Assembly (NCBI GenBank): GCA_964504155.1
Contig: CAZDCZ010000001.1
Location: 28,451-92,450, forward strand
Direction of reading: 5' to 3'
From: an uncultured Bacteroidales bacterium
Lineage (GTDB): Bacteria; Bacteroidota; Bacteroidia; Bacteroidales; UBA12077
Length of the DNA stretch: 64,000 nt
Shown: piece after piece, positions 1 through 64,000 of the stretch
How positions within the stretch are numbered: position 1 is the stretch's first letter
Layout: each line of letters begins with the position of its first letter
Made by a program: the position numbers and the translations under genes
The notes under the pieces: model-generated
Databases searched by the model: none
The model's input: only the letters and a program-made list of their open reading frames with translations
Told to the model about the DNA's origin: nothing

Positions 1-1408
1 CTACAAATTCTAATTTTGTTTTATCGATAATTACACTTTGTTTCTTAACTAATTTATTAGTTCTAAGCTTAGCTAGTTTTGTTTTTACAATTTCTTTTCC
101 GGTAGAATTCTTATAAACAGAACGAATAATACTCTCGCATAATCCTCCCGAAACAGACAACAACATAGATGCTGTGCTTCTATTATTAAAAGGTTCGTCG
201 GCCATTTCAGGTTCTATATTATCCATACTTAGTCCGTACAATTGTATTAGTTTGGCCAATTCTCGTGTAGTAATAACTAAATCAATATCAGAAACCCCTT
301 TATATGTCATTTCTTCGCGCGATGCTTCAAATTTTTTAGCCGTACATGGCATTATAGAAACAGAAAATATTTCTTCGGGATGTAAATTCTCTTTATCTGC
401 AACACTTCTCTTTATAAGAGCTCCAAGTATTTGCTGAGGCGATTTTACTTTCGATACATACGGAATTAAATCGGGATACGATTGTTCCATATATTTAATC
501 CATGCCGGACAGTTAGAACTAATTAATGGGGTTTCCCTTTTATTTTTTATTATATCATTTAATTCAAGTGCTTGTTCGTGAATTGCAATATCTGCTCCAA
601 ATGATGAATAAAATACTTTGTCGAACCCTATTTTTTTCAATATTGCATTTAAGTATTGAGAAATATCTTTACCCGATTTCAAACCTAATTCATCTGCTAA
701 AGAAACTGATACAGAAGGAGAATACTGTGCTACTACTTTAATTTTCGGGTTATTTAATACCTCATTTAATAAATCGAAATTTGTTCTTTCGTATAATGCT
801 CCGGTAGGACAAACCAATAAACATTGTCCACAAATAATGCAATTAGAAAAATTAATATCTTTGTCCATACTTGTGGCAATAGTTGTATTATTTCCTCTAT
901 TAATAATATCTAATGCAGAGACACCAATAATTTCGTTACAAACTCTCACACAGCGTTCACATAAAATACACTTAGCTGTATCTCTAATTATTCCAAGGCT
1001 AGAATAATCGAGTTTTGCATTTGCCTTTTTTCCTGTAATTTTTCTCTCCCTAATATTTAACTCATAGGCTAGTTTCTGTAGCTCGCAATTTTGATTTTTA
1101 ATACAATAGAAACAATCGTCGGGATGATTCGAAAGCAATAATTCAACAATCATTTTTCGGGCTTTAATAACACGAGAAGAATGAGTTTTGATTTTCATCC
1201 ACCCTTCAATAGGATATGAACACGAAGGTATTAATTCTTTTTTTCCTTCGATTTCGACAACACACATTCTACAAGCCCCTGTAGGAGTAAAGCCTTCCAT
1301 ATGACACAAAGTAGGTACTTTAATTCCATTTTTGGTTAAAGCTTCGAGAATAGTTTCTCCTTTTTTTGCTTTTATTACTTCGTTATTAACTTCTATATCG
1401 ATATCCAT
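1..1408 (-). CDS. [FeFe]-hydrogenase catalytic-subunit paralog 1 (HydA-like); C-terminus cut by the window edge
   Basis: Absent from the ORF track because there is no stop in the window. My translation from the ATG at 1408 gives MDIDIEVNNEVIKAKKGETILEAL. It has an N-terminal 2Fe-2S motif (CHMEG..CRMCVVE), HPDDCFYCIKNQNC, two ferredoxin CxxCxxCxxxC(P) motifs, and the H-domain motifs SSNCPAW (506-520) and MPCTAKKFE. The L3 motif lies outside the window. Confidence 0.85.
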   Translation of the reverse strand, partial: MDIDIEVNNEVIKAKKGETILEALTKNGIKVPTLCHMEGFTPTGACRMCVVEIEGKKELIPSCSYPIEGWMKIKTHSSRVIKARKMIVELLLSNHPDDCFYCIKNQNCELQKLAYELNIRERKITGKKANAKLDYSSLGIIRDTAKCILCERCVRVCNEIIGVSALDIINRGNNTTIATSMDKDINFSNCIICGQCLLVCPTGALYERTNFDLLNEVLNNPKIKVVAQYSPSVSVSLADELGLKSGKDISQYLNAILKKIGFDKVFYSSFGADIAIHEQALELNDIIKNKRETPLISSNCPAWIKYMEQSYPDLIPYVSKVKSPQQILGALIKRSVADKENLHPEEIFSVSIMPCTAKKFEASREEMTYKGVSDIDLVITTRELAKLIQLYGLSMDNIEPEMADEPFNNRSTASMLLSVSGGLCESIIRSVYKNSTGKEIVKTKLAKLRTNKLVKKQSVIIDKTKLEFV

Positions 1409-1427
1409 ATTATTTCTATATTGAATT

Positions 1428-3368
1428 TTACATACTCAAAATAGCATTAAACTTACAGCTTTTATAACATATTCCACACCCAATACAATTATCCTGAACA
1501 ATAAAATGGGGAGCTTTTTGTGTTCCGATAATAGCCCCTGTTGGGCATTTTTTAGCACAAATAGTACAACCAATACATGCTTCTACATCAATTATAAAAG
1601 TTCTAAGTTCTTGACAAACTCCAGCCTTACATTCTCTATCGAAGATATGTTCTTCATATTCTTCTCTAAACCATTTTAATGAACTTAGAACCGGATTAGC
1701 AGCTCTTTTTCCTAAACCACACAAAGATGTTTCTTTAATTACCTCAGCTAAATTTTCTAATTGCATTACTCCCTTAAACCTGTATAAAGTTGTATGATTA
1801 TCGTTATCGACAGGTTTTTTTGTAATATTTTCTAGAATCTCACTAATTCTTCTAGTTCCTTCTCTACAAGGTATACATTTTCCGCAACTCTGATTTTTTA
1901 AAAAATCTGCAAAATATTTTACTGTATCAATAACGCAAGTATCCTCATCAAGCACTATTATTCCGCCATCGAGATTTTCCCCAATATTTTCATTTTCAAA
2001 ATCAATTATCTCATCGAGATGTTGTTCTGCAACAACTCTTCCGGTAGGTCCTCCAATATGTAAACCCTTAAATTTTTTCCCATTAAGAACTCCTCCTCCC
2101 ACTCTGAAAATAATTTCGCGCAATTTTGTTCCAAATTCAACTTCAATAATGCCACAATTTTCAACTTTCCCGGCTAACGAAAATACTTTTGTTCCTTTAC
2201 TACTATCAATACCAATGGCTCTATACCATTTGGGGCCTTTTTCAAATATCTTAGGAAGATTAATTAATGTTTCCGAATTATTAACAACTGTTGGTGCTCC
2301 AAACAAACCTTTCGTAGCAGGATATGGAGGTTTATTAATAGGCATTCCTCTTTCTCCTTCGAGAAATTTAATAAGGGCAGTTTCTTCTCCGCATACATAA
2401 GCCCCGGCACCTTTTCTTATAACAATATCAAAACTATTTCCGCTCTGAAAAACATCGTGTCCTAACAAACCATACTCTTTTGCAGAATTAATAGCTATTG
2501 TTAAACGCTCTATTGCCAATTTATTTTCCGTATCGACATAGATATATGCTTTTTTTGCTCCTATTCCATATAATGCTATTGCTATACCTTCAATTAATTT
2601 ATGAGGATCGCTTTCCATTATAAACCGTTCTGAAAAAGCTCCGGGATCTCCTTCGCCGGCATTACAAATCAAGTATTTATTATTACTATCGGTATTTATT
2701 GCTATCTTCCATTTCTTCCCTGTTAAAAATCCCTCGCCCCCTCTTCCTTTCAATTTACTTTTTTCAATAATTTCAGCCACTTCATCGCGAGTATAATTAT
2801 TCATTACCTTAACAAATGACTTATATCCACCATTAGCAATATATTCATCAATAGACTCGGGATTAATTTTTCCACAATTATTTAAAATAACTCTTTGTTG
2901 ATTAGCAAAAAAAGCTATTTCATCGATAAATGTAATTCCTTCCCATGGTTCCAGTAAATCATTTCGAAATTGTCCAAATATATATTCTAAATTAATATGT
3001 TTACTGAAAACTCCTTCAAATACTGTTTGAAAATTTTCTAAATTAATATTCTGTAAAATCAAATTTGTTTTTCCCGGAAGTTGGATTCCTATCATAGGGT
3101 CTTTCGAACACAATCCAAGAGAACCCATTTTTATTAATTCATAATTTTTAGAATCCTTTTCTAAATATTCTTCAATAGCTAAAAATAATTCTTCGATTCC
3201 TCCAATTATACTACTACTTGTATATTCAACAGAAATAACAATATCATCAACCTTATCTCTTCTAAGAAATTGAAGTTTTTCTTTGTCTTCTTTTGTATAT
3301 TCTTCTATATCTCTTAAAAGTATTCTTGAGATTAAAAATTCCTTATAATTTTCAATATCATTATTCAT
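1428..3368 (-). CDS. hydB: NuoF-like flavoprotein subunit (HydB paralog 1) with a Cys-poor thioredoxin-like N-terminal domain and a C-terminal 2x[4Fe-4S] domain
   Basis: NuoF-type motifs are present but deviant: GRGGEGFLTGKKW and CNAGEGDPGAF. The N3 cluster motif SCGKCIPCREG..CGLG is intact. The C-terminus carries CIGCTICAKKCP and CIGCGICYKSC. It lies 20 nt upstream of HydA paralog 1. Confidence 0.88.
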   Translation of the reverse strand: MNNDIENYKEFLISRILLRDIEEYTKEDKEKLQFLRRDKVDDIVISVEYTSSSIIGGIEELFLAIEEYLEKDSKNYELIKMGSLGLCSKDPMIGIQLPGKTNLILQNINLENFQTVFEGVFSKHINLEYIFGQFRNDLLEPWEGITFIDEIAFFANQQRVILNNCGKINPESIDEYIANGGYKSFVKVMNNYTRDEVAEIIEKSKLKGRGGEGFLTGKKWKIAINTDSNNKYLICNAGEGDPGAFSERFIMESDPHKLIEGIAIALYGIGAKKAYIYVDTENKLAIERLTIAINSAKEYGLLGHDVFQSGNSFDIVIRKGAGAYVCGEETALIKFLEGERGMPINKPPYPATKGLFGAPTVVNNSETLINLPKIFEKGPKWYRAIGIDSSKGTKVFSLAGKVENCGIIEVEFGTKLREIIFRVGGGVLNGKKFKGLHIGGPTGRVVAEQHLDEIIDFENENIGENLDGGIIVLDEDTCVIDTVKYFADFLKNQSCGKCIPCREGTRRISEILENITKKPVDNDNHTTLYRFKGVMQLENLAEVIKETSLCGLGKRAANPVLSSLKWFREEYEEHIFDRECKAGVCQELRTFIIDVEACIGCTICAKKCPTGAIIGTQKAPHFIVQDNCIGCGICYKSCKFNAILSM

Positions 3369-3435
3369 TTACTGTAGTCTCTTAAATTAATACAATATCT
3401 TTTGTTTAAATATTTTATTTTTTCATTACAACTAA

Positions 3436-3891
3436 CTAATTATTTATATATGAATCTATAATTTCGTTAAAACTATCAAGAGTTAAATTAGTATAATACT
3501 TATCGTTAATCGACATAACAGGCCCCATACTGCAAGCTCCCATACATTCTGTAATTTCGAGACTAAATAGATTATTTTTTGCAGTCTCTTTATCTCTTAT
3601 CTTTAGTTTTTTATATAATTCAGTAATTAATAATTTACTTTTATTAATATGACAAGTAGTCCCCTCACAAATTTTTATATGATATTTTCCTTTCGGAACA
3701 AATCGAAAATAGCTATAGAATGTAGCTAATCCGTAAATTTTACTAGTTGCAATTCCAATATATTCTCCAATCTTTTTAATTGCATCCTCCGATAAATAAC
3801 CTTGTTGTTCTTGCACATCTTGTAATATAGGAACTAGATCATCTTTTTTAACAAATGGATACTTATTAAGTATTGAATTAATATCAAACAT
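3436..3891 (-). CDS. hydC: NuoE-like [2Fe-2S] subunit (HydC paralog 1)
   Basis: Similar to the other two NuoE-like ORFs (YLSEDAI..ATFYSYF..ICEGTTCH..CMGACSMGPV). The track ORF starts at 3933. I place the start at the internal Met (MFDINS, 3891) because a -7 promoter box sits at 3931-3938. Confidence 0.85.
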   Translation of the reverse strand: MFDINSILNKYPFVKKDDLVPILQDVQEQQGYLSEDAIKKIGEYIGIATSKIYGLATFYSYFRFVPKGKYHIKICEGTTCHINKSKLLITELYKKLKIRDKETAKNNLFSLEITECMGACSMGPVMSINDKYYTNLTLDSFNEIIDSYINN

Positions 3892-3930
3892 TGCTATGAA
3901 TTTTACATAATTTACACAAAACAAATAACA

Positions 3931-3985
3931 CAAATATAAAATATTTTTTGTTATTTTCTAAACATTGTTATTTTAATAACATTAC
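3931..3985 (-). promoter_or_regulatory. Promoter/operator site 1: TGTTA-N6-TAACA palindrome (3966-3981), AAAAATAACAAA block and -7 box TATATTTG (3931-3938)
   Basis: Read directly from the sequence. The same architecture recurs at 16172-16225 and 24561-24613. This copy lies in the divergent region between hydC paralog 1 and the hydS operon. Confidence 0.6.
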
Positions 3986-4121
3986 AAAAATCTAAATATC
4001 AATATAATTACTCACTAATAGCTATAAAAATTATTACAATAGAAATAATTTAATTAATTTTGATATTTATTTTCTAATAAATACAGATAGAGTTAATTAA
4101 ATATTGTTAAAATATTTCTGA

Positions 4122-4379
4122 ATGGGAAATGAATCTATAACAAAAACAGAAATAGTAATTTGCTTAGGAAGTTCTTGTTTTTCGCGAGGAAATAAAGAAA
4201 TTGTAAATATTATTAAAGCATATATTAAAGATAATCAATTAGAAGATAAAATTAATTTCCATGGTTGTCATTGTTTTAGTAAATGTAGCGAAGGACCGAT
4301 TCTAAAAGTCAACGAAAAAATACATACTGAAATATCAACTCAAAATATTCTTAATATATTAAATACAATTTCATTTTAA
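4122..4379 (+). CDS. Small thioredoxin-like [2Fe-2S] ferredoxin
   Basis: 85 aa with a CLGSSC..GCHCFSKCSEGP cysteine pattern (Cx4C...Cx3C) in a NuoE/HydC-like fold. It is the first gene of the plus-strand hydS operon. Confidence 0.65.
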   Translation: MGNESITKTEIVICLGSSCFSRGNKEIVNIIKAYIKDNQLEDKINFHGCHCFSKCSEGPILKVNEKIHTEISTQNILNILNTISF

Positions 4380-4462
4380 ATATTAATATATTAACTAACT
4401 TACAGAATATTTTTTTATAAATTTCTGTATAGCATCAATTTAAGTATCAAATAATCTTATCT

Positions 4463-6325
4463 ATGTCGATAATAAAAATAAATACTGATAAATGCGATTT
4501 AAGTTACTCGTGTGTACGAGTTTGTTCGGTAAAAGCAATTGAAATTAAAACAAATACTAATTTCGCAAGAATAATCCCTGAACGATGCATTGGTTGTGGC
4601 GACTGCTTTTCTGTTTGTCCGAATAATGCAATAGAATATATAGATTCTAAAGAAATAACAAAAGAAATATTAAAATCGGCAAGTAAAACAGTTGCCATTG
4701 TTGACCCCAGTATTTCAGGAGAATTTTCTGATATTACTGATTATAGGAAATTTGTACAAATGATACGCGAATTAGGGTTTAACTATGTAAATGAAATTTC
4801 ATTTGGAGCCGATATTATTTCGAAAAAATACAAAGATTTATTAAAAGAATTTAAAGGCAAATATTATATAACATCAGCTTGCCCGGTTGTTGTATCATAT
4901 ATTCAAAAATACAAACCCGAACTTATAAACAATCTAATTCCTTTAGTATCGCCTACGCTTGCAACTGCAATTATAGTACAAAAACTTTATGGAAAAGATA
5001 TTAAAATAATTTCTATTGGTCCATGCATAGAGAATAAAAACGACGATAAATATATAAATAACAAAGATAAAAAAATTGATGCATCAATCACATTTACAGA
5101 ATTACGCGAACTCTTTAACGAATATAATATTTCTGAAAGCAAATTAGAATATTCCGATTTTGATGCTCCTATTGGATATAAAGGCTCTCTTCTGCCTATT
5201 TCTAATGGAATTCTTCAGGCTAGCGAAATTAACGAAAATCTATTAGATGGGAATATCATTACATCGGAAGGGAAAAACAATATTAAAGATGTAACAAATC
5301 AATTTTATAAAAAAATTACTTTCATAAAAAAACATTTCAATCTATTTTTTTGTAAGGGATGTATTATGGGGCCGGGAATGTCGGCAAATGGAGAGAAATT
5401 TACCAGAAGCTCTATGGTTACTAAATATGCCCGAAAAAGATTGAAAAATTTTAACGAAAGTAAATGGCAAGAAGAAATTGACAAATATATAAATCTTGAC
5501 TACTCAACAAGTTTTTTTAACGACGACCAAAGGATTGAATCTCCTCCTAATGAAAAAATTCAAGAAGTATTAAAAGTTATAGGAAAAACAAATTCTCAAC
5601 GAGGATGTAACGCCTGCGGTTACAACACATGTAAAGAATTTGCAATTGCTGTATCGAAAGGTCTTGCAAAAACCGAAATGTGCTTAACATATGCTTTACA
5701 AAATAAACATGAATATATAGATGCTTTAAGTTTGACAAATACAAAACTTGCAAATACAAAAAAAGCACTCATTAAATCGGAACAAGAAGCAAGAAAAGAA
5801 AAAGAAATTGCCATAGAAGCATCCGAAACAGTAAATACTCTATTACAAAAACTACCTTCGGGTTTTGTAATTATAGATAATAAGCTAAAAATTATTCAAT
5901 CGAATAAAAGCTTTGTTAAACTTCTTGGCGACGAAGCAGAAGCTATAAATGAAGTAATTCCCGGACTAGAAGGTGCCGATTTAAAAACTCTTCTTCCTTA
6001 TAATATTTATACTCTTTTTAATAATGTAATATCGGAAAATAGCAATCTAAAAAATAAAGATGTTTATGTAAACAATAAACTCCTAAATCTATCGATATTT
6101 ATTATTAATAAAAACAAAACTGCAGGAGCTGTATTCAGAGATATGTATTCGCCAGAAGTACGAAAAGAAGAAGTAATTAATCGTGTTACAGATGTAATAG
6201 ATAAAAATCTGAAAATGGTACAAAAAATTGGTTTTATTCTTGGTGAAGAAGCATCGGAAACCGAACAAATGTTAAACTCGATTATTGAGTTTTACAAATC
6301 GGGAAATAATAAAAAGAAAATATAA
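4463..6325 (+). CDS. hydS: Sensory [FeFe]-hydrogenase-like protein with a PAS domain (HydS, Group C-like)
   Basis: N-terminal ferredoxin motifs (CIGCGDCFSVCP). H-domain with modified motifs TSACPVV (4871-4885), GPCIENK and FFCKGCIMGPG. An extra 4-Cys segment (CNACGYNTCKEF..C), then a coiled region and a PAS-like C-terminus (LPSGFVIIDNKLKIIQSNKSF). Confidence 0.8.
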   Translation: MSIIKINTDKCDLSYSCVRVCSVKAIEIKTNTNFARIIPERCIGCGDCFSVCPNNAIEYIDSKEITKEILKSASKTVAIVDPSISGEFSDITDYRKFVQMIRELGFNYVNEISFGADIISKKYKDLLKEFKGKYYITSACPVVVSYIQKYKPELINNLIPLVSPTLATAIIVQKLYGKDIKIISIGPCIENKNDDKYINNKDKKIDASITFTELRELFNEYNISESKLEYSDFDAPIGYKGSLLPISNGILQASEINENLLDGNIITSEGKNNIKDVTNQFYKKITFIKKHFNLFFCKGCIMGPGMSANGEKFTRSSMVTKYARKRLKNFNESKWQEEIDKYINLDYSTSFFNDDQRIESPPNEKIQEVLKVIGKTNSQRGCNACGYNTCKEFAIAVSKGLAKTEMCLTYALQNKHEYIDALSLTNTKLANTKKALIKSEQEARKEKEIAIEASETVNTLLQKLPSGFVIIDNKLKIIQSNKSFVKLLGDEAEAINEVIPGLEGADLKTLLPYNIYTLFNNVISENSNLKNKDVYVNNKLLNLSIFIINKNKTAGAVFRDMYSPEVRKEEVINRVTDVIDKNLKMVQKIGFILGEEASETEQMLNSIIEFYKSGNNKKKI

Positions 6326-6360
6326 CATCTTAGCTATTATTAAAAATATAAATAATTAAT

Positions 6361-7542
6361 ATGACAAGTCCATTTTATATAGAAATCGACTACAAACAAA
6401 AAAATCATCACAACGAAAGAATCTGTGGAGATGTAGTTCTTATAAAAAAAGTAATCGACGAAAATAGGATTATTATTATTTTATCGGATGGGATGGGACA
6501 TGGCGTTAAAGCCAATGTTTTAGCAACACTTACTTCTTCAATGGCCCTAAATTTCACAAAAGAACATAAAGACAATAATAAAATTGCTGAAATAATAACA
6601 AAAACATTACCTGTTTGCAGCCAACGAAAAATTAGCTATTCAACATTTACAATTATCGATATTGAAAAAAACGGAAAAACACATATTCTTGAATATGATA
6701 ATCCTGAAACAATAATTATTAGAAATAATAAATTATTTGCTCCAGAATGGAAATCGATAATACTAAAAAAAGAAAATTGTAGTATTGAGTTGCGTAGTTG
6801 TAGTTTTTATTCCGAAAAGGAAGATAGAATAATCTTTGGCAGCGATGGTATTACTCAGTCCGGATTGGGAAGCGACAAGTATCCTTTTGGTTGGGGAATA
6901 GATAATTTCCGTAATTACATATTCGATTTATTAAAAAATAAACCCAATATATCTGCAAATAATCTTGCCAGCAAAATTATTAATATATCGTATAAAAATG
7001 ATAACTACGAGGCAAAAGACGATATCAGTTGTGTATCTCTGTATTTCCGTAAACCTAGAAAGTTATTAATATGTACAGGACCTCCATATTTAAAAGAAAA
7101 AGATATAGAATTAGCCGAAAACGTAAGAAACTTCGATGGCAAAAAAATAATTTCCGGAGCAACGACCAGCGATATTATTGCTCGTGAGTTTAACAAAGAT
7201 ATTGAAGACACATTCGAATTTACCGATAAAGATTTACCTCCTGTATCGTATATGGAAGGAATTGATTTAATAACAGAAGGAATTCTTACCTTAAGTAAGG
7301 TAGCAAACATATTACAAGACTATGATTATAATTATGTTCCGGGGAAAGGAGCTGCCGATCAGATAATACGTTTAATAAATGAAAGCGATGAGATTCATTT
7401 TATTATTGGCACTCGAATAAATATTGCTCACCAAGACCCAAATCTTCCTATTGAATTAGAAATCCGACGGACAGTTGTTCGAAAAATAGCTGAAATCTTA
7501 GAAAAAAAATTATTGAAAGAAGTAAAAATGAAATTTATATAA
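6361..7542 (+). CDS. PP2C/SpoIIE-type serine phosphatase with an uncharacterised ~160-aa C-terminal domain
   Basis: CGDVV..LSDGMGHGVKANVLA..FGSDGITQSG..DDISCV are the hallmark metal-binding segments of SpoIIE/RsbU-type PP2C phosphatases. It lies 35 nt downstream of hydS. Confidence 0.8.
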   Translation: MTSPFYIEIDYKQKNHHNERICGDVVLIKKVIDENRIIIILSDGMGHGVKANVLATLTSSMALNFTKEHKDNNKIAEIITKTLPVCSQRKISYSTFTIIDIEKNGKTHILEYDNPETIIIRNNKLFAPEWKSIILKKENCSIELRSCSFYSEKEDRIIFGSDGITQSGLGSDKYPFGWGIDNFRNYIFDLLKNKPNISANNLASKIINISYKNDNYEAKDDISCVSLYFRKPRKLLICTGPPYLKEKDIELAENVRNFDGKKIISGATTSDIIAREFNKDIEDTFEFTDKDLPPVSYMEGIDLITEGILTLSKVANILQDYDYNYVPGKGAADQIIRLINESDEIHFIIGTRINIAHQDPNLPIELEIRRTVVRKIAEILEKKLLKEVKMKFI

Positions 7543-7730
7543 GATAAATATATAAATCGAAAATAAACTTATTTTAAGTGAGAGCACGACTTTAAATTAC
7601 TCTCTCATATCATTATTCTACAAGTTTAGATATTTTATTATATTGGTACTCTGCACCTTTAAATATAGTGAAAAACTTAATCGAAGTAATCTCATCTTTG
7701 CAAGTAAAAACCCCAACTAGTAAAGGTAAT

Positions 7731-7762
7731 AAAAAAACATCCCAAAATATGGGATGTTTTAA
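7731..7762. terminator. Bidirectional rho-independent terminator between two convergent operons
   Basis: AACATCCC / GGGATGTT stem (7736-7743 / 7751-7758), flanked by an A-run on one side and a T-run on the other. Confidence 0.7.
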
Positions 7763-7788
7763 AAATGTAAATATTCTATAAGAATAGC

Positions 7789-8277
7789 TTATTTATCTTC
7801 ATATTCTTTAAGGATATCTTTTACTTTTTCGGGAGAAACTCTTCCATAAGTTTTATCACCAACCATTACAACAGGAGCTAAACCACATGCTCCAACACAA
7901 CGCAAACAGCTAAGCGAGAATTTACCGTCTTCGGCTGTTTGTCCTACTTCTAAATTAAGTTGACGCTTAAACTCCTGAAGTACATTTTCAGCACCACGCA
8001 CATAACAAGCTGTACCGGTACAAATAGAAATTGGGAATCTACCTTTTGGCAACATTGTAAAGAAAGAGTAAAATGTAACTACTCCATATACTTTAGCTAC
8101 CGATACATTTTGGTTTTTAGCAACAACCTCCTGTATTTCGGCAGGAAGATATCCAAAATGCTCTTGTGTTTTATGTAGAACATTAATTAAATTTCCCGGT
8201 TTATTATCAAAAGACTTACAAATTTCTTCGATCTTTTGTACGTCTTTTTCTTTTAATTTTACTTTTATTCTAGACAT
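7789..8277 (-). CDS. hydC: NuoE-like [2Fe-2S] subunit of a bifurcating-type [FeFe]-hydrogenase (HydC paralog 2)
   Basis: CTGTACYVRG...CLRCVGACGLAPV motif. It is the last gene of the hydD-B-A-C set. Confidence 0.9.
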   Translation of the reverse strand: MSRIKVKLKEKDVQKIEEICKSFDNKPGNLINVLHKTQEHFGYLPAEIQEVVAKNQNVSVAKVYGVVTFYSFFTMLPKGRFPISICTGTACYVRGAENVLQEFKRQLNLEVGQTAEDGKFSLSCLRCVGACGLAPVVMVGDKTYGRVSPEKVKDILKEYEDK

Positions 8278-8295
8278 ATATATTATCTCCTATAA

Positions 8296-10071
8296 TTAAC
8301 TAATTTCAATTTTACTACTCTTATCGAAATATGATGTATGAAGTAAGTGATGAGATTTCTCACTCATTGGCTCACCCAAGAATTCCTCATAAAGCTTAAT
8401 TATCTCAGTATTTTCATGAGATTTTCTAATTGGTTTATTAGCATCTTCTTCGTAAATTGCTTTTGCACGAGCTTTAAGTATGCTAGAATCGCCATGGTGC
8501 AATGGCTGTCCACCACCACCAATACAACCACCCGGACATGCCATTATTTCAATAGCATGGAATTTTGATTTTCCTCTTTGTATTTCTTCTAACAATTTAC
8601 GAGCATTTCCTAAACCATGAGCAATACCAATATTAAGAGGGAAGCCATTGAAATCTATTGTAGCTTTTCTTATACCTTCAAAACCTCTAAGCTCTTTGAA
8701 ATCTAATCGGCTTAATTTTTTACCGGTATGCAATTCGTAAGCTGTTCTTGTAGCAGCTTCAATAACACCACCTGTATTTCCGAATATTACGCCTGCTCCT
8801 GATGATTCTCCCATAACTTTATCGAAATTTTCTTCAGGAAGGTTCACAAAATCGATATTTGCTTCTTTAATTAAATGAGCTAATTCTCTGGTAGAAATAG
8901 AGTAATCGACATCAGGATTTCCATCAACTTTAAACTCATCGCGTTGAGCTTCGTATTTTTTTGCTAAACAAGGCATAATAGAAACCACTACCATATCTTT
9001 TCTTTTTACTTTAATCTTATCGGCAAAATATGTTTTAGCAATAGAACCAAACATTTGCTGAGGAGAACGTGCAGTAGAAGGGATGTCTTTCATATCGGGG
9101 AAATAATGCTCGAAGAAATTTACCCAAGCAGGACAACATGATGTTAAAATAGGTAATTTAACATTTTTATCGCCATTAAGGTGTTTTGTAAGTCTATCGA
9201 GTAATTCTGTACCTTCTTCCATAATAGTAAGGTCTGCAGCAAAATCAGTATCAAGCACATGATTAAATCCTAACTGACGAAGGGCGGCAACCATTTTACC
9301 TGTAACAAGTGTTCCGGGTTTCATGCCAAACTCTTCTCCTAATGCAGCTCTAACAGCAGGAGCTGTTTGTACAACTACAGTTTTTTCAGGATTAGAAAGA
9401 GCAGAAATGACATCTCTGGTATGATCTTTTTCTGTTAATGCACCGGTAGGACAAACTGCAACACACTGTCCACAATAAGTACAAGGAGAGTCTTCTAATT
9501 TCATTTCGAAAGCCGGGCCAACCGCTACATTAAAACCTCTATTGAAAGCATTTAAGGCTCCAACTGTTTGAAAATCGTTACATACAGTCTCGCATTTACG
9601 ACACATAATACATTTATCTAAATCGCGAATTATCGATGGAGACATATCTTCTTTATATGTCGACATTTCGGCATATTCTTGACCCGGAATTTCTCTGATT
9701 CCTAATTTTATTGCCATATCCTGCAAATCGCAATTACCCGATTTTGCACATGATAAGCAATCTTTAGGATGATCGGAAAGAATAAATTCCATTACTGTTC
9801 TTCGAGCATTAATAACTCTCATGGTATGAGTTCGAATAACCATACCTTCTGCAACATCAGTAGAACACGAAGGGGCTAGATTTTTCCTTCCTTCTACCTC
9901 TACTACACAAATTCTACATCCACCCGGTTTATTTTCTATTCCAAGATCTTCTAGATTCATGTAACAAAGAATAGGAATATCTATCCCTAGTTGCTTTGCT
10001 GCTTTATATATTGTAGTACCCTTAGGAACTTCAATTTCCTTATTATCAATTGTTATTTTTACATTTTCCAT
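8296..10071 (-). CDS. hydA: [FeFe]-hydrogenase catalytic subunit, canonical (HydA paralog 2)
   Basis: All three canonical H-cluster motifs are present: TSCCPAW, MPCLAKKYE and EIMACPGGCIGGGGQP. It also has the N-terminal 2Fe-2S motif, the His-ligated 4Fe-4S motif and 2x[4Fe-4S] accessory motifs. Confidence 0.95.
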   Translation of the reverse strand: MENVKITIDNKEIEVPKGTTIYKAAKQLGIDIPILCYMNLEDLGIENKPGGCRICVVEVEGRKNLAPSCSTDVAEGMVIRTHTMRVINARRTVMEFILSDHPKDCLSCAKSGNCDLQDMAIKLGIREIPGQEYAEMSTYKEDMSPSIIRDLDKCIMCRKCETVCNDFQTVGALNAFNRGFNVAVGPAFEMKLEDSPCTYCGQCVAVCPTGALTEKDHTRDVISALSNPEKTVVVQTAPAVRAALGEEFGMKPGTLVTGKMVAALRQLGFNHVLDTDFAADLTIMEEGTELLDRLTKHLNGDKNVKLPILTSCCPAWVNFFEHYFPDMKDIPSTARSPQQMFGSIAKTYFADKIKVKRKDMVVVSIMPCLAKKYEAQRDEFKVDGNPDVDYSISTRELAHLIKEANIDFVNLPEENFDKVMGESSGAGVIFGNTGGVIEAATRTAYELHTGKKLSRLDFKELRGFEGIRKATIDFNGFPLNIGIAHGLGNARKLLEEIQRGKSKFHAIEIMACPGGCIGGGGQPLHHGDSSILKARAKAIYEEDANKPIRKSHENTEIIKLYEEFLGEPMSEKSHHLLHTSYFDKSSKIEIS

Positions 10072-10083
10072 TTTCCAACAATT

Positions 10084-11877
10084 TTATTTTATGATAATTG
10101 CATCAAATTTACATTTCTCTATACAAGCTCCACATTTAATACAAGTATTTACATCGATAAAATGAGGTTCTTTTCTTTCTCCACTAATTGCACCAACCGG
10201 ACAAACACGAGCACAAGCAGTACAACCAACGCAATTCTCTGTAATAATCTCATATCTCATTAAATCTTTACAAACTCCGGCAGGACATTTTTTATCTACA
10301 ATATGAGCAACATACTCATCGTAGAAATTATCTAATGTCGATAAAATTGGGTTTGGAGATGTTTGACCTAAACCACAAAGAGAAGTCTCTTTAATAACAT
10401 TACACATATTCTTCAATCTATCAAGGTCTTCCATCACAGCTTTTCCTTGAGTAATTCTTTCAAGAAGTTCGTATAATCTCTTATTACCAATACGGCAAGG
10501 AGAACATTTTCCGCATGATTCTTCAACAGTAAATTCCAGATAGAATTTAGCTACAGAAACCATACAATCGTCTTCGTCCATAACAATCATTCCTCCGGAA
10601 CCCATCATAGAACCTACAGAAATAAGATTATCAAAATCGATAGGAGTATCGAGATGTTTTTCTGTTAAGCATCCGCCCGATGGTCCACCTGTTTGCACAG
10701 CTTTAAATTTCTTTCCATCTTTAATACCTCCGCCAATTTCGAAAATCACTTCACGAAGAGTGGTACCCATAGGCACTTCTATCAGTCCAACATTATTAAT
10801 CTTGCCGGCAAGAGCAAAAACTTTTGTTCCTTTAGATTTCTCTGTACCAATTTTATTAAACCAATTAGCTCCTTTATTAAGAATTACAGGGATATTAGCA
10901 AATGTTTCTACATTATTTACGTTAGTAGGTTTTCCTAAATAGCCAGATTCTGCCGGATATGGAGGTTTAATAGTAGGTTCTCCTCTTTCACCTTCCATTG
11001 AATGAATAAGAGCCGTTTCTTCACCACATACAAATGCACCGGCACCATATCTCATTTCTATATCGAAATTAAAATCAGTACCAAATATTTTTTCTCCTAA
11101 CATTCCATATTCTCTGGCTTGCTCAAGAGCTATTTTAAGTCGTTTAATAGCAAGCGGATATTCAGCTCTGATATATATAAGTCCTTTGTCGGCACCCATA
11201 GAATAACCACAGATTGCCATTGCTTCTAATACAGCGTGTGGATCACCTTCTAGAATAGATCTGTCCATAAATGCACCAGGATCACCTTCATCGGCATTAC
11301 ACACAACATATTTTTGGTCGGCTTCGTTTTTCGATGCAAATTCCCATTTTAATCCTGTAGGAAATCCCCCTCCTCCACGACCACGAAGACCAGATAATTT
11401 TATTTCGTTTATTACATCCATTGGAGTCATCTCAGCTAATGCATTACCAAGAGCTAAATAACCCTCACGAGCAATATATTCTTCAATATTTTCCGGGTCG
11501 ATAAAACCACAGTTACGCAAAGCAATTCTAATTTGCTTTTTGTAAAAACCCATTTCTTTTGAGTTTTCAACATGCTTTTTAGTATTTGTATCGACATAAA
11601 GCAAACGTTCTACTTTTCTACCTTTAATAATATGTTCTTCGATAATTTCTTTTGCATCTTCGGGTTTAACTTCAGTATAAAAAGTATTATCGGGCATTAC
11701 CTTTACAATTGGTCCTTTTTCGCAAAATCCAAAGCAACCTGTTACAACAACCTGCACTTCGTCTTGAAGTCCTTTTGTTTCAAGTTCTTTATTAAGATTT
11801 TCAACAATCAAATCGCTTGAAGAAGCTTTACATCCTGTTCCTCCACATACAAGCAAATGCATTTTATATTTTGCCAT
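10084..11877 (-). CDS. hydB: NuoF-like flavoprotein subunit, full-length bifurcating type (HydB paralog 2)
   Basis: N-terminal Trx-like 2Fe-2S motif (CGGTGC..CFGFC). GRGGGGFPTGLKW, CNADEGDPGAF and SCGKCSPCR..CGLG are present. The C-terminus carries CVGCTACARVCP and CIKCGACIEKC. Confidence 0.93.
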   Translation of the reverse strand: MAKYKMHLLVCGGTGCKASSSDLIVENLNKELETKGLQDEVQVVVTGCFGFCEKGPIVKVMPDNTFYTEVKPEDAKEIIEEHIIKGRKVERLLYVDTNTKKHVENSKEMGFYKKQIRIALRNCGFIDPENIEEYIAREGYLALGNALAEMTPMDVINEIKLSGLRGRGGGGFPTGLKWEFASKNEADQKYVVCNADEGDPGAFMDRSILEGDPHAVLEAMAICGYSMGADKGLIYIRAEYPLAIKRLKIALEQAREYGMLGEKIFGTDFNFDIEMRYGAGAFVCGEETALIHSMEGERGEPTIKPPYPAESGYLGKPTNVNNVETFANIPVILNKGANWFNKIGTEKSKGTKVFALAGKINNVGLIEVPMGTTLREVIFEIGGGIKDGKKFKAVQTGGPSGGCLTEKHLDTPIDFDNLISVGSMMGSGGMIVMDEDDCMVSVAKFYLEFTVEESCGKCSPCRIGNKRLYELLERITQGKAVMEDLDRLKNMCNVIKETSLCGLGQTSPNPILSTLDNFYDEYVAHIVDKKCPAGVCKDLMRYEIITENCVGCTACARVCPVGAISGERKEPHFIDVNTCIKCGACIEKCKFDAIIIK

Positions 11878-11897
11878 ATTCTTATTTGTTTTATAAT

Positions 11898-12293
11898 TTA
11901 CTTATCGATATTTTGATAATTCTCCGGAATAATTCCTTCAACAAGTTCTCCGTTTTTAATATATTTTTCGATTATCTCATCTGCTTTTTTCACATCAACA
12001 TAACCAAAAACTATTGGGTTTTCGCCGGGTTTATGTACTTCTATAGTTGGTTCTGCAAAACAATACCCCATATCTCCAACTTGAGTAACAACAGCGTCGA
12101 TATTTCTTTTTTCGAGAGCTTCTATTAAGAAATCCATTACTTCTTTTGCTCCTGAAGCAATACCACTTGTAGCCATACCAACCTTAATTTGCACATATGA
12201 ATCAGGATGATCGGCTCTTTCTCTGATATTAACTTTCGATTGCAAATCTTCTTTCATTTTTTTTAGATCTGCTAAAGTTTTAATTTTTGCCAT
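11898..12293 (-). CDS. Small Cys-poor thioredoxin-like protein (HydD-like accessory subunit)
   Basis: 131 aa. It resembles the Trx-like ferredoxin domain, but the cluster ligands are replaced (GMATSGIASG, GDMGYCFAEP). It sits directly upstream of hydB. Confidence 0.6.
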   Translation of the reverse strand: MAKIKTLADLKKMKEDLQSKVNIRERADHPDSYVQIKVGMATSGIASGAKEVMDFLIEALEKRNIDAVVTQVGDMGYCFAEPTIEVHKPGENPIVFGYVDVKKADEIIEKYIKNGELVEGIIPENYQNIDK

Positions 12294-12330
12294 ACCTATT
12301 TTTTTATTTAAAATTACTTTGTTTTTTATT

Positions 12331-12350
12331 AAATGTAAAGTCTTACATTT
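12331..12350 (-). promoter_or_regulatory. Perfect 8-bp inverted repeat AAATGTAA-N4-TTACATTT, between the regulatory and structural halves of the operon
   Basis: Read directly from the sequence. It lies in the only sizeable gap (70 nt) of the 10-gene minus-strand operon. Confidence 0.4.
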
Positions 12351-12363
12351 TAGTCTATTATCT

Positions 12364-12906
12364 TTATTTTTCTATTTCGCTAATATTTTCATTAATCATC
12401 TCTTTAAGATACTTTCTAATTGCGGGATTGCTAATTTCCATATCTCCAAGAACAGATTTTATTTCTTTTGTATTAAATGAATATTTAGATTCATTATAAA
12501 TATGATTATAAGTAAATTCAATTTCCGGATTTGCTGCCGACAATAAAACTATTGTTCCGGCAATATCTCCAATTGGCTGTCTATCGATATTATTAAGTTC
12601 AAATTCTGCTTTTACTTCTGTTCCAAAATTTATCTCCGATTCGATTTTCAAATATCCTTTTGTTCTTTCGGCATGTTGCTTTAATAGCGCTAATCCCATT
12701 CCCACTTTCCTAGTTGTTCTTGTTGTTGAATACGGATCGGAAACTTTTTCAAGAAACTCTTTATCCATACCCTTACCATTATCAATTATTAATAGTTTTA
12801 AGATATTTTTTTCGATATTTTTTTCAACACTAATTTGAATACTATCGGCATCGGCACTGATAGAATTTTGAACAATATCTAATATATGTGATGATATATC
12901 TTTCAT
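12364..12906 (-). CDS. GHKL-type ATPase domain protein (histidine-kinase-like ATPase with no HisKA domain)
   Basis: HILDIVQNS..IIDNGKGM..GMGLALLK resemble the N, G1 and G2 boxes. An ATGA overlap with the upstream PHP gene (12903-12906) suggests translational coupling. Confidence 0.65.
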   Translation of the reverse strand: MKDISSHILDIVQNSISADADSIQISVEKNIEKNILKLLIIDNGKGMDKEFLEKVSDPYSTTRTTRKVGMGLALLKQHAERTKGYLKIESEINFGTEVKAEFELNNIDRQPIGDIAGTIVLLSAANPEIEFTYNHIYNESKYSFNTKEIKSVLGDMEISNPAIRKYLKEMINENISEIEK

Positions 12907-13646
12907 TTATTTAAAATTACTTTTCTGTTGTTTTCGCATTTTAATGCCATTCTTATTTCTTGAAAAGATATTTCTTCTATCTCGAAAAGAGAATATACCT
13001 TAGCTATATCGTCGATATAATGGGCATCCGAGCTTTGAATAAATGTTTTTCCTTTTAAGTACATATTTCTCTCGATAAAATCGGAATATTTTACATTCTT
13101 CGAAATTTCAAGAGCATCAACTTCTAAATCGGGCGGTAAAAAGCCTAAGTTTGCCAATATAGAATTGTTTACTCTATCGATATGTGCCGGAATAAATAAT
13201 CCTTGAAGTTGATGAACTTTTTTCTCTACTTCGGAAATACCAACATCCAATGCCGATATTAAAAGGTTTTCTTCTTGCTCAAGAATATTATCATATTTAT
13301 CGACAAGGCACTGATACCCAAATCTATTTACATCATTTTTTATATCTGTTATATGAGCATCGATAAATTTTTGAAACTCAAATAACTGATTATCATTTTC
13401 AAAGAACGTTAAGCAATGGACTTCTTCTTTAGTTGTAATTTCGGCACCTTTAATAACAAACACACCAAATTCGTCTCCAACTTCTTTCAATACTGCACAT
13501 TGCTTTGTGCTATTATGATCGGTAATTCCGATTATGTCAATTTTTTTTTCTTTAGCCCTTTTAATAATATTAACAGGGCTCATTTCTAAATCGCCGCAAG
13601 GCGAAAGAACAGTATGCGTATGTAAATCTGCTCTAAATAATTTCAT
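12903..13646 (-). CDS. PHP-domain metal-dependent phosphoesterase
   Basis: ADLHTHTVLSPCGD..ITDHN..PAHIDR..SDAH are PHP-family His/Asp motifs. The track start is 13676; the internal Met at 13646 (MKLFRADLHTHT) fits the family's N-terminus better. Confidence 0.75.
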   Translation of the reverse strand: MKLFRADLHTHTVLSPCGDLEMSPVNIIKRAKEKKIDIIGITDHNSTKQCAVLKEVGDEFGVFVIKGAEITTKEEVHCLTFFENDNQLFEFQKFIDAHITDIKNDVNRFGYQCLVDKYDNILEQEENLLISALDVGISEVEKKVHQLQGLFIPAHIDRVNNSILANLGFLPPDLEVDALEISKNVKYSDFIERNMYLKGKTFIQSSDAHYIDDIAKVYSLFEIEEISFQEIRMALKCENNRKVILNK

Positions 13647-13980
13647 TTTCTTTGAACAACTTATATAATTTGCCACTTATGTTAAAAGCTGTATCGTTTG
13701 AGCCTAACAATGGCAATCCTTCCATATTGCTTTGTTTAATTGTGTCGTCATCGGGTTTTACTCCATTAATAAGTATTACAGCGGCAAGATCTTTAAGCGA
13801 TGCTATTGCCATTACGTTTTTATGCGTTTGCAATGTTATCCATACTTGCTTTTCTTTTGCTCTTCCCATTACATCGCTTAAAAGATCGGAAACATAACCC
13901 CCATGAATTTCATTATCTAATCCTTCTTGTCCGCTGTAAACACTTAACCCTAACCTATTTATTATATCTAACACTTTCAT
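13633..13980 (-). CDS. DRTGG-domain protein (paralog 2)
   Basis: 115 aa and paralogous to 15776-16120 (GGYVSDLLSDVM vs NGFASDLMSDVL). I assign the DRTGG family from memory of this small-protein family. Confidence 0.55.
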   Translation of the reverse strand: MKVLDIINRLGLSVYSGQEGLDNEIHGGYVSDLLSDVMGRAKEKQVWITLQTHKNVMAIASLKDLAAVILINGVKPDDDTIKQSNMEGLPLLGSNDTAFNISGKLYKLFKENEII

Positions 13981-13995
13981 TTTCTTTGCTTTTAA

Positions 13996-15351
13996 TTAAC
14001 ATTTATGGTTTAAATTATTTTCACCCCAAATATTTTTTAAAATATCGTATGATTTCTCGTTATCGATAATTCCATTTTTCTCAAAATTCTTTTGAATAAA
14101 AATACATTGATCGATAACAGCTCTATTTTGAACTATATCTTCGGCCAAAGCACGGCAATTTGGAGCACCACAAACACCACAATCAATATTTGGCAAGCAC
14201 GACATAATCTCGCGTACACGTTTCATTTTATTTATAGCCACATCCATGTTTTCATCTAACTTCATCATCGATCGTGGTTTAATTTCTAATATCTTACTAT
14301 TGTCGATTAAATATTTACTATTTTTAAATAAGCTTTCATTATCGGAATTATCGGTTAATTTTTCGGCTCTTCTTTTCAGTCTGTCAACAGTTAAAAATCT
14401 GTTTGCTGTAGATAATACTCCACCGGCACAACTTTCATCACACGAACGAAGTTCAATAAAATCGACATCTTTAATCTCGTTATCTTCTACTTTTTCGAGA
14501 AACTCAATAACATTATGAATACCATCAATAGCAAAACTTCTTCCTTTAATATTAGATGCCTCACCATTTGTTAAACTCCACATTATACCTTTGGAAGAAA
14601 GGTTTTTCGATACTAAATTCTCTTCTGCAAATACTTTTTCACTAGTCTTATTATTAGTTATACTACTAAGAACCTTATTATAAACGAAATCCATATTAAT
14701 AACACCATTAATAACTGATATATCGTCTCCTACAGGACTTTTTATTGCTGCAATTTTTGCGGCGCAAGGAGTAACATAAAATATTCCTATTGCATCTTTA
14801 TCTACACCTTCTTTTATTAACTTATCTTTATAGTAAAGAGCTGCCATATCTAAAGGAGAGCGTAAGTGAACAATATTATTTACTAATGATGGAAACTTAA
14901 CTTGAATTAATCGAATAATTGCAGGACAAAAAGACGATAATAATGGTTTTTCGATATTTTTATCGTCTATTAAGTTATTAATTTCAGTATTTATTAAGTC
15001 GGCACAATGCTCAACTTCAAAGACATCGGTAAATCCTAATTCGAAAAGAGCTTTATATACATCATTAGATTTTGTTTCGTCGGGAAATTGTCCAAACAAT
15101 ACAGATGGCAATAGAGCTACTCTATTTTTATATTCGAATATTTTCTTAAAATCGTCTTGCTCAATAATTATTGCATTTACAGGACAAGCTTTAAAGCATT
15201 CGCCACAATCGACACATTTATGCTCAAACAATTCGGCTTTCCCATTACGAATACGTATTGCTTCTGTTGGACACACATTCATACACCGAGAACATCCAAC
15301 ACAAACATCTTTTTGTATCTTTAAAGCATGATGAAAGCTATTTTCCTGCAT
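13996..15351 (-). CDS. [FeFe]-hydrogenase-like sensory protein without a PAS domain (HydS-like 2)
   Basis: Two ferredoxin motifs (CVGCSRCMNVCP, CVDCGECFKACP). H-domain with SSFCPAII (14923-14937), TPCAAK and RSCDESCAGG. C-terminal 4-Cys segment CGVCGAPNCRAL..C. Confidence 0.75.
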   Translation of the reverse strand: MQENSFHHALKIQKDVCVGCSRCMNVCPTEAIRIRNGKAELFEHKCVDCGECFKACPVNAIIIEQDDFKKIFEYKNRVALLPSVLFGQFPDETKSNDVYKALFELGFTDVFEVEHCADLINTEINNLIDDKNIEKPLLSSFCPAIIRLIQVKFPSLVNNIVHLRSPLDMAALYYKDKLIKEGVDKDAIGIFYVTPCAAKIAAIKSPVGDDISVINGVINMDFVYNKVLSSITNNKTSEKVFAEENLVSKNLSSKGIMWSLTNGEASNIKGRSFAIDGIHNVIEFLEKVEDNEIKDVDFIELRSCDESCAGGVLSTANRFLTVDRLKRRAEKLTDNSDNESLFKNSKYLIDNSKILEIKPRSMMKLDENMDVAINKMKRVREIMSCLPNIDCGVCGAPNCRALAEDIVQNRAVIDQCIFIQKNFEKNGIIDNEKSYDILKNIWGENNLNHKC

Positions 15352-15357
15352 AAAAAA

Positions 15358-15771
15358 CTACTTTAAATTAACTATTATTAATAATTCTGTACCAACTCCA
15401 ACTTCACTTTTAATTTCGAATTTGCTTGAATTATTTTTTATATTTGCCAAACCCATTCCTGCACCAAAACCCATCTCACGTACTTCATCGCTAGCGGTAG
15501 AGTATCCATTCTCCATAGCCATTTCTATATCAGATATTCCAGGTCCTCTATCTTTTGCATTTATAATTATTTTATCAACATCAATATCGACAGAGATTTT
15601 TCCGGAAAATGCATGGGCAACAATATTTACTTCTGTTTCGTACAAAGCAACTACAACTTTTCTAATTATTTTTTGATTAGACATAAGTTGTTTAAGTACC
15701 TTTTTAATAGCACTTGATGCTGTACCTGCATTAGAAAAATCGCCACCTTGTATATTATACTCTAAGTGCAT
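15358..15771 (-). CDS. RsbW/SpoIIAB-like serine-protein kinase (anti-sigma-type GHKL ATPase)
   Basis: Small GHKL protein (EVNIVAHA..DRGPGI..GFGAGMGLANI). The track start is 15819. An internal Met at 15771 would leave a 4-nt gap after the DRTGG stop. Confidence 0.65.
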   Translation of the reverse strand: MHLEYNIQGGDFSNAGTASSAIKKVLKQLMSNQKIIRKVVVALYETEVNIVAHAFSGKISVDIDVDKIIINAKDRGPGISDIEMAMENGYSTASDEVREMGFGAGMGLANIKNNSSKFEIKSEVGVGTELLIIVNLK

Positions 15772-15775
15772 TTTA

Positions 15776-16120
15776 TTAATATATAGGTTTAATCCCGTTT
15801 TTATAAAGTTCTCCAACAACCTTAAACACTGTACAAGAAGACTTTATTATAACAATATCGCAATCATCTGCTAATTTTACCATCTGTTCTGATACATTTT
15901 TATTTCTTGCTACAATAACGCAAGCTATATCAGACATCTCGGCTGTTCGTATTACTTGCATATTTGACAATCCAGTAATAAGAATTATATCGTCAGAATC
16001 AAGAGTTAAAACATCACTCATTAAATCTGAAGCAAAACCATTTTCTATAGTTTTGTTAAGAAATGCTTTTCCAGAAATAACTTTTCCATTTATTAAATGT
16101 ACAATCTCTTCTATTCTCAT
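15776..16120 (-). CDS. DRTGG-domain protein (paralog 1); first gene of the 10-gene operon
   Basis: 114 aa, paralogous to 13633-13980. Confidence 0.55.
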   Translation of the reverse strand: MRIEEIVHLINGKVISGKAFLNKTIENGFASDLMSDVLTLDSDDIILITGLSNMQVIRTAEMSDIACVIVARNKNVSEQMVKLADDCDIVIIKSSCTVFKVVGELYKNGIKPIY

Positions 16121-16171
16121 TTCAATCTAATTGAATATATTGTTATCTAAATTCTATTTATAAATTTTCGA

Positions 16172-16225
16172 CAAAGGTAATATCTTTTTGTTATTTTTTT
16201 AACAGTGTTATTGTAGTAACACTTA
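16172..16225 (-). promoter_or_regulatory. Promoter/operator site 2: AGTGTTA-N6-TAACACT palindrome (16204-16223), AAAAATAACAAA block and -7 box TACCTTTG (16172-16179)
   Basis: Read directly from the sequence. It aligns with sites 1 and 3. Confidence 0.6.
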
Positions 16226-16648
16226 AATATAATCATTCTAAATAGGTACTTAGGACAAATTTTTAAATACATATATTTCTTGCTGATTTTCTGTTACTTA
16301 CACAGTGCCAAATTTCGGAAGGACAATATGTTTATTTATCATATATCGTATAACATATAAATCAAGTTTTAGAATCAACAAAAAAACATTTTAGTAGAAA
16401 AAAGTAAATTTTTGTTTTTTTTATTAAAAACACATACTAACAAACAATTTATATCTTTTAAAATATAAAACCACACTTAGTTTTTGTGTCATAAGCTAGC
16501 TTAAATTACTATTGACAAATACAAAAAATAATTATAAATTGTTCTATTAATAAATAAATTATTTATTTTTAATTGTTTTAGAAATTAACAAGATAAATTA
16601 TAAATCCATATCTCTACTTATTCTCTATCTAACTCATTACAGTAATTT

Positions 16649-19600
16649 ATGACAAAAAACAATTTAAATAAAAACCAAGTTGAAAGTTTATCGAACAATA
16701 ACTATAATTCTTCTATTTCTGAGCAAAAAAATATAGAATCTAAACTAGAAAAATATAAAGCAATATTCGACAACTCGGCAGAAGGAATTGCATATATCAC
16801 AAACACAGGAAAGATTATAGATGTTAATAAAACATTTATAAATTGTACCGGCCTTTCTATTTTACATAAAGATATAATTGGGAAACATGTATTTTCTATT
16901 GCAAAGCAATTTATAGCAGCAAAAAACATTAACAATACTCTAAAAATTGTAAAACATTTGCTCTCAGGAAAAGACATTGATTCATTTGAGCTTATTACAA
17001 AAAATAAAAAAACACTTAGAATATCCCCCAGATTTATAGAAAAACAGGGAGGAATTGTAATAATAATCAGAGACATAACTGAGACAAAAAAAATAACTAA
17101 AGCACTCCATGAAAGCGAAGAACTCCATAAGAAAATAATACAAAATCAAGGTGAAGGAATGGGAATTGTTAACACAAACGAAATATTTATATATTCCAAT
17201 CCTGCTGCTCATGAAATTTTTGGGGTGCCATTAGGCACACTAAATGGCAGAAATGTGTTTGAATTTTTAGATGAAAAAGGGAAAAAAAAGATACTTAACG
17301 AAACTAAAAAACGAATTTCCGGAAAAAGATCTACATATGAATTTAATATTATACGGCCTGATGGAGAAGAACGAACTATACTATTAACTGCTTCTCCACA
17401 AAGTAATAATAATGGGGAGATAGTAAGCACATTTGGTATATATAGAGATATTACTCAAAGAAGAAAAACAGAAATTGCTTTACAAAATAGTGAAAAAAGC
17501 TTACGTAAAGCACAACAACTCTCTAAAGTAGCTTCTTGGGAAATAGATTTGATTAATAAAAAATTCTCTTGCTCAGATGAATTTTATAATATATACGAAA
17601 TAGAAAAACAAGAGATAAAAAGCAGCACTGAAATAATAAACAAATATGTTCATCCCGATGACAAAAAGTTTTTTAAATTATCGGAAAATCGTATCCCCAA
17701 AAACGAAGATTTAACTTCTATCGAGTTTCGAATTATTACTCCAAACAAAAATACAAAATGGATACACTCTTCTAATCCTGAAATAATATATAAAAATAAA
17801 AAAGCTGTTAAACTAATTGGCATAAACCAAGATATTACAGAAAGAAAAAATGCAGAATTAAAACTTTCGCAAAAAACTACAGAACTTACAGTTTTACTTG
17901 ATTTAATACCTGCTTTTGTTTATTTTAAAGATTTTAATTTAAACTATATTTCGGTAAATAAAGCATTAGCTAAAATATCGAAATATTCAGAAAATGAAAT
18001 ACCCGGAAAAAACGACCTTGGTATTTGGGATAAAGAAACTGCAAAAAAATACAGAGATAACGATAAAAAAATACTTGATATCGGAAAACCAAAATATAAC
18101 ATAATAGAAAAAGTGCAAAGAAAAGATGGGACAACATTCTGGTCGTCTACTTCAAAAGTTCCTTATTATAATAATAAAAATATATTAAAAGGACTGATTG
18201 GTATTACTTGGGATATTTCGGAAATAAAAGGAAACGAAGAAAAATTAAAACAAGCAATTAAAGAAGCTAAAAATGCAAACAGATTAAAAAGTGATTTTCT
18301 TGCTAATATGAGTCACGAAATTCGTACTCCGATGAATGCTATATTAGGCTTCTCCGAAATTCTTAAGAGTAAACTCAGTAACTTTCCTGAATATTCGAGT
18401 TTTATTAACGGAATATATAATAATGGACAGAATCTTCTTCAATTAATAAATGACATTTTGGATTTATCGAAAATTGAAGCCAACAAACTGGAAATACAAA
18501 AAGGTACAGTTAATCTATCTAAAATTATTACAGAATTTAAGAATATTTTTTCTCTACAAATTAAAGAGAAAAAAATAAATTTCAATATTAATATCGACGA
18601 AGATCTTCCTGATGTATTACGACTTGATCAGACACGAATACGGCAAATTTTATTCAATTTAATTGGGAATGCTGTAAAATTTACCAACCAAGGAGAAATA
18701 AGAGTTTCGGTAAAATTTAGGAATAATTTAACATTAGAAAATAAAATTGATTTGTTTTTTGAAATAAAAGACACAGGAATTGGAATTCCAATTGATCAAC
18801 AAAAAGAAATTTTCGAAGCATTTGTTCAACAAGATAGTCAAAGCACACGAAAATACAAAGGCACAGGACTTGGATTAACAATAACAAAACGCTTAGTTGA
18901 AATGATGGATGGAAACATTTCTGTTTCAAGCATCCCTAATGTAGGCTCGTCATTTAAAATATTTTTAAAAAACGTTGACATTCCAAATATTAATTTAAAA
19001 GGAGTAAACAATATTACAGAAAATGTAAATCGAAATATTATTTTCGACAAAGAGACTATTTTACTTGTAGAAGACTCAGAATCGAACAGACAAATAATAA
19101 AACTGTTTCTTTCGGCACACAATTTAAATGTTATTGAAGCAAGGAATGGAAAAATAGCTCTTGATATTGCAAGAAAAATAAAGCCTTCGCTAATACTAAT
19201 GGACATACAAATGCCTGAAATGACAGGAGATATAAGCGCTAAACTTATTAAAGAAAATTCGGAATTAAAATCAATACCAATTATTGCATTAACAGCATAT
19301 ACAATAACAGATCAAATAAATAAATATAAAGATCTTTTCAACTACTACATTCTAAAACCGGTGTCGAAAAATAAATTAATAAGTGTATTAAGTAAATATT
19401 TACCCTATAAAACAACTATTAATAATCAGGAAAATTTAGAATCAATAAATTATCTTGCAGAAATAGAAAAAATACAAAATTTCGATTCTCAATTAATTTA
19501 CGAAATTAAAAGTACGATAATTCCTGTATTTTTAATTGTGTCTAAAGGTATTTCAATTGATGAAATATTAAATTTCTCGAACCAGCTAATTAAATTAGGC

Positions 19601-19738
19601 AAAAAATATAATATTTCTCCATTATTAGATTATGCAAAAGATTTACAGGCTGCAACAAATGAATTTCGTTTTGGAGAAATTGAAACACTACTAAATTTAT
19701 TTAGTAATATCTCGAATGTAATAATAGGGAAAAAATAA
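16649..19738 (+). CDS. Hybrid sensor histidine kinase (multiple PAS domains, HisKA, HATPase, receiver, C-terminal Hpt-like region)
   Basis: H-box SHEIRTPMNAILGFSE. N/G boxes NLIGNAVKFT..DTGIGI..GTGLGL. Receiver ILLVEDSESN..LILMDIQMPEMTG. Several PAS-like repeats lie upstream. Confidence 0.85.
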   Translation: MTKNNLNKNQVESLSNNNYNSSISEQKNIESKLEKYKAIFDNSAEGIAYITNTGKIIDVNKTFINCTGLSILHKDIIGKHVFSIAKQFIAAKNINNTLKIVKHLLSGKDIDSFELITKNKKTLRISPRFIEKQGGIVIIIRDITETKKITKALHESEELHKKIIQNQGEGMGIVNTNEIFIYSNPAAHEIFGVPLGTLNGRNVFEFLDEKGKKKILNETKKRISGKRSTYEFNIIRPDGEERTILLTASPQSNNNGEIVSTFGIYRDITQRRKTEIALQNSEKSLRKAQQLSKVASWEIDLINKKFSCSDEFYNIYEIEKQEIKSSTEIINKYVHPDDKKFFKLSENRIPKNEDLTSIEFRIITPNKNTKWIHSSNPEIIYKNKKAVKLIGINQDITERKNAELKLSQKTTELTVLLDLIPAFVYFKDFNLNYISVNKALAKISKYSENEIPGKNDLGIWDKETAKKYRDNDKKILDIGKPKYNIIEKVQRKDGTTFWSSTSKVPYYNNKNILKGLIGITWDISEIKGNEEKLKQAIKEAKNANRLKSDFLANMSHEIRTPMNAILGFSEILKSKLSNFPEYSSFINGIYNNGQNLLQLINDILDLSKIEANKLEIQKGTVNLSKIITEFKNIFSLQIKEKKINFNINIDEDLPDVLRLDQTRIRQILFNLIGNAVKFTNQGEIRVSVKFRNNLTLENKIDLFFEIKDTGIGIPIDQQKEIFEAFVQQDSQSTRKYKGTGLGLTITKRLVEMMDGNISVSSIPNVGSSFKIFLKNVDIPNINLKGVNNITENVNRNIIFDKETILLVEDSESNRQIIKLFLSAHNLNVIEARNGKIALDIARKIKPSLILMDIQMPEMTGDISAKLIKENSELKSIPIIALTAYTITDQINKYKDLFNYYILKPVSKNKLISVLSKYLPYKTTINNQENLESINYLAEIEKIQNFDSQLIYEIKSTIIPVFLIVSKGISIDEILNFSNQLIKLGKKYNISPLLDYAKDLQAATNEFRFGEIETLLNLFSNISNVIIGKK

Positions 19739-19771
19739 ATAAAAACAAATAAAATTAACTAAATTGATAAT

Positions 19772-20956
19772 ATGAATGCTGAAGAAATACAATTATCTAA
19801 ACCTAATGTATTAATTGTAGATGACACTGAAGAAAACTTGCGTCTATTAAGTAATCACTTATACAATAAAGGAATAAATGTGATTATAGCAAAAGATGGT
19901 AAAACGGCTCTAGAAATAGTTAACACTAAACCTCCGGATTTAATATTGCTAGATATTATGATGCCGGGAATTAATGGATTCAAAGTATGTCAAGAACTTA
20001 AAAAAAACACAAAAACTAAAAATATTCCCATAATATTTCTTACAGCTAAAACCGAAATTAACGATATTGTTAAAGGTTTTACTATTGGGGCAGTTGATTA
20101 TATTACAAAGCCTTTTAATTCTACCGAACTATTATCAAGAGTATTTACTCATATAGAACTTAAAAAATCGAAAGATATAATAAAAATACATAGTGGACAT
20201 GTGGAAGAGTTGAATGCAATACTAAATAAAAAAAATAAACAACTATACAAGCAAAACGAAGAACTAAAAACATTAAACATAACAAAAGATAAATTATTTT
20301 CGATAATTGCACACGACCTTAAAACTCCGTTCAATCAGCTTATTGAAATATCGGAATTAACCCTTATGGATATCGATAATTTAAGCTTATACGATTTAAA
20401 AGAAAATATAAGGCAAATACATTTGGCGTCGCTAAATGGCGAAAACCTTTTACAAAACTTATTAGATTGGGCGAAACATAAATTAGGTTCAATTAAATTC
20501 AATCCTCAAAAAATTATATTGTCGAAAGTTATTAATACTACATTTATTTATCTTAAAGATTTAGCAAACGAAAAAAACATTACACTTGTCTCAAATATAA
20601 AAGAAGATATTACTGTTACCGCCGAAGATGAAATGCTAAATATAATTATTCGCAACCTTATTTCTAATGCAATAAAATTTACAAATACAGGTGGAAGAGT
20701 TGAAATAAGCAATAAAGCAAACAACAATTATCAAATAATTACAATAGAAGATAATGGCATAGGTATTACACCTGAAGATTTAACAAAACTATTCAGAATG
20801 GATGAAAATTACTCAATTGAGGGTACAGCTCAAGAAAAAGGAACCGGAATAGGATTAATAATATGTAAAGAATTTATTAAGAAACATGAAGGGAAAATAT
20901 GGGTAGAAAGTAAATTAGGAGAAGGCAGTAAATTTAAATTTTCGATACCAATATAA
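19772..20956 (+). CDS. Response-regulator receiver fused to a histidine kinase core
   Basis: Receiver LIVDDTEENL..LILLDIMMPGINGF..KP. H-box-like FSIIAHDLKTPFN. HATPase NLISNAIKFT..DNGIGI..GTGIGL. No DNA-binding domain. Confidence 0.85.
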   Translation: MNAEEIQLSKPNVLIVDDTEENLRLLSNHLYNKGINVIIAKDGKTALEIVNTKPPDLILLDIMMPGINGFKVCQELKKNTKTKNIPIIFLTAKTEINDIVKGFTIGAVDYITKPFNSTELLSRVFTHIELKKSKDIIKIHSGHVEELNAILNKKNKQLYKQNEELKTLNITKDKLFSIIAHDLKTPFNQLIEISELTLMDIDNLSLYDLKENIRQIHLASLNGENLLQNLLDWAKHKLGSIKFNPQKIILSKVINTTFIYLKDLANEKNITLVSNIKEDITVTAEDEMLNIIIRNLISNAIKFTNTGGRVEISNKANNNYQIITIEDNGIGITPEDLTKLFRMDENYSIEGTAQEKGTGIGLIICKEFIKKHEGKIWVESKLGEGSKFKFSIPI

Positions 20957-21022
20957 TGACTGTTAATATTTCATTATTAAAAACACATTATTTAATTAAC
21001 TTTATGCAAATCAATAAGTTAT

Positions 21023-21056
21023 AAAAAAAAGGATAGCAAATACTATCCTTTTTAAT
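21023..21056. terminator. Bidirectional rho-independent terminator
   Basis: AAGGATAG / CTATCCTT stem (21029-21036 / 21043-21050), flanked by an A8 run and a T-run. It sits between convergent genes. Confidence 0.7.
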
Positions 21057-21074
21057 TTTCGAATACTCAATTTT

Positions 21075-22865
21075 CTAGTATGATTTTCTCTTTGTATAGT
21101 GAGTATGTAATAACTCGTGAGATTTATGACCAAGAGGCTCGCCCAAGAAATTTTTATAAATTTCTTTAATCTCAGGATTTTCGTGAGATTTACGAATTGG
21201 GAGTCCTTCGTCTTCGGCATAAATAGCATCTGCCCGTTTCTGACGAATTTCAGGAGTTGTAGGTATTGGTTGACCTCCGCCACCAAGACAACCACCGGGA
21301 CATGCCATAATCTCGATAAAGTGCCAATTTCCTTCTCCCGATTTAACGGCATCCATAACTTTTTTAGCATTTGTTAAACCATGAGCCACAACAGTTTTTA
21401 GTTCAACGCCATCAAGAAATTTCCAAGCATCAACAGGATTTTCAATAAGAATTGAAGCTTCCCTTACGCCTTCCATTCCACGTACAGGAGTTATATTAAG
21501 ATTATCGAATGGGACTTCTCGTTCGGTAACAATTTCGTATGCAGTACGCAAAGCTGCTTCCATAACTCCACCTGTAGCACCAAATATAACTCCTGCACCC
21601 GAAGAATTACCCATTAAGCTATCGAACTTACTATCGGACAATGAAAGAAAATCGACCCCTGTTTGCTTAATCATAACAGCTAATTCGCGAGTGGTTAATA
21701 CAAAATCGACATCTTTATATCCACTATCGCGCATTTCGGGTCGATCTGCCTCGTACTTCTTAGCAGTACATGGCATAATAGAAACAGATACTATCTTTGT
21801 AGGATCAAGTTTTTTCTTCTGGGCATAATATGTTTTAGCAAGAGCACCAAACATTTGTTGAGGAGACTTACAGGTAGAAACATTTTCTAAATAGTCGGGA
21901 TAATTATGTTCAATAAATTTAATCCAACCCGGAGAGCAAGATGTAGTCATTGGAAGTTTTATGCTACTATCTTTATCAACCAATGCTTTTTTAAGACGAG
22001 TTAATAATTCAGTACCTTCTTCCATAATAGTTAGGTCGGCAGTAAAATCAGTATCAAGAACTGAATCGAAGCCAATTTTTCTAAGAGCAGTAACCATCTT
22101 ACCTGTAACTCTATTTCCTACATCGAAGCCTAAATCTTCGCCTAAAGCAACACGAACAGCAGGAGCTGTTTGAACAATAACATGAGTATCTTCATCGTAA
22201 ATTGCGTCCCAAACTTGGTCGATATAACTTTTCTCAACTAATGCACCGGTAGGACAGCGATTCACACACTGACCACAACTTGTACAAATAACTTCAATCA
22301 TTGGATTATCGAAGAAAGTAGAAATTTTCATTTTATCGCCTTTATGAGCAACGCCTAAAGCACTAACATGTTGTAATTCGGTACAGGTTCTAACACATCT
22401 CTGACAACGGATACATTTACTATCGTCTTTGATTATAGCTGGAGAAAATCTATCAATAGTATAGTTTTTATCTTCAACAAGATCTAAGAATAAATGTTCA
22501 CCTTTTATCATATCAATTGAGAGATCCTGCAATTCGCAATTCCCATTTTTGTAACATTTAGTACAATCGGCATTATGTTCAGAAAGCAACAATTCAATTA
22601 TATGTCGTCTCGAATTTCTTACTTTAAGACTATTTGTTAATATCTCCATATTGCTAGTAGCAGGAGTAGCACATGACGCAACAAGGTTCTTAACACCTTT
22701 TTGCTCAACAACACAAACTCTACAATTACCTGCAACACATAAATCTTCGTGATAACAAAGAGTAGGAATCTTTATATTTAATTTCTTAGCTGCATCTAAG
22801 ATAGTGCTTCCTTTTTCTACACTAACTTCAATACCGTCTATTTTTAATTTAACTGTATCAGACAT
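21075..22865 (-). CDS. hydA: [FeFe]-hydrogenase catalytic subunit paralog 3, with a TSCSP variant of motif L1
   Basis: Same domain order as paralog 2. MPCTAKKYE and EIMACPGGCLGGGGQP are canonical, but L1 reads TSCSPGW (21930-21944; checked on the DNA as ACA TCT TGC TCT CCG). Confidence 0.92.
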   Translation of the reverse strand: MSDTVKLKIDGIEVSVEKGSTILDAAKKLNIKIPTLCYHEDLCVAGNCRVCVVEQKGVKNLVASCATPATSNMEILTNSLKVRNSRRHIIELLLSEHNADCTKCYKNGNCELQDLSIDMIKGEHLFLDLVEDKNYTIDRFSPAIIKDDSKCIRCQRCVRTCTELQHVSALGVAHKGDKMKISTFFDNPMIEVICTSCGQCVNRCPTGALVEKSYIDQVWDAIYDEDTHVIVQTAPAVRVALGEDLGFDVGNRVTGKMVTALRKIGFDSVLDTDFTADLTIMEEGTELLTRLKKALVDKDSSIKLPMTTSCSPGWIKFIEHNYPDYLENVSTCKSPQQMFGALAKTYYAQKKKLDPTKIVSVSIMPCTAKKYEADRPEMRDSGYKDVDFVLTTRELAVMIKQTGVDFLSLSDSKFDSLMGNSSGAGVIFGATGGVMEAALRTAYEIVTEREVPFDNLNITPVRGMEGVREASILIENPVDAWKFLDGVELKTVVAHGLTNAKKVMDAVKSGEGNWHFIEIMACPGGCLGGGGQPIPTTPEIRQKRADAIYAEDEGLPIRKSHENPEIKEIYKNFLGEPLGHKSHELLHTHYTKRKSY

Positions 22866-22898
22866 ATTATAATTTTTTAAATTTTATATACTTATTTA

Positions 22899-24062
22899 TT
22901 AGTAAATCATTTCTTCTTTAAAGTTTTCAACTATTGAAGAAAATGAATTAGCAACAGACTGTCCTAAACCACATTTAGCAGTAATTTTCATAGTATCTGT
23001 TAACTTTATTAATGTATTAAGATAAGTAGATGGTTTTTCTCCTCTTTTAACAGCTTCGAGACCTTTTCTTAATTGTTGAGTTCCAACTCTGCAAGGAGTA
23101 CATTGTCCACAAGATTCTTCTTCGAAGAACTCTACATAATTTTTAAGCACATTATACATAGATCTAGAACTATTAAAAAGCATCATAGATCCACCGGTAG
23201 GCACACCTTCGAATCCAATAATAGTATCTTTAAATTTCTTTCGAGGAACACAGAATCCTGAAGCACCACCAACCTGAACAGCTTTAGTATCTCCATCGCC
23301 AAATTCGTCAACAAAATCGGAAAGAGTCATCCCAAGTTCGAGTTCATAAATACCAGCTATAGGAGTATCTCCCGAAACAGAAAATAATTTAGAACCTCTT
23401 GAATCATCGGTACCCAATTTTTTAAATTTCTCAGCTCCAATATTATTAATCATAAATGCATAAACAAGAGTTTCTACATTATTAATAACAGTAGGCTTAT
23501 TTCTAAATCCTGCAACAGTTGGATATGGAGGTTTATTTCTTGGTTCTCCTCGTTTTCCTTCCATTGATTCGAATAGTGCGCTTTCTTCACCACAAATATA
23601 AGCTCCGCACCCCATCAATAAATGAATTTCGAAATCGTTTCCAAGCTGTTTAATAAGTATATTAAATTTATCTATTTCATTCTGCAAGTCTTTTTTTAGA
23701 AATTCATATTCGCCACGTAAATAAATATAACCATATTTAGCGCCTATTACTTTAGCACAAATAGCCATTCCTCCGAAAACCTTTTGAGGCACTCGAGTAA
23801 GAATTTCTCTATCTTTAAAAGTTCCGGGTTCGCCTTCATCGGCATTACATACTATATATTTTTCTTTGGGTTTTTCTAATCCGGTATATTTCCATTTTAA
23901 GCCGGTAGGGAAACCAGCTCCTCCTCGACCTTTTAGTCCGGATTCAAGAATTTTTTCTAATATTTTTTCATTTGACAATTTTAATGTTTTAGAAAGAACA
24001 TCTTTACAAGAACAATCTTCACTAAAAATCAGGTCAACTCTTTTAAGTCGTTTATTTGACAT
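22899..24062 (-). CDS. hydB: Short NuoF-like flavoprotein subunit (HydB paralog 3), lacking both terminal Fe-S domains
   Basis: 387 aa. GRGGAGFPTGLKW, CNADEGEPGTF and SCGQCTPCRVG..CGLG are present. There is no N-terminal Trx-like domain and no C-terminal CxxCxxCxxxCP motifs. Confidence 0.9.
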   Translation of the reverse strand: MSNKRLKRVDLIFSEDCSCKDVLSKTLKLSNEKILEKILESGLKGRGGAGFPTGLKWKYTGLEKPKEKYIVCNADEGEPGTFKDREILTRVPQKVFGGMAICAKVIGAKYGYIYLRGEYEFLKKDLQNEIDKFNILIKQLGNDFEIHLLMGCGAYICGEESALFESMEGKRGEPRNKPPYPTVAGFRNKPTVINNVETLVYAFMINNIGAEKFKKLGTDDSRGSKLFSVSGDTPIAGIYELELGMTLSDFVDEFGDGDTKAVQVGGASGFCVPRKKFKDTIIGFEGVPTGGSMMLFNSSRSMYNVLKNYVEFFEEESCGQCTPCRVGTQQLRKGLEAVKRGEKPSTYLNTLIKLTDTMKITAKCGLGQSVANSFSSIVENFKEEMIY

Positions 24063-24085
24063 AATAATAATCTTTAATATGTTAA

Positions 24086-24553
24086 TTATTTATTCTTCAT
24101 ATAATCTCTAATAATCTCAGCAACTTTCTCGGGAGTAAGTTCTGTATATGCTTCATCGTTAATTAGCATAGCCGGACCTTTATGGCACCACCCCAAACAG
24201 TTTGTTTCTAACAAAGAGAACTTTTTATCTTTTGTTGTTTCTCCGATTTTAATTTTTAACAAATCTTCAAGAGTTTCAATAATCTGTTTTTTTCCTTTCA
24301 TATCGCAAGTAATAGTTTTACAGATACGAATTACAAATTTCCCACGAGGTTCTGTATCTAGAAAAGAATAAAATGTAGCAGTTCCATATACTAAAGCTGC
24401 CGACATATCAAGTTCTCTAGCGACTTCTACCATAGCATCTTCAGAAAGATATCTTTTTTCTTTGATGATGCCTTGCAAAATAGGAAGCAAACTTTCTCTT
24501 GTTGTTCCATGTTCTCCTGCTAATTCTTTTACTAAGTCTTTAATTTCTGGCAT
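24086..24553 (-). CDS. hydC: NuoE-like [2Fe-2S] subunit (HydC paralog 3)
   Basis: CKTITCDMKG...CLGWCHKGP motif. It is the first gene of the third operon. Confidence 0.9.
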   Translation of the reverse strand: MPEIKDLVKELAGEHGTTRESLLPILQGIIKEKRYLSEDAMVEVARELDMSAALVYGTATFYSFLDTEPRGKFVIRICKTITCDMKGKKQIIETLEDLLKIKIGETTKDKKFSLLETNCLGWCHKGPAMLINDEAYTELTPEKVAEIIRDYMKNK

Positions 24554-24560
24554 TGTCTTT

Positions 24561-24613
24561 CAATTTTAAGATTTATTTGTTATTTTTTTCACACTGTTAT
24601 TTCCGTAACAGTG
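24561..24613 (-). promoter_or_regulatory. Promoter/operator site 3: CACTGTTA-N6-TAACAGTG palindrome (24592-24613), AAAAATAACAAA block and -7-like box TAAAATTG (24561-24568)
   Basis: Read directly from the sequence. The -7-like box ends 7 nt before the ATG. Confidence 0.55.
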
Positions 24614-24873
24614 CTTTTTGTCATAATTACTTAACTCACAGCTATAAATATCTTATATATAAAATCAAAATACAATGATAAAAATCATAAATAACAAAAG
24701 GAGTATGGGTACACACAACTCAACAAATAAACTTAAACAACTATTTTACAGGATCTTAAGCTAAATTTTCCATATTTATAACTATTATAAATTAAATTCT
24801 GTAAAAACCAGCATAGAAAGAGTATCAATTTTGTTTATTTTTTCAAATAAAAATTTACATTTTGCACGAAAAA

Positions 24874-24900
24874 ATGGGTAAAGCTTTATGCTTTACCCAT
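24874..24900 (-). terminator. Rho-independent terminator of the peptidase gene
   Basis: 11-bp stem ATGGGTAAAGC / GCTTTACCCAT with a 5-nt loop, followed on the minus strand by TTTTTT. Confidence 0.75.
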
Positions 24901-24920
24901 TTCATACAAATATTATTTTA

Positions 24921-27083
24921 CTATTTTATCAGTGTCATTTCATCGATTAAATGACTAGCTCCTGCAAATTTATCAATTAAAAACAAGGCATATCTAATAT
25001 CTAATGTAATATTTCTGCACATTTCGGGATCGTACATAATATCACTCATTGTGCCTTCCCAATTTCTATCGAAATTCACACCAATTAATTGTCCTTCGGC
25101 ATTTAAGACCGGACTTCCTGAGTTTCCTCCGGATGTGTGATTTGATGCAATAAAACATACATGCATTTCTCCGTCCTCTCCATACTCTCCATAGTCTTTT
25201 GTGTTATAAAGTTCTTTCAATCTTTCAGGCACATTGTAATCGTATATTTCAGGATTATCTTTATTTATAACTCCTTCTAGAGTAGTATAATAGTTATAAT
25301 CAACTGCATCTTTCGGAACAAATCCATCTACTTTACCATAAGCAACCCGCATCGTAAAATTTGCATCGGGGTAAAACAATTTATCTTCTTGCATTTTGCG
25401 TAATCCTCGAACATAAATGCGATATAAACTATCGAGTTTATCATTTAAAATATAATATTTAGGTTTCACATTATTTTTATATACATTATAAAACTCTTTA
25501 TATAATATATAAGCAGGGTCGTTTAAAATTAAACTAGTATCTTCGATGGTATATGTTCTTAACAAATTATTAATTTTTGAAGAGTCGGCGAAAATAGAAT
25601 TATAAAAAACATTTTCGACATACGAAGAGTAATCTCCACCATACTTATTATTAATAACATTTATTAATTCTGGAAAATATTTTTCATTTACATTCTCTGA
25701 ATATTTAGGTAACAATTTTACACAAATATCTTTGTCGATATTTCTTTCATAATCTTTATAGAAAGCTTCAGAATATTTTAATAAAGAATTCGTTTTATTA
25801 GAAATATCTGTTTCTTTATCTTTATTAGAATACTTTAATAAACCTCCGGTAGATGCGGCAAATTTAACAATCTCAACAGGATAAACCACTTCTAAAAAAT
25901 AATCTCTTGCAACAACAAATTCATTAATGTCTTTATACACATTTTTAAATTCATCGATAATATTCCCATATTCGCTTTGTCTATTTTTATTTTGTGATAC
26001 CCACAATGAAAAATCATTTTCAAGATTTTCCTTTTTTTCTATTGCATTCAATCTTTTTAACCCCCTATTTTCTCCTTGCCAACGCTTCCAAGAATTACTG
26101 GTATAAGCATATTTCGCAGAATATTTAATTCTGGTGCTTATATTTTTCTGCATATATTCGTTCATTATTTTCAAACGAATATCGCGTAAAGCCTTTCTAT
26201 TAGGGTTCTGCACCTCGGTAATTTGTCTAACTCCATCAGATGTTAAAAATTGTTCAGTACTTCCAGGATAACCCATTACCATGGTAAAATCGTTCTTTTT
26301 AACACCTTTTAATGATATTGGCAAATATTTTTTTGGTTTATAAGGGACATTATTTGGAGAATACTCTGCCGGTTTATTATCTTTATTGGCATATATCCTA
26401 AAAATTGAGAAATCTCCGGTATGACGTGGCCACATCCAATTATCTGTATCTCCTCCAAATTTTCCTATAGCCGAAGGAGGTGCCCCTACTAATCGTATAT
26501 CTTTATACACCTCATAAACAAACATATAATATTCGTTTCCATAATAAAATGGTTTAGTTACTGCATCATAGTGAGTTCCTTCAAGTTCTGTTTTCTCAAT
26601 TTTGTCAATATTTTTCTGTATTAACGAATATCTTGCATCTTCAGACATATTATTTTCAACATTCTTCAGAACATCTTTAGTTACATCTTTAATTCTTACA
26701 AGAAAGGTTACTGTTAATTCTCTATTAACTAATTCTTCTGATTTATTCATTGCCCAATAACCATTAGTAAGGTAATCGTGCTCGACCGAACTATGCGATT
26801 GTATAGCTCCGTACCCACAATGATGATTTGTTATTAATAGTCCTTGGTCGGAAATTAACTCTCCGGTACATCCTCTACCAAATATCATTACAGCATCTTT
26901 CAAACTAGCTTTATTAATGCTATAAATATCTTCGGCTGTTAACTTAAACCCTTCTTTTTGCATATCTTTAATATTATACTTCTGCAATAATAAAGGAATC
27001 CACATTCCTTCATCTGCTTTAACATTTTGTAATACCAAACTGCAAAATATACAACTTAAAATAATTACTTTTTTCATTATCAA
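24921..27083 (-). CDS. S46-family dipeptidyl-peptidase (DPP7/DPP11-like), secreted
   Basis: Signal peptide followed by ADEGMW. Catalytic segments TNHHCG and GGNSGSPV. Confidence 0.85.
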   Translation of the reverse strand: MIMKKVIILSCIFCSLVLQNVKADEGMWIPLLLQKYNIKDMQKEGFKLTAEDIYSINKASLKDAVMIFGRGCTGELISDQGLLITNHHCGYGAIQSHSSVEHDYLTNGYWAMNKSEELVNRELTVTFLVRIKDVTKDVLKNVENNMSEDARYSLIQKNIDKIEKTELEGTHYDAVTKPFYYGNEYYMFVYEVYKDIRLVGAPPSAIGKFGGDTDNWMWPRHTGDFSIFRIYANKDNKPAEYSPNNVPYKPKKYLPISLKGVKKNDFTMVMGYPGSTEQFLTSDGVRQITEVQNPNRKALRDIRLKIMNEYMQKNISTRIKYSAKYAYTSNSWKRWQGENRGLKRLNAIEKKENLENDFSLWVSQNKNRQSEYGNIIDEFKNVYKDINEFVVARDYFLEVVYPVEIVKFAASTGGLLKYSNKDKETDISNKTNSLLKYSEAFYKDYERNIDKDICVKLLPKYSENVNEKYFPELINVINNKYGGDYSSYVENVFYNSIFADSSKINNLLRTYTIEDTSLILNDPAYILYKEFYNVYKNNVKPKYYILNDKLDSLYRIYVRGLRKMQEDKLFYPDANFTMRVAYGKVDGFVPKDAVDYNYYTTLEGVINKDNPEIYDYNVPERLKELYNTKDYGEYGEDGEMHVCFIASNHTSGGNSGSPVLNAEGQLIGVNFDRNWEGTMSDIMYDPEMCRNITLDIRYALFLIDKFAGASHLIDEMTLIK

Positions 27084-27140
27084 TAATTTAGTTCTTATTT
27101 ATATTTAATATTTTAGCATTAAATAATATTCACTTATTTA

Positions 27141-27731
27141 TTACTTAATAAATTCATTAAGCTTGCTATAAAGTTTTTGAACCGGAAGTCCCATTACATT
27201 AAAAAAGGAGCCATCTATTTTTTCAACTCCAATATATCCAATCCATTCTTGTATTCCGTATGCTCCAGCCTTATCGAATGGTTCATATTTATCGATATAA
27301 TATCCAATTTCTCTATCGCTTAATTTCGTAAACTGAACCTCGGTTTTTGAATAAAATAATATTTTTTTCGACTTACTTTTTAAACATACTCCCGTATATA
27401 CTTGATGAATATTTCCTGACAATTTTCTTAATGTATCAAAGGCATCTTTTTCGTTCTTTGGTTTTTTTAATACCTTATCATCAAACCACACAATTGTATC
27501 GGCAGCAATTAAAATGGTATTATCATCAATCTCGCCTTGAAACTTGCCAGCTTTCTTTTCGGCCAAGAACAATGGAATTTTTTCACGTTTAAGATAATCG
27601 GGATAAGATTCTTCCTCGCAATAAAGATTATAAATATCAAACTCAATTCCGAGTTCTTTTAAAAGATATTGTCTTCGGGGCGATTGTGATGTCAAAATAA
27701 TTTTATATTTTTTTAAATCTTTAAAAAACAT
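27141..27731 (-). CDS. maf: Maf-like nucleoside-triphosphate pyrophosphatase
   Basis: LTSQSPRRQYLLKELGI..AADTIV..KAGAYGIQ are typical Maf motifs. Confidence 0.85.
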   Translation of the reverse strand: MFFKDLKKYKIILTSQSPRRQYLLKELGIEFDIYNLYCEEESYPDYLKREKIPLFLAEKKAGKFQGEIDDNTILIAADTIVWFDDKVLKKPKNEKDAFDTLRKLSGNIHQVYTGVCLKSKSKKILFYSKTEVQFTKLSDREIGYYIDKYEPFDKAGAYGIQEWIGYIGVEKIDGSFFNVMGLPVQKLYSKLNEFIK

Positions 27732-27733
27732 TT

Positions 27734-28687
27734 CTATACAAATGAATGAATTATTATAAAATTGGCAAGAACAGAATATAATATCCCACTTAACATTATA
27801 CCCTTTGTAAGATTACTTAAAAAATGATAATCGCTTTTCTTCTCGGCACGAAATAATTTATATAATAAAATTATCAATGGAAAAATTAGAAAAATGGTAA
27901 AGTAAATAATAGAAAGTGTATCGTTTAAAAATACTAATAATATATATAATAACGATATTATAGTAAATAAGCCTAGAATGAAAATAATAATTTTTGATTT
28001 TTTTACACCGACAATAATAGGAAGAGTTTTGCTTCCAAAAGCACAATCACCTTCAAAATCTTCAATATCTTTTATTATTTCTCGAATTAATGTTGTTAAG
28101 AAAGCAAAAAATCCAAAAACACATACCCAGTAAAACAAATAACTAAAATCTATTCTATAACTAATTAATATTTCGCTATAAGCAGTATTTAACAATGGCA
28201 TTTCGAAAACAATAACTAAAATAGGAACTAAAGCTGTAAGAATTGCTACAACAATATTTCCGATTAATAATTGTCGTTTATAAGTTGTTGAATAAAACCA
28301 TAAAATTCCGGGAATAAATATAAATAGTAAACTCAAATAAATCTCTCCTATTATATATGATAAATAAATTCCTAATGAAATTCCAATAAGGTTAAGTATA
28401 ACATGCAACAGAATTGCCATTCGTCTGTTAATCTTCGTTCCAACTAATATATTATCAGGGCGATTAACTTTGTCGGTTTTAGTATCGAAATAATCGTTTA
28501 TTACATAACCGGCAGCCGTAATTAAAACAGTAGCAATAACTAATAGCATAAAATTAAAATTACTAAGCTGCAACTCCATATTGTTTACCCTCAGCATGGG
28601 TTTAATAATACAATACCGAATAAGATACTGTGTAAGAATAACTATTAATAGATTTTTGTATCTTACTAAACGTAATAAATTAATCAT
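27734..28687 (-). CDS. UbiA-family prenyltransferase (DGGGP-synthase-like)
   Basis: Polytopic membrane protein with NDYFDTKTDKVNRPDN and a second Asp-rich region (KDIEDFEGD). Confidence 0.7.
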   Translation of the reverse strand: MINLLRLVRYKNLLIVILTQYLIRYCIIKPMLRVNNMELQLSNFNFMLLVIATVLITAAGYVINDYFDTKTDKVNRPDNILVGTKINRRMAILLHVILNLIGISLGIYLSYIIGEIYLSLLFIFIPGILWFYSTTYKRQLLIGNIVVAILTALVPILVIVFEMPLLNTAYSEILISYRIDFSYLFYWVCVFGFFAFLTTLIREIIKDIEDFEGDCAFGSKTLPIIVGVKKSKIIIFILGLFTIISLLYILLVFLNDTLSIIYFTIFLIFPLIILLYKLFRAEKKSDYHFLSNLTKGIMLSGILYSVLANFIIIHSFV

Positions 28688-28705
28688 GATTTAAGTTTAA
28701 AATAA

Positions 28706-29218
28706 TTAATACTCATTTTCTATCCAATTTCCTTGTAATCTCAATACTTGTTCTATTACATCTCTCACACAACCACCACCTCCATTATATGTTGATATAT
28801 ATTTTGATATTGATTTTATTTCTTCAACAGCATCCCCAGGACATGTTGGAAGACCGACAATTTTCATAACCTCGATATCAGGAATATCATCACCCATGTA
28901 CAATATATCTTCGGGTTTTAATTCGTATTTAAAATAGAAATCTTCAAAATCGTCTAATTTATCCATCGAATTTAAGTAAATATCTGTTACTCCTAATTTT
29001 TTAAATCTCTCACGCACTGTTTCAGAGTTTCCTCCACTAATAATAGCTATAGGATATCCTTTTTTTATTGCATATTGAACTATATATCCATCTTTAATAT
29101 TTACAGCTCTAACATACTCTCCATCTGGACTTAAATATAATTTTCCATCAGTAAAAACACCATCAACATCAAAAACAAAAGCTTTTATCTTTTGTAAATC
29201 TTCTTTAAAATTTGCCAT
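28706..29218 (-). CDS. kdsC: KDO-8-phosphate phosphatase (HAD IIIA)
   Basis: FVFDVDGVFTDGKLY..ISGG..YMGDDIPD; about 170 aa. Confidence 0.8.
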   Translation of the reverse strand: MANFKEDLQKIKAFVFDVDGVFTDGKLYLSPDGEYVRAVNIKDGYIVQYAIKKGYPIAIISGGNSETVRERFKKLGVTDIYLNSMDKLDDFEDFYFKYELKPEDILYMGDDIPDIEVMKIVGLPTCPGDAVEEIKSISKYISTYNGGGGCVRDVIEQVLRLQGNWIENEY

Positions 29219-29237
29219 ACTAAAAGTACATTTTTAA

Positions 29238-30011
29238 TTATTTATTTATCTCTTTAATATTCTCGCTAACAAATCTATAAATTTTTTGTAATTCTTTATA
29301 ATTATTTAACATTTCCAGGTGCTTTTTAATAATTATATTATCGTTTCTTAAAGCCGGTCCTGTTTGCATCTCGTTTGGAGTATTATCCATAACTTTCATT
29401 GCTGTTTCTTTAATTAATGGTTTTAAAATATCATACGATATTCCTTCGTCGGATAATAAATTTGAAGAAATATGATACATATGATTAACGAAATTATTTG
29501 CAAATACAGCTGCTAAATGGATTTTTTTTCTTTGATTAGAATTTATGATTGATACATTTTTACATATTTTTTCTGCAAATTGTAATAAAAGATTCTGATT
29601 TGAATTATTATTAGCTTCAATACATATTGGAATATCGCTAAAATCTATTTCTCTTGCTTTACTAAATGTTTGAACAGGATAAAATACTCCATAATTTATT
29701 ATGTAGGGTTCAAAAATATTCATATCAACACTTCCCGCTGTATGGACAAGCAATGAATTACCAAAATTTATTTTACTTATTACATTAATAATATCATCGT
29801 CGTGTACTGCAATAATTATTAAATCGACTGACAAATCGATTTTTTGAAAATCGTCTATTCCTTCAGCATTAATTTCATTTGCTAATTCTTCAGCGGTATT
29901 TCTTGTTCGGCTAATTATTTGTATAATATTATAACCGGCATTATTAATTGCTTTAGCAATATGATAAGCAACATTTCCTGCACCAATAATAGATATTCCA
30001 TTTTTAAACAT
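29238..30011 (-). CDS. Rossmann-fold oxidoreductase-like protein (DUF2520-type)
   Basis: N-terminal IIGAGNVAYH dinucleotide-binding motif. C-terminal TGPALRND segment. Confidence 0.5.
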   Translation of the reverse strand: MFKNGISIIGAGNVAYHIAKAINNAGYNIIQIISRTRNTAEELANEINAEGIDDFQKIDLSVDLIIIAVHDDDIINVISKINFGNSLLVHTAGSVDMNIFEPYIINYGVFYPVQTFSKAREIDFSDIPICIEANNNSNQNLLLQFAEKICKNVSIINSNQRKKIHLAAVFANNFVNHMYHISSNLLSDEGISYDILKPLIKETAMKVMDNTPNEMQTGPALRNDNIIIKKHLEMLNNYKELQKIYRFVSENIKEINK

Positions 30012-30302
30012 AATTATCTCTATTATAATATTAGTTAGTAAAGTTACTTGAATTTGTTTAAATCGTCAAACTAAAATTTATTCAAATAATCACTTACATG
30101 AGAGCTTCTACATTCGAGCGTTAAATATTAAAAACGATTTCTATCGCATAAACAACAAATTGTGTATTTTAAATTATTTATTAATCTCAAATTTAGGAAT
30201 TACTTAATCTTAGAAAATTTATGAACTTTAAGCTCAAGCGCGGCATAATTTTCCGGAATAAGGTAAGTTCGATATAAAATAATATAGTTTAAATAAACAA
30301 AA

Positions 30303-30330
30303 AGTCCGAATTAAATAATTAATTCGGACT
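30303..30330 (-). terminator. Rho-independent terminator of the etf/acd operon
   Basis: AGTCCGAATT / AATTCGGACT stem, followed on the minus strand by TTTTTGTTT. Confidence 0.7.
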
Positions 30331-30351
30331 AGATATAAACATTCAGAAATA

Positions 30352-32055
30352 TTAGTATTTGAATTTTCCTAAATCTTTCTGCTCAAAATTTTCAATATAA
30401 TTTATCTTTTCAATATTTTCGGCTTGCGCCTTTTTAATAAATATTTCAGCAGAATCTATATATTCTTCATTTCTAGATGCATCATTAATCAATAGGTATC
30501 CCATAATAATATTACCTACTAATTCAACTAATCTGCGAGCATGAAAATCGATATATTCTTTATCGTTAATTTCAAGAATATTGTCAGTAATTTTTTCATA
30601 TTCATCAGTCATCTCAATCAAAGTTCTCTTTAAATAATCGAGTTCGGGAAGTATCGGTATTGTTTCATACTCTCTTATTTGACTAAGATATGTTTTTGTT
30701 GTAACACCGCGAATTGCTGCTACAACCTGTAGTTGTGATGTTCCCTCATAAATAGAAGTAATTCTAGCATCTCTATATATTCGTTCTATTGGGAAATCTT
30801 TCATAAATCCTGCTCCACCATGAATTTGCAGCGAATCGTAGGCTATCTGGTTAGAATATTCACTAGCAAACAACTTTAATAAAGGAGTAAAAACATCAGC
30901 TAAACGTTGATATTTTTTCATCTCATTTCGTTCTTCAGGATTTAGTTTTCTTTCGCTTGCAATATGCGAATACACTTTATAAACATCAACAAAACGACAG
31001 GTTTCGTATAATAAAGAACGTTGAGCCTTAACTTTTGCATTCATATTCGAAAGCATTTCGTAAACAGCAGGGAATTCAATAATTGGTTTTCCAAACTGAA
31101 TTCGTTCTTTAGCATATTTTAATCCTTCGCGATAAGCAGCCTCAGAAATACCAACAGACTGAGCTCCAACACCTAAACGGGCAGAATTCATAAGAGACAT
31201 TACGTATTTTATTAAGCCCATTTTTCTACTACCTATTAATTTAGCAGGAGCATCTTTAAATACTAACTCACATGTTGGCGATCCTATGATACCTAGTTTA
31301 TGTTCTATTCTTCTAACACTTAATCCTTGGTCTTTTTTCTCGTAAACAAACAAAGATAGTCCACGTCCATCATTAGTTCCTTCTTCCGAACGAGCCAATA
31401 CTAAAGAAATATCGGCATCCCCATTTGTAATAAATCTTTTAACACCATTAAGCAACCATGTTCCTTTTTCTTCGTTGTAAGTTGCTTTTAATTGAACAGC
31501 TTGCAAATCGCTACCGGCATCTGGTTCTGTAAGATCCATTGCTGCAGTAACTCCTTTATTAAATTGAGGAAGTAATTCTTCTTTTATTTCATCTGAGGCA
31601 AACTCATGAATTGTTTCAGCGCAATCTTGCAAGCCCCAAATATTTGCAAATCCGCCATCGGCCCTCGAGACTAATTCTTCTGCAATAACATAAGGAACCA
31701 TAGAAAAGTTCAAACCTCCATATTTTCGAGGTAAAGACATCCCAATTAATCCGGCTTTTGCTAATACATCAAGATTCTCTTGAGTTCCTCTAGCATATTG
31801 CACTCTATTATTAACTACTTTAGGGCCTTCTGCATCAACAGATTCTGCATTCACATCTATTGTATTTCCACAAATATCTCCGACAATTTCTAATACTTTA
31901 TCGTAACTATCAATAGCGTCTTCATAATCTAAAGGGGCATAATCAAAGTTTTCTTTATCGGCAAAATCTCTCTCTTTAAGAGAAATGATTTTTTTCATCA
32001 AAGGATGATTCAAATGAAACTTCAAATCCTTATTATCTGTATAAAAATTTGCCAT
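30352..32055 (-). CDS. Long-form acyl-CoA dehydrogenase
   Basis: 567 aa. ACAD core (TEPDAGSD, RFITNG, YEGTSQLQ) plus a C-terminal extension. Confidence 0.85.
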   Translation of the reverse strand: MANFYTDNKDLKFHLNHPLMKKIISLKERDFADKENFDYAPLDYEDAIDSYDKVLEIVGDICGNTIDVNAESVDAEGPKVVNNRVQYARGTQENLDVLAKAGLIGMSLPRKYGGLNFSMVPYVIAEELVSRADGGFANIWGLQDCAETIHEFASDEIKEELLPQFNKGVTAAMDLTEPDAGSDLQAVQLKATYNEEKGTWLLNGVKRFITNGDADISLVLARSEEGTNDGRGLSLFVYEKKDQGLSVRRIEHKLGIIGSPTCELVFKDAPAKLIGSRKMGLIKYVMSLMNSARLGVGAQSVGISEAAYREGLKYAKERIQFGKPIIEFPAVYEMLSNMNAKVKAQRSLLYETCRFVDVYKVYSHIASERKLNPEERNEMKKYQRLADVFTPLLKLFASEYSNQIAYDSLQIHGGAGFMKDFPIERIYRDARITSIYEGTSQLQVVAAIRGVTTKTYLSQIREYETIPILPELDYLKRTLIEMTDEYEKITDNILEINDKEYIDFHARRLVELVGNIIMGYLLINDASRNEEYIDSAEIFIKKAQAENIEKINYIENFEQKDLGKFKY

Positions 32056-32107
32056 TATAATAAATTTTAATTTTAATTCTTATTAATTGTATCTTATATA
32101 TTAAATA

Positions 32108-33127
32108 CTATTTAGAATTTTTCTTGTAGTATTTTATCATTTTAGGAATAACTTCTAAAATATCTCCATTTATATTGTAATCAGCAAGTTTATTTATTGG
32201 AGCATCTTTATCTGTATTAATAGAAATTACCATTGCCGATTCTTCCATACCTGCACTATGTTGTATCTGACCGGATATTCCACATGCAATATATAACTTT
32301 GGTCTTACAGTTACTCCTGTTTGTCCAACTTGTCTCTCGTGTTCCACATAACCGGCATCTACAGCAGCTCTTGAAGCTCCAACTTCTCCACCAATAGCAT
32401 CTGCCAATTCGTACAACAATTTAAAATTCTCTTTCGAGCCTACTCCATAACCTCCTGAGACAATAATATTAGCATTCTTAATATTTACTTTACTTTTTTC
32501 AATATGTCTTTCTATTATGCTAACAATAAAATCGCTATCATTAAGGATTTTTTTCGTTTTAATTTTTTTTATTTCGCCTTTATAATTTTCATCAACTATT
32601 TCCTTTTTCATCACACCTTCGCGAACCGTGGCAAGCTGAGGTCGTGTTTCAGGATTTACAATTGTAGCAATAATATTTCCACCAAATGCGGGTCGTATCT
32701 GATAAAGAATATTTTTATATTCTTTATTTACTTTCTTATCTAAATGATCTCCGATTTCAAGACTAGTACAATCTGCCGTTAGTCCACATTTTAATGATGA
32801 TGCAATACGAGGAGCCAAATCACGTCCTACAAATGAAGCACCAAATAAAGCTATTTGAGGTTTTTCTTGCTCAAAGATATTTTTCACAATCGAAAAATGA
32901 GGTAGAGTTAAATATACACTTAAACGATCGTCGTCGCCTAAATGTACTACATCAACACCATAAGCAAAAATTTGTTTCTCTATACCTTTTAAATTATAAC
33001 CAATTAAAATAGCTTCTAACTTACAATTAAGCTTATCAGCTAATGAACGGCCTTTTGTCAACAATTCAAGACTTACATCTGCAACAATACCGTCTTCTAT
33101 TTCGCAATAAACAAATACGTTATTCAT
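32108..33127 (-). CDS. etfA: Electron-transfer flavoprotein alpha subunit
   Basis: SGGYGVGS..ASRAAVDAGY..QVGQTG..Y(I)ACGISGQIQH. Confidence 0.9.
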   Translation of the reverse strand: MNNVFVYCEIEDGIVADVSLELLTKGRSLADKLNCKLEAILIGYNLKGIEKQIFAYGVDVVHLGDDDRLSVYLTLPHFSIVKNIFEQEKPQIALFGASFVGRDLAPRIASSLKCGLTADCTSLEIGDHLDKKVNKEYKNILYQIRPAFGGNIIATIVNPETRPQLATVREGVMKKEIVDENYKGEIKKIKTKKILNDSDFIVSIIERHIEKSKVNIKNANIIVSGGYGVGSKENFKLLYELADAIGGEVGASRAAVDAGYVEHERQVGQTGVTVRPKLYIACGISGQIQHSAGMEESAMVISINTDKDAPINKLADYNINGDILEVIPKMIKYYKKNSK

Positions 33128-33172
33128 TATTTAATTATTTTTAATAATACTAATTAAATTTAACTAAGAAAA

Positions 33173-34045
33173 TTATCCAATAGTATGGTTCTCAATTAAT
33201 TCTCTCATTAAATTATCGATATCCTTATCTTCATCAGAAAACATTTTTGATTCTTTTGCTGTAAAAACAACATTTTCTATTTTCTTAACTTTTGTAGGAG
33301 ATCCGGATAATCCTAAGGCTTCAACATCTGCATTAATATCATCTACACTCCACTCGTTAATAAATAAATACGGACGTTTTTTTTGCAATTGCAAATAATC
33401 TTCAGCTGTTTCCTGAACTTCAGAAGTTGTTCTAGCATGCTTAAATTTCATAAGAAATTTAGCATTTCTCGATCGGCATTCAGGTGCTGAACTATGTACT
33501 GTAATTAAAGCAGGCAGCGTTGATTTAACAACTTCAACTCCTCTTTCTAATCTTCTTTTAACAGATATAGTTTTTTCATCGGCATCGATAATCTCTTCAG
33601 CATATGTTATTTGAGGAAAGTCTAACTTTTCGGCAATTTGAGGTCCCACTTGAGCTGTATCACCATCAATAGCTTGACGTCCGGCAAAAACAATATCACA
33701 ATTTAGTTTTTTAACTGCTAAAGATAAAGCATATGATGTTGCAAGGGTATCTGATCCTGCGAATTTTCTATCGGTTAATAAATATCCATTATCTGCACCT
33801 CGATACATTGCTTCTCGAATAATTTCTGATGCTCTTCCAGGTCCCATTGTTAAAATAGTAATTGTAGAACCTTTATATCTATCTTTTAATCGTAATGCTT
33901 GTTCCAACGCATTCAAATCTTCCGGATTAAATATGGCTGATAATGCACCACGATTAACTGTTCCGTCAGCTTTCATGGCATCTTTCCCTACATTTCTAGT
34001 GTCAGGAACTTGTTTCGCCAATACAACAATTTTAAATCCTTTCAT
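33173..34045 (-). CDS. etfB: Electron-transfer flavoprotein beta subunit
   Basis: KQVPDT..NPEDLNALEQALRLK..GRQAIDGDTAQVGPQIAE. Confidence 0.9.
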   Translation of the reverse strand: MKGFKIVVLAKQVPDTRNVGKDAMKADGTVNRGALSAIFNPEDLNALEQALRLKDRYKGSTITILTMGPGRASEIIREAMYRGADNGYLLTDRKFAGSDTLATSYALSLAVKKLNCDIVFAGRQAIDGDTAQVGPQIAEKLDFPQITYAEEIIDADEKTISVKRRLERGVEVVKSTLPALITVHSSAPECRSRNAKFLMKFKHARTTSEVQETAEDYLQLQKKRPYLFINEWSVDDINADVEALGLSGSPTKVKKIENVVFTAKESKMFSDEDKDIDNLMRELIENHTIG

Positions 34046-34502
34046 TTTTACAATATTTTTAGGCTAGTTTATAAAAACTTTTAAGCTGACAAATATAAAT
34101 ATAAGATTTTTATTAAACAACCTGATATGCTAATTGACAAGCTTTCTAAATAAATAACACTCATAAAATACAATAATTCGTTAAATTCTCGTATCGTGCA
34201 AAGTTATAAAAGTTTAATATTTATCAATTTAAGTATTTTAAAAACTTATCACATCTTCCTACATCTCAGCAAATTAAAAAATATAACCAAAAATAAAACG
34301 GTCGTCTGATAATTTATTGAAATTTTCAAATAGTCATCTAATGACTAACGATTCATTTTTGGTTGTGTTTTAAATTTAATTTGTATAATAATTAAAATAA
34401 TAAGAGTGGATTATATATTTTACAAATAATTATTGTAATTATTTTAATTTTACAAATTATGTAAATAAAATAATAACTCAAAAATAAAACAATATTAACA
34501 TT

Positions 34503-35762
34503 ATGAATTTCAAACACACTCTTAAATCTCTAGGTCCGGGGTTATTATGGGCAGGTGCCGCAATTGGAGTATCTCATCTTGTTCAATCAACAAGAGCCGG
34601 AGCAATGTTCGGATTTCAATTAGTTGGTATTATATTATTATTTAACCTTATTAAATATCCATTTTTCGAATTTGGACCAAGATACGCAGCATCTACAGGA
34701 GAGAGTTTATTAGATGGATATAAGCGTTTAGGGAAGTGGGCTGTTATTTTATATTTTATATTAACTATTGCAACAATGTTTACCTTACAAGCCGCAATTA
34801 CAGTTGTAACAGCCGGTTTATTCTCATATATATTTCCCGAAATATTTTCTACTTTTACGTGGACAGTTTTAATTTTACTGATAGCCTCGCTAATTATTAC
34901 AGTTGGAAAATATTCTGTCTTAGATAAAGTAATAAAATTTATTATTATAGGTTTAGCTATTTCAACTATTATAGCAGTAATATCAGCTATTACCAAAGGA
35001 TTTCATCCCAATCCTAAAAACATTAGACCTTTTGATTTTAAATTCAATAATATTGCCCTTTTACTAGCTTTTGCCGGTTGGATGCCATCTGCAATCGATA
35101 TTTCTGTTTGGCATTCTTTCTGGACAATTGCAAAATCAAAATCTACCGGATATAAACCAAAAGTAAAAGAAGCTCTTTTTGATTTTAATATTGGATATAT
35201 TGGTACTGCTATTTTATCAATTGGGTTCTTAACATTAGGAGCACTTACAATGTACGGTAGTGACGAACATTTTTCAAGTAACGGAACTATATTTGCAGGT
35301 CAATTAATTAGTTTATTCACATTAAATTTAGGTTCTTGGGCATATGTAATCATAGCTATTGCTGCCTTATCTACAATGATAAGTACAACTCTTACCTGTC
35401 TCGATGCTTATCCCAGAATACTAAAGCCTGCTACGGAATTATTAATTCCAAAATTAAAAAAGAATAATAATACAAATTGGAATTGGCTCTCATGGTCGTG
35501 GTTAGGAATATTATTATTAGGAACGATGATTATAATAAAATTCTTCTTAAATGGAATGAGTCTTTTAGTTGATTTAGCAACAACCTTATCATTTTTAACA
35601 GCACCGGTATTAGGATACTTAAATTATAAGGTTATTACCGGAAATAATGTACCTAAAAAATATCAACCAAAGCTTTGGTTAAAAATATTGTCGTGGGTAG
35701 GATTAACAATACTTAGTGCTTTTACTATCTATTACATTATTTGGAAATTATTTATTTTATAA
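34503..35762 (+). CDS. NRAMP-like divalent-metal transporter
   Basis: About 11 predicted TM segments. The N-terminal GPGLLWAGAAIGVSHLVQSTRAGA resembles the Nramp signature region. Confidence 0.6.
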   Translation: MNFKHTLKSLGPGLLWAGAAIGVSHLVQSTRAGAMFGFQLVGIILLFNLIKYPFFEFGPRYAASTGESLLDGYKRLGKWAVILYFILTIATMFTLQAAITVVTAGLFSYIFPEIFSTFTWTVLILLIASLIITVGKYSVLDKVIKFIIIGLAISTIIAVISAITKGFHPNPKNIRPFDFKFNNIALLLAFAGWMPSAIDISVWHSFWTIAKSKSTGYKPKVKEALFDFNIGYIGTAILSIGFLTLGALTMYGSDEHFSSNGTIFAGQLISLFTLNLGSWAYVIIAIAALSTMISTTLTCLDAYPRILKPATELLIPKLKKNNNTNWNWLSWSWLGILLLGTMIIIKFFLNGMSLLVDLATTLSFLTAPVLGYLNYKVITGNNVPKKYQPKLWLKILSWVGLTILSAFTIYYIIWKLFIL

Positions 35763-35777
35763 TATAACGATAAAAAA

Positions 35778-35810
35778 ATAGAGCTGTTCAGTCGAACAGC
35801 TCTATTTTTA
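35778..35810. terminator. Bidirectional rho-independent terminator
   Basis: 12-bp stem ATAGAGCTGTTC / GAACAGCTCTAT with a 4-nt loop, flanked by an A7 run and a T5 run. Confidence 0.8.
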
Positions 35811-36134
35811 TTATGCTTTAGCAGTAGGTCCCCCAAATCCAAAAGGGATAGTAGGGAGACCGCTATTTGATATTTTTATTGGCCCATTAATTTTTTCATA
35901 TTTATCTAAATTCTCTTGTAAAGCCTGCATGAATCTTTTAGCATGTTCTGGAGTCAAAATAATTCTAGACTTCACATCAGCCTTAGGCATTCCAGGCATT
36001 ACTCTAACAAAATCAATAACAAATTCGGCATGAGAATGAGTAATTACAGCTAGATTAGAATATATTCCTTGAGCAACATCTTCTTTTAAATCGATGTTAA
36101 TCTGTCCTTTATTCTTTTTATTATTATCGTCCAT
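35811..36134 (-). CDS. DUF3467-like small protein downstream of rpoC
   Basis: 107 aa with the segment GIYSNLAVITHSHAEFVIDF. This is the usual position after rpoC in Bacteroidota, as I recall. Confidence 0.55.
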   Translation of the reverse strand: MDDNNKKNKGQINIDLKEDVAQGIYSNLAVITHSHAEFVIDFVRVMPGMPKADVKSRIILTPEHAKRFMQALQENLDKYEKINGPIKISNSGLPTIPFGFGGPTAKA

Positions 36135-36156
36135 AATAAGGGTTTTATTAAATTAC

Positions 36157-39100
36157 TTAATCTTGTTTTTTAGTAGTAAGATTTTCATATTCTTCCTTCG
36201 AGCCTACAATAAGTTTATCAAAATCGCGCAAACCGGTACCTGCAGGAATTTTATGTCCAACAATTACGTTTTCCTTCAATCCTTCAAGATTATCGATTTT
36301 ACCATTAATGGCAGCTTCATTAAGAACCTTAGTTGTTTCTTGGAATGATGCAGCAGACATAAAACTTTTAGTTTGAAGAGCTGCTCTAGTAATTCCTTGT
36401 AATACTTGACTAGAAGTAGCAGGAATGGCATCTCTTGATTCAACTAATTTCTGGTCTTTACGTTTTAATACAGAATTTACATCGCGTAATTTTCTAACAG
36501 TAACAATCTGCCCAGATTTAAGCTCATTAGAATCGCCGGAATCTTCAACAATTTTCTTATCATAAATCCAATCATTCTCAGCCATAAACTCCCATTTATC
36601 AACAATTTTCTTTTCAAGGAATTTCGTATCGCCGGGATCCGCAATAATTACTTTTTTCATCATTTGACGTACAATAACTTCGAAGTGCTTATCGTTAATT
36701 TTCACACCTTGAAGTCGATATACTTCTTGTACTTCGTTAACAATATATTCCTGAACTTTTGTAGGACCTTCAATTGCAAGAATATCAGCCGGAGTGATAG
36801 CACCATCAGATAAAGGTGTTCCTGAGCGAACATAATCGCTTTCCTGAACTAATATTTGTTTTGATAATGAAACTAAATATTTTTTAATTTCACCTGTTCT
36901 TGATTTAACAATTACTTCCCTGTTTCCTCTTTTTATTTTTCCGAAAGAAACTTCTCCGTCAATCTCAGAAACAACAGCAGGATTTGATGGGTTTCGAGCT
37001 TCAAACAATTCTGTTACACGAGGTAAACCACCGGTAATATCACCAGATTTTCCAACAGCGCGAGGAATTTTAGAAATAATCATTCCTATTTCTATTTTTT
37101 TTCCTTCTTCAATATTTACATGAGCTCCAACAGGTAAGTTATAATTTTTAATAGCATCACCATTCTCATTAATTATCTGAGCTCCAGGATTTTTCTTTTT
37201 ATCTCTGGTCTCTATAATTACTTTTTCCTTAAATCCTGTTTGTTCGTCAGATTCTTCTTTGTAAGTTATTCCTTCGATTACATTTTCGAAAGCTACCGTA
37301 CCTGCTGCTTCAGAAATAATAACTGCATTATAAGGATCCCACTCACAAATTAGTGTATCTTTTTCAATTTCTTCTCCATCTTTAATATAGAGTTTTGAAC
37401 CATATTGTATATTATGATTAGCAAGAATTATGTTTGTTTTTTTATCAATAATTCTCATTTCAGCTAATCGACCAGTAACAATATTAACGAAACTTCCATC
37501 TTCTTCTTTACGTTTTACAGTACGAAGTTCGTCAAATTCTACAATACCATCATATTTTGAAATAATTTTTGAATCAGCAGCAATATTTGATGCAGTACCC
37601 CCAACGTGGAATGTTCTAAGTGTTAACTGTGTTCCCGGTTCTCCGATTGACTGTGCAGCAATTACTCCAACAGCTTCTCCTTTTTGAACCATTTTATTTC
37701 GTGCTAAGTTTCTTCCATAACATTTAGCACACACTCCTTTTTTCGTTTCACAAGTTAATACCGATCGAATTTCTACTTTTTCGATAGGAGAGTCTTCTAT
37801 TTCTTGAGCAATCTCTTCAGTAATAGATTCTCCTGAAGCAATAATTAATTCTCCACTTAAAGGATGATATACATCATGTACAGTTGTACGCCCTAGAATT
37901 CGTTCGTACAATGTTTCTACAATTTCTTCATTTTTCTTAATTGCAGTAGCCTCGAGTCCTCGAAGTGTTCCACAATCATTTTCAGTTATAATTACATCTT
38001 GCGATACATCAACCAATCTACGAGTTAGATAACCTGCATCTGCAGTTTTTAATGCAGTATCGGCCAAACCTTTTCTAGCACCGTGAGTAGAAATAAAGTA
38101 TTCTAGAACTGATAATCCCTCTTTAAAGTTAGATAGGATAGGATTTTCAATAATTTCAGATCCCGCATTTCCTGATTTTTGTGGTTTTGCCATCAGTCCT
38201 CTCATACCTGACAACTGACGAATCTGTTCTTTCGAACCACGAGCCCCAGAATCAAGCATCATAAATACAGAATTAAACCCTTCATTATCATTTGTAAGAG
38301 TGTTCATCAATGTATTAGTAAGTTTGGCATTAATATGTGTCCAAATATCAATTATTTGGTTATAACGTTCATTATTAGTAATGAATCCCATATTATAATT
38401 ATTCATTACTTCATCAACTTGGTTAAAACCATCTTTTACTAATTCTTCTTTTTCTTTAGGAATAATTACATCATCGAGATTAAAAGACAAGCCACCTCTA
38501 AAGGCCATTTTATATCCTAAACTCTTAATATCATCTAAGAAATTAGCTGTAGCGGCGATACCTGTAGCTTTTAAAACTACACCAATAATATCTCTTAAAG
38601 CTTTCTTTGTAAGTAACTGATTAATATAGCCAACTTCTTTTGGCACAAATTCATTAAACATGACACGACCAACGGTAGTTTCAACCATATGATTTACATA
38701 CTTACCATCAACAACATCGTCAACTTTTACTTGTATTCTAGCATGAATATCAACAGCACCCTCGTTATAAGCAATATTAACTTCTTCGGGCGAATAGAAT
38801 TTTAATCCTGTTCCTTTAACTCCATCTCGAGGTTTAGTAATATAATATAATCCTAAAACCATATCCTGAGAAGGCACAGTTACCGGTGATCCATTAGCGG
38901 GATTCAGAATATTATGAGATGCAAGCATTAACATTTGAGCTTCTAGAACTGCGGCATTTCCTAATGGTAAATGTACAGCCATTTGGTCTCCATCAAAGTC
39001 AGCATTAAAAGCAGCACATGCTAATGGAGGTAATTGAATTGCTTTTCCTTCGATTAATTTTGGTTGAAAAGCCTGAATACCCAACCTATGTAATGTTGGT

Positions 39101-40413
39101 GCACGGTTAAGTAATAACGGATGTCCTTTCAGTACATTTTCTAAGATATCCCAAACAATTGGATCTTTACGATCAACTATTTTTTTAGCAGACTTAACAG
39201 TTTTTACTATACCTCTCTCAATTAATTTTCTAATTACAAAAGGCTTATATAACTCTGCAGCCATTCCTTTAGGAATACCACATTCATGCATTTTTAATTC
39301 CGGACCAACAACAATAACTGAACGCGCAGAATAATCGACACGTTTACCTAATAAATTTTGTCTAAAACGACCTTGTTTTCCTTTTAAGCTATCGCTTAAT
39401 GATTTTAAAGCTCTATTAGAATCGGTTTTTACTGCGCTCGATTTTCTTGAATTATCAAATAAAGAATCTACAGATTCCTGAAGCATTCTTTTCTCGTTAC
39501 GCAAAATAACTTCTGGAGCCTTTATCTCAATTAATCGTTTTAATCTATTATTTCTGATAATAACTCTTCTATATAAATCGTTAAGATCTGAAGTAGCAAA
39601 CCGGCCACCATCAAGAGGAACTAAAGGACGTAATTCCGGAGGAATTACAGGAACAACCTTAACTATCATCCACTCGGGACGATTAATATCTTTCGATGCT
39701 CTAAAAGCTTCAACAACTTGTAGTCTTTTTAAAGCTTCATTCTTTCTTTGTTGAGATGTTTCAGTATTTGCCTTATGACGAAGTGAATATGATAACTCAT
39801 CTAATTCTATTCTTTCCAACAATTTAAAAAGAGCATCTGCTCCCATATCTGCTATGAATTTATTAGGATCATTATCGTCAAGATATTGATTATCTTTTGG
39901 TAAAGTTTCAAGAATATCAAGATATTCTTCTTCGGTAATGAAATCAAGATATTTAATACCATCTTCGGCTTTAATACCAGGATTAATAACAACATATCGT
40001 TCGTAATAAATTATTGTATCAAGCTTCTTTGTAGGAAGCCCAAGTAAATATCCAATTTTATTAGGAAGCGATTTAAAATACCAAATATGTGCAACAGGGA
40101 CAACAAGAGAGATATGTCCCATTCTCTCACGACGCACTTTTTTCTCTGTTACTTCAACTCCACATCTATCGCAAACAATACCTTTATATCTAATTCTTTT
40201 GTATTTGCCGCAATGACACTCATAATCTTTTACTGGTCCGAAGATACGCTCACAAAATAAACCATCTCTTTCGGGCTTATATGTTCTATAATTAATAGTC
40301 TCGGGTTTAAGTACTTCTCCGCTAGAACGCTCTAGGATTTCTTCTGGTGAAGCTAAACCGATAGAGATTTTTGTAAAATTGTTCTTTACCTTATTATCTC
40401 TTCTGAATGACAT
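36157..40413 (-). CDS. rpoC: DNA-directed RNA polymerase beta-prime subunit
   Basis: [12 protein letters not shown] catalytic motif and a zinc-binding CHCGKY..CDRCG segment. I place the start at the internal Met MSFRRDNK (track start 40440). Confidence 0.97.
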
Positions 40414-40450
40414 ATATATAATATTAAATGGATAAAACAAAAATAATAAT

Positions 40451-40479
40451 AGAATGTTGGGGCCTTATCCCAACATTCT
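40451..40479 (-). other. 11-bp stem-loop in the rpoB-rpoC intergenic spacer
   Basis: AGAATGTTGGG / CCCAACATTCT stem with a 7-nt loop. Confidence 0.5.
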
Positions 40480-40491
40480 TAATAATACAGA

Positions 40492-43400
40492 TTATTGAAG
40501 ATTTATACTTAATCCTAAACCTCTTAATTCATGTAACAATACATTTAGAGATTCCGGTATTCCCGGAGTAGGCATATTTTCTCCTTTAACAATAGCTTCA
40601 TAGGCTTTAGCCCTTCCATTAACATCATCAGACTTAATGGTAAGGATTTCTTGCAGTATATTAGATGCTCCGAACGCTTCGAGAGCCCAAACTTCCATTT
40701 CTCCAAAACGCTGACCTCCAAATTGAGCTTTACCACCTAAAGGTTGCTGAGTGATTAATGAATATGGTCCAATAGATCTAGCATGCATTTTATCTTCAAC
40801 CATATGCCCTAATTTTAGCATATAAATTATTCCTACAGTTGCAGGTTGATCAAATTTCACACCTGTTCCACCATCAAACAAGACAGTTTTTCCATATTCA
40901 GGAACACCTGCTTTTCTAGTATATTCATTAATTTGTTCAAGAGATGCACCATCAAAAATAGGAGTAGAAAATTTCAAACCTAATTCTTTACCTGCCCATC
41001 CTAAAACAGATTCGTATATCTGCCCTAGATTCATCCTTGAAGGCACTCCTAAAGGATTTAAAACAATATCAACAGGAGTTCCGTCTTCTAGAAATGGCAT
41101 ATCTGCAGCTCTTACAATTCTAGCTACAATACCTTTATTCCCATGTCGTCCGGCCATTTTATCACCTACAGTAATTTTCCTTTTTTTCGCAATATAAACT
41201 TTTGCCATTTGGATAATTCCTGCTGGTAATTCATCTCCAATAGTAATATTATATTTTTTTCTTCTTAATTTTGAATCTAATTCTTTCCTCAAAATGTAAT
41301 TATTATGCAATAACTGCTTAATAATTTCATTCTTTTTCTTATCGGTTGTCCATTTACTTCCTGCAATATTATCGTAATCAAGTTCTTGCAATATTTTTAA
41401 AGTAAATTTCGTACCTTTCGGAATAAGATCTATACCCAAGAAATCTTTAACACCTTGAGAAGTTTTTCCATTAACAAGAATAAATAATTTATCAACTAAT
41501 CTATCTATTAATTGTTGAGTTTTTAATCCAAATTCATTTTCAATTCTCTCAATTTCAATCTTGTCGGAATTTCTCCCTTTTTTATCTTTTACAGAACGAG
41601 AAAATAATTTTTTATTAACAACTACACCTTTTAATGACGGAGATGCTTTAAGAGATGCATCTTTTACATCGCCTGCTTTATCTCCAAAGATTGCTCTCAA
41701 TAATTTTTCTTCAGGTGATGGATCAGATTCGCCTTTTGGAGTAATCTTTCCAATTAATATATCTCCAGGTTTTACATGAGCTCCAATTCTAATAAGCCCA
41801 TTCTCATCAAGATTTTTTGTTGCTTCTTCGCTAACATTCGGGATATCGGCTGTTAATTCTTCAACACCTCTTTTTGTATCTCTTACTTGTAAGACATACT
41901 CATCTATATGAATTGATGTAAACTTATCGTTTTTAACAACATCTTCAGAAAGCACAATTGCATCTTCAAAATTATAACCTTTCCAAGGCATAAAGGCAAC
42001 TTTCAGATTTCGTCCTAAGGCTAATTCCCCATTATCGGTTCCATAACCATCGGTAAGAATCTGATTATCAACTACATTATCGCCTTTCTTAATAATAGGC
42101 TTTAAATTTATTGTTGTATTTTGATTTGTTTTAGCAAATTTTGGGATTTTATATCGTTTAATATCATCTTCAAAACTTATAAATTTATCTTCTTCAGATC
42201 TGTTATATCTAATAATTATCTCTTCAGCATCAACATATTCAACAATACCTTCGCCTTCGGCAACAATTTGATTTCTAGCATCTTGAACAATATTTTTTTC
42301 AAGTCCGGTACCTACAAAAGGAGCTTCAGGTTGCATTATTGGCACAGCCTGGCGCATCATATTTGATCCCATTAAGGCACGGTTCGCATCATCATGTTCT
42401 AAAAATGGTATTAATGATGCGGCAATAGATGCAATTTGATTTGGAGCTACGTCCATTAATTCAACAGTATTGACATCGGCAAATGGGAAATCTCCATCAT
42501 GACGAGATTTCACTTTATCATTTAAAAATGCACCTTCTTCGCTAATAGGAGCATTAGCCTGAGCAATTATCTTTTTTTCTTCTTCTTCAGCACTTAAATA
42601 AATAACACCTTGATTTGTTAAATCAACATTCCCTTTATCAACTTTTCTATAAGGAGTTTCTATAAATCCAAGATTATTTATTTTAGCATACACACATAAC
42701 GAAGAAATAAGACCAATATTCGGACCCTCAGGTGTTTCAATAGGACAAAGTCTTCCATAATGAGTATAGTGAACATCTCTTACCTCGAAACCTGCACGTT
42801 CTCTAGACAAACCACCAGGTCCAAGAGCAGATAAACGTCGTTTATGAGTCATTTCTCCTAATGGATTTGTTTGATCCATAAATTGAGATAACTGATTTGT
42901 TCCAAAGAAAGAATTGATTACTGATGATAACGTTTTTGAATTAATTAAATCAATAGGAGTAAAAACTTCGTTATCGCGAACATTCATTCTTTCACGAATA
43001 GTTCGAGCCATACGAGCTAAACCAACACCAAATTGATTTGACAATTGTTCTCCTACAGTTCTTACACGTCTATTACTCAAATGATCAATATCATCAACAT
43101 TTGTTTTTGAATTAATTAATTCAATTAAATATTTTATTATTTGAATAATATCGTCTTTAGTAAGAACTTTAGTATCTATATTGGTATTAAGATTTAATTT
43201 TTTATTTATTCTATATCTTCCTACTTCACCAAGATCGTATCTTTTATCTGAAAAGAATAACTTATCAATAACATCTCTAGCAGTAGATTCGTCAGGTGGT
43301 TCAGAATTTCTTAATTGTCTATATATATGTAAAACGGCTTCTTTTTCAGAATTACATGGGTCCTTATGCAAGGTATTATAAATAATAGCATAATCGGAGA

Positions 43401-44307
43401 TATTTTGTCCTTCTTTATGCAGTAAAATGGTTTTACTACCAGAATCAACAATCTCTTCGATATGTTCTGCTTCAATAACAGTTTCTCTATCTATAACTAC
43501 TTCATTACGTTCAATAGACACAACTTCTCCGGTATCTTCATCAACGAAATCTTCAATCCACGATTTTAAAACTCTAGCAGCGAGTTTTCTTCCGACAATT
43601 TTTTTAAGTCCTGTTTTAGAAACTTTAATTTCGTCGGCAAGGTCAAAAATCTCTAAGATATCTTTATCACTTTCGTAACCAATAGCACGTAACAACGTGG
43701 TTACAGGCAATTTTTTCTTACGATCTATATAAGCATACATGACATTATTTATGTCGGTAGCAAATTCAATCCATGATCCTCTGAAAGGTATTATTCTTGC
43801 AGAGTATAATTTTGTTCCATTAGCATGCAAACTTTGTCCAAAAAATACGCCAGGAGAACGGTGTAACTGAGACACAACAACTCTTTCGGCTCCATTAATA
43901 ACAAAAGTTCCTCTTTTGGTCATATATGGTACAGTACCTAAATAAACATCTTGAATAACAGTATCAAAATCTTCATGTTCAGGATCGGTACAATATAACT
44001 TTAGTTTTGCTTTTAATGGCACACTATAAGTTAATCCTCTTTCAATACATTCATCAATAGAATATCTGGGAGGGTCAACATAATAATCAATAAATTCTAA
44101 AACAAAATTATTTCTAGTATCAGTAATTGGAAAGTTCTCGCTAAAAACTTTATATAATCCTTCGTATTTTCTATCTTCAGGAGCACTGTTTAATTGAAAA
44201 AAATCTCTAAATGCTTTCAATTGAATTTCCAGAAAATCTGGATATTTGTGCCTGTTCTTTATTTCTGCGAAACTTATTCTTTGTGTAGTAGTATTATTTG
44301 AAGACAT
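40492..44307 (-). CDS. rpoB: DNA-directed RNA polymerase beta subunit
   Basis: Typical RpoB segments (GRHGNKG, NMQRQAVP-like MMRQAVP). I place the start at [13 protein letters not shown] (track start 44331). Confidence 0.97.
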
Positions 44308-44353
44308 TTTTATAAGATTAATTGAACTCAAACTATAAATATTACAAAAAGGC

Positions 44354-44379
44354 TTAGGATTCTTTGTAAAGAATCCTAA
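44354..44379 (-). terminator. rplL-rpoB intergenic hairpin (attenuator-like)
   Basis: TTAGGATTCTTT / AAAGAATCCTAA inverted repeat, followed on the minus strand by GCCTTTTTGT. Confidence 0.55.
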
Positions 44380-44408
44380 ACCTAGATAATCAGTATGTTA
44401 ATAAACTA

Positions 44409-44780
44409 TTATTTAAGTTCAACTTCTGCTCCTGCCTCTTCAAGTTGTTTTTTAAGACCTTCAGCTTCTTCTTTAGAAACACCTTCTTTAATTGCTTTTG
44501 GAGCTTCATCAACAACAGCTTTAGCTTCTTTAAGACCTAAACCAGTTAATTCTTTCACTAATTTTACAATTTGTAATTTTGCTCCACCTGCTGCTTTTAA
44601 GATAACATCAAATTCTGTTTTTTCTTCTTCAGCTTCTCCACCTGCTGCAGGACCTACAACAGCAACAGCAGCAGCTGCTGGTTCTATACCATATTCTTCT
44701 TTAAGGATATTTGCTAGCTCATTTACATCTTTTACAGTTAAGTTAACTAACTCTTCTGCAACCGCTTTTAAATCTGCCAT
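44409..44780 (-). CDS. rplL: Ribosomal protein L7/L12
   Basis: Ala/Glu-rich hinge and the C-terminal [15 protein letters not shown]. Confidence 0.97.
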
Positions 44781-44818
44781 TTTCTTATTTTTTTAATTTA
44801 ATTTTACTAATTATTTTT

Positions 44819-45340
44819 TTATTCACTTTTTTCTGATAGTGTTTCTAAAACACCTGTTAATATCTTATTTCCTGATTTTAATGCAGAAATAACATTGTTC
44901 ATAGGAGATTGTAACAATGTAACAATATCTCCAATAAGTTCTTCTTTAGATTTAATATTGCTTAATGTCTCAAGTTGATCTTCGCCGACATAAATTGCTT
45001 CTTCAACAAAAGCACCTTTTAAAATAGGTTTTCCATGCTCTTTATTAAAATCTTTTATTAATCTAGCAGGTACATTCCCTACTTCTGCAAACATTAATGC
45101 AGTAGGTCCAGTAAGAACATCATACAATTCTTCTACTTCTAAATTAGATTGCTTTAATGCTCTTTTTAAAAGAGTATTTTTAACAACCATTAGTTTTACT
45201 TGCTTTTTATTGCATTTTCTTCTAAGATCGGTTGTTGCAGCAGCATCTAATCCACTGGCATCGGTAATGTATAAATGATTAACATTATTTAATTCTTCTA
45301 CCAGATTGTTTATTATACTATCTTTTTCTTCGCGTTTCAT
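44819..45340 (-). CDS. rplJ: Ribosomal protein L10
   Basis: Position between rplA and rplL, with an L10-like sequence. Confidence 0.93.
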   Translation of the reverse strand: MKREEKDSIINNLVEELNNVNHLYITDASGLDAAATTDLRRKCNKKQVKLMVVKNTLLKRALKQSNLEVEELYDVLTGPTALMFAEVGNVPARLIKDFNKEHGKPILKGAFVEEAIYVGEDQLETLSNIKSKEELIGDIVTLLQSPMNNVISALKSGNKILTGVLETLSEKSE

Positions 45341-45360
45341 TGCTGTTGAATCTTAAATTA

Positions 45361-46080
45361 TTATTCTTCAATAGCCTTAGCAATATTTTTACTAATAGAC
45401 TTTGGATCGATTTTAATTCCAGGACTCATAGTACTCGACATGAATACACTTTTAATATAAGTTCCTTTAGCAGCAGTAGGTTTAAGTTTATTAATAGTGT
45501 TAATAAACTCAATTGAATTATCTACAATTTTTTTAGCATCGAAAGATACTTTTCCTATTGAAGAATGTACAATTCCAAACTTATCTACTTTAAAATCAAT
45601 CTTCCCTTTTTTTACTTCTTCTACTGCTTTACCTACTTCCATGGTAACTGTTCCTACTTTAGGATTAGGCATAAGTCCTCGAGGTCCTAAAATTCGACCT
45701 AAAGGTCCAATTTTTCCCATTACAGGGGGCATAGTGATAATAACATCAATATCAGTCCAACCTCCTTTAATTTTTTCGATATACTCATCTAATCCTACAA
45801 AATCGGCACCGGCAGATTTTGCTTCTTCCTCCTTATCGGGAGTACAAAGAACAAGAACTTTAACTTCTTTACCAGTTCCATGAGGTAATGTAACGACTCC
45901 ACGTACCATTTGGTTAGATTTTTTAGGATCTATACCAAGACGTACATTAAGGTCAACAGAAGCGTCAAATTTTGTTAAAGATATTTTCTTAACAAGTTCG
46001 GCAGCATCATCAAGGGAATATTCTTTATCCCTTTCGACCATTTCTAGAGTTTTTTTCTTATTTTTTGTTAGTCTTGTCAT
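45361..46080 (-). CDS. rplA: Ribosomal protein L1
   Basis: [14 protein letters not shown] motif. I place the start at the internal Met [10 protein letters not shown], which avoids overlap with rplK (track start 46110). Confidence 0.95.
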
Positions 46081-46099
46081 AACAACTTTTTCGAAATTA

Positions 46100-46546
46100 T
46101 TATTTATCAATTTCTGGGAAGTTTCCTTTTATTGTAATTCCCATACTACGGGCAGTACCTGCAACCATTCTCATTGCCGATTCAATTTTAAAACAGTTTA
46201 AATCAACCATTTTATCTTCTGCTATTGCTTTTACTTGTTCCCAAGTTATTTTTGCAACTTTACTTTTATTAGGCTCAGCTGAACCTGATTTTAATTTAGC
46301 AGTTTCTAATAATTGAACAGCAACAGGAGGTGTTTTGGTAACAAAATCAAATGATTTATCACTATACACTGTAATAATAACAGGTATTACTTTACCCATT
46401 TTTTCTTGTGTACGTGAATTAAATTGTTTACAAAACTCCATTATATTCACACCTTTAGCACCAAGTGCTGGTCCTACCGGTGGAGATGGATTTGCTTGTC
46501 CGCCTCTGATTTGTAATTTAATTAATCCTGCAACTTCTTTTGCCAT
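46100..46546 (-). CDS. rplK: Ribosomal protein L11
   Basis: [17 protein letters not shown] motif. Confidence 0.97.
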
Positions 46547-46565
46547 AATCTAATGAATTCTAAAT

Positions 46566-47111
46566 TTATTCTTTTTCAACTTGCATAAAGCTCAATTCTA
46601 ATGGGGTCTTTCTACCGAAAATTTTAACCATTACTTTTAATTTCTTCTTTTCTTCGTTAACATTTTCGACAACTCCATTAAAACCATTAAATGGGCCATC
46701 AATTACTTTAACATTTTCCCCAACAAAATACGGGATATTCATCTCTTCGCTACCTTCAGCTAGTTCATCAACTTTACCAAGAATTCTATTTACCTCAGAA
46801 TTTCTAAGTGGGGTAAACTTATCTCCATCTGTCTCAAGAAAGCCAATAACATTAGAAATATTTGTTAAAATATGAGGTATTTCCCCAACAAGATTAGCTT
46901 CAATTAGAATGTAACCGGGAAAGAAATTTCGTTCTTTACTAATTTTCTTTCCATCTCTAATCTGGTAAATTTTTTCAGTAGGAATCAATACCTGAGAAAT
47001 AAAATCTTCAAGATTCAATCTTGCAATTTCATTTTCTATATATTCCTTAACTTTCTTTTCTTTACCACCAATTGCTCGAAGTACATACCACTTCTTTTCA
47101 TTTACTCCCAT
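46566..47111 (-). CDS. nusG: Transcription termination/antitermination factor NusG
   Basis: KWYVLRA..FPGYILIE.. plus a C-terminal KOW segment. Confidence 0.95.
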   Translation of the reverse strand: MGVNEKKWYVLRAIGGKEKKVKEYIENEIARLNLEDFISQVLIPTEKIYQIRDGKKISKERNFFPGYILIEANLVGEIPHILTNISNVIGFLETDGDKFTPLRNSEVNRILGKVDELAEGSEEMNIPYFVGENVKVIDGPFNGFNGVVENVNEEKKKLKVMVKIFGRKTPLELSFMQVEKE

Positions 47112-47126
47112 TATTTCAATTTTGTT

Positions 47127-47318
47127 TTAATAAAACATCCCATAAATGAGATCCATCAAATTTTGAAAACTATAGTCCATAACAAAGACTATAAGTGCTA
47201 TTATTAAGGAAGCAACCATTACTACTATTGCACTATTTTGTAAATCTGGCCATGTAGGCCAAGACACTTTATGTATTAATTCTCTAAATGCCTCTTGAAA
47301 ATATAATTTAATTTTCAT
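47127..47318 (-). CDS. secE: Preprotein translocase subunit SecE
   Basis: Small single-TM protein containing ELIHKVSWPTW. The track start at 47339 would overlap tRNA-Trp, so I use the Met at 47318. Confidence 0.85.
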   Translation of the reverse strand: MKIKLYFQEAFRELIHKVSWPTWPDLQNSAIVVMVASLIIALIVFVMDYSFQNLMDLIYGMFY

Positions 47319-47336
47319 AATTTTATAAATAATTAG

Positions 47337-47409
47337 CACGGGTGGTAAGGATCGAACTCACGACCTTTGGTTTTGGAGACCACTGCTCTACCAGCTGAGC
47401 TACACCCGT
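47337..47409 (-). tRNA. tRNA-Trp (anticodon CCA)
   Basis: Hand-folded cloverleaf: acceptor ACGGGTG/CACCCGT, anticodon loop CTCCAAA, T-loop GTTCGATC. Confidence 0.9.
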
Positions 47410-47414
47410 AATTA

Positions 47415-47440
47415 AAAGATGATTCAAATGAATCATCTTT
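47415..47440 (-). terminator. Hairpin/terminator downstream of tuf
   Basis: AAAGATGATTC / GAATCATCTTT stem, followed on the minus strand by TTTTAATT. Confidence 0.6.
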
Positions 47441-47452
47441 TATTATATTATG

Positions 47453-48640
47453 TTATTCAATTATTTCAGTTACTTGACCTGCACCAACAGTTCTTCCTCC
47501 TTCACGTATAGCAAAACGTAAACCTTGGTTTACAGCAACAGGAGTAATAAGTTCTACAATAATAGATACATTATCACCAGGCATAACCATTTCTGTTCCT
47601 TCAGGAAGTTTTACAACACCAGTTACATCAAGAGTTCTAATATAGAATTGAGGTCTATAATTATCATGGAATGGAGTATGACGTCCACCTTCTTCTTTTT
47701 TAAGCACATAAACTTCAGCTTTGAACTTAGTGTGAGGATTCACAGAACCAGGTTTAGCAATAACCATACCTCTACTGATTTTGTCTTTATCTACACCTCT
47801 AAGTAATAAACCTACGTTATCACCAGCTTGTCCTTCATCTAATATTTTACGGAACATTTCAACACCGGTAACAACTGATTTCATTTTCTCAGCACCTAAT
47901 CCAATAATTTGCACTTCTTCGCCGGTATTAATAATACCAGTTTCAATTCTACCGGTAGCAACAGTACCACGACCAGTAATTGAGAATACATCTTCAACAG
48001 GCATTAAGAAAGGCTTTTCTGTTTCTCTAGGAGGGATTGGGATCCAAGAATCAACAGCGTTCATTAATTCCATTACTTTTTCTTCCCACTTTTCTTCGCC
48101 ATTAAGAGCTCCAAGAGCAGAACCACAAATAACAGGAGCATTTTCACCGTCGAATTCATAAAAGTCGAGTAATTCACGAACTTCCATTTCAACTAGTTCT
48201 AATAATTCATCATCGTCAACAAGGTCAACCTTATTTAGAAAAACAACGATTTTAGGTACATTTACCTGACGAGCTAAAAGGATGTGTTCTCTAGTTTGAG
48301 GCATAGGTCCATCAGTACCGGCAACAACAAGAATTGCGCCGTCCATTTGAGCAGCACCAGTTACCATATTCTTAACATAATCGGCGTGACCCGGACAGTC
48401 AACGTGTGCATAGTGACGTGTTTCTGTATTATATTCAACGTGAGCTGAATTTATTGTAATACCTCTTTCTTTTTCTTCAGGGGCATTATCAATAGAATCG
48501 AAATCTTGTACTTCAGATAATCCTTTTTTTGCTAAAACTTTAGTAATAGCAGCAGTTAGTGTAGTTTTACCATGATCAACATGACCAATAGTACCAATAT
48601 TAACGTGTGCTTTCGACCTATCAAATTTTTCTTTAGCCAT
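47453..48640 (-). CDS. tuf: Elongation factor Tu
   Basis: [15 protein letters not shown] and NKVD motifs; 395 aa. Confidence 0.99.
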
Positions 48641-48700
48641 AACTACAAATATTAGATAATTAGATAATTAGATAATTTATTTTTAAATTTATTTTCAATG

Positions 48701-48772
48701 AGCCAATGACGGGAGTTGAACCCGTGACCTCTTCCTTACCAAGGAAGCGCTCTACCACTGAGCTACATCGGC
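48701..48772 (-). tRNA. tRNA-Thr (anticodon GGT)
   Basis: Hand-folded: acceptor GCCGATG, anticodon stem CTTCC/GGAAG, loop TTGGTAA. Confidence 0.9.
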
Positions 48773-48788
48773 AAGGATTTTTTATTAG

Positions 48789-48861
48789 AGCGGGAGACGG
48801 AACTCGAATCCGCGACCCTCAGCTTGGAAGGCTGATGCTCTACCAACTGAGCTACTCCCGC
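48789..48861 (-). tRNA. tRNA-Gly (anticodon TCC)
   Basis: Hand-folded: acceptor GCGGGAG/CTCCCGC, anticodon stem TCAGC/GCTGA, loop CTTCCAA. Confidence 0.9.
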
Positions 48862-48873
48862 TAATAATTATTG

Positions 48874-48956
48874 TGGGGAGAGCAGGATTCGAACCTACGA
48901 AGGCGTACGCCAGCAGAGTTACAGTCTGCCCCAGTTGGCCACTTTGGTATCTCCCC
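48874..48956 (-). tRNA. tRNA-Tyr (anticodon GTA), with a long variable arm
   Basis: Hand-folded: acceptor GGGGAGA/TCTCCCC, anticodon stem GCAGA/TCTGC, loop CTGTAAC. Confidence 0.9.
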
Positions 48957-48975
48957 AAACATTAAATCAATTAAG

Positions 48976-49049
48976 AGCCGATAGAGGGACTCGAACCCAC
49001 GACCTGCTGATTACAAATCAGCTGCTCTAGCCAGCTGAGCTACATCGGC
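48976..49049 (-). tRNA. tRNA-Thr (anticodon TGT)
   Basis: Hand-folded: acceptor GCCGATG, anticodon stem GCTGA/TCAGC, loop TTTGTAA. Confidence 0.9.
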
Positions 49050-49065
49050 ATCATAACATAAGAAC

Positions 49066-49099
49066 ACCGATTTTGAAAACTTTACTTTCCAAAATCGGT
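49066..49099 (-). terminator. Hairpin downstream of hpf
   Basis: ACCGATTTTG / CAAAATCGGT stem with a 14-nt loop. Confidence 0.5.
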
Positions 49100-49171
49100 T
49101 TGCAAATGTATAAATATTTTACTTATAACACAAAGAAAATCATTTAATTTTCTAATATCTGAAAAAATTTA

Positions 49172-49468
49172 TTACGATCTCTTTTTTTCTTTAAGTTTTT
49201 CTACTTGATGTTTTAGTGCATCAACAACCAAATCAGTTGATTCTTCAAAGCTTTTACTGTTTTTCTTGGCAAAAAGTTCATTGCCAGGAATATTAAGTTT
49301 TACCTCTACAACTTTATTCTCAAATTCTTCGTCTTTCATAAGTCGCAGAAACACTTTTATATCAATTATATTATCATAATACTTTGATAACTTACTTATT
49401 TTATTATTTACAAAATCAATAAGTTTTTTATCAGCATCAAATCGAATTGAACTAATGTTTATGTCCAT
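49172..49468 (-). CDS. hpf: Ribosome hibernation factor (HPF/RaiA family, short form)
   Basis: 98 aa with an S30AE-like sequence (VKLNIPGNELFAKK..S.F..A.D). Confidence 0.8.
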   Translation of the reverse strand: MDINISSIRFDADKKLIDFVNNKISKLSKYYDNIIDIKVFLRLMKDEEFENKVVEVKLNIPGNELFAKKNSKSFEESTDLVVDALKHQVEKLKEKKRS

Positions 49469-49485
49469 AATGTTCCTCCTATTTT

Positions 49486-50367
49486 TTATGCTCGTGGATG
49501 AGCTTGTTTATAAATAGCTTTTAATTTCTCAAATGTATTATGGGTGTATATTTGGGTTGCAGATAAGTTAGCATGCCCAAGTATTTCTTTAATTGCATTT
49601 AATTCTGCGCCATTATTTAACATATGGGTAGCAAATGTGTGTCTTAAAACGTGGGGGCTTTTTTTCTCGATGGGAGAAACCAAATTCAAGTATTTATTAA
49701 CTATACGATAAACAAATTTCTCATATAGTTTTTCTCCTTTATTAGTAAAGAAAAAATAATCTGTATTATCTTTCCACTCTTTCTTTTTATATTCAATATA
49801 TTTTTCTAATTGATATATAAAAGATGTGGTTAATGGGATTATTCTTTCTTTATTTCGTTTTCCCAAGACTTTTATTTGCTTTGAAAAAAAATCAATATCA
49901 GACGATTTAATATTTATTAATTCAAATAAACGAATTCCCGTAAAATAAAACATTTCTAATATTGTTTTATCTCTGACTCCTGAAAAATTATCTTCAAAAA
50001 CAACATCATCTAATAATTGGTTCATTTCTTTATTATCGAAGAAATAAGGTAGTTTTTTAGATAATTTAGGAAATATTATTTTATCCATAGGATTTACTAC
50101 TATAATATTCTCTCTTTGAAGGAATTTAAAGTATGATTTAAGTGTTGATAGCTTTCTTCTAATAGTAAGAACCGAAAAATCTTTTTCTATCAAATCTACA
50201 ATCCAATTTCTTATATTTTTCTCATCTACACATTCATCATTTAGATTTTCATTATGAAGATTTAAATAATGAGCAAATTGTTCTATGTCGTGCTTGTATG
50301 CACGAACAGTATGAACGGAAAAACGTTTTTCGAATTGTATATAGTTTAGAAAAAGATCTTTATTCAT
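49486..50367 (-). CDS. Tyrosine recombinase, XerC/XerD-like
   Basis: Catalytic residues R..HxLRHTFAT..GH..T.IYTH. Confidence 0.85.
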   Translation of the reverse strand: MNKDLFLNYIQFEKRFSVHTVRAYKHDIEQFAHYLNLHNENLNDECVDEKNIRNWIVDLIEKDFSVLTIRRKLSTLKSYFKFLQRENIIVVNPMDKIIFPKLSKKLPYFFDNKEMNQLLDDVVFEDNFSGVRDKTILEMFYFTGIRLFELINIKSSDIDFFSKQIKVLGKRNKERIIPLTTSFIYQLEKYIEYKKKEWKDNTDYFFFTNKGEKLYEKFVYRIVNKYLNLVSPIEKKSPHVLRHTFATHMLNNGAELNAIKEILGHANLSATQIYTHNTFEKLKAIYKQAHPRA

Positions 50368-50431
50368 ATAGGGCTTATTAAATGAAAATTAAAATCAACG
50401 CCAAATGGTGTTGCAGATCTACCCCTAAATG

Positions 50432-50623
50432 CTATTCTTCGTCTTCTTGCAATTGTTGAATATAGATTGCTTTTTTCTTCTGTATTCTTTTTACCTCAGA
50501 TGGCTTTGTAAAAGCTTGTCTTCCACGTAATTCTTTTACTACTCCGGTTTTTTCGAATTTTCTTTTAAATTTTTTTAAAGCTCTTTCGATGTTTTCGCCT
50601 TCTTTTAATGGTATTACTATCAT
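50432..50623 (-). CDS. rpsU: Ribosomal protein S21
   Basis: ALKKFKRKFEKTGVVKELR..F.KPSE. I use the Met at 50623; the track's N-terminal extension is implausible. Confidence 0.9.
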   Translation of the reverse strand: MIVIPLKEGENIERALKKFKRKFEKTGVVKELRGRQAFTKPSEVKRIQKKKAIYIQQLQEDEE

Positions 50624-50831
50624 AATATAAATCTTTTTTAATTGAGCGGCAAAATTATTAATTTTAAATACATATATCAAAAAAAAATGCAATAATTTTT
50701 ATTTTTATTTAAAAAAAATAAAAATCATCATTCAATCAACACTATATATATTTATTATTCATTAATAAACTACCTTTAAATTCGTTACTAAATTTACAAT
50801 AAATTATTTAAGATTCAAAGATAAATATATT

Positions 50832-51737
50832 TTATTTTGTACTTAAATATTTTTCCATTTTATTAAATAATTCTTTGTCGAGAATGTTATTTTCCAACAA
50901 TAAATCAAGGTTATCAAAATTACCCATTAACTTTCTGTAATTCAAAATAGATTGTGTATGATATTTATCTAAATATGGATGTCGAATAAGTTCGGAAAAC
51001 GTCGCCGTATTGATATTAATTTTTTTTACAAGTGAAGTATCGATAATAATATGCTTTTCTATTTGGCAAAATTTTTCATTATTTATTCCATAGACCTCCA
51101 TTAATTGATTTTTATTTAAATAACCTCCTAAAATATTTCTATAATTAATTATCCGAGTTGAAAAAACATCTCCAATTCCACTAATTGTTTTTAAAGATTC
51201 TATATCTGCTTTATTAATTTCAACAATTATATTATATTTATTTTTATTTATTTTTTCATTATTTATTTTACTATTCTCTTCTATGTTAGTTTTTATTATT
51301 ATAAATGGCTCTAATTTTTCATATTGAGCATTAGAAATTCCATATATTTTTTTAAAATCTTCTTTAGAATTAAATCGAGCACCTGATTTAATATAATTAT
51401 TAATTGTTTTAACGTTCGCTTCAGATAAATTTAATTTTTTCCAATCGTATTTATTAATATAATTAGGATCGAATTTAAATGGTTCGAAAAATACAATTTT
51501 ATTTTTCTTCTTCGATTTAAAAATTGTTTTTGTTTCTATTAATTGTAATGATTTTTCGAAACGATTAATTTCTTTTTTATATTCAGCAAAATTGTTTGAT
51601 TTATAATTATTTGCATAGAAATAATCTAGGTTTCTATTTACAAATAACAATATGACTATTATTGTTATTAGAATTACAATTCCATTTCTTTCTTTTCTAG
51701 TAAATGTTAAGTAATCTTTTATAGTTTTCTTAATCAT
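50832..51737 (-). CDS. ComEA-like helix-hairpin-helix DNA-binding protein, membrane-anchored
   Basis: N-terminal TM segment. HhH segments (INKADIESLKTISGIGDVFSTRII, INTATFSELIRHPYL). Confidence 0.6.
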   Translation of the reverse strand: MIKKTIKDYLTFTRKERNGIVILITIIVILLFVNRNLDYFYANNYKSNNFAEYKKEINRFEKSLQLIETKTIFKSKKKNKIVFFEPFKFDPNYINKYDWKKLNLSEANVKTINNYIKSGARFNSKEDFKKIYGISNAQYEKLEPFIIIKTNIEENSKINNEKINKNKYNIIVEINKADIESLKTISGIGDVFSTRIINYRNILGGYLNKNQLMEVYGINNEKFCQIEKHIIIDTSLVKKININTATFSELIRHPYLDKYHTQSILNYRKLMGNFDNLDLLLENNILDKELFNKMEKYLSTK

Positions 51738-51757
51738 TTCTAAATTTATAAATTTTA

Positions 51758-53119
51758 TTACAATTTTAATATCCCAATTCCATTTAAAAACACTAAAGCA
51801 ATAGCTATTGGGGCAATAAATTTAATAATTAGCATAAAAATGTTAAAGATGCGATTTTTATGTAGTCCGTAGCTAGATATTTCATCTTTTACTATTTTTC
51901 TTTTCATAATCCAACCCACAAAAAATACTATGAGTAATGCTCCAAGTGGCAATAGAATATTTGCTGCAATATATTCTAATATTCCAAAAATGTTATAATT
52001 GAATATCGAAACATTTTTAAATACTCCCCACGAGAGAGTACAGAATATTCCAATTATCGATATTGATATACTTGCAATAATAGTTGCTTTTTTTCTTGTC
52101 ATATTAAGTTGTTCGACAAAATAAGCAACAACAACTTCTAAAACAGATATTGATGATGTTAAAGCAGCTACAGTAAGAAGAACGAAGAAAAGCAAAGAAA
52201 AAATATAGCCCCCGGGCATTTGTTGAAATATATTTGGTAATACAATAAACACTAATCCTTCGCCGGCATCTGGCTGCAAATTAAAAGCAAAAACTGCCGG
52301 GAATATTGCAACTCCTGCAAGTATTGCTATTAAAGTATCGGCCGCTGATACTTGTATAGCAGTATTGACTAGGTTATTATCTTTTTTAATATAAGAGCCA
52401 TATGTTATTAATGTTCCCATACCAATACTAAGAGAAAACGCAGCTTGACCTAAAGCTTTTAATATAACTCCTGCATTTATTTTCGAGAAATCGGGCTTAA
52501 ACAGAAAAGCTAATCCTTCTTTTGCCCCCGGCAATGTAACCGACCGCACTGCTAAAATTATAATAATAACAAATAGTAAAGGCATCAGGATTTTTGCAGA
52601 CTTTTCTATTCCTTTTTGTACACCTGCAATAACTATCCATGCAGTTAGTCCCATAAATATTAATTGCCATAACACAGGTCGGAAAGTTCCTGCTTTAAAA
52701 TTGTCGAACATCCCTGCAAGTTGATCGGGAGTTTTGTCGGCAAATGCATTTGTAATAGAACAATATACATATTCTAGTGTCCACCCTGCAATAGTACCAT
52801 AGAATGCAAGTATCATAAAAGCAGCACCAACCCCCATTAATCCAACAAGATGCCATTGAGTATTAGGTGCAATTTTTTTAAATGCTCCTACAGGATTTAA
52901 TTGAGCTTTTCGTCCTATAGTGAACTCCGATAGCATAACAGGTATTCCTATAACTATAATAAAAAACAAATATATTATCAGGAATGCTCCTCCTCCATTT
53001 TCACCTACTACATAAGGGAATCTCCAGATATTACCTAATCCAACAGCAGAACCTGCTGCTGCTGCAAGAACTCCAAATTTGCTTCCAAAACTATCTCTAT
53101 TATTCAAATCGGCCATCAT
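51758..53119 (-). CDS. Sodium-dependent transporter, SNF (neurotransmitter:sodium symporter) family
   Basis: GLGNIWRFPY signature and a 12-TM-like profile. Confidence 0.88.
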   Translation of the reverse strand: MMADLNNRDSFGSKFGVLAAAAGSAVGLGNIWRFPYVVGENGGGAFLIIYLFFIIVIGIPVMLSEFTIGRKAQLNPVGAFKKIAPNTQWHLVGLMGVGAAFMILAFYGTIAGWTLEYVYCSITNAFADKTPDQLAGMFDNFKAGTFRPVLWQLIFMGLTAWIVIAGVQKGIEKSAKILMPLLFVIIIILAVRSVTLPGAKEGLAFLFKPDFSKINAGVILKALGQAAFSLSIGMGTLITYGSYIKKDNNLVNTAIQVSAADTLIAILAGVAIFPAVFAFNLQPDAGEGLVFIVLPNIFQQMPGGYIFSLLFFVLLTVAALTSSISVLEVVVAYFVEQLNMTRKKATIIASISISIIGIFCTLSWGVFKNVSIFNYNIFGILEYIAANILLPLGALLIVFFVGWIMKRKIVKDEISSYGLHKNRIFNIFMLIIKFIAPIAIALVFLNGIGILKL

Positions 53120-53129
53120 TATGTTTATT

Positions 53130-53202
53130 TAAAAAAATGTCCGAAAAATTATACCATATCTAATTACAAATTAGATATTTATGATAATAATTTTTCGGAC
53201 AT
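53130..53202 (-). terminator. Long nested hairpin terminator after fbaB
   Basis: Perfect 16-bp inverted repeat ATGTCCGAAAAATTAT (53137-53152 / 53187-53202). It encloses a 10-bp inner inverted repeat ATATCTAATT (53156-53165 / 53169-53178). A T7 run follows on the minus strand. Confidence 0.75.
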
Positions 53203-53224
53203 CAAATTCTATTATATTAGTTTA

Positions 53225-54280
53225 TTATGCAATATCTATTCGTTTTTCAAGATATACATCTTGTACACTTTGAATAATTTCCACTCCATCTTTAAATGGT
53301 TTTTGAAATGCTTTTCTTCCTAATATTAATCCCATTCCTCCTGCACGTTTATTTACAACAGCAGTATATACAGCATCGGCTAAATCGTTAGCGCCACCTG
53401 AAGCGCCACCTGAATTTATTAATCCTGATCGTCCCATATAATTATTAACAACCTGATATCTTGTTAAATCAATAGGGTGATCGGACGAAAGTTCGGTATA
53501 AACTTTTTCGTCGGTTTTTGCAAAACCAATATCTTTAAAACCTCCATTTATGGTAGGTAATTTCTGTTTAATAATATCGGCTTGAATGGTTACACCTAGA
53601 TGATTTGCTTGACTTGTAAGGTCAGATGCTGTATGATAGTCTTTACCATTTTTTTTAAAGTTATTATTACGTAAATAACACCATAAAACAGTAGCCATAC
53701 CAAGTTCATGAGCTCTTTCAAAAGCCTGAGATACTTCAATAATCTGACGATTAGAATCTTCAGAACCAAAATATATTGTTGCTCCAACAGCCATTGCTCC
53801 CATATTCCATGCTTCGTCGACAGAACCAAACATTATTTGATCGTATGTGTTTGGATATGTTAATAACTCGTTATGATTAATTTTAACAATGAATGGTATT
53901 TTATGTGCATACTTTCTAGCAACAGATGCTAATACTCCAAATGTAGAAACTACAGCATTAGCATCAGCTTCTATTGCAAGTTTAACAATATTCTCCGGAT
54001 CGAAATACATAGGATTAGGCGCAAACGATGCTCCTGCTGTATGTTCGATACCTTGATCAACCGGAAGTATAGATAAATATCCTGTATTTTTTAATCGACC
54101 ATGATTATAAAGAGTTTCCATTGCTCCTAATACTCTTGGATTTCTATTTGACTGAGATATAACTCTATCAACAAAATCAGGACCAGGAAGGTGTAAATTA
54201 GTTTTGTCAACTTTACATTTGTGCTTTAATAAGGAATCTGCATTAGTACCTAAAAGCTCGATAATTTTATTATACAACAT
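53225..54280 (-). CDS. fbaB: Class I fructose-bisphosphate aldolase (FbaB type)
   Basis: Collinear with E. coli FbaB as I remember it ([14 protein letters not shown].., [10 protein letters not shown].., [17 protein letters not shown]). Confidence 0.92.
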
Positions 54281-54352
54281 AATTTATATATTTAGTGAAA
54301 AACTCAAAATAATTACAAATTTACAAAAACATTATTTATTTTTCAGATAAAA

Positions 54353-56698
54353 TTAAAATGGATATCCTATACCAATATTAAAAGTAATATCATCACTATT
54401 AAAATTTCGATTTCCGGGAATCCATCTTTTCCCAATATCTAATGAGGGATTACATAATTTTAGACCAATATCTAAACGAAAAACAAAAAATGAAAAGTCG
54501 AATCGTGTACCAAATCCGGTACCAACAGCTATTTCTTTATAAAAATCGTCTAATTTAAACAGGGCTCCTTCTCTCAAATCTTCTTTTATTGTCCAAATAT
54601 TTCCGGCATCTAAAAACAAGGCTCCTTCCAATACCCAGAATAATTTAAATCGATATTCAACATTTGCTTCTAATTTAATATCAGCTGTTTGATTAGGGTA
54701 ATTTGAAATATCATTTCCTTTATAAGATCCCGGGCCTAAATCACGCACATTCCAAGCTCTAATACTATTTGCCCCTCCGACGAAATATTTTTTTTCAAAT
54801 GGTAAAACCGTAGAATTTCCGTATGGCAATCCCACACCGGCAAACAAGCGATAAGCGAAATTATTCTCGTTGTTAATTATTTTATGATATCTAAAATCTA
54901 TATCTGTTTTAAAATATTGTGAAAATGGCAAGCCAAAAACCTGATAACTACCATCAACACGAGAAATTTTAGATAATTCGTATATTGTATTTAAGATAAG
55001 TCCGGATACTTCGGCATTTAATCTGAAAAAATAAAAATCTCGGTTCTTCTTAATATTCTGATTATTAAAAATAAAGCTATAACTAGAAAGCGAAACAAAG
55101 TGATTACTATAACTACTTTCTAAAAATGTTGAGCTAATATACGCATCAAAAGCATCAGTTTTATATGGGATTTTTACAGCATTAAGTTCTAATGGTTTAA
55201 TATAATGATGAATAAATTTATTCCCTTCCCAATCGTACCCGTACGAAATATTTGCTATAGTACGTGTATAATCCGGTCGATCTTGATAATTATATCCAAA
55301 TGATATTGATGTTTTTGGATTATATTTTTTACTAAATTCTTCGGCTTCGAATATTGGCAACATAAATTTAGGTATTCTTACAGTTAAGTCGCTACCAAAT
55401 TCAATAGTTCGATTTATTCGATTATTTTGATTATCGTCTAAAGCTTCGATTGAACCTTTTAATTTTAAATCGACATGTTCGGCTCCTCCAAACAGGCTTT
55501 TATGCCCATAAATAAGATTTCCTCCCACTCCCATATTTCCTGACGAATTTGTGCCAACAGCCTCTATTGTATAAGATTGTAATTCATATTTTGTTAATTG
55601 TATTTTGCAATCGATATATGCAATTTTTAATGAATCGTTAAATAAAGAATCCTTATTAATAAATTGGATATTTATTAATCGATATAATTGCAAGGAATTC
55701 AGATGTTTATATGTTCTGTCGACATTTCTTAAATCGTAATAGTCTCCCGGTTCTATAAAATTTGATTGTAGAATTATTGAAGACTTCAATTTACTGTCTT
55801 TGTGATAAATAAAAAACATATTATCGACTATTATTGTATCGCAATTAGAAAAATAATCTTTCTTATTACTTATTGCGTTTTTAGGTTTATAATCGGCATA
55901 AATATATACTCTATTTATTTTATATTTATAGTGATTATCAAGTATTAAAGAATCGTTTTTTCTTTCTTTAATATATTTTTTAATACTAAGCCTTACATCA
56001 ATAATGTTATTTTTTTTTGAGCTATCGGCTTTAAAATATATGTATTCTTTATTGAAATTGAAATATCCTCTATCTTTTAAGTCTCTTTCTATTCTTTTTC
56101 GTTCTTCTTGAAATAAGTCTAAATCAAATTTTTCTCCTCGACTAATAACCGATTTTGAAGTATCGGCAAATATTATATTTCTAAGAAGTGAATCTTGAAT
56201 ATCGTATTTTACACTCCCAATTGTATATGCTTTATTTGTTTGTATGCTATATATTACCTTTACTTTATTTTTCTTCTTTTTTTTCAGAATAACAGTATCT
56301 GTTACATTTGCATCAAAATACGATTTATTTTTTAAGAATGTTTTTATCTGCCGTGTAGATTTATTTGTCAGATATTGGTCAAAAATAACAGGTTCTTCTC
56401 CTATTGTTCGAAGCCATTTACTAATTCCTTTATCTTTTTTAGGGTTTGATAAATTATACAAAAAGAGATGAAATTTCAATCCGATTATTCTCTTATTTGG
56501 TTTTTGTCTAATATAGTTTATTAACTCTGCTTTATCTATTTCTTTATTTTCTATTTCTATATTATATTTATCTAACAACTGGTTGCCATTTTCGACATAT
56601 TTAGTTGTTTTACAACTAAATAATATATTCAATAAAATAAGTGCAAGAAACACTTTTTTAAAGCTATATTTTAATATATTTACCTTGTTTGAATTCAA
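54353..56698 (-). CDS. Omp85-family outer-membrane protein (BamA/TamA-like)
   Basis: 781 aa. Lipoprotein-like signal (LFSC), POTRA-like N-terminal half and a C-terminal beta-barrel ending in an aromatic residue (GIGYPF). Confidence 0.65.
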   Translation of the reverse strand: MNSNKVNILKYSFKKVFLALILLNILFSCKTTKYVENGNQLLDKYNIEIENKEIDKAELINYIRQKPNKRIIGLKFHLFLYNLSNPKKDKGISKWLRTIGEEPVIFDQYLTNKSTRQIKTFLKNKSYFDANVTDTVILKKKKKNKVKVIYSIQTNKAYTIGSVKYDIQDSLLRNIIFADTSKSVISRGEKFDLDLFQEERKRIERDLKDRGYFNFNKEYIYFKADSSKKNNIIDVRLSIKKYIKERKNDSLILDNHYKYKINRVYIYADYKPKNAISNKKDYFSNCDTIIVDNMFFIYHKDSKLKSSIILQSNFIEPGDYYDLRNVDRTYKHLNSLQLYRLINIQFINKDSLFNDSLKIAYIDCKIQLTKYELQSYTIEAVGTNSSGNMGVGGNLIYGHKSLFGGAEHVDLKLKGSIEALDDNQNNRINRTIEFGSDLTVRIPKFMLPIFEAEEFSKKYNPKTSISFGYNYQDRPDYTRTIANISYGYDWEGNKFIHHYIKPLELNAVKIPYKTDAFDAYISSTFLESSYSNHFVSLSSYSFIFNNQNIKKNRDFYFFRLNAEVSGLILNTIYELSKISRVDGSYQVFGLPFSQYFKTDIDFRYHKIINNENNFAYRLFAGVGLPYGNSTVLPFEKKYFVGGANSIRAWNVRDLGPGSYKGNDISNYPNQTADIKLEANVEYRFKLFWVLEGALFLDAGNIWTIKEDLREGALFKLDDFYKEIAVGTGFGTRFDFSFFVFRLDIGLKLCNPSLDIGKRWIPGNRNFNSDDITFNIGIGYPF

Positions 56699-56736
56699 AT
56701 TTCAACGTTTTTATTTTATTTCACTAATATAAACTT

Positions 56737-57507
56737 ATGCTTAGCAAAAATAATATTAAAATTATAAATTCTTTAAGAAATAAAAAATATCGAATAATTA
56801 ATCACAAATTTATTGCTGAAGGAGAAAAACTAGTTACTGAAATTATAAATTCGAAACTTGAGATTATTGAGATATTTGCAACAAAAGAATGGATAGAAAA
56901 AACTAATTATTCAACAATAACAATTTCTCAAATAGATAATAATGAATTAAATAAGATCAGTTCCTTAAGCACTCCAAATAATGTTTTGGCCATTGTAAGA
57001 ATTCCTGATTGGAATTATGAAAAATTAGAAATCTCTAATTCATTATCTCTAATTTTAGATGATATTCGCGACCCTGGTAATTTGGGCACAATTATAAGAA
57101 TAGCCGACTGGTTTGGTATTAAAAATATTTTCTGTTCGGAAAGCAGTGTTGATGTTTTTAATCCAAAAGTTATTCAATCTACTATGGGTGCAATCTGTCG
57201 CACAAAAATTCATTATGTTGATATAAAAACATTCTTAAACAATTTCTCTCTTAACTGCGATCTTCCTGTTTATGGCACGTTTTTAGAAGGCGAAAATATT
57301 TATTCGGAAAATTTACAGAATAAGGGTTTTGTTATTATGGGAAACGAATCAAATGGGATATCAAATAATTTACTACCTTTTATCAATAAAAAATTATTCA
57401 TCCCAAATTTCCCATCAAATAAGGACACATCAGAATCGTTAAATATTTCTGTTGCTACGGCTATTGTTTGTTCTGAATTTCGAAGGAGAGTTAGCAATAA
57501 TAAATAA
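56737..57507 (+). CDS. SpoU/TrmH-family RNA 2'-O-methyltransferase
   Basis: DDIRDPGNLGTIIRIADWFG..IMGNESNGIS..SLNISVATAI. Confidence 0.85.
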   Translation: MLSKNNIKIINSLRNKKYRIINHKFIAEGEKLVTEIINSKLEIIEIFATKEWIEKTNYSTITISQIDNNELNKISSLSTPNNVLAIVRIPDWNYEKLEISNSLSLILDDIRDPGNLGTIIRIADWFGIKNIFCSESSVDVFNPKVIQSTMGAICRTKIHYVDIKTFLNNFSLNCDLPVYGTFLEGENIYSENLQNKGFVIMGNESNGISNNLLPFINKKLFIPNFPSNKDTSESLNISVATAIVCSEFRRRVSNNK

Positions 57508-57625
57508 GGAGATATTATATTCAGCATTTTGTAATGTAAATATTATGTCATTCGATGAATTTATAGAAAAAACTCAAATTTTAGTTTCCAAACACAATAA
57601 CTGTAAAAAATTCTTTCCTTCTTTA

Positions 57626-58327
57626 TTACTCAAAATGAAAAGACACCATAAAGATTTGTGATTTCAATTTGTCGAGAGAATCTTTAAATTGAGGTTCTGA
57701 TTCATGTGCTTGCATAGATAATACATTCATTGTTCCAACCGACAATTTTAATTCGGTTGACAATTTAAAATATGCGCAATAAAAGTCTATTCCAAAACCC
57801 ATTTCATAATATATATCGAAAGGTTTTAGTTTTATATATATCTTTTCATCTTCGTTAAAATCTTTATTTCTCGCCATATCATTCCGCACATTAAATCCTC
57901 CAATAAGATATGGTCTCAAATTATTTATTCTATCGGCTTTATATTTTAACAGAAAAGGCAAATCGATAAATGTCGATTCAATTTTCATTTCGGAAATACA
58001 AACTCCTCCTTTATAAAAAAGCAAATTCCTTTGTCCAAGTGATATTCCGGGTAAAAAACGAAAATCTAGATTTTCACCCAACCTAATATTTGAAATTATA
58101 GCAACATGAAATCCCGGAGACAAATTATTTAATTCGGGCACTAATGTATCGTTACGCCATTGTTTATTCGATGGAGATATTGAAAAATCCATTGTACTAA
58201 ACCCTAAAGTAAATCCAAAATGTATTTTCTTACTATCGATTTTTTGATAGTTCATAATAATACTTTTCTGGGCCGATACTAAAAAAGATAAAACGATAAA
58301 ATGTAATATTATAACTATCTTTTTCAC
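57626..58327 (-). CDS. Small outer-membrane beta-barrel protein (PorT-like)
   Basis: Signal peptide, alternating beta-strand pattern and a C-terminal aromatic residue. PorT/SprT is adjacent to ubiE/menG in Bacteroidota, as I recall. Confidence 0.45.
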   Translation of the reverse strand: MKKIVIILHFIVLSFLVSAQKSIIMNYQKIDSKKIHFGFTLGFSTMDFSISPSNKQWRNDTLVPELNNLSPGFHVAIISNIRLGENLDFRFLPGISLGQRNLLFYKGGVCISEMKIESTFIDLPFLLKYKADRINNLRPYLIGGFNVRNDMARNKDFNEDEKIYIKLKPFDIYYEMGFGIDFYCAYFKLSTELKLSVGTMNVLSMQAHESEPQFKDSLDKLKSQIFMVSFHFE

Positions 58328-58368
58328 TTTATAAAATTATTATGTCATAAAACGTAAAAACACAAATA

Positions 58369-59109
58369 TTATTTTATTAAACTATTTTTCTTTACTCCTG
58401 TATAAATTGTAACAATTCCAAATGTTAATCTTTGTAGCGAACAATTACTAAATCCTGCTACTTTTAGTTCGTTAATAAAATTATTATTATCGGGGAAATT
58501 ATTTACCGATTCGGGTAAATATCTGTATGCTGAATTGTCTTTAGAAAACACTTTTCCTATTAGCGGTAAAATTATATTAAAATAGAAATTATAAAATTGC
58601 TTTATCGGGAAAATGCTTGGTTTTGAAAATTCAAGAACTGCAAAAGTACTATTTGGTTTTAATACTCTATAAATTTCATTTATTCCATTTTTAAGATTTT
58701 CGAAATTTCGTACTCCAAAAGCTACAATTACTCCATCAAACATATTATTGGGGAACTCTAACTTTTCAGAGTCTCCTTTTTGCAATATTATTTTTTGATT
58801 TAAAAATTTCTTTTTAATTTTTTTTCTGCCAATTAACAACATTTCTTCTGAAATATCGATGCCAATAATTTTCTTAGGATTTAGTTTAGCAGCTTGAATA
58901 GCAAAATCGGCAGTTCCTGTTGCAATATCAAGAATAATTGAATTATCTGATATTCTTGTTAAATATTTTATTGCCTTTTTTCGCCAATACTTATCAATAC
59001 CAAAAGACAAAAAATGATTTAAAAAATCATAACGTCGAGCAATATTATTAAACATTGAAGCAATTTGTTCTTTTTTGCTCGACTTAAGATTCTTATACGG
59101 AGTAGTCAC
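58369..59109 (-). CDS. menG: Demethylmenaquinone/ubiquinone methyltransferase
   Basis: YDFLNHFLSFGIDKYWRK..LDIATGTADF, typical of the UbiE/MenG SAM-methyltransferase family. Confidence 0.88.
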   Translation of the reverse strand: MTTPYKNLKSSKKEQIASMFNNIARRYDFLNHFLSFGIDKYWRKKAIKYLTRISDNSIILDIATGTADFAIQAAKLNPKKIIGIDISEEMLLIGRKKIKKKFLNQKIILQKGDSEKLEFPNNMFDGVIVAFGVRNFENLKNGINEIYRVLKPNSTFAVLEFSKPSIFPIKQFYNFYFNIILPLIGKVFSKDNSAYRYLPESVNNFPDNNNFINELKVAGFSNCSLQRLTFGIVTIYTGVKKNSLIK

Positions 59110-59120
59110 AAATTTCTATT

Positions 59121-61340
59121 TTACTTTTCTAAAATGTTTTCGAGAGCGCTATTATATAATTTTTTAATATCATGAATAAAACCATATGAATTATCGTCAA
59201 CACGAAGTTCCGATTTTGTTACATGACCAAGAGCAGAGAATGACACTTTTTTCTCCATTAATAAATCAATAAAACGGTCTTCCTTAGAAGCCGATACAGT
59301 AACAATCACTCTACTTTGCGATTCTCCAAATAAGAATGCATCTTTTCTAACTTCGGCGTCGGCAGTAATATCAAAACCATATCCTTTTGAAATAGATGAC
59401 TCTACAAGAGATATAAATAAACCTCCATCAGAAACATCATGAGCCGAATTTATTAAATTTGATTTTATTAAGATTTTAATTGCCTCTTGTATTTTATTTT
59501 CTTCTTTTATATCGAAATATGGCGAAGGCGACTTCTCAATATTATGAATGTAAGTTAAATATTCGGAAGAAGATATATCGTTTTTCGACTCTCCTATAAG
59601 GAAAATCATATCTCCTTTATTTTTAAAAGCCATTGTCATTTGATGATTTTTATCAGCAACAACACCTAACATTCCAATTGTAGGAGTAGGAAATATTGGT
59701 TCTACTTTTCCATCAACCAACATTTGATTATAAAAGCTTACATTACCACCTGTAACCGGAGTATTAAAGTTTTTACATGCTTTACTCATTCCCTTTATTG
59801 TATTAACAAATTGCCAATACACTTCAGGATTATAAGGGTTTCCAAAATTAAGACAATTAGTAATTGCCAACGGTTCGCCTCCCGAGCATACAATATTTCT
59901 AGCAGCTTCTGCAACAGCAATAGCAGTTCCTTCTTCCGGATTAGCTTTCACATATCTTGAATTACAATCGACTGTTAATGCTAAAGCTTTATTAGTATCT
60001 TTAATATTATATAATCCTGCATCCGATGGGAAATTAGTTGACATATTACTCGTTCCAACCATGGTATCGTATTGTTCTATCACCCATTTTTTTGATGCCA
60101 AATTAGGATTTTGAATTAACTGCAAGGCTACTTCTCTATAATTTGTTGGTTCGGGAACATCATTAATATTAAATTTCTGATATTCTTTAAAATATTTAGG
60201 TTCGGTATATTCTCTATCGTAAATAGGAGCTCCTCCGCCCAATACAAGATTCGAAGCCGGCACATCAGCTACTAATTCGTTATTGTAATAAAAATACAAA
60301 TTATCTTCATCTATAACCTCTCCGATAATTGCACAATGCAAATCCCATCTATCAAAAATTTCTTCAACAATTTTCTCTTCACCTTTTTCTACAACCACAA
60401 GCATTCTTTCTTGCGATTCTGAAAGTAATATCTCGAATGGAAGCATATCTTTCTGGCGTAATGGAACCTTATCTAATTCGATTTTCATTCCCATTCCACC
60501 TTTTTCCGACATTTCTGATGTAGAACAAATAATACCGGCTGCTCCCATATCTTGCATTCCAACAACAGCACCTGTTTTATTTAATTCTAAAGTAGCTTCT
60601 AATAATAGTTTTTCCATAAATGGATCGCCAACTTGTACTGAAGGCAAATCATCGGCAGAATTTTCATTTAAATCGGCAGAAGCAAATGTTGCTCCATGAA
60701 TTCCGTCCTTTCCTGTTGATGATCCAACAATATATACAGGATTTCCTTTTCCTTTTGCAATTGCCGAAATAAGATCGTCTTTATTCATTAAACCAACCGA
60801 CATAGCATTAACAAGAGGATTTGTGTTATAACATTTATTAAATGATAATTCACCTCCTATCACAGGCACACCAAATGCATTACCATAATCGCCAATTCCT
60901 TTAACTACTCCTTTTAAATGCCACTTTGTTCTCTCTTTATCGAGACTACCAAATCGTAAAGAATTAAGCTGAGCCACAGGACGAGCACCCATAGTAAAAA
61001 TATCGCGATTGATTCCTCCAACACCGGTTGCAGCACCTTGATATGGCTCTACTGCCGATGGATGATTATGAGATTCTATTTTAAAAGCACAAGCCATGTC
61101 ATCTCCAATATCAACTAATCCTGCATTTTCTTCTCCAGCACTTACTAATAATTGTTTTCCATCGCGAGGCAAAGTCTTTAAATACTTAATAGAATTTTTA
61201 TACGATGCATGTTCTGACCACATTACAGAAAAAATACTTAATTCCGTAAAATTTGGAGTATGTCCTAATATCTCCTTAATCTTTTCAAATTCTTCGGGCA
61301 ACAGGCCTAAATCTTTGGCAACATCAACAGTAACTTTCAT
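59121..61340 (-). CDS. purL: Phosphoribosylformylglycinamidine synthase subunit PurL
   Basis: 739-aa small-type PurL (SEHASYKNS, ESHNHPSAVEPYQGAATGVGG, duplicated AIR-synthase-like domains). Confidence 0.95.
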   Translation of the reverse strand: MKVTVDVAKDLGLLPEEFEKIKEILGHTPNFTELSIFSVMWSEHASYKNSIKYLKTLPRDGKQLLVSAGEENAGLVDIGDDMACAFKIESHNHPSAVEPYQGAATGVGGINRDIFTMGARPVAQLNSLRFGSLDKERTKWHLKGVVKGIGDYGNAFGVPVIGGELSFNKCYNTNPLVNAMSVGLMNKDDLISAIAKGKGNPVYIVGSSTGKDGIHGATFASADLNENSADDLPSVQVGDPFMEKLLLEATLELNKTGAVVGMQDMGAAGIICSTSEMSEKGGMGMKIELDKVPLRQKDMLPFEILLSESQERMLVVVEKGEEKIVEEIFDRWDLHCAIIGEVIDEDNLYFYYNNELVADVPASNLVLGGGAPIYDREYTEPKYFKEYQKFNINDVPEPTNYREVALQLIQNPNLASKKWVIEQYDTMVGTSNMSTNFPSDAGLYNIKDTNKALALTVDCNSRYVKANPEEGTAIAVAEAARNIVCSGGEPLAITNCLNFGNPYNPEVYWQFVNTIKGMSKACKNFNTPVTGGNVSFYNQMLVDGKVEPIFPTPTIGMLGVVADKNHQMTMAFKNKGDMIFLIGESKNDISSSEYLTYIHNIEKSPSPYFDIKEENKIQEAIKILIKSNLINSAHDVSDGGLFISLVESSISKGYGFDITADAEVRKDAFLFGESQSRVIVTVSASKEDRFIDLLMEKKVSFSALGHVTKSELRVDDNSYGFIHDIKKLYNSALENILEK

Positions 61341-61634
61341 AATATTAATTCTTTATATAAATATCGATTGGTAAAAAGATTTAACAAATATAACTAACTA
61401 ATAAATCATAACATCAAAAAAAAATATTTTTTTATTCCAAATTCAATATTTGAAGTTTTCATTAAAAATAAATTAGAATACGTAAATTCTTGAGAATTCA
61501 AATTTTTCTGTTCTAAAACTTTTTGAAACTCACTAACTGATAATTTAGGCTTTATAATATTTTTAGTTAATTTTATCAATTCAAAATATATCTTTATCTA
61601 AATATAATTTATTGACTTTTAAATACATAACTAC

Positions 61635-62393
61635 ATGAATAAAATTGCACTAATTACCGGAGCTACATCCGGCATTGGCAAAGCCACATCGATTAAACTA
61701 GCAGAAAACAATTTTGATATAATAATTACAGGACGTAGAAAAGAAAAATTACTATTGCTTGAGAAAGAAATTACTTCAAAATGTAATAGCAAAGTTCATA
61801 TTTTAAATTTCGATGTACGAAATAATTCTGAGGTAGAAAAAGCTATAGACAGTCTTCCTGAACAATGGAAAAATATAGAAATATTAGTAAACAATGCAGG
61901 TTTAGCCGTTGGACTAAATCATATTTATGAAGGCGAAATTGACGATTGGGAAAGAATGATTGATACTAATATTAAGGGCATTTTATATATGACAAGAAAA
62001 ATATCGCCCATAATGATACAGAACAATAATGGACATATTGTAAATATTGGATCAACAGCCGGAAAAGAAGTATATGAAAATGGAAATGTTTATTGCAGCA
62101 CAAAACATGCCGTTGATGCTTTAACAAAAGCTATGCGTATTGATATGCTTAAACATAAGATAAAAGTTACAGGCATAAATCCGGGTATGGTAGAAACAGA
62201 ATTTTCGTTAGTTCGTTTTAAGGGCGACAAGCAAAGAGCCGACAATGTGTACAGTGGACTAACTCCTCTATACGGAGAAGATATTGCCGAAGCTATATTA
62301 TTTGCTGTTACTCGTCCAAAGCATGTTGTAATAAACGATATGGTAATTACAGCAACAGCTCAGGCAAATTCTTTTTACAGGATAAAAGATTAA
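61635..62393 (+). CDS. SDR-family NADP-dependent 3-hydroxy-acid/serine dehydrogenase (YdfG-like)
   Basis: TGATSGIG, NNAG and Y..SK catalytic motifs, collinear with E. coli YdfG as I recall it. Confidence 0.8.
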   Translation: MNKIALITGATSGIGKATSIKLAENNFDIIITGRRKEKLLLLEKEITSKCNSKVHILNFDVRNNSEVEKAIDSLPEQWKNIEILVNNAGLAVGLNHIYEGEIDDWERMIDTNIKGILYMTRKISPIMIQNNNGHIVNIGSTAGKEVYENGNVYCSTKHAVDALTKAMRIDMLKHKIKVTGINPGMVETEFSLVRFKGDKQRADNVYSGLTPLYGEDIAEAILFAVTRPKHVVINDMVITATAQANSFYRIKD

Positions 62394-62449
62394 TATTATA
62401 ATTCATACTTTAAATTGCAATAATTAAAAACAAATAATATCACGTTATT

Positions 62450-63520
62450 ATGTATAGTATTAAATATTTAAAAGATTTTACAAGTCAGGTATTTCAAAAA
62501 ATAGGTTGTTGTAAAGACGATGCCACAACAATAGCACAAATATTAACAGCAGCAGAGAAACGAGGTATTCCATCGCATGGGATGATTCGAATAAAAGATT
62601 ATTATCAGTTATGGGAAAAAGGAAGAATTAATGTAAATCCCAATATTAAAATAGAACACGAAACTCCAAGTACGGCTGTTGTGAATGGCGATGGATCTTT
62701 TGGTATGGTTGCAGCAAAAAAGTCTATGCAAATTGCAATTGAAAAGGCAAAAAATGTAGGCACAGGATGGGTATCGACAAAAAACTCGAATCATTTTGGC
62801 ATTGCAGGATTTTATTCTATGATGGCTTTAGAACAAGATATGATTGGTATTGCTATGACAAATGCAAACGCTTTAGTAGCTCCTACTTTCTCGAAAAGCA
62901 AATTTCTAGGAACCAATCCGATTGCAGTAGCAGTACCTACAGGAAAATACCCTTCGTTTATTGCCGATTTTGCAACTTCTCCAATTGCTCGAGGTAAACT
63001 TGCTATAATGGGTAAAAAAGGAGAGACTGTGCCAATAGGATTTGTTCAGGATAAAGATGGCATTCCTTCAACCGACCCCGATATTATTACTCGTGGCGGG
63101 GCTATTCTTCCGTTAGGTGGCGATTCCACTCATGGCAGTCATAAGGGATATTGTTTAAGTTCGATAGTTGATATATTCTCGGCCGTATTATCGGGGGCTA
63201 ATTTCGGTCCATTCGTTCCTCCTCAAGTAGCATATTTGCCACTAAAGGACGAATCGGTTGGAGAAGGTTTAGGACATTTCTTTGGAGCTATGCGAATAGA
63301 TGCATTCCAAAAAGCTGATGATTTTAAAGCACAAATGGATAAATGGGTTGAGACATTTAAAAATGCTCAAAGTGCCAACGGACAACCAGAGGTAATGATA
63401 CCCGGTGAACCGGAAAGAAAAATGGAAGAAAAAACCTGTAAAGAGGGCATTAATCTACTTCCATCTGTTAAAGACGACCTTTTAAAAATTGCAAGCATTT
63501 TAAATATAGAATTCGAATAA
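62450..63520 (+). CDS. Ldh_2-family (malate/L-lactate/ureidoglycolate-type) oxidoreductase
   Basis: GIPSHGMIR..NSNHFGIAG..GTNPIA..GSHKGY are motifs of the type-2 Ldh family. Confidence 0.75.
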   Translation: MYSIKYLKDFTSQVFQKIGCCKDDATTIAQILTAAEKRGIPSHGMIRIKDYYQLWEKGRINVNPNIKIEHETPSTAVVNGDGSFGMVAAKKSMQIAIEKAKNVGTGWVSTKNSNHFGIAGFYSMMALEQDMIGIAMTNANALVAPTFSKSKFLGTNPIAVAVPTGKYPSFIADFATSPIARGKLAIMGKKGETVPIGFVQDKDGIPSTDPDIITRGGAILPLGGDSTHGSHKGYCLSSIVDIFSAVLSGANFGPFVPPQVAYLPLKDESVGEGLGHFFGAMRIDAFQKADDFKAQMDKWVETFKNAQSANGQPEVMIPGEPERKMEEKTCKEGINLLPSVKDDLLKIASILNIEFE

Positions 63521-63615
63521 TATTTTTTATATATAAATATTTAGTAATCAATATTTATATATGCCAAACAAATGCTATAAACATCGTAGAGTTATTATTA
63601 AAATATTACAAAAAT

Positions 63616-64000
63616 ATGCAAACACAAATTTTAAAAAAGAATGTACTAATACTAGTAATATTATTTTCGATTGGGATAAAATCTATTGCATGTACTACAG
63701 CTATAATTTCGGGAAAATATACTAAAGATGGAAGACCATTATTATGGAAGTTGCGCGATACCGATAAACATCAAAATAAATTAATGTATTTTATCGACGG
63801 GAAATATAACTACATCGGTCTTGTTAACTCAATAGATATTAAAGGAGAAGAAGTATGGGCAGGAACAAACAGCACAGGATTTTCTATAATGAATGCTGCT
63901 TCGTACAATGTAAATATTGAGAACCCTAACGAATTCAAAGATCAGGAAGGGAAAATAATGAAGTTAGCACTTCAACAATGTGCTACACTTAACGATTTTG
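63616..64000 (+). CDS. Secreted N-terminal-nucleophile (Cys) hydrolase-like protein; 3' end outside the window
   Basis: Absent from the ORF track because there is no stop in the window. My translation gives MQTQILKKNVLILVILFSIGIKSIACTTAIISGKYTKDGRPLLWKLRDT, a signal peptide followed by a Cys that would become the N-terminal nucleophile (C45/choloylglycine-hydrolase-like pattern). Confidence 0.45.
   Translation, partial: MQTQILKKNVLILVILFSIGIKSIACTTAIISGKYTKDGRPLLWKLRDTDKHQNKLMYFIDGKYNYIGLVNSIDIKGEEVWAGTNSTGFSIMNAASYNVNIENPNEFKDQEGKIMKLALQQCATLNDF

What the first reader, a model, noticed from the sequence alone, without database searches (positions are those of the whole stretch)
1..24553. 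Dense [FeFe]-hydrogenase island: three HydABC-type operons plus two hydrogenase-like sensors in 24.5 kb
The sequence shows three separate NuoE-like/NuoF-like/HydA-like gene sets on the minus strand (positions 1-3891, 7789-12293, 21075-24553). It also shows two additional H-domain proteins with modified active-site motifs (4463-6325, 13996-15351).

The three catalytic paralogs differ exactly at the L1 motif: SSNCP, TSCCP and TSCSP. The three flavoprotein subunits differ in domain content: 646 aa with a Cys-less N-terminal domain, 597 aa full-length, and 387 aa core only.

This looks like functional specialisation (different electron partners, catalytic bias or H2 thresholds) rather than simple redundancy. 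It is unusual density for a Bacteroidota-like genome. The maturase genes hydE/F/G are not in the window.
Basis: partly seen in the sequence, partly recalled or inferred. Interest (0 to 1): 0.7.

Follow-up and report, generated by a model that had tools for sequence, protein, structure and literature searches.

The report
Three-hydrogenase redox island in a Bacteroidales genome
An uncultured Bacteroidales bacterium packs three different NADH-linked [FeFe]-hydrogenase complexes and their hydrogen sensors side by side behind one shared promoter element; each module is already known, but one catalytic subunit has lost its usual proton channel.

Summary
The window holds three intact NuoE/NuoF/HydA gene sets and two sensor-type H-domain proteins, with the stated L1 motifs and flavoprotein lengths.

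A near-identical contig (L001, 99.955%) shows the island continues past the left edge. There it adds the rest of HydA1, a third sensor fused to a histidine kinase, two receiver proteins and Rex.

The sets are old paralogs (HydA 39-52% identical), not recent duplicates.
- **Set 2** carries every published marker of an electron-bifurcating enzyme.
- **Set 3** carries every marker of the non-bifurcating NADH-only type.
- **Set 1** is the "sub-type V" cluster with two flanking sensors, already described in Bacteroidota in 2024.

So the specialisation reading holds, but the modules are known kinds. TSCSP is common and occurs in a solved bifurcating enzyme.

Two results go beyond the finding:
- HydA1 has lost five of eight canonical proton-pathway residues yet is under purifying selection (dN/dS about 0.1). 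All 36 sequenced relatives that carry the upstream sensor lack Glu279.
- A 34-bp double palindrome occurs exactly three times in 64 kb, once upstream of each operon. It co-occurs with rex in relatives.

No hydEFG is in the window.

The parts
2..1408 (-). HydA1 (set 1 catalytic subunit), N-terminal 469 of 572 aa. L1 is SSNCPAW. E279Q, R286I, C299N and S320K lie inside the window. The C-terminal 103 aa, carrying M497L and H569Y, lie beyond the left edge.
   Evidence: Residue-level alignment to CpI. Scores 642 bits, below the 765 cut-off of NCBIfam NF040763.
1428..3368 (-). HydB1/NuoF1 flavoprotein, 646 aa. It has the FMN/NADH core and the C-terminal 2x[4Fe-4S] domain. The N-terminal thioredoxin-like domain has lost 3 of its 4 cluster Cys.
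3436..3891 (-). HydC1/NuoE1, thioredoxin-like [2Fe-2S] subunit, 151 aa.
   Evidence: PF01257, E = 8e-49.
3948..3981 (.). Double-palindrome operator 1 (two TGTTA-N6-TAACA sites, 17 bp apart), 57-90 bp upstream of the nuoE1 start, in the divergent intergenic region.
4122..4379 (+). 85-aa thioredoxin-like [2Fe-2S] ferredoxin, the first gene of the divergent sensor unit.
   Evidence: It is conserved next to HydS-PAS in the related loci.
4463..6325 (+). HydS sensor, group C type, 620 aa. It has 2x[4Fe-4S], an H-domain with TSACP and GPC motifs, a Cx2Cx4Cx16C motif and a weak C-terminal PAS match.
6361..7542 (+). SpoIIE/PP2C-type phosphatase, 393 aa, partner of the PAS sensor.
7789..8277 (-). HydC2/NuoE2, 162 aa.
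8296..10071 (-). HydA2, 591 aa, with canonical TSCCP and a canonical proton pathway.
   Evidence: (NF040763, 902 bits).
10084..11877 (-). HydB2/NuoF2, 597 aa, with the full cofactor set and every bifurcating-type marker.
11898..12293 (-). 131-aa HydD/BfuD-like protein. The assignment is tentative. It has no Pfam hit above threshold, a faint thioredoxin-like ferredoxin match and only one Cys.
   Evidence: and position in the operon.
12364..12906 (-). Histidine-kinase-like ATPase, 180 aa.
12903..13676 (-). PHP-domain protein, 257 aa.
13633..13980 (-). DRTGG-domain protein, 115 aa (match below the Pfam cut-off).
13996..15351 (-). HydS sensor, group D (M2e) type, 451 aa. It has no PAS domain. Its motifs are SSFCP, TPC (Met353 to Thr) and Cx2Cx4Cx16C.
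   Evidence: Criteria taken.
15358..15819 (-). Histidine-kinase-like ATPase, 153 aa.
15776..16120 (-). DRTGG-domain protein, 114 aa, the first gene of the set 2 string.
16188..16221 (.). Double-palindrome operator 2, 68-101 bp upstream of the DRTGG gene start, in the divergent region shared with the kinase gene.
16649..19738 (+). Hybrid PAS histidine kinase with receiver domain, 1029 aa. A link to hydrogen control rests on position only.
19772..20956 (+). Receiver-histidine kinase, 394 aa.
21075..22865 (-). HydA3, 596 aa, with TSCSPGW and a canonical proton pathway.
   Evidence: (NF040763, 877 bits).
22899..24062 (-). HydB3/NuoF3, 387 aa, core only. It lacks the N-terminal [2Fe-2S] and C-terminal 2x[4Fe-4S] domains and carries every non-bifurcating marker.
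24086..24553 (-). HydC3/NuoE3, 155 aa.
24577..24610 (.). Double-palindrome operator 3, 24-57 bp upstream of the nuoE3 start.
   Evidence: The same element sits upstream of the orthologous operon in L089.

Best explanation
This is a chromosomal hydrogen and redox-balancing locus of an uncultured, low-GC, probably fermentative Bacteroidales bacterium. It holds three non-redundant NADH-linked [FeFe]-hydrogenase complexes, three hydrogenase-like H2 sensors and, just past the left edge, the NADH-sensing repressor Rex.

**Set 2 (gene order D-B-A-C).** It has the full cofactor set. I predict it is the electron-confurcating enzyme that makes H2 from NADH plus reduced ferredoxin. A group D sensor cassette precedes it.

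**Set 3 (gene order C-B-A).** Its flavoprotein is core-only. I predict it is the ferredoxin-independent NADH:H2 enzyme, which can release H2 only at very low H2 pressure.

**Set 1 (gene order C-B-A, then a sensor kinase).** This is the Bacteroidota form of the 'sub-type V' cluster, with a second sensor and a PP2C phosphatase transcribed divergently. In this lineage the catalytic subunit keeps all four H-cluster Cys but has lost most of the canonical proton pathway. Its flavoprotein has lost the N-terminal [2Fe-2S] ligands. I therefore predict a slow or kinetically altered enzyme.

**Regulation.** All three operons carry the same 34-bp double palindrome in their upstream regions. Its geometry matches a Rex operator, so they are probably repressed together and released when NADH rises. 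The H2 sensors then set which enzyme runs.

**Shown versus inferred.** Gene content, motifs, conservation and the shared DNA element are shown. Enzyme activities, cofactor occupancy, the identity of the DNA-binding protein and the sensor outputs are inferred.
For: **Gene map and domains.**

**Old paralogs.**

**Structural relatives.** The best solved relatives are bifurcating HydABC subunits 8a6t, 7q4v and 7p5h.

**Flavoprotein markers (criteria, tested).**
- NuoF2: GDPGAFMDR, GAGAF, GGPSG, four N-terminal Cys, C-terminal 2x[4Fe-4S].
- NuoF3: GEPGTFKDR, GCGAY, GGASG, no extra Fe-S domains.
- NuoF1: GDPGAFSER, GAGAY, GGPTG.

**Literature match.** The published sub-types cover enzymes lacking the B3-B5 clusters (non-bifurcating), B-A-C gene order with BfuD, and bfuT downstream of bfuA with a second bfuT upstream of bfuC in Bacteroidota.

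**Conserved module.** NuoE1-NuoF1-HydA1 is found in 81 loci (L001 plus 80 species-level genomes). The sensor kinase follows in 75 of them.

**Proton pathway.**
- Window HydA1 has E279Q, R286I, C299N, S320K and H569Y.
- All 36 loci with the upstream PAS sensor lack Glu279.
- 23 of 27 loci without that sensor are fully canonical.
- The HydA3 type is canonical in 120 of 120 relatives.
- In CpI, E279Q/A and C299A/S leave under 1% activity.

**Selection.** dN/dS for HydA1 is 0.08-0.11.

**Sensors.** They fit the published group C and group D definitions.

**Operator.**
- The composite pattern (written after the three sites had been seen) matches only those three places in 64 kb; no shuffle gave a match.
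- Each copy lies upstream of an operon.
- It is conserved in L088 and L089.
- It is present upstream of nuoE1 in 40 of 42 loci of the Glu279-less clade and in 0 of 27 of the other clade, in step with rex.
- It occurs almost always once per 20-kb locus, at that promoter.
Against: - No activity, expression or binding data exist for any component.
- The bifurcating versus non-bifurcating markers come from 17 sequences and are predictive only.
- NuoF1 is mixed on those markers, so the coupling of set 1 cannot be called.
- The canonical Rex box TTGTGAA-N4-TTCACAA is not enriched in the window (3 matches against 8.8 expected). The operator half-site differs from it, and a CRP/FNR-type protein would fit the same geometry.
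- The association between proton-pathway loss, the upstream sensor, rex and the operator may reflect one clade's shared ancestry rather than functional coupling.
- hydEFG, which all six H-domain proteins need, was not found in the window.
- The left part of the island is read from a near-identical contig, not from the window itself.
Confidence: 0.7

Rival explanations
1. Set 1 is a fully competent metabolic hydrogenase that moves protons by a different route, as proposed for group D enzymes. The loss of Glu279 and Cys299 then changes pH optimum or catalytic bias rather than abolishing turnover.
For: - Purifying selection acts on HydA1.
- All four H-cluster Cys, Lys358, Met353, Glu282 and Ser319 are kept.
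- An alternative pathway has been shown to be plausible in TamHydS.
- C299D, which occurs in 8 of the 81 loci, keeps 30-80% activity in CpI.
- Many clade members keep Cys299 and lack only Glu279.
Against: - No new conserved protonatable residue appears in the Glu279-less clade. Only seven clade-specific positions were found, none acidic or His.
- The window protein stacks five losses, including Asn at 299 and Tyr at 569.
- E279Q alone leaves under 1% activity in two model enzymes.
Confidence: 0.3
2. Set 1 is a decaying relic on its way to becoming a pseudogene, and only sets 2 and 3 matter.
For: - Set 1 proteins evolve much faster than set 2 between the same genomes: 51-58% against 83-84% identity.
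- Several residues normally described as strictly conserved are lost.
- In a relative, L085, the neighbouring sensor kinase is split.
Against: - All three set 1 ORFs are full length.
- dN/dS is 0.08-0.14 among lineages that all already lack Cys299.
- The module, its sensors and its promoter element are conserved across 81 loci (L001 plus 80 species-level genomes).
- Every metal-cluster ligand of the H-cluster is invariant except position 300 (Ser in 9 of 81).
Confidence: 0.04
3. The three sets are redundant copies from recent tandem duplication or a recently acquired mobile island.
For: Close spacing on one strand. Group A3 clusters are known to move between phyla.
Against: - Identity between the sets is 32-52%, and gene orders and domain contents differ.
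- Set 3 keeps the same right-hand neighbours (S46 peptidase, Maf, UbiA, HAD, DUF2520, acyl-CoA dehydrogenase) in another Bacteroidales genome.
- No transposase or integrase was found within or at the edges of the island, and GC content is unremarkable.
- Each set's closest relatives are Bacteroidales.
Confidence: 0.03

Closest known systems
Sub-type V BfuABC-BfuT cluster with two bfuT genes in Bacteroidota (Perlabentimonas gracilis, Tenuifilum thalassicum, Williamwhitmania taraxaci; Zheng & Huang 2024, PMC11406978)
   Same: Set 1 has the same layout: C-B-A order, a sensor hydrogenase fused to a histidine kinase directly downstream of the catalytic gene, and a second PAS-type sensor hydrogenase upstream of bfuC.
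   Different: The sections of that paper I read (sections 7-9, by excerpt) do not mention the loss of Glu279 and Cys299, the loss of the N-terminal [2Fe-2S] ligands in BfuB, the linked rex gene or the shared promoter element. Here the cluster also lies next to two other sub-types.
Structurally solved electron-bifurcating HydABC (PDB 7p5h, 7q4v, 8a6t; from my own knowledge these are Thermotoga maritima, Acetobacterium woodii and Thermoanaerobacter kivui)
   Same: Set 2 has the same subunits and cofactor motifs, and these are the best PDB matches for all HydA and NuoF proteins. The HydA1 chain of 7q4v carries TSCSPGW, like HydA3.
   Different: Set 2 has B-A-C gene order and an extra 131-aa protein with one Cys. 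Identities are moderate. Bifurcation is predicted, not measured.
Non-bifurcating NADH-dependent [FeFe]-hydrogenases (Syntrophomonas wolfei Hyd1ABC, Syntrophus aciditrophicus HydAB; Losey 2020, PMC7311640)
   Same: NuoF3 lacks the extra Fe-S domains. It has Thr/Lys in the NADH region, Tyr near FMN and no GGPSG, the published non-bifurcating pattern.
   Different: The host is a Bacteroidales bacterium, and HydA3 carries TSCSP. I did not align directly to the syntroph sequences. Activity is untested.
Putative sensory [FeFe]-hydrogenases: group C (TmHydS, RaHydS with PP2C) and group D (TamHydS)
   Same: The three HydS proteins keep the four H-cluster Cys, lack Cys299, replace Met353 with Gly or Thr, carry Cx2Cx4Cx16C and sit beside group A operons.
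   Different: Residue 299 here is Ala, Asp or Phe. One sensor is fused to a full HisKA-HATPase kinase. The PAS match in the 620-aa protein is below the Pfam threshold.
Rex (NADH/NAD+-sensing repressor) and its operator TTGTGAA-W4-TTCACAA
   Same: A protein with the Rex domains (Put_DNA-bind_N plus CoA_binding) is encoded in the module. The shared element has the same TGTxA-N6-TxACA geometry.
   Different: The half-site is TGTTA/TAACA rather than TGTGA/TCACA, and the sites come as a fixed tandem pair 17 bp apart. Binding is untested and the canonical box is not enriched.

Membership tests
Group A [FeFe]-hydrogenase catalytic subunit | Three H-cluster motifs carrying the four ligand Cys (positions 300, 355, 499, 503 in CpI numbering) | tested here: met
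   HydA1 and HydA2 have all four. HydA3 has Ser at 300, as do 120 of 120 relatives and the solved chain 7q4v.
Group A [FeFe]-hydrogenase catalytic subunit | Canonical proton pathway: Glu279, Glu282, Ser319, Cys299 (plus Arg286, Ser320, His569) | tested here: not met
   Met by HydA2 and HydA3. Not met by HydA1, which has Q279, I286, N299, K320 and Y569. HydA1 also scores below the NF040763 cut-off (642 against 765) and just below TIGR02512 (404.1 against 405.95).
Electron-bifurcating HydABC/BfuABC | HydA with adjacent NuoF-like and NuoE-like subunit genes | tested here: met
   All three sets.
Electron-bifurcating HydABC/BfuABC | Complete B1-B5 cluster set in the flavoprotein: N-terminal [2Fe-2S] and C-terminal 2x[4Fe-4S] | tested here: inconclusive
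   Set 2 meets it. Set 1 lacks 3 of the 4 N-terminal Cys but keeps the C-terminal clusters. Set 3 lacks both domains. The role of B5 is itself disputed.
Electron-bifurcating HydABC/BfuABC | Losey markers: Ala/Glu and Met in the NADH region, Phe near FMN, GGPSG | tested here: inconclusive
   NuoF2 has all of them. NuoF3 has none. NuoF1 has Ala, but Ser, Tyr and GGPTG at the other positions.
Electron-bifurcating HydABC/BfuABC | Ferredoxin- and NADH-coupled H2 turnover | not testable with these tools
   Needs purified enzyme.
Non-bifurcating NADH-dependent [FeFe]-hydrogenase | Flavoprotein without the extra Fe-S domains, with Thr/Ser and Lys/Ser/Ala in the NADH region, Tyr near FMN, and no GGPSG | tested here: met
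   NuoF3 has GEPGTFKDR, GCGAY and GGASG, and is 387 aa, core only.
Group C (M2f) sensory hydrogenase | N-terminal 2x[4Fe-4S], H-domain without Cys299, Cx2Cx4Cx16C, and a PAS or other signalling domain | tested here: met
   The 620-aa protein has TSACP, GPC and the Cys motif. Its PAS_8 match is E = 5.6e-4, below the gathering score, and a PP2C gene is adjacent. The 664-aa protein in L001 has the same core plus HisKA and HATPase.
Group D (M2e) sensory hydrogenase | No PAS, Met353 replaced by Ser/Thr, Cx2Cx4Cx16C, encoded upstream of a multimeric group A enzyme beside a kinase-like ATPase | tested here: met
   The 451-aa protein has TPC, the Cys motif read directly, no PAS and HATPase neighbours. 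The proposed group D proton residues were not checked.
Rex regulon | Rex protein with the winged-helix N-terminal domain and a Rossmann NAD(H) domain | tested here: met
   Precomputed Pfam hits PF06971 and PF02629 on the 207-aa protein in L001. It lies outside the window.
Rex regulon | Operator matching TTGTGAA-N4-TTCACAA | tested here: not met
   Only 3 matches at up to 3 mismatches against 8.8 expected. The shared element has the variant half-site TGTTA/TAACA with the same spacing.

The most novel reading that the evidence does not exclude
In this Bacteroidales clade, set 1 is a bifurcating-type HydABC complex whose catalytic subunit has converged on a sensor-like active site. It has no proton-relay Cys, no Glu279, and Leu at position 497 as in TamHydS. 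It would work as a slow H2- and NADH-responsive signalling or gating module together with its two flanking HydS sensors, the phosphorelay and Rex. That would be the first case of a sensory-type pocket arising inside a group A3 complex, with natural intermediates at every stage of proton-pathway loss.
Probability: 0.25. Interest if true: 0.75.

Novelty: new member of a known kind. Interest (0 to 1): 0.42.

Why it matters
**As an island.** It is a tidy example of something already described: anaerobes keeping a bifurcating and a non-bifurcating NADH hydrogenase, plus H2 sensors, to vent reducing power across a range of H2 pressures.

**Set 1.** Its relatives offer a natural series of group A enzymes running from a fully canonical proton pathway to one missing five of eight residues, all under selection and all in one conserved gene context. 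That makes two open questions directly testable. Are the 'strictly conserved' pathway residues really required? Does loss of the pathway mark a sensory role?

**The shared operator.** It is a concrete, testable handle on how Bacteroidales tie H2 production to NADH level.

Tried and rejected
- **Canonical Rex box.** A search for TTGTGAA-N4-TTCACAA found it not enriched. This led to footprinting of the nuoE1 upstream regions instead.
- **N-terminal domains.** Pfam and NCBIfam found nothing in the N-terminal 165 aa of NuoF1 or in the 131-aa protein. The fold assignment for NuoF1 rests on the PDB alignments.
- **Source organism.** The GTDB genome scan did not return the source species (best 62% identity). 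The cluster look-up gave no organism names. 'Bacteroidales' therefore rests on the names of homologs, the S46 peptidase and synteny.
- **Compensating residue.** A search for a new conserved protonatable residue in the Glu279-less clade found none.
- **Literature on the set 2 cassette.** Searches for the DRTGG/PHP/HATPase cassette next to hydrogenases gave nothing.
- **Distance between sets in another genome.** I could not measure the distance between set 1 and set 3 types on one large contig, because the look-up returned a different contig for P0012.
- **Structure prediction.** I did not run it. It would not decide proton transfer.
- **TSCSP.** I dropped the idea that it marks an impaired enzyme after finding it in the solved chain 7q4v and in all 120 relatives.

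Full report
**1. What is in the sequence**

- **Minus strand.** It carries three NuoE-like/NuoF-like/HydA gene sets: 2..3891, 7789..12293 and 21075..24553.
- **Plus strand.** A 620-aa H-domain protein (4463..6325) is followed by a SpoIIE/PP2C phosphatase (6361..7542).
- **Upstream of set 2.** A 451-aa H-domain protein (13996..15351) sits inside a string of small genes in the order DRTGG, HATPase, HydS, DRTGG, PHP, HATPase.
- **Between sets 2 and 3.** Two histidine kinases lie on the plus strand.
- **Motifs and lengths.** The L1 motifs are SSNCP, TSCCP and TSCSP. The flavoprotein lengths are 646, 597 and 387 aa, as stated.
- **Composition.** GC content is about 30% throughout.

**2. The island runs past the left edge**

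An exact-protein look-up found the same locus on 17 metagenome contigs. L001 matches window 1..13368 with 6 mismatches (99.955%). It shows that HydA1 is 572 aa with L3 motif EILTCPDGCINGGGQP. Nine bases downstream comes a 664-aa protein that joins a sensor-type H-domain to HisKA and HATPase domains. After it come a receiver protein, a receiver-kinase, Rex and RibF. The extended island therefore has six H-domain proteins: three catalytic-type and three sensor-type.

**3. Not recent duplicates, and a Bacteroidales host**

The paralogs are deeply diverged: HydA 39-52% identical, NuoF 39-48%, NuoE 32-42%. Gene orders also differ: C-B-A for sets 1 and 3, and D-B-A-C for set 2.

The closest relatives of HydA1 (53-63% identity beyond the same species) and of HydA3 (76-96%) are almost all from Bacteroidales or Bacteroidota metagenome-assembled genomes.

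The genes to the right of the island are a family S46 peptidase, Maf, UbiA, a HAD hydrolase, DUF2520, an acyl-CoA dehydrogenase with EtfAB, then ribosomal protein L10 and EF-Tu. In another Bacteroidales genome (L089) the set 3 operon has the same S46-Maf-UbiA-HAD-DUF2520-acyl-CoA dehydrogenase neighbours. Set 3 is therefore in a conserved chromosomal position, not on a mobile element.

No hydE, hydF or hydG is in the window.

**4. Set 2 and set 3: bifurcating versus NADH-only**

Losey et al. 2020 list markers in the flavoprotein that separate bifurcating from non-bifurcating NADH-dependent enzymes. These are extra Fe-S domains, Ala/Glu and Met against Thr/Ser and Lys/Ser/Ala in the NADH region, Phe against Tyr near FMN, and GGPSG.

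| Flavoprotein | NADH region | Near FMN | SLBB motif | Extra Fe-S domains | Call |
|---|---|---|---|---|---|
| NuoF2 | GDPGAFMDR | GAGAF | GGPSG | four N-terminal Cys and C-terminal 2x[4Fe-4S] | bifurcating on all |
| NuoF3 | GEPGTFKDR | GCGAY | GGASG | none | non-bifurcating on all |
| NuoF1 | GDPGAFSER | GAGAY | GGPTG | C-terminal clusters kept, N-terminal ligands lost | mixed |

Both HydA2 and HydA3 pass NCBI's model NF040763 (902 and 877 bits against a cut-off of 765). Both have the full canonical proton pathway.

TSCSP, in which the second Cys (the cluster ligand at position 300) is Ser, is present in all 120 closest relatives of HydA3. It is also present in the solved HydA1 chain 7q4v, and Ser at that position is reported as common in BfuA. 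It is not a sign of impairment. I could not test which residue binds the cluster in such enzymes.

**5. Set 1 is a published cluster type**

Zheng & Huang 2024 sorted group A3 clusters into five sub-types.
- Their sub-type II lacks the B3-B5 clusters and is held to be non-bifurcating, which matches set 3.
- Their sub-type III has B-A-C order with an ancestral BfuD, which matches set 2.
- Their sub-type V has a sensor hydrogenase with a histidine kinase domain downstream of bfuA. They note that three Bacteroidota species carry a second sensor gene upstream of bfuC.

That last layout is exactly set 1. They also report that several sub-types often coexist in one genome, and that nearly all carriers of sub-type II also have a bifurcating sub-type. 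My sub-type assignments rest on the described features, not on a tree with their sequences.

A scan of one genome per species returned 80 loci with the NuoE1-NuoF1-HydA1 module; L001, the window's own lineage, makes 81 analysed. The sensor kinase follows in 75 of 81. The divergent ferredoxin-sensor-PP2C unit is present in 36.

Set 2 lies next to this module in only two other genomes (L009, L013). It is absent from the flanks in L088 and L089. The three-way juxtaposition is therefore uncommon, while the parts are widespread.

**6. The proton pathway of HydA1 is dismantled**

The HMMER alignment to CpI is gapless across the relevant motifs. It gives, in CpI numbering: M277H, E279Q, R286I, C299N, S320K, M497L and H569Y. 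Glu278, Glu282, Ser319, Met353, Lys358 and the four ligand Cys are kept.

Duan et al. 2018 call Glu282, Ser319, Glu279 and Cys299 strictly conserved. They measured under 1% activity for E279A/Q and C299A/S, and 30-80% for C299D. Loss of Cys299 and of the pathway is the main argument for calling group C and D enzymes sensory. TamHydS also has Leu at position 497.

Across the 81 loci:
- Glu279 is kept in only 35.
- Cys299 is kept in 61. The rest have Asp (8), Ala (5), Ser (3), Asn (2), Val (1) or Phe (1).
- The ligands at positions 355, 499 and 503 are invariant.

The split is sharp. All 36 loci with the upstream PAS sensor lack Glu279. Of the 27 loci judged to lack that sensor, 23 are fully canonical (Mann-Whitney p = 6e-9, not corrected for shared ancestry). 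On a neighbour-joining tree of 120 metagenome relatives the Cys299 replacements fall in several separate places.

As a control, the HydA3 type is canonical at every one of these positions in 120 of 120 sequences.

I found no new conserved acidic or His residue in the Glu279-less clade.

**7. Set 1 is not decaying**

Against two relatives that also lack Cys299 (L086 with Asn, 89% identical; L085 with Phe, 81% identical), dN/dS is 0.08-0.11 for HydA1 and 0.09-0.14 for NuoF1.

Set 1 does evolve faster than set 2 between the same genome pairs: 51-58% against 83-84% identity.

In most clade members the N-terminal domain of NuoF1 keeps three Cys. In the window lineage only one is left.

**8. One promoter element for three operons**

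Footprinting the nuoE1 upstream regions of the related loci turned up a recurrent palindrome, TTGTTA-N6-TAACAA. In the window the sites occur as overlapping pairs 17 bp apart at 3948-3981, 16188-16221 and 24577-24610. These lie upstream of nuoE1, of the first gene of the set 2 string, and of nuoE3.

A 34-bp composite pattern, written from these three sites, matches them and nowhere else in the 64 kb, and no shuffle gave a match. Because the pattern was derived from the sites, this shows it is specific, not that it was found blind. The element aligns with the upstream regions of the orthologous operons in L088 and L089.

Sites are present upstream of nuoE1 in 40 of 42 loci of the Glu279-less clade and in 0 of 27 of the canonical clade. 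The rex gene follows the same split, 30 of 42 against 4 of 27. Across all fetched loci the tandem element occurs almost always once, at that promoter.

The spacing equals that of the Rex operator TTGTGAA-W4-TTCACAA (abstract shown). The half-site differs, however, and the canonical box is not enriched.

In sets 1 and 2 the element is followed by TATATTTG and TACCTTTG. From my own knowledge these fit the Bacteroidetes -7 consensus TAnnTTTG, which would place the operator over the promoter, as expected for a repressor. Rex binding is an inference. A CRP/FNR-type protein is the alternative.

**9. The sensors**

All three keep the four H-cluster Cys and the Cx2Cx4Cx16C motif (read).
- **The 620-aa protein** (TSACP, GPC, a weak PAS match, and a PP2C neighbour) fits group C.
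- **The 664-aa protein** (SSDCP, GPC, HisKA-HATPase) is the kinase-fused form.
- **The 451-aa protein** (SSFCP, TPC, no PAS, HATPase neighbours, upstream of the bifurcating-type set) fits the group D definition in Land et al. 2020.

**10. Verdict**

The modules are known kinds and the coexistence of sub-types is published, so the island itself is a new member of a known kind.

The parts worth following up are the eroded proton pathway in a selected, sensor-flanked group A3 enzyme and the shared Rex-like operator.

Noticed in passing
L001 versus L086 (set 1 region; window about 1..3900 and beyond the left edge): Synonymous divergence between two close strains is very uneven along the operon: NuoE1 dS 0.035, HydS-kinase 0.135, NuoF1 0.49, HydA1 0.74. 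This looks like allele replacement by recombination confined to hydA1-nuoF1.
   Followed up: partly
L085 (JGI 3300051640 contig, relative with 81% identical HydA1): The sensor kinase downstream of HydA1 is split into 187- and 435-aa pieces. RibF and the ABC transporter genes are also shortened or split, while HydA1 and NuoF1 are intact. The cause could be assembly frameshifts or real decay of the neighbours.
   Followed up: no
window 30352..34045 (-): An acyl-CoA dehydrogenase (567 aa) with EtfA and EtfB genes lies directly downstream. It may be a second flavin-based ferredoxin/NADH-linked complex close to the hydrogenases. An acyl-CoA dehydrogenase gene is also present in the syntenic region of L089.
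   Followed up: no
window 11898..12293 (-) and 2874..3368 (-): Both the 131-aa protein ahead of NuoF2 and the N-terminal domain of NuoF1 look like thioredoxin-like [2Fe-2S] folds that have lost their Cys ligands (one Cys each). Neither gets a Pfam hit above threshold.
   Followed up: partly
window 36157..48640 (-): Two very large ORFs (1427 and 1279 aa) lie next to ribosomal protein L10, with EF-Tu beyond them. By size and context they are probably rpoC and rpoB, so the island sits beside core housekeeping genes. The large ORFs were not scanned.
   Followed up: no
window 49486..52000: A XerC/D-type tyrosine recombinase lies at 49486..50367. The GC fraction then dips to 0.226 at 50-52 kb, the lowest in the window.
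   Followed up: no
window about 995-997 (HydA1 residue 138): The window encodes Leu where L001 and the clade consensus have Pro (DYSSLGII against DYSSPGII). This is one of the 6 differences between the two contigs.
   Followed up: no
L089:14992-21791: In a related Bacteroidales genome the set 3 operon is flanked on its other side by a cytochrome c assembly gene and an Mrp/Mbh-like membrane complex with a HycI protease. That genome therefore appears to have a membrane-bound hydrogenase as well.
   Followed up: no

What the first reader, a model, noticed from the sequence alone, without database searches (positions are those of the whole stretch)
1..3891. Operon 1 is a divergent HydABC: Asn replaces the proton-relay Cys, flavin-site motifs are altered and the HydB N-domain is Cys-less
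Seen directly in the sequence:
- HydA paralog 1 reads SSNCPAW where canonical enzymes, including paralog 2 here, read TSCCPAW.
- The TAPAVR and GxSSGAGxIFGxTGGV segments lining the H-cluster are YSPSVS and RSTASMLLSVSGGL.
- HydB paralog 1 reads GRGGEGFLTG and CNAGEGDPGAF, where the other two paralogs have GRGG(A/G)GFPTG and CNADEG(D/E)PG.
- Its N-terminal ~130 aa align to the Cys-poor HydD-like ORF (GSLGLCSKDPMIGIQLPG vs GDMGYCFAEPTIEVHKPG), not to a 2Fe-2S-binding domain.

Established knowledge: the first Cys of TSCCP (C299 in Clostridium pasteurianum CpI) is the proton relay to the bridging amine. Its loss is a hallmark of slow or sensory [FeFe]-hydrogenases.

Inference: this is a trimeric complex with sensory-type or strongly biased chemistry. 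I am not aware of this combination having been characterised.
Basis: partly seen in the sequence, partly recalled or inferred. Interest (0 to 1): 0.65.

Follow-up and report, generated by a model that had tools for sequence, protein, structure and literature searches.

The report
Catalytically eroded HydABC in hydrogen-sensing cluster
Operon 1 encodes an intact, selectively maintained three-subunit hydrogenase-like complex that has lost the proton-relay and part of the NADH-site residues needed for fast hydrogen turnover; it belongs to a widespread Bacteroidota lineage always wired to hydrogen-sensor kinases, so it is more likely a slow, signalling-linked module than a bulk hydrogen producer.

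Summary
All four sequence observations are real. The missing C-terminus, recovered from an identical public protein, is intact, with both L3 cysteines. dN/dS is about 0.08, so this is not a pseudogene.

Asn299 is not an isolated oddity. Operon 1 belongs to a monophyletic Bacteroidota clade of hydCBA operons (my "type i"). In this clade the relay Glu279 is lost in 49/50 species, and Cys299 has been replaced repeatedly (D, N, S, A, V, F). Lys358 is sometimes lost, the invariant Asp of the HydB NADE loop is lost in 24/40, and the HydB N-terminal [2Fe-2S] ligands are often lost. Every other Fe-S ligand is kept.

The sister clade ("type ii", 28 species) is fully canonical. Both clades carry a sensory hydrogenase-histidine kinase, a response regulator and a hybrid kinase directly downstream. 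Only type i also carries the divergent PAS-type HydS/PP2C pair and Rex-RibF.

Engineered C298N and E279Q each abolish activity in prototype enzymes.

Best reading: a down-graded, slow HydABC paralogue kept as a redox/H2-signalling accessory. This is inferred, not shown. It is a new variant of a known kind.

The parts
1..1408 (-). hydA1: M3-type [FeFe]-hydrogenase-like subunit, codons 1-469 of 572. The C-terminus lies beyond the window start.
   Evidence: Continuous ORF, 100% identical to P0001. Pfam Fe_hyd_lg_C, Fer2_4, NADH-G_4Fe-4S_3 and Fer4. Best solved relative is T. kivui HydA1, 8a6t_A, E=4.9e-133. The AF2 model's best fold match is also 8a6t_A.
512..514 (-). Asn299 codon (AAC) at the position of the proton-relay Cys (CpI C299), inside SSNCPAW (window 500-520).
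551..583 (-). IHEQALELNDI helix. Glu279->Gln and Arg286->Ile; Glu278 and Glu282 are kept.
131..181 (-). RSTASMLLSVSGGLCES segment lining the [2Fe] subsite. Phe417->Leu, Gly418->Ser, Val423->Leu, Met424->Cys.
1428..3368 (-). hydB1: NuoF/HydB-like flavoprotein subunit. It has a Cys-depleted N-terminal thioredoxin-like domain and intact N3-type and C-terminal 2x[4Fe-4S] motifs.
   Evidence: Pfam Complex1_51K, NADH_4Fe-4S and Fer4. Best solved relative is A. woodii HydB, 7q4v_B, E=2.8e-165. Motifs.
2634..2747 (-). Remodelled flavin/NAD(H) site: GRGGEGFLTG (2718-2747; Glu212, Leu215) and CNAGEGDPGAF (2634-2666; Gly238 replaces the Asp of NADE).
3072..3125 (-). GSLGLCSKDPMIGIQLPG: remnant of the C-x3-C half of the N-terminal [2Fe-2S] motif. 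One Cys is left.
3436..3891 (-). hydC1: NuoE-like thioredoxin-like [2Fe-2S] subunit. CEGTTC...CMGAC, all four Cys present.
3892..4121 (.). AT-rich divergent intergenic region between hydC1 and the sensor operon. Presumed to hold both promoters; not tested.
   Evidence: No Rex-box-like site here.
4122..4379 (+). Small (85 aa) thioredoxin-like [2Fe-2S] protein preceding HydS. Conserved in type-i loci.
4463..6325 (+). Sensory-type [FeFe] hydrogenase (HydS, phosphatase-linked C3-like). L1 reads TSACP.
6361..7542 (+). PP2C/SpoIIE-family serine phosphatase partnered with HydS.

Best explanation
Operon 1 encodes a catalytically down-graded paralogue of the electron-bifurcating HydABC complex. I read it as an accessory of the flanking hydrogen/redox signalling genes, not as a bulk H2-evolving enzyme.

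Shown:
- The three subunits are intact and under strong purifying selection.
- Every Fe-S ligand is kept except those of the HydB N-terminal [2Fe-2S]. This includes the four Cys of the H-cluster cubane.
- In this window, Lys358, Pro231, Ser232, Pro324, Gln325 and Met353, which hold the di-iron subsite, are also kept.
- The group-A proton pathway is dismantled (C299N, E279Q, R286I, S320K, H565K, H569Y) and Met497 is Leu.
- The HydB NADE loop has lost its Asp.
- The whole clade shows this erosion. The clade is tied to a sensory hydrogenase-histidine kinase, a response regulator, a hybrid kinase, a PAS-type HydS/PP2C pair, Rex and RibF.

Inferred:
- HydA1 can still bind an H-cluster and react with H2, but only slowly or in near-single-turnover fashion.
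- The conserved Fe-S wire runs from the HydA N-terminal clusters to the HydB C-terminal ferredoxin-binding clusters. It exchanges electrons with ferredoxin and perhaps NAD(H).
- The redox state of the complex therefore reports or resets the H2/redox signal read by the adjacent sensor kinase and phosphatase systems. The canonical operon 2 next door does the bulk catalysis.
For: - **Complete gene, purifying selection.** P0001 is 572 aa with an intact L3. dN/dS is 0.080 for hydA and 0.089 for hydB against a 91%-identical relative, and 0.11-0.12 against an 83% one. These values are like those of the neighbouring genes.
- **Two sister clades.** An NJ tree of 87 loci gives a monophyletic type-i clade sister to a canonical type-ii clade.
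- **Type ii is canonical.** In 28 species it is 100% canonical at A230, E279, C299, M353, K358, F417 and M497 and at the HydB Asp.
- **Type i is eroded.** In 50 species E279 is kept in 1. Position 299 is C29/D8/N4/S3/A3/V2/F1. K358 is lost in 9, and the HydB Asp is lost in 24/40.
- **The erosion is site- and domain-specific.**
  - Of 117 deeply conserved HydA positions, 26 are degraded. They cluster on the 272-283 helix, on L1, at A230 and M353, and on the 408-431 loop/helix.
  - The type i/type ii ratio of within-clade identity is 0.96 for the HydA N-terminal Fe-S domain, 0.74 for the H-domain and 0.64 for the C-terminal tail.
  - It is 0.96 for the HydB C-terminal 2x[4Fe-4S] domain, 0.79 for the FMN core and 0.75 for the N-domain.
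- **HydA and HydB erode together.** Where the relay is neither Cys nor Asp, the HydB Asp is lost in 12/13 loci, against 12/27 otherwise.
- **Internal control.** In the same loci the pocket of the adjacent sensor kinase is invariant: K358 76/76, Asp299 69/76, Leu497 74/76. H-cluster maturation is therefore still needed in these genomes.
- **Even more degenerate HydA sit in the same cluster.** Examples are S299/A358, N299/R358 and F299/R358.
- **Tight hydA-sensor kinase spacing.** The gap ranges from 9 nt to a 4-nt overlap.
- **Engineered precedents.** C298N is inactive in CaHydA (PMC3485046). E279Q leaves below 1% activity in CpI (PMC6226526).
- **Sensor precedent.** TamHydS shares loss of C299, M497L, loss of E279 and retention of E282 (PMC11803613).
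- **Curated cut-offs.** HydA1 falls below the NCBIfam cut-offs that paralogues 2 and 3 pass.
Against: - No activity, cofactor or interaction data exist. Everything functional is inferred from sequence.
- 58% of type-i HydA keep Cys299 and 16% have Asp, which is functional in engineered enzymes. Many clade members might therefore still turn over using an unknown route past position 279.
- HydA1 has no signalling domain of its own and keeps Met353, unlike characterised sensors.
- The canonical type-ii operons carry the same downstream kinase genes. That linkage alone fits plain transcriptional regulation of an enzyme.
- A 1,370-residue, three-subunit complex is a costly sensor accessory.
- Whether type-i genomes always hold another catalytic hydrogenase was checked only for this window and two loci (L012, L018).
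Confidence: 0.45

Rival explanations
1. It is still a bona fide NADH- and ferredoxin-dependent (confurcating) hydrogenase isoenzyme. Protons reach the di-iron site by a different route, for example water or Ser230, or Asp299 in relatives. Rate, bias or pH optimum is altered. The flanking sensors simply regulate its expression.
For: - All electron-transfer cofactor ligands and the di-iron-binding Lys358 are kept in the window protein.
- Selection is strongly purifying.
- Most clade members keep Cys or Asp at 299. Asp is a competent relay in CaHydA (PMC3485046).
- Group D enzymes use an alternative proton path (PMC10407848).
- Canonical type-ii operons have the same downstream kinase genes.
- The Gly238/Glu212 pair in HydB could be a relocated carboxylate: it occurs in 11/11 loci of one subclade.
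Against: - Asn cannot be (de)protonated, and C298N is inactive (PMC3485046).
- Gln279 blocks the path in CpI (PMC6226526).
- Position 299 also takes Ala, Val and Phe, and Lys358 is lost in 9/50 species and in further degenerate relatives. The operon stays intact all the same. That is hard to reconcile with selection for catalysis.
- No Glu sits at the group-D relay position 423 in the window protein.
- The N-terminal [2Fe-2S] (B5), described as conserved in all Bfu enzymes (PMC9304861), is missing.
Confidence: 0.3
2. It is a pseudo-hydrogenase. HydA1 binds only the [4Fe-4S] cubane and no di-iron subsite, and the complex is purely an Fe-S electron wire. It would link ferredoxin, and possibly NAD(H), to the neighbouring sensory hydrogenases or another partner. 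This is analogous to the HydA-like subunits of other Bfu enzymes that lack an H-cluster.
For: - The best-conserved parts in type i are the HydA N-terminal Fe-S domain and the HydB ferredoxin-binding domain.
- Close cluster relatives have lost Lys358, which holds the di-iron site.
- There is precedent for HydA homologues without an H-cluster in NiFe-HydABCSL (PMC9304861).
- From memory, the Stn transhydrogenase subunit is a second such precedent.
Against: The window protein itself keeps Lys358, Pro231, Ser232, Pro324, Gln325, Met353 and Glu361. Its pocket therefore looks competent to hold the subsite. The H-domain is still under purifying selection.
Confidence: 0.2
3. It is a decaying, functionless duplicate on its way to becoming a pseudogene.
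For: Many normally invariant catalytic residues are lost in both HydA1 and HydB1. A canonical HydABC operon sits next door.
Against: - There are no stops or frameshifts.
- dN/dS is 0.08-0.12.
- The clade persists with the same gene order in at least 50 species at 50-65% identity.
- All Fe-S ligands are invariant.
Confidence: 0.03

Closest known systems
Electron-bifurcating [FeFe]-hydrogenase HydABC (group A3 / 'A6'; Bfu family): T. kivui 8a6t, A. woodii 7q4v/8a5e, T. maritima 7p5h
   Same: - Same three subunits, gene order and domain architecture.
- These are the best solved relatives of HydA1 (E=4.9e-133) and HydB1 (E=2.8e-165).
- The AF2 model gives the same fold.
- All Fe-S ligands of HydA, HydC and the HydB core and C-terminus are present.
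   Different: - The proton pathway is dismantled (N299, Q279, I286, K320, K565, Y569) and Met497 is Leu.
- The Asp of the HydB NADE loop is Gly.
- The HydB N-terminal [2Fe-2S] ligands are lost.
- HydA1 falls below the NCBIfam cut-offs.
- The operon is always fused to signalling genes.
Putative sensory [FeFe] hydrogenases: TamHydS (group D) and TmHydS (group C)
   Same: - Loss of the relay Cys and of Glu279 and Arg286, with Glu282 retained.
- Met497->Leu, as in TamHydS (PMC11803613).
- Genomic association with kinases and phosphatases.
   Different: - HydA1 has the M3 architecture with an N-terminal [2Fe-2S]/[4Fe-4S] wire and an SSU-like tail, and it partners with NuoF/NuoE-like subunits.
- It has no PAS or kinase domain and no C-terminal extra cluster.
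- It keeps Met353 and has Asn rather than Ala at 299.
- It has no Glu at the group-D relay position 423.
Engineered loss-of-function variants CaHydA C298N and CpI E279Q
   Same: The same two substitutions occur naturally and together in HydA1.
   Different: Those are single changes in a high-activity scaffold. Here they sit in a scaffold with about 26 further altered second-sphere positions and under natural selection.
HydA-like subunits without an H-cluster in other Bfu enzymes (e.g. HydA of NiFe-HydABCSL, 7t2r)
   Same: The HydABC-type scaffold is retained as an Fe-S wire while hydrogenase chemistry at HydA is dispensable (PMC9304861). More degenerate type-i relatives lacking Lys358 resemble this.
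   Different: Those enzymes have another catalytic module for the third substrate. No such module is encoded in operon 1. The window HydA1 keeps the full H-domain and Lys358.
Non-bifurcating NADH-dependent HydABC of the Syntrophomonas wolfei type
   Same: A HydB lacking some of the extra clusters said to define bifurcating enzymes (PMC9304861).
   Different: S. wolfei-type HydB lacks both N- and C-terminal cluster domains, like HydB3 of this window (387 aa). HydB1 keeps the C-terminal 2x[4Fe-4S] and the N-domain fold, and loses only the N-domain ligands.

Membership tests
[FeFe] hydrogenase, group A catalytic subunit (A3/'A6', M3 type) | H-domain (PF02906) plus N-terminal [2Fe-2S], His-ligated [4Fe-4S] and 2x[4Fe-4S] domains | tested here: met
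   Pfam hits. All ligand Cys/His are invariant in the family alignment. Fold match to 8a6t_A.
[FeFe] hydrogenase, group A catalytic subunit (A3/'A6', M3 type) | Four Cys ligating and bridging the H-cluster cubane (C300, C355, C499, C503) | tested here: met
   Present in P0001. C300 and C355 are kept in 120/120 close homologues. C499 (119/120) and C503 (118/120) are missing only where the alignment has gaps.
[FeFe] hydrogenase, group A catalytic subunit (A3/'A6', M3 type) | L1 motif TSCCP with the proton-relay Cys (C299) | tested here: not met
   SSNCPAW; codon AAC at 512-514
[FeFe] hydrogenase, group A catalytic subunit (A3/'A6', M3 type) | L2 MPCxxK (Met353, Cys355, Lys358) | tested here: met
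   MPCTAKK, aa 353-359
[FeFe] hydrogenase, group A catalytic subunit (A3/'A6', M3 type) | L3 ExMxCxxGC with Met497 | tested here: not met
   EILTCPDGC: both Cys are kept, Met497->Leu
[FeFe] hydrogenase, group A catalytic subunit (A3/'A6', M3 type) | Proton-transfer pathway E279-S319-E282-R286 and entrance S320/H565/H569 | tested here: not met
   Q279, I286, K320, K565 and Y569; S319, E282 and E278 are kept
[FeFe] hydrogenase, group A catalytic subunit (A3/'A6', M3 type) | Curated NCBIfam score cut-offs (NF040763, TIGR02512) | tested here: not met
   639.9 against a cut-off of 765, and 404.1 against 405.95. Paralogues 2 and 3 pass both.
[FeFe] hydrogenase, group A catalytic subunit (A3/'A6', M3 type) | H2 evolution/oxidation activity and H-cluster FTIR signature | not testable with these tools
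   Needs expression, maturation and spectroscopy.
Bfu / HydABC electron-bifurcating BC core (Schut et al. 2022, PMC9304861) | NuoF-like FMN/NAD(H) domain with a canonical Gly-rich loop and NADE loop | tested here: not met
   The domain is present, but it reads GRGGEGFLTG and CNAGEGDPGAF. The Asp is kept in 23/23 type-ii HydB and in the three solved chains aligned.
Bfu / HydABC electron-bifurcating BC core (Schut et al. 2022, PMC9304861) | N3-type [4Fe-4S] and C-terminal 2x[4Fe-4S] in HydB; [2Fe-2S] in HydC | tested here: met
   SCGKCIPCREG, CIGCTICAKKCP and CIGCGICYKSC. HydC has CEGTTC...CMGAC.
Bfu / HydABC electron-bifurcating BC core (Schut et al. 2022, PMC9304861) | His/Cys site after the N3 motif (B2 cluster or Zn site) | tested here: inconclusive
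   EEHIFDRECKAGVC keeps the His and two Cys. The remaining ligands were not mapped.
Bfu / HydABC electron-bifurcating BC core (Schut et al. 2022, PMC9304861) | N-terminal thioredoxin-like [2Fe-2S] (B5), stated to be conserved in all Bfu enzymes | tested here: not met
   Only Cys87 remains in the first 140 residues. HydB2 has CGGTGC...GCFGFC.
Sensory [FeFe] hydrogenases (groups C and D) | Relay Cys and group-A proton path absent; Met497 replaced | tested here: met
   compared with PMC11803613
Sensory [FeFe] hydrogenases (groups C and D) | Met353 replaced (Gly/Ser), M2-type N-terminus, C-terminal extra cluster plus PAS/kinase/MCP domain | tested here: not met
   Met353 is kept. The architecture is M3 with an SSU-like tail and no signalling domain.
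Sensory [FeFe] hydrogenases (groups C and D) | Genomic linkage to kinases/phosphatases | tested here: met
   The sensor kinase, RR and hybrid kinase lie directly downstream. HydS/PP2C lie divergently upstream.

The most novel reading that the evidence does not exclude
Type-i HydABC is a 'pseudo-hydrogenase' that physically docks the Asp299-type sensory hydrogenase-histidine kinase encoded directly after hydA. Together they would form a redox comparator. H2 is sensed at the kinase's invariant H-cluster. The eroded HydABC scaffold poises or drains that sensor against the ferredoxin and NAD(H) pools. Kinase output would then report H2 pressure relative to cellular redox state rather than H2 alone.
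Probability: 0.15. Interest if true: 0.85.

Novelty: new variant of a known kind. Interest (0 to 1): 0.58.

Why it matters
1. **A natural experiment on catalysis versus sensing.** One scaffold carries Cys, Asp, Asn, Ser, Ala, Val or Phe at the relay position. Glu279 is gone clade-wide. A fully canonical sister clade serves as the control.
2. **A test of the Bfu model.** The model holds that all HydB clusters, including the N-terminal [2Fe-2S], and the NADE loop are invariant. Here they are not, so their role in bifurcation can be tested.
3. **An annotation problem.** HydDB-type rules call any group-A HydA with a NuoF neighbour 'A3, bifurcating' (PMC5037454). NCBI names members of this clade inconsistently: group A hydrogenase, ferredoxin, or (2Fe-2S)-binding protein. 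Surveys may therefore overcount H2-producing capacity in anoxic Bacteroidota.
4. **A new component for H2 sensing.** If the signalling link is real, it adds an unexpected component to the still uncharacterised [FeFe] H2-sensing pathways.

Tried and rejected
- **Rex operator.** I scanned for the Firmicute-type consensus TTGTGAAN4TTCACAA with up to 3 mismatches. It gave 3 hits in the window against 8.8 expected, and none lies near operon 1. This is uninformative.
- **Link to the low activity of the Bacteroides thetaiotaomicron A3 subunit (PMC12578642).** The closely related B. caccae A3 gene is 1767 nt, about 588 aa. That is paralogue-2-like in length. No sequence was available, so I make no link.
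- **Naming the organism.**
  - The genome-contig scan found no hit above 62% identity.
  - The cluster look-up gave no names.
  - Bacteroidota is inferred from the relatives and from a peptidase S46 gene.
- **Group-D-style alternative relay.** TamHydS E252 corresponds to CpI V423. The window protein has Leu there. Glu423 occurs only in L033, L035 and L074.
- **Glu212/Gly238 in HydB as a compensatory pair.** They co-occur perfectly (11/11), but within one subclade, so this counts as one event. It is not evidence of covariation.
- **AF2 model of HydA1.**
  - The H-domain is well predicted, but the Fe-S region 126-209 is poor (mean pLDDT 68.8).
  - It is usable only for fold assignment.
- **General literature search for natural C299 variation in trimeric enzymes.** It returned nothing relevant. 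The Hydrogenedentota paper reports only the Cys300/Ser variation and the adjacency of C1/C3 genes to A3 genes.

Full report
**1. What is in the window**

Three co-directional genes lie on the minus strand:
- hydC1, 3436..3891 (151 aa, NuoE-like).
- hydB1, 1428..3368 (646 aa, NuoF-like).
- hydA1, 1408..1 (469 codons; the C-terminus is cut by the window edge).

Pfam gives the expected HydABC domain sets.
- SSNCPAW is present; the Asn299 codon AAC is at 512-514.
- YSPSVS and RSTASMLLSVSGGL are present.
- HydB1 reads GRGGEGFLTG and CNAGEGDPGAF, against canonical motifs in HydB2 and HydB3.
- The HydB1 N-terminus has a single Cys and aligns to the 131-aa HydD-like ORF with E=5e-9.

**2. The missing end, and whether this is a pseudogene**

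An identical public protein (P0001, 572 aa) supplies the C-terminus, FLEILTCPDGCINGGGQP. Both L3 cysteines are present and Met497 is Leu.

I compared the window-identical contig L001 with a 91%-identical relative (L006). dN/dS is 0.080 for hydA and 0.089 for hydB. Against an 83% relative it is 0.11-0.12. Neighbouring genes give similar values. The genes are therefore functional and under purifying selection.

**3. Relatives and residue mapping**

The best solved relatives are the bifurcating HydA1 of T. kivui (8a6t_A, E=4.9e-133) and HydB of A. woodii (7q4v_B, E=2.8e-165). An AF2 model gives the same fold. Its H-domain is confident and its Fe-S region is poor.

HydA1 mapped onto CpI numbering:

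| Group | Residues |
|---|---|
| Kept | C300, C355, C499, C503, P231, S232, S319, P324, Q325, M353, K358, E361, E278, E282 |
| Changed | A230S, E279Q, R286I, C299N, S320K, F417L, G418S, V423L, M424C, M497L, H565K, H569Y |

Published mutagenesis bears directly on two of these changes:
- Of all 19 replacements of the relay Cys in CaHydA, only Asp keeps activity, and C298N is negative (PMC3485046).
- E279Q leaves below 1% activity in CpI because Gln fills and blocks the path (PMC6226526).
- S320, H565 and H569 form the pathway entrance (bioRxiv 10.64898/2026.09.22.753672).

The putative sensor TamHydS shares loss of C299, M497L, loss of E279 and R286, and retention of E282 (PMC11803613).

HydA1 also misses the curated NCBIfam cut-offs: 639.9 against 765, and 404.1 against 405.95. 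Paralogues 2 and 3 pass both.

**4.

On the identical contig, hydA1 is followed after 9 nt by these genes:
- A 664-aa protein with a sensory-type H-domain fused to HisKA/HATPase.
- A response regulator.
- A hybrid response-regulator/kinase.
- Rex.
- RibF.

Divergently upstream, inside the window, lie three more genes:
- A small [2Fe-2S] protein.
- A HydS-type protein (TSACP).
- A PP2C phosphatase.

**5. This is a clade, not an oddity**

A scan of one genome per species returned 80 loci. Nearly all are Bacteroidota MAGs, with a few Planctomycetota. Almost all share hydC-hydB-hydA-sensor kinase-RR-hybrid kinase. They split into two sister clades on an NJ tree.

| Feature | Type ii (28 species) | Type i (50 non-redundant species, includes the window) |
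|---|---|---|
| Extra genes | Upstream receiver-like gene; no HydS/PP2C, Rex or RibF | HydS/PP2C side in 37, Rex in 36, RibF in 32 (where the flanks reach) |
| HydA A230, M353, F417, M497 | 100% canonical | Variable |
| HydA E279 | 28/28 | Kept in 1/50 (Q21, V7, L7, I6, T4...) |
| HydA position 299 | C 28/28 | C29, D8, N4, S3, A3, V2, F1 |
| HydA K358 | 28/28 | Lost in 9/50 |
| HydB Asp of NADE | 23/23 | Lost in 24/40 (G10, N4, K4, A3, E3) |
| HydB N-domain Cys | 3 or 4 in all | Fewer than three in 24/40 |

Non-Cys residues at 299 arose many times on the tree, and Asn arose at least three times. Among the 120 closest database homologues, position 299 is C78, S18, D14, N6, F2, Y1, T1.

Three still more degenerate representatives sit in the same gene cluster: S299/A358, N299/R358 and F299/R358.

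**6. The erosion is specific**

- Of 117 HydA positions identical in CpI, paralogue 2 and type ii, 26 are degraded in type i. They cluster on the 272-283 helix, on L1, at A230 and M353, and on the 408-431 loop/helix. That is the proton path and the di-iron pocket.
- For HydA, the type i/type ii ratio of within-clade identity is 0.96 for the N-terminal Fe-S domain, 0.74 for the H-domain and 0.64 for the C-terminal tail.
- For HydB, the ratio is 0.96 for the C-terminal ferredoxin-type domain, 0.79 for the FMN core and 0.75 for the N-domain.
- Erosion of the two subunits goes together. Where the relay is neither Cys nor Asp, the HydB Asp is lost in 12/13 loci, against 12/27 otherwise.
- As an internal control, the H-cluster pocket of the adjacent sensor kinase is invariant across 76 loci: K358 76/76, Asp at 299 in 69/76, Leu497 74/76. 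H-cluster maturation is still required in these genomes. The relaxation is peculiar to HydA.

**7. HydB details**

The NADE(S/G)(E/D)PG loop holds the redox-switching peptide next to the nicotinamide and the NuoE cluster in NuoEF (PMC6560083). Gly238 replaces its Asp.

The Glu212/Gly238 pair is shared by an 11-locus subclade whose HydA mostly still has Cys299. It therefore predates the Asn299 change and counts as one evolutionary event.

The N-domain is homologous to the [2Fe-2S] domain of solved HydB/NfnB. That cluster, B5, is described as conserved in all Bfu enzymes (PMC9304861). Here its ligands are gone.

**8. Interpretation**

Shown: operon 1 is an intact, selected HydABC-type complex. 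Its Fe-S wire is preserved. Its proton path, part of its di-iron second sphere, its NAD(H) loop and its N-terminal HydB cluster are eroded. It belongs to a clade hard-wired to H2/redox signalling genes.

Inferred (confidence about 0.45): the window protein can still bind an H-cluster but turns over slowly at best. The complex serves the adjacent sensors as a redox or H2-responsive accessory. The canonical operon 2 next door does the bulk catalysis.

Rivals:
- A real isoenzyme with an alternative proton route (0.3).
- A pure Fe-S wire without the di-iron site (0.2).
- Decay to a pseudogene (0.03, contradicted by selection and synteny).

I found no paper describing this clade. Adjacency of C1/C3 sensors to A3 genes is known (PMC11406978, PMC5037454).

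**9. Verdict**

This is a new variant of a known kind and is moderately interesting. It offers a natural series of relay-site variants with a canonical sister clade as control. It also warns that annotation by neighbourhood rules labels such genes as bifurcating hydrogenases.

Noticed in passing
L001 4706-6700 (just beyond window position 1, minus strand continuation): A sensory hydrogenase-histidine kinase fusion lies directly after hydA1. It carries a natural Asp at the relay-Cys position (SSDCP), Leu497 and Gly353. This pocket is almost invariant across 76 loci: K358 76/76, Asp299 69/76. It is a natural 'C299D' sensor.
   Followed up: partly
L001 vs L006, whole hydC-hydB-hydA-sensor kinase stretch: Divergence between two close strains is mosaic. 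dS is 0.03 for hydC and 0.14 for the sensor kinase, but 0.49 for hydB and 0.74 for hydA. This suggests recombination inside the operon.
   Followed up: no
window 21075-24553 (-): A third hydrogenase operon. HydA3 has TSCSPGW, with Ser at the Cys300 ligand position as in A. woodii. HydB3 is short (387 aa) and lacks both N- and C-terminal cluster domains, which is the non-bifurcating S. wolfei-like type. HydC3 completes the operon.
   Followed up: partly
window 7789-16120 (-): The canonical operon 2 has its NuoE-like gene downstream of hydA2 (7789-8277). Upstream it has its own regulator set: a HydD-like ORF (11898-12293), an HATPase protein (12364-12906), a PHP-domain protein (12903-13676), a third HydS-like protein without an output domain (13996-15351) and an anti-sigma-type kinase-like HATPase (15358-15819).
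   Followed up: partly
window 131-181 (HydA1 aa 410-426): Cys424 (GGLCES), next to the residue facing the azadithiolate, occurs only in the window subclade (P0001-P0003) that has lost Cys299. It is unexplained. It could be a relocated thiol or a coincidence.
   Followed up: no
L003 13929-16770; L088 14002-17810: RibF (FMN/FAD synthetase) closes the type-i cluster in 32/50 species and never appears in type ii. In two loci a HydG-like radical-SAM gene and TM1266-like genes follow it. Why a flavin-cofactor gene travels with a HydB that has a remodelled flavin site is unexplained.
   Followed up: no
window 16649-20956 (+): A large multi-PAS hybrid histidine kinase/receiver (1029 aa) and a receiver-HATPase protein (394 aa) sit between hydrogenase operons 2 and 3.
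   Followed up: no
window 49486-52000: A tyrosine recombinase (49486-50367) lies next to the lowest-GC stretch of the window (GC 0.226 at 50-52 kb). This may be the edge of a mobile element.
   Followed up: no
L007 (whole contig): The contig carrying the Phe299/Met358 relative has many split genes: the sensor kinase, RibF and ABC transporter genes. This is probably assembly error rather than decay, so its substitutions should be treated with caution.
   Followed up: no

What the first reader, a model, noticed from the sequence alone, without database searches (positions are those of the whole stretch)
3931..3985. Shared operator/promoter architecture upstream of all three hydrogenase operons (site 1, in a divergent promoter region)
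Read 5'->3' in the direction of transcription (minus strand), the three upstream regions align:
- Site 1 (3985->3931): TAATGTTATTAAAATAACAATGTTTAGAAAATAACAAAAAATATTTTATATTTG
- Site 2 (16225->16172): AAGTGTTACTACAATAACACTGTTAAAAAAATAACAAAAAGATATTACCTTTG
- Site 3 (24613->24561): CACTGTTACGGAAATAACAGTGTGAAAAAAATAACAAATAAATCTTAAAATTG

The invariant parts are:
- A 16-bp palindrome, TGTTA-N6-TAACA, whose flanks are extended palindromically in sites 2 and 3.
- An AAAA(A)TAACAAA block.
- A TAnnTTTG-type -7 box 26-27 nt after the palindrome.

TAnnTTTG is the established Bacteroidetes sigma-A -7 consensus. The palindrome abuts the expected -33 position.

A 5-6-5 palindrome fits two known operator classes. 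One is the Rex type (TTGTTAA-N4-TTAACAA in clostridial-type regulons, where hyd operons are known Rex targets). The other is the CRP/FNR type (TGTGA-N6-TCACA). The inner positions differ from the Rex consensus (TGTTAt rather than TGTTAA), so the regulator is unresolved.

Site 1 also faces the plus-strand hydS-PP2C operon, starting at 4122, so one site may control both.
Basis: partly seen in the sequence, partly recalled or inferred. Interest (0 to 1): 0.75.

Follow-up and report, generated by a model that had tools for sequence, protein, structure and literature searches.

The report
Tandem Rex boxes at hydrogenase promoters
Each of the three [FeFe]-hydrogenase operons in this Bacteroidales-type genome is preceded by two abutting 16-bp palindromes that are very probably binding sites for the NADH-sensing repressor Rex, whose gene sits at the end of one of these operons; this is a familiar redox switch, seen here in a phylum and in a double-box layout for which I found no description.

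Summary
The three quoted sequences are at the stated coordinates, and exact TGTTA-N6-TAACA occurs 4 times in the window against 0.13 expected, always in these three promoters.

Each site is therefore a tandem pair, O1 and O2, with centres 17 bp apart. O2 lies over the expected -33 region of a Bacteroidetes-type promoter.

- 114 are named as Bacteroidota lineages.
- 111 flank hydrogenase-cluster genes.

The regulator is very probably Rex:
- The core matches the published Thermoanaerobacterium Rex consensus, TTGTTANNNNNNTAACNN.
- A rex gene lies about 4 kb beyond the window's left edge, as a distal gene of operon A.
- That synteny recurs in 4 of 4 sampled relatives.
- All 13 loci of a second Rex subfamily also sit beside hydrogenase genes, several with the tandem upstream.

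The likely mechanism is that Rex occludes the promoter at low NADH/NAD+ and releases it when NADH rises, which derepresses NADH-linked H2 production.

Verdict: a new member of a known kind. Binding, transcription start sites and shared control of the divergent hydS operon are untested.

The parts
3966..3981 (-). Site 1, distal Rex box O1 (TGTTATTAAAATAACA), perfect 5-6-5 palindrome
   Evidence: PWM 20.7, top hit in window
3949..3964 (-). Site 1, proximal Rex box O2 (TGTTTAGAAAATAACA), one mismatch; overlies the expected -33 region
   Evidence: identical O2 sequence in relative L143
3931..3938 (-). Site 1, -7 box TATATTTG; ends 18 nt after O2 and 39 nt before the ATG at 3891
   Evidence: the 16-19 nt O2-to--7 distance is the main mode in relatives (58 of 109 promoters)
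1..3891 (-). Operon A within the window: NuoE-like (3436-3891), NuoF-like (1428-3368) and the start of HydA. It continues left of the window as HydA, a HydS::histidine-kinase fusion, RR, RR/HK and rex (207 aa, about 4.1-4.7 kb beyond window position 1), then ribF
4122..7542 (+). Divergent operon: small 2Fe-2S protein (4122-4379), PAS-containing sensory HydS-like hydrogenase (4463-6325) and PP2C/SpoIIE phosphatase (6361-7542). Control by site 1 is not shown
16206..16221 (-). Site 2, distal Rex box O1 (TGTTACTACAATAACA), perfect
16189..16204 (-). Site 2, proximal Rex box O2 (TGTTAAAAAAATAACA), perfect
16172..16179 (-). Site 2, -7 box TACCTTTG; ends 17 nt after O2
16235..16242 (-). TTTAGAAT element 13 nt upstream of site 2's O1; recurs at a fixed 13-14 nt distance in a subset of orthologous operon-B promoters; function unknown
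7789..16120 (-). Operon B: DRTGG, HATPase, HydS-like, DRTGG, PHP, HATPase, 131-aa 2Fe-2S-like protein, NuoF-like, HydA, NuoE-like
24595..24610 (-). Site 3, distal Rex box O1 (TGTTACGGAAATAACA), perfect
24578..24593 (-). Site 3, proximal Rex box O2 (TGTGAAAAAAATAACA); the left half is the canonical TGTGA Rex half-site
24561..24568 (-). Site 3, -7-like box TAAAATTG (one mismatch to TAnnTTTG), 7 nt before the ATG at 24553; assignment uncertain
21075..24553 (-). Operon C: NuoE-like (24086-24553), NuoF-like (22899-24062), HydA (21075-22865)

Best explanation
The three sites are tandem operators for the NAD(H)-sensing repressor Rex. Each consists of two 16-bp boxes (TGTTA-N6-TAACA; the proximal box also tolerates TGTTT or TGTGA) separated by 1 bp. 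At sites 1 and 2 the proximal box ends 17-18 nt upstream of the 3' end of a sigma-ABfr -7 box (TAnnTTTG). O2 therefore covers the -33 region, and O1 extends the occupied stretch to about -55.

Inferred mechanism:
1. At a low NADH/NAD+ ratio, a Rex dimer sits on each box and blocks RNA polymerase from the -33 region.
2. When NADH accumulates, Rex releases the DNA.
3. The three NuoE/NuoF/HydA-type (NADH-linked, probably electron-confurcating) [FeFe]-hydrogenase operons are derepressed, and excess reducing equivalents are disposed of as H2.
4. Because rex is a distal gene of operon A, the loop is probably autoregulated.

Shown here: the boxes, their non-random occurrence, their conservation and placement in front of hydrogenase operons across Bacteroidales, the rex gene in the same cluster, and the Rex-family membership of its product.

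Inferred only: physical binding, the NADH response, repression rather than activation, transcription start sites, and co-transcription of rex with operon A.
For: 1. Non-random occurrence in the window.
2. The genome-collection scan for the tandem returned 119 loci: 114 are named as Bacteroidota lineages and 111 directly flank hydrogenase-cluster genes.
3. In O2, the two positions the search pattern left free restore the half-site. Position 4 is T in 90% and G in 10%; position 5 is A in 68% (background T 37%, A 38%). T/G at that position is exactly the TGTTA/TGTGA alternation known for Rex.
4. The core equals the T. saccharolyticum Rex consensus TTGTTANNNNNNTAACNN. That organism has predicted sites before hfsABCD (the HydS/PP2C cluster), a PHP-domain gene, hydG and ech (PMC5886521). 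C. bescii Rex binds upstream of the Hyd [FeFe]-hydrogenase operon, hydG and rex in EMSA (PMC6391272).
5. The source contig encodes Rex about 4 kb left of the window: Pfam PF06971 + PF02629; NCBIfam NF003995 205 bits against a cut-off of 126; full-length match to solved Rex structures, E = 4.6e-34 to 2VT2; GxGxxG motif and RRD recognition-helix motif present.
6. Four of four sampled homologues of that Rex (65-69% identity, independent genomes) show the same order NuoE-NuoF-HydA-HydS::HK-RR-RR/HK-rex-ribF. All four have a box pair in the 17-bp register upstream of NuoE, and a further perfect box over the -7/TSS of the hydG maturase operon.
7. A second Rex subfamily (about 31% identical) was retrieved by protein alone. 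It sits beside hydrogenase genes in 13 of 13 metagenome loci. Boxes lie within about 330 nt upstream of rex in six loci, three of them as 17-bp tandems. It lies divergent from a boxed hydrogenase operon in L014 and L066.
8. The -7 box ends 16-19 nt after O2 in 58 of 109 oriented promoters. This matches the published -7/-33 promoter model (PMC7366714).
Against: - No binding, expression or TSS data exist for any of these organisms.
- The genome scan required the tandem, so its prevalence relative to other layouts is unknown. Less-biased hydrogenase promoters in the same loci show single boxes, or two boxes 41-42 bp apart.
- In 19 of 109 promoters the -7 box lies 35-40 nt after O2, where simple -33 occlusion would not apply. 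Some of these carry a third box over the -7 element.
- Site 3's promoter cannot be placed with confidence.
- Two Rex subfamilies are linked to the same boxes, so which protein binds is unresolved.
- No box lies directly upstream of rex in the source, so autoregulation depends on read-through from operon A across a 126-nt gap that contains a -7-like sequence.
Confidence: 0.85

Rival explanations
1. The boxes are bound by a CRP/FNR-family regulator, such as a redox-sensing Rsp/FNR-like protein, acting as a class II-type activator or a repressor. This family also recognises 5-6-5 palindromes (TGTGA-N6-TCACA).
For: - The geometry is the same 5-6-5.
- One half-site in the window is TGTGA (site 3 O2), and 10% of O2 boxes in relatives have G at that position.
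- Bacteroidota do encode redox-linked CRP/FNR proteins: HcpR, PgRsp and CrpPg in P. gingivalis (PMC12040651 abstract).
- The junction of the two boxes lies near -39, close to where class II activators sit.
Against: - Ten of the 12 half-sites in the window are TGTTA/TAACA, the Rex variant documented in Thermoanaerobacterales, not TGTGA/TCACA.
- No CRP/FNR gene was found in the roughly 84 kb of source contig examined, nor as a recurrent neighbour in the loci.
- rex, by contrast, is embedded in the cluster in the source and in 4 of 4 plus 13 of 13 protein-anchored loci.
Confidence: 0.05
2. The boxes are Rex operators, but the protein that binds them in this organism is not the cluster-encoded Rex. 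It is instead a second Rex paralogue of the 'GFIRVFSDNIAE' subfamily encoded elsewhere in the genome, or both paralogues compete for the boxes.
For: - The second subfamily is only about 31% identical to the source Rex.
- It lies immediately next to tandem boxes in L014, L066, L125, L128 and L129, and beside hydrogenase genes in 13 of 13 loci.
Against: - No member of that subfamily was seen in the roughly 84 kb of source contig examined.
- The source-type Rex is itself syntenic with boxed operon A in 4 of 4 relatives, and in L078 it lies directly behind the boxes.
- The rest of the source genome could not be searched.
Confidence: 0.12
3. The similarity of the three sites is a relic of duplication of paralogous hydrogenase operons together with their AT-rich promoters, and has no operator function.
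For: - The three operons are paralogous (NuoE/NuoF/HydA in each).
- The genome is 30.6% GC, which favours AT-rich near-repeats.
Against: - Within the three sites only the palindromic cores and the -7 box are conserved, while spacers and flanks differ.
- The same cores recur in front of orthologous and non-orthologous first genes (NuoE, DRTGG, 131-aa protein, hydG-operon leader gene, rex) in more than 100 genomes whose proteins are only 40-85% identical.
- The unconstrained O2 positions rebuild the half-site.
Confidence: 0.02

Closest known systems
Rex operators of Thermoanaerobacterales/Clostridia (TTGTTAA-N4-TTAACAA type), e.g. Thermoanaerobacterium saccharolyticum (PMC5886521)
   Same: - Identical core, TGTTA-N6-TAACA.
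- Predicted targets include the homologous hfsABCD (HydS/PP2C) cluster, a PHP-domain gene, hydG and hydrogenase structural genes.
- Same NADH-relief logic.
   Different: - The host here is a Gram-negative Bacteroidales-type organism with sigma-ABfr promoters.
- The boxes come as an abutting pair in a fixed 17-bp register positioned over the -33 region. The Firmicute sites listed are single, or far apart (adhE at -150 and -31).
- The inner spacer positions are not the A...T of the clostridial consensus.
Caldicellulosiruptor bescii Rex regulon (PMC6391272)
   Same: There, EMSA shows Rex binding upstream of the Hyd [FeFe]-hydrogenase operon, hydG and rex itself. Here, boxes precede three Hyd-type operons and, in relatives, the hydG operon, and rex lies in a boxed operon.
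   Different: - The C. bescii consensus is given as TTGTGAANNNNTTCACAA.
- rex there is autoregulated through its own site, not as the seventh gene of a hydrogenase/sensor-kinase operon.
- There is no experimental support here.
Canonical Rex/ROP system of Streptomyces, Bacillus and Staphylococcus (TTGTGAAW4TTCACAA; PMC2883068)
   Same: - Winged-helix plus Rossmann-fold repressor. The source Rex aligns end-to-end with B. subtilis Rex 2VT2.
- Inverted repeat of the same geometry.
   Different: - In S. aureus a single site per promoter is the rule, and only ldh1 has two. Here the pair is the recurrent unit.
- Half-site TGTTA rather than TGTGA.
- The targets are hydrogenases rather than ldh/adh/cyd.
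CRP/FNR-type operators (TGTGA-N6-TCACA)
   Same: 5-6-5 palindrome located around -40 of the promoter.
   Different: - The half-site sequence differs.
- No linked CRP/FNR gene.
- The linked regulator gene is rex.

Membership tests
Rex operator (ROP) / Rex regulon | Inverted repeat of Rex geometry and sequence (TTGTGAA-N4-TTCACAA, or the TTGTTA-N6-TAAC variant) | tested here: met
   Six boxes are present, four perfect TGTTA-N6-TAACA and two with one mismatch (TGTTT, TGTGA). They match the published T. saccharolyticum consensus TTGTTANNNNNNTAACNN.
Rex operator (ROP) / Rex regulon | A rex gene in the same genome | tested here: met
   The source contig ERZ27248110 k141_291850 encodes a 207-aa protein at L138 17434-18057, about 4.1-4.7 kb left of the window. 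NCBIfam Rex models are passed: NF003995 205 bits against 126, NF003996 176 against 138.
Rex operator (ROP) / Rex regulon | The regulator has an N-terminal winged-helix DNA-binding domain and a C-terminal Rossmann NAD(H)-binding domain | tested here: met
   Pfam PF06971 + PF02629. Full-length alignment to solved Rex structures 2VT2, 3KEO, 5ZZ5, 3WG9 and 3IKT, with the GIGNLG (GxGxxG) and VRRD helix motifs visible.
Rex operator (ROP) / Rex regulon | Sites lie in promoter regions of redox or fermentation genes and are conserved in related genomes | tested here: met
   111 of 119 tandem-box loci flank hydrogenase-cluster genes. Boxes are found in 4 of 4 loci anchored on the source-type Rex protein, and within about 330 nt upstream of rex in 6 of 13 loci anchored on the second subfamily.
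Rex operator (ROP) / Rex regulon | Rex binds the site and is released by NADH | not testable with these tools
   Requires EMSA, footprinting or ITC with purified protein with and without NADH/NAD+.
Rex operator (ROP) / Rex regulon | Derepression of the targets in a rex mutant or at a high NADH/NAD+ ratio | not testable with these tools
   No transcriptome or genetics exists for this uncultured organism. Perlabentimonas gracilis (L009) is a cultured candidate.
CRP/FNR-type operator | Half-sites TGTGA/TCACA (CRP) or TTGAT/ATCAA (FNR) | tested here: not met
   Only 1 of 12 half-sites in the window is TGTGA, and none is TCACA on the right side. In relatives the left half of O2 is TGTGA in 10%.
CRP/FNR-type operator | A cognate CRP/FNR gene linked to, or co-occurring with, the sites | tested here: inconclusive
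   None was found in the window or in the 10-kb extensions on each side. The rest of the genome could not be searched.
Bacteroidetes sigma-ABfr promoter | -7 element TAnnTTTG | tested here: met
   Site 1 has TATATTTG and site 2 has TACCTTTG. Site 3 has only TAAAATTG. Consensus as given in PMC7366714.
Bacteroidetes sigma-ABfr promoter | -33 element TTTG about 19-21 nt upstream of the -7 box | tested here: inconclusive
   The expected position falls inside O2, whose left half reads TGTTT/TGTTA. Some relatives have TGTTTG there. No clean TTTG is present at the three window sites.
Bacteroidetes sigma-ABfr promoter | A transcription start a few nt downstream of the -7 box | not testable with these tools
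   Needs 5'-RACE or dRNA-seq.

The most novel reading that the evidence does not exclude
The abutting double box (cores 1 bp apart, centres 17 bp apart, so roughly opposite faces of the helix) is an obligate unit. It would bind two Rex dimers cooperatively, a dimer-of-dimers mode not described for Rex, and give a steep, switch-like response to NADH.

Because rex is co-encoded in operon A with a sensory-hydrogenase::histidine-kinase fusion and two response-regulator proteins, the same promoters may integrate H2 partial pressure (through the HydS kinase/phosphatase modules) with the NADH/NAD+ ratio (through Rex). That would make this a combined H2/redox control circuit specific to anaerobic Bacteroidales.
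Probability: 0.2. Interest if true: 0.6.

Novelty: new member of a known kind. Interest (0 to 1): 0.4.

Why it matters
- Uncultured anaerobic Bacteroidales are abundant fermenters in sediments, digesters and guts. This result gives a concrete, testable rule for when they switch on H2 production: a rising NADH/NAD+ ratio sensed by Rex.
- It extends the Rex-hydrogenase circuit from Firmicutes and Thermotogae to Bacteroidota.
- It supplies a sharp motif for annotating Rex regulons in hundreds of MAGs: hydrogenase structural operons, the hydG maturase operon, rex itself, and occasional V-ATPase and gdh genes.
- It offers a compact NADH-responsive operator matched to Bacteroidetes -33/-7 promoters, which could serve as a genetic part.
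- The fixed 17-bp double box is a defined system for asking whether Rex dimers cooperate.

Tried and rejected
- **Regulator inside the window.** Pfam scans of about 45 ORFs found no Rex, CRP/FNR or other DNA-binding regulator near the sites. The rex gene appeared only after walking 10 kb beyond the left edge. The right-hand extension added nothing relevant.
- **Other targets in the window.** The acyl-CoA dehydrogenase/etfAB operon (30352-34045), a plausible Rex target, has no box upstream. Neither do the Ldh_2 and SDR genes at 61635-63520.
- **RNA element.** Rfam finds only five tRNAs in the window and nothing at the sites. The boxes lie upstream of the -7 box at sites 1 and 2, so they are not transcribed in the main direction.
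- **Unbiased test of the 17-bp spacing.** This was only partly possible, because the pattern-derived loci are ascertained for the tandem. The secondary promoters in them are few and show single or 41-42-bp-spaced boxes. I therefore do not claim that the tandem is universal.
- **Literature.** Four full-text searches found no paper on Rex in Bacteroidales/Bacteroidota or on their hydrogenase promoters. A fifth, on cooperative binding at two Rex sites, found nothing. Ravcheev et al. 2012 is not held, and RegPrecise could not be consulted. From memory, that study did not include Bacteroidetes.
- **Source genome in the genome collection.** It was not among the 119 listed loci. The nearest relatives are 60-85% identical at protein level, so no species name can be given.
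- **'TATTTAGAAT' as a gene end.** I considered whether this upstream element was the end of a neighbouring gene. In the window it lies in a divergent intergenic region, so it is not.

Full report
**1. The observation**

- Exact TGTTA-N6-TAACA occurs four times in the 64-kb window against 0.13 expected from dinucleotide-preserving shuffles, and none of 100 shuffles reached four. All four lie in these three upstream regions.
- A 35-nt pattern covering the shared architecture matches only the three sites, with zero expected.
- Allowing one mismatch gives 14 hits against 5.75 expected. Six are in the three promoters and the other eight are all inside genes.
- In a position-weight-matrix scan, five of the six boxes are the top five window hits and the sixth ranks seventh. 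No other intergenic candidate appears.

**2. Re-parsing the anatomy**

- site 1: TGTTT-AGAAAA-TAACA
- site 2: TGTTA-AAAAAA-TAACA
- site 3: TGTGA-AAAAAA-TAACA

Each site is therefore a tandem pair, distal O1 and proximal O2, with centres 17 bp apart. Window coordinates:

| Site | O1 | O2 | -7 box | Distance, O2 end to -7 box end |
|---|---|---|---|---|
| 1 | 3966-3981 | 3949-3964 | TATATTTG, 3931-3938 | 18 nt |
| 2 | 16206-16221 | 16189-16204 | TACCTTTG, 16172-16179 | 17 nt |
| 3 | 24595-24610 | 24578-24593 | TAAAATTG, 24561-24568 | 17 nt |

The Bacteroides promoter model has TAnnTTTG at -7 and TTTG near -33 (PMC7366714). On that model O2 sits over the -33 region and O1 extends to about -55.

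The implied 5' UTRs at sites 1 and 2 are about 30-45 nt, which is ordinary for Bacteroides. Site 3 is different. Its box is only a near-match, it ends 7 nt before the ATG, and orthologous promoters do not conserve it. I leave that promoter unplaced.

**3. Gene context**

- Site 1 precedes a NuoE-like/NuoF-like/HydA operon (operon A).
- Site 2 precedes a ten-gene operon (operon B): DRTGG, HATPase, HydS-like, DRTGG, PHP, HATPase, 2Fe-2S-like protein, NuoF, HydA, NuoE.
- Site 3 precedes NuoE-NuoF-HydA (operon C).
- Divergent from site 1 lies a small 2Fe-2S protein, a PAS-containing HydS-like sensory hydrogenase and a PP2C phosphatase.
- Peptidase S46, Omp85, the promoter type and the nearest relatives all mark the organism as Bacteroidales-like, at 30.6% GC.
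- It is known only from metagenome assemblies.

**4. Comparative evidence**

I scanned one genome for each of 185,579 species for TGTTA-N6-TAACA-N-TGT-N8-TAACA.
- 114 are titled as Bacteroidota lineages. One is a cultured isolate, Perlabentimonas gracilis.
- An ORF and BLAST analysis found a hydrogenase-cluster gene or rex as the first downstream gene at 101 loci. tblastn rescued ten more, giving 111 of 119.
- First genes, counted per promoter, were: A-type NuoE (47), the operon-B DRTGG gene (26), the 131-aa 2Fe-2S-like gene (18), the small 2Fe-2S/hydS leader gene (8), C-type NuoE (7), HydA-like (2), HydS (1) and rex (2).
- The eight exceptions include a V-ATPase subunit E-like gene (twice) and glutamate dehydrogenase.

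The two O2 positions that the pattern left free rebuild the half-site. Position 4 is T in 90% and G in 10%, and position 5 is A in 68%, against a background of about 37-38%. This signal is independent of the search design, and T/G at that position is the TGTTA/TGTGA alternation known for Rex boxes.

The -7 box ends 16-19 nt after O2 in 58 of 109 oriented promoters. A second mode at 35-40 nt accounts for 19, and 22 have none within 70 nt.

**5. Identity of the regulator**

*Sequence class.* The core is the Rex consensus reported for Thermoanaerobacterium saccharolyticum, TTGTTANNNNNNTAACNN. Predicted sites there precede hfsABCD (the homologous HydS/PP2C cluster), a PHP-domain gene, hydG and ech (PMC5886521). 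The general Rex consensus is TTGTGAANNNNTTCACAA. C. bescii Rex binds upstream of its Hyd [FeFe]-hydrogenase operon, hydG and rex (PMC6391272).

*Rex in the source genome.* Walking 10 kb beyond the window on the source contig showed that operon A continues as HydA, a HydS-like::HisKA-HATPase fusion, a receiver-only response regulator, an RR/HK hybrid, a 207-aa protein with PF06971 + PF02629, and then ribF. The 207-aa protein:
- passes NCBIfam Rex models (205 bits against a cut-off of 126);
- aligns end-to-end with solved Rex structures (2VT2, E = 4.6e-34), with the GxGxxG and RRD motifs in place.

It lies about 4.1-4.7 kb left of window position 1, on the operon-A strand.

*Recurrence.* This Rex has thousands of homologues, and the closest are annotated as Rex of Bacteroidales. 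Four sampled at 65-69% identity, from independent assemblies, show:
- the same gene order, with rex 30-42 nt (overlapping in one) behind the RR/HK gene;
- a box pair in the 17-bp register upstream of NuoE, one with a degenerate O2;
- a single perfect box overlapping the -7/TSS region of the TM1266-like-hydG maturase operon.

*A second Rex subfamily.* It is about 31% identical to the source Rex and passes NCBIfam NF003996 at 218.7 bits against a cut-off of 138. In L014 and L066 it lies divergent from a boxed hydrogenase operon. When retrieved by protein alone from metagenomes, it sits beside hydrogenase genes in 13 of 13 loci. Boxes lie within about 330 nt upstream in six, three of them as 17-bp tandems.

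*The CRP/FNR alternative.* No CRP/FNR gene appeared in the roughly 84 kb of source contig examined.

**6. Mechanism (inferred)**

1. At a low NADH/NAD+ ratio, Rex dimers occupy O1 and O2 and exclude sigma-ABfr RNA polymerase from the -33 region.
2. NADH binding releases Rex.
3. The NADH-linked hydrogenases are then made, and they reoxidise NADH (with reduced ferredoxin) to H2.
4. Because rex is distal in operon A, its own synthesis would rise on derepression, a negative feedback.

This is the logic established for Rex elsewhere. Here it rests on sequence and synteny only. Two things complicate simple occlusion. First, there is the class of promoters whose -7 box lies 35-40 nt after O2. Several of these carry a third box in which the -7 element is embedded: TGT+TAnnTTTG+TAACA, for example L029 and L060. 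Second, site 3's promoter is unplaced.

**7. The divergent hydS operon**

The layout NuoE operon <- boxes -> small 2Fe-2S/hydS recurs in 41 loci. The boxes lie mostly within about 100 nt of the NuoE start (33 of 41) but mostly 175-290 nt from the first hydS-side gene. In the window the only plus-strand -7-like box, TAATTTTG at 4055-4062, is 74 nt beyond O1. The boxes therefore belong to the NuoE-side promoter. Shared control is possible but not supported.

**8. Limits**

Counts are therefore lower bounds, and the share of tandem against other layouts is unknown.
- Less-biased promoters in the same loci show single boxes, or pairs 41-42 bp apart.
- Which of the two Rex subfamilies binds is open.
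- Nothing here measures binding, transcription or NADH response.

**9. Comparison and novelty**

Rex repression of [FeFe]-hydrogenase operons, Rex boxes of the TGTTA type, and rex autoregulation are all known in Firmicutes. New elements here are:
- the phylum: no paper on Rex in Bacteroidales/Bacteroidota was found in four full-text searches;
- the fit of the operator to -33/-7 promoters;
- the recurrent abutting double box, whereas single sites are the norm in S. aureus;
- rex embedded behind a sensory-hydrogenase kinase module.

I rate it a new member of a known kind, with moderate interest.

Noticed in passing
window 16235-16242 (minus strand), 13 nt upstream of site 2 O1; also L010, L016, L024, L028, L060, L087, L095, L100, L113 and others: A conserved TTTAGAAT, often TATTTAGAAT-N3-4-TATAAAT (an imperfect inverted repeat ATTTAnAAT-N-ATTnTAAAT). 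It sits at a fixed 13-14 nt upstream of O1 in 8 of 44 operon-B-type promoters exactly (0.006 expected per promoter), and in more with one mismatch. It is nearly absent from A-type promoters (1 of 46, at a different distance). It may be the site of a second regulator.
   Followed up: partly
L138 13689-15683 (source contig, about 0.3-2.3 kb left of window position 1); same gene in L142-L145: A 660-665-aa fusion of a HydS-like sensory [FeFe]-hydrogenase domain (Fe_hyd_lg_C + FeS) to HisKA-HATPase. It is followed by a receiver-only response regulator and an RR/HK hybrid, then rex. This looks like an H2-sensing phosphorelay with no DNA-binding output encoded nearby except Rex.
   Followed up: no
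L142 16264, L143 15423, L144 15465, L145 14787: A single perfect Rex box overlaps the 3' end of the -7 box (TATCTTTG|TTAAC...) of the TM1266-like-(TonB receptor)-hydG maturase operon in 4 of 4 relatives. This extends the predicted regulon to hydrogenase maturation, as in C. bescii and T. saccharolyticum.
   Followed up: partly
L142-L145, about 75 nt upstream of the TM1266-like gene (e.g. L143 15445-15520): A highly conserved leader (TTTACTCTTnCTGAGAAACGGATACGTTTCTGTTTCAAGGTTAAAGAATAAATCTAATCCGGAGGAAATCTG-ATG) containing a 7-bp hairpin, AGAAACG-GATA-CGTTTCT. It has no Rfam match at E <= 1 and may be a cis-regulatory RNA.
   Followed up: partly
L029 3737, L060 6613, L057; near-matches in L042 and L108: A third Rex box with a perfect -7 element embedded in it (TGT+TAnnTTTG+TAACA, e.g. 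TGTTATCTTTGTAACA). It occurs mainly in promoters whose -7 box lies 35-40 nt after O2.
   Followed up: partly
L066 6775-7428, L014 4830-4222, L125-L137: Two Rex subfamilies, only about 31% identical, are both genomically tied to hydrogenase clusters and to the same boxes. The second often heads its own rex-NuoE-NuoF-HydA-like operon, divergent from a DRTGG operon.
   Followed up: partly
L012 2790, L047 6506, L038 2847: Tandem boxes lie upstream of non-hydrogenase genes in a few Bacteroidales MAGs: a V-type ATPase subunit E-like gene (twice) and glutamate dehydrogenase. These are possible peripheral regulon members.
   Followed up: partly
L114 85-134 (Sedimentisphaerales MAG) and L086 5022 (Clostridium MAG): L114 has three abutting boxes in a row in a Planctomycetota genome, and L086 has a perfect tandem in a Clostridium MAG. 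Neither has hydrogenase genes within 8 kb. This suggests that abutting Rex-type boxes are not strictly confined to Bacteroidota.
   Followed up: no
window 16649-20956 (+): A 1029-aa multi-PAS hybrid histidine kinase and a 394-aa RR-HK protein lie between operons B and C, divergent from site 2. They add to the unusually dense signalling content of this hydrogenase supercluster.
   Followed up: no
L077 (titled Thiohalospira sp. MAG): This contig carries Bacteroidales-type hydrogenase genes (61-66% identical to the window's) and the tandem boxes. It is probably a mis-binned Bacteroidales contig.
   Followed up: no
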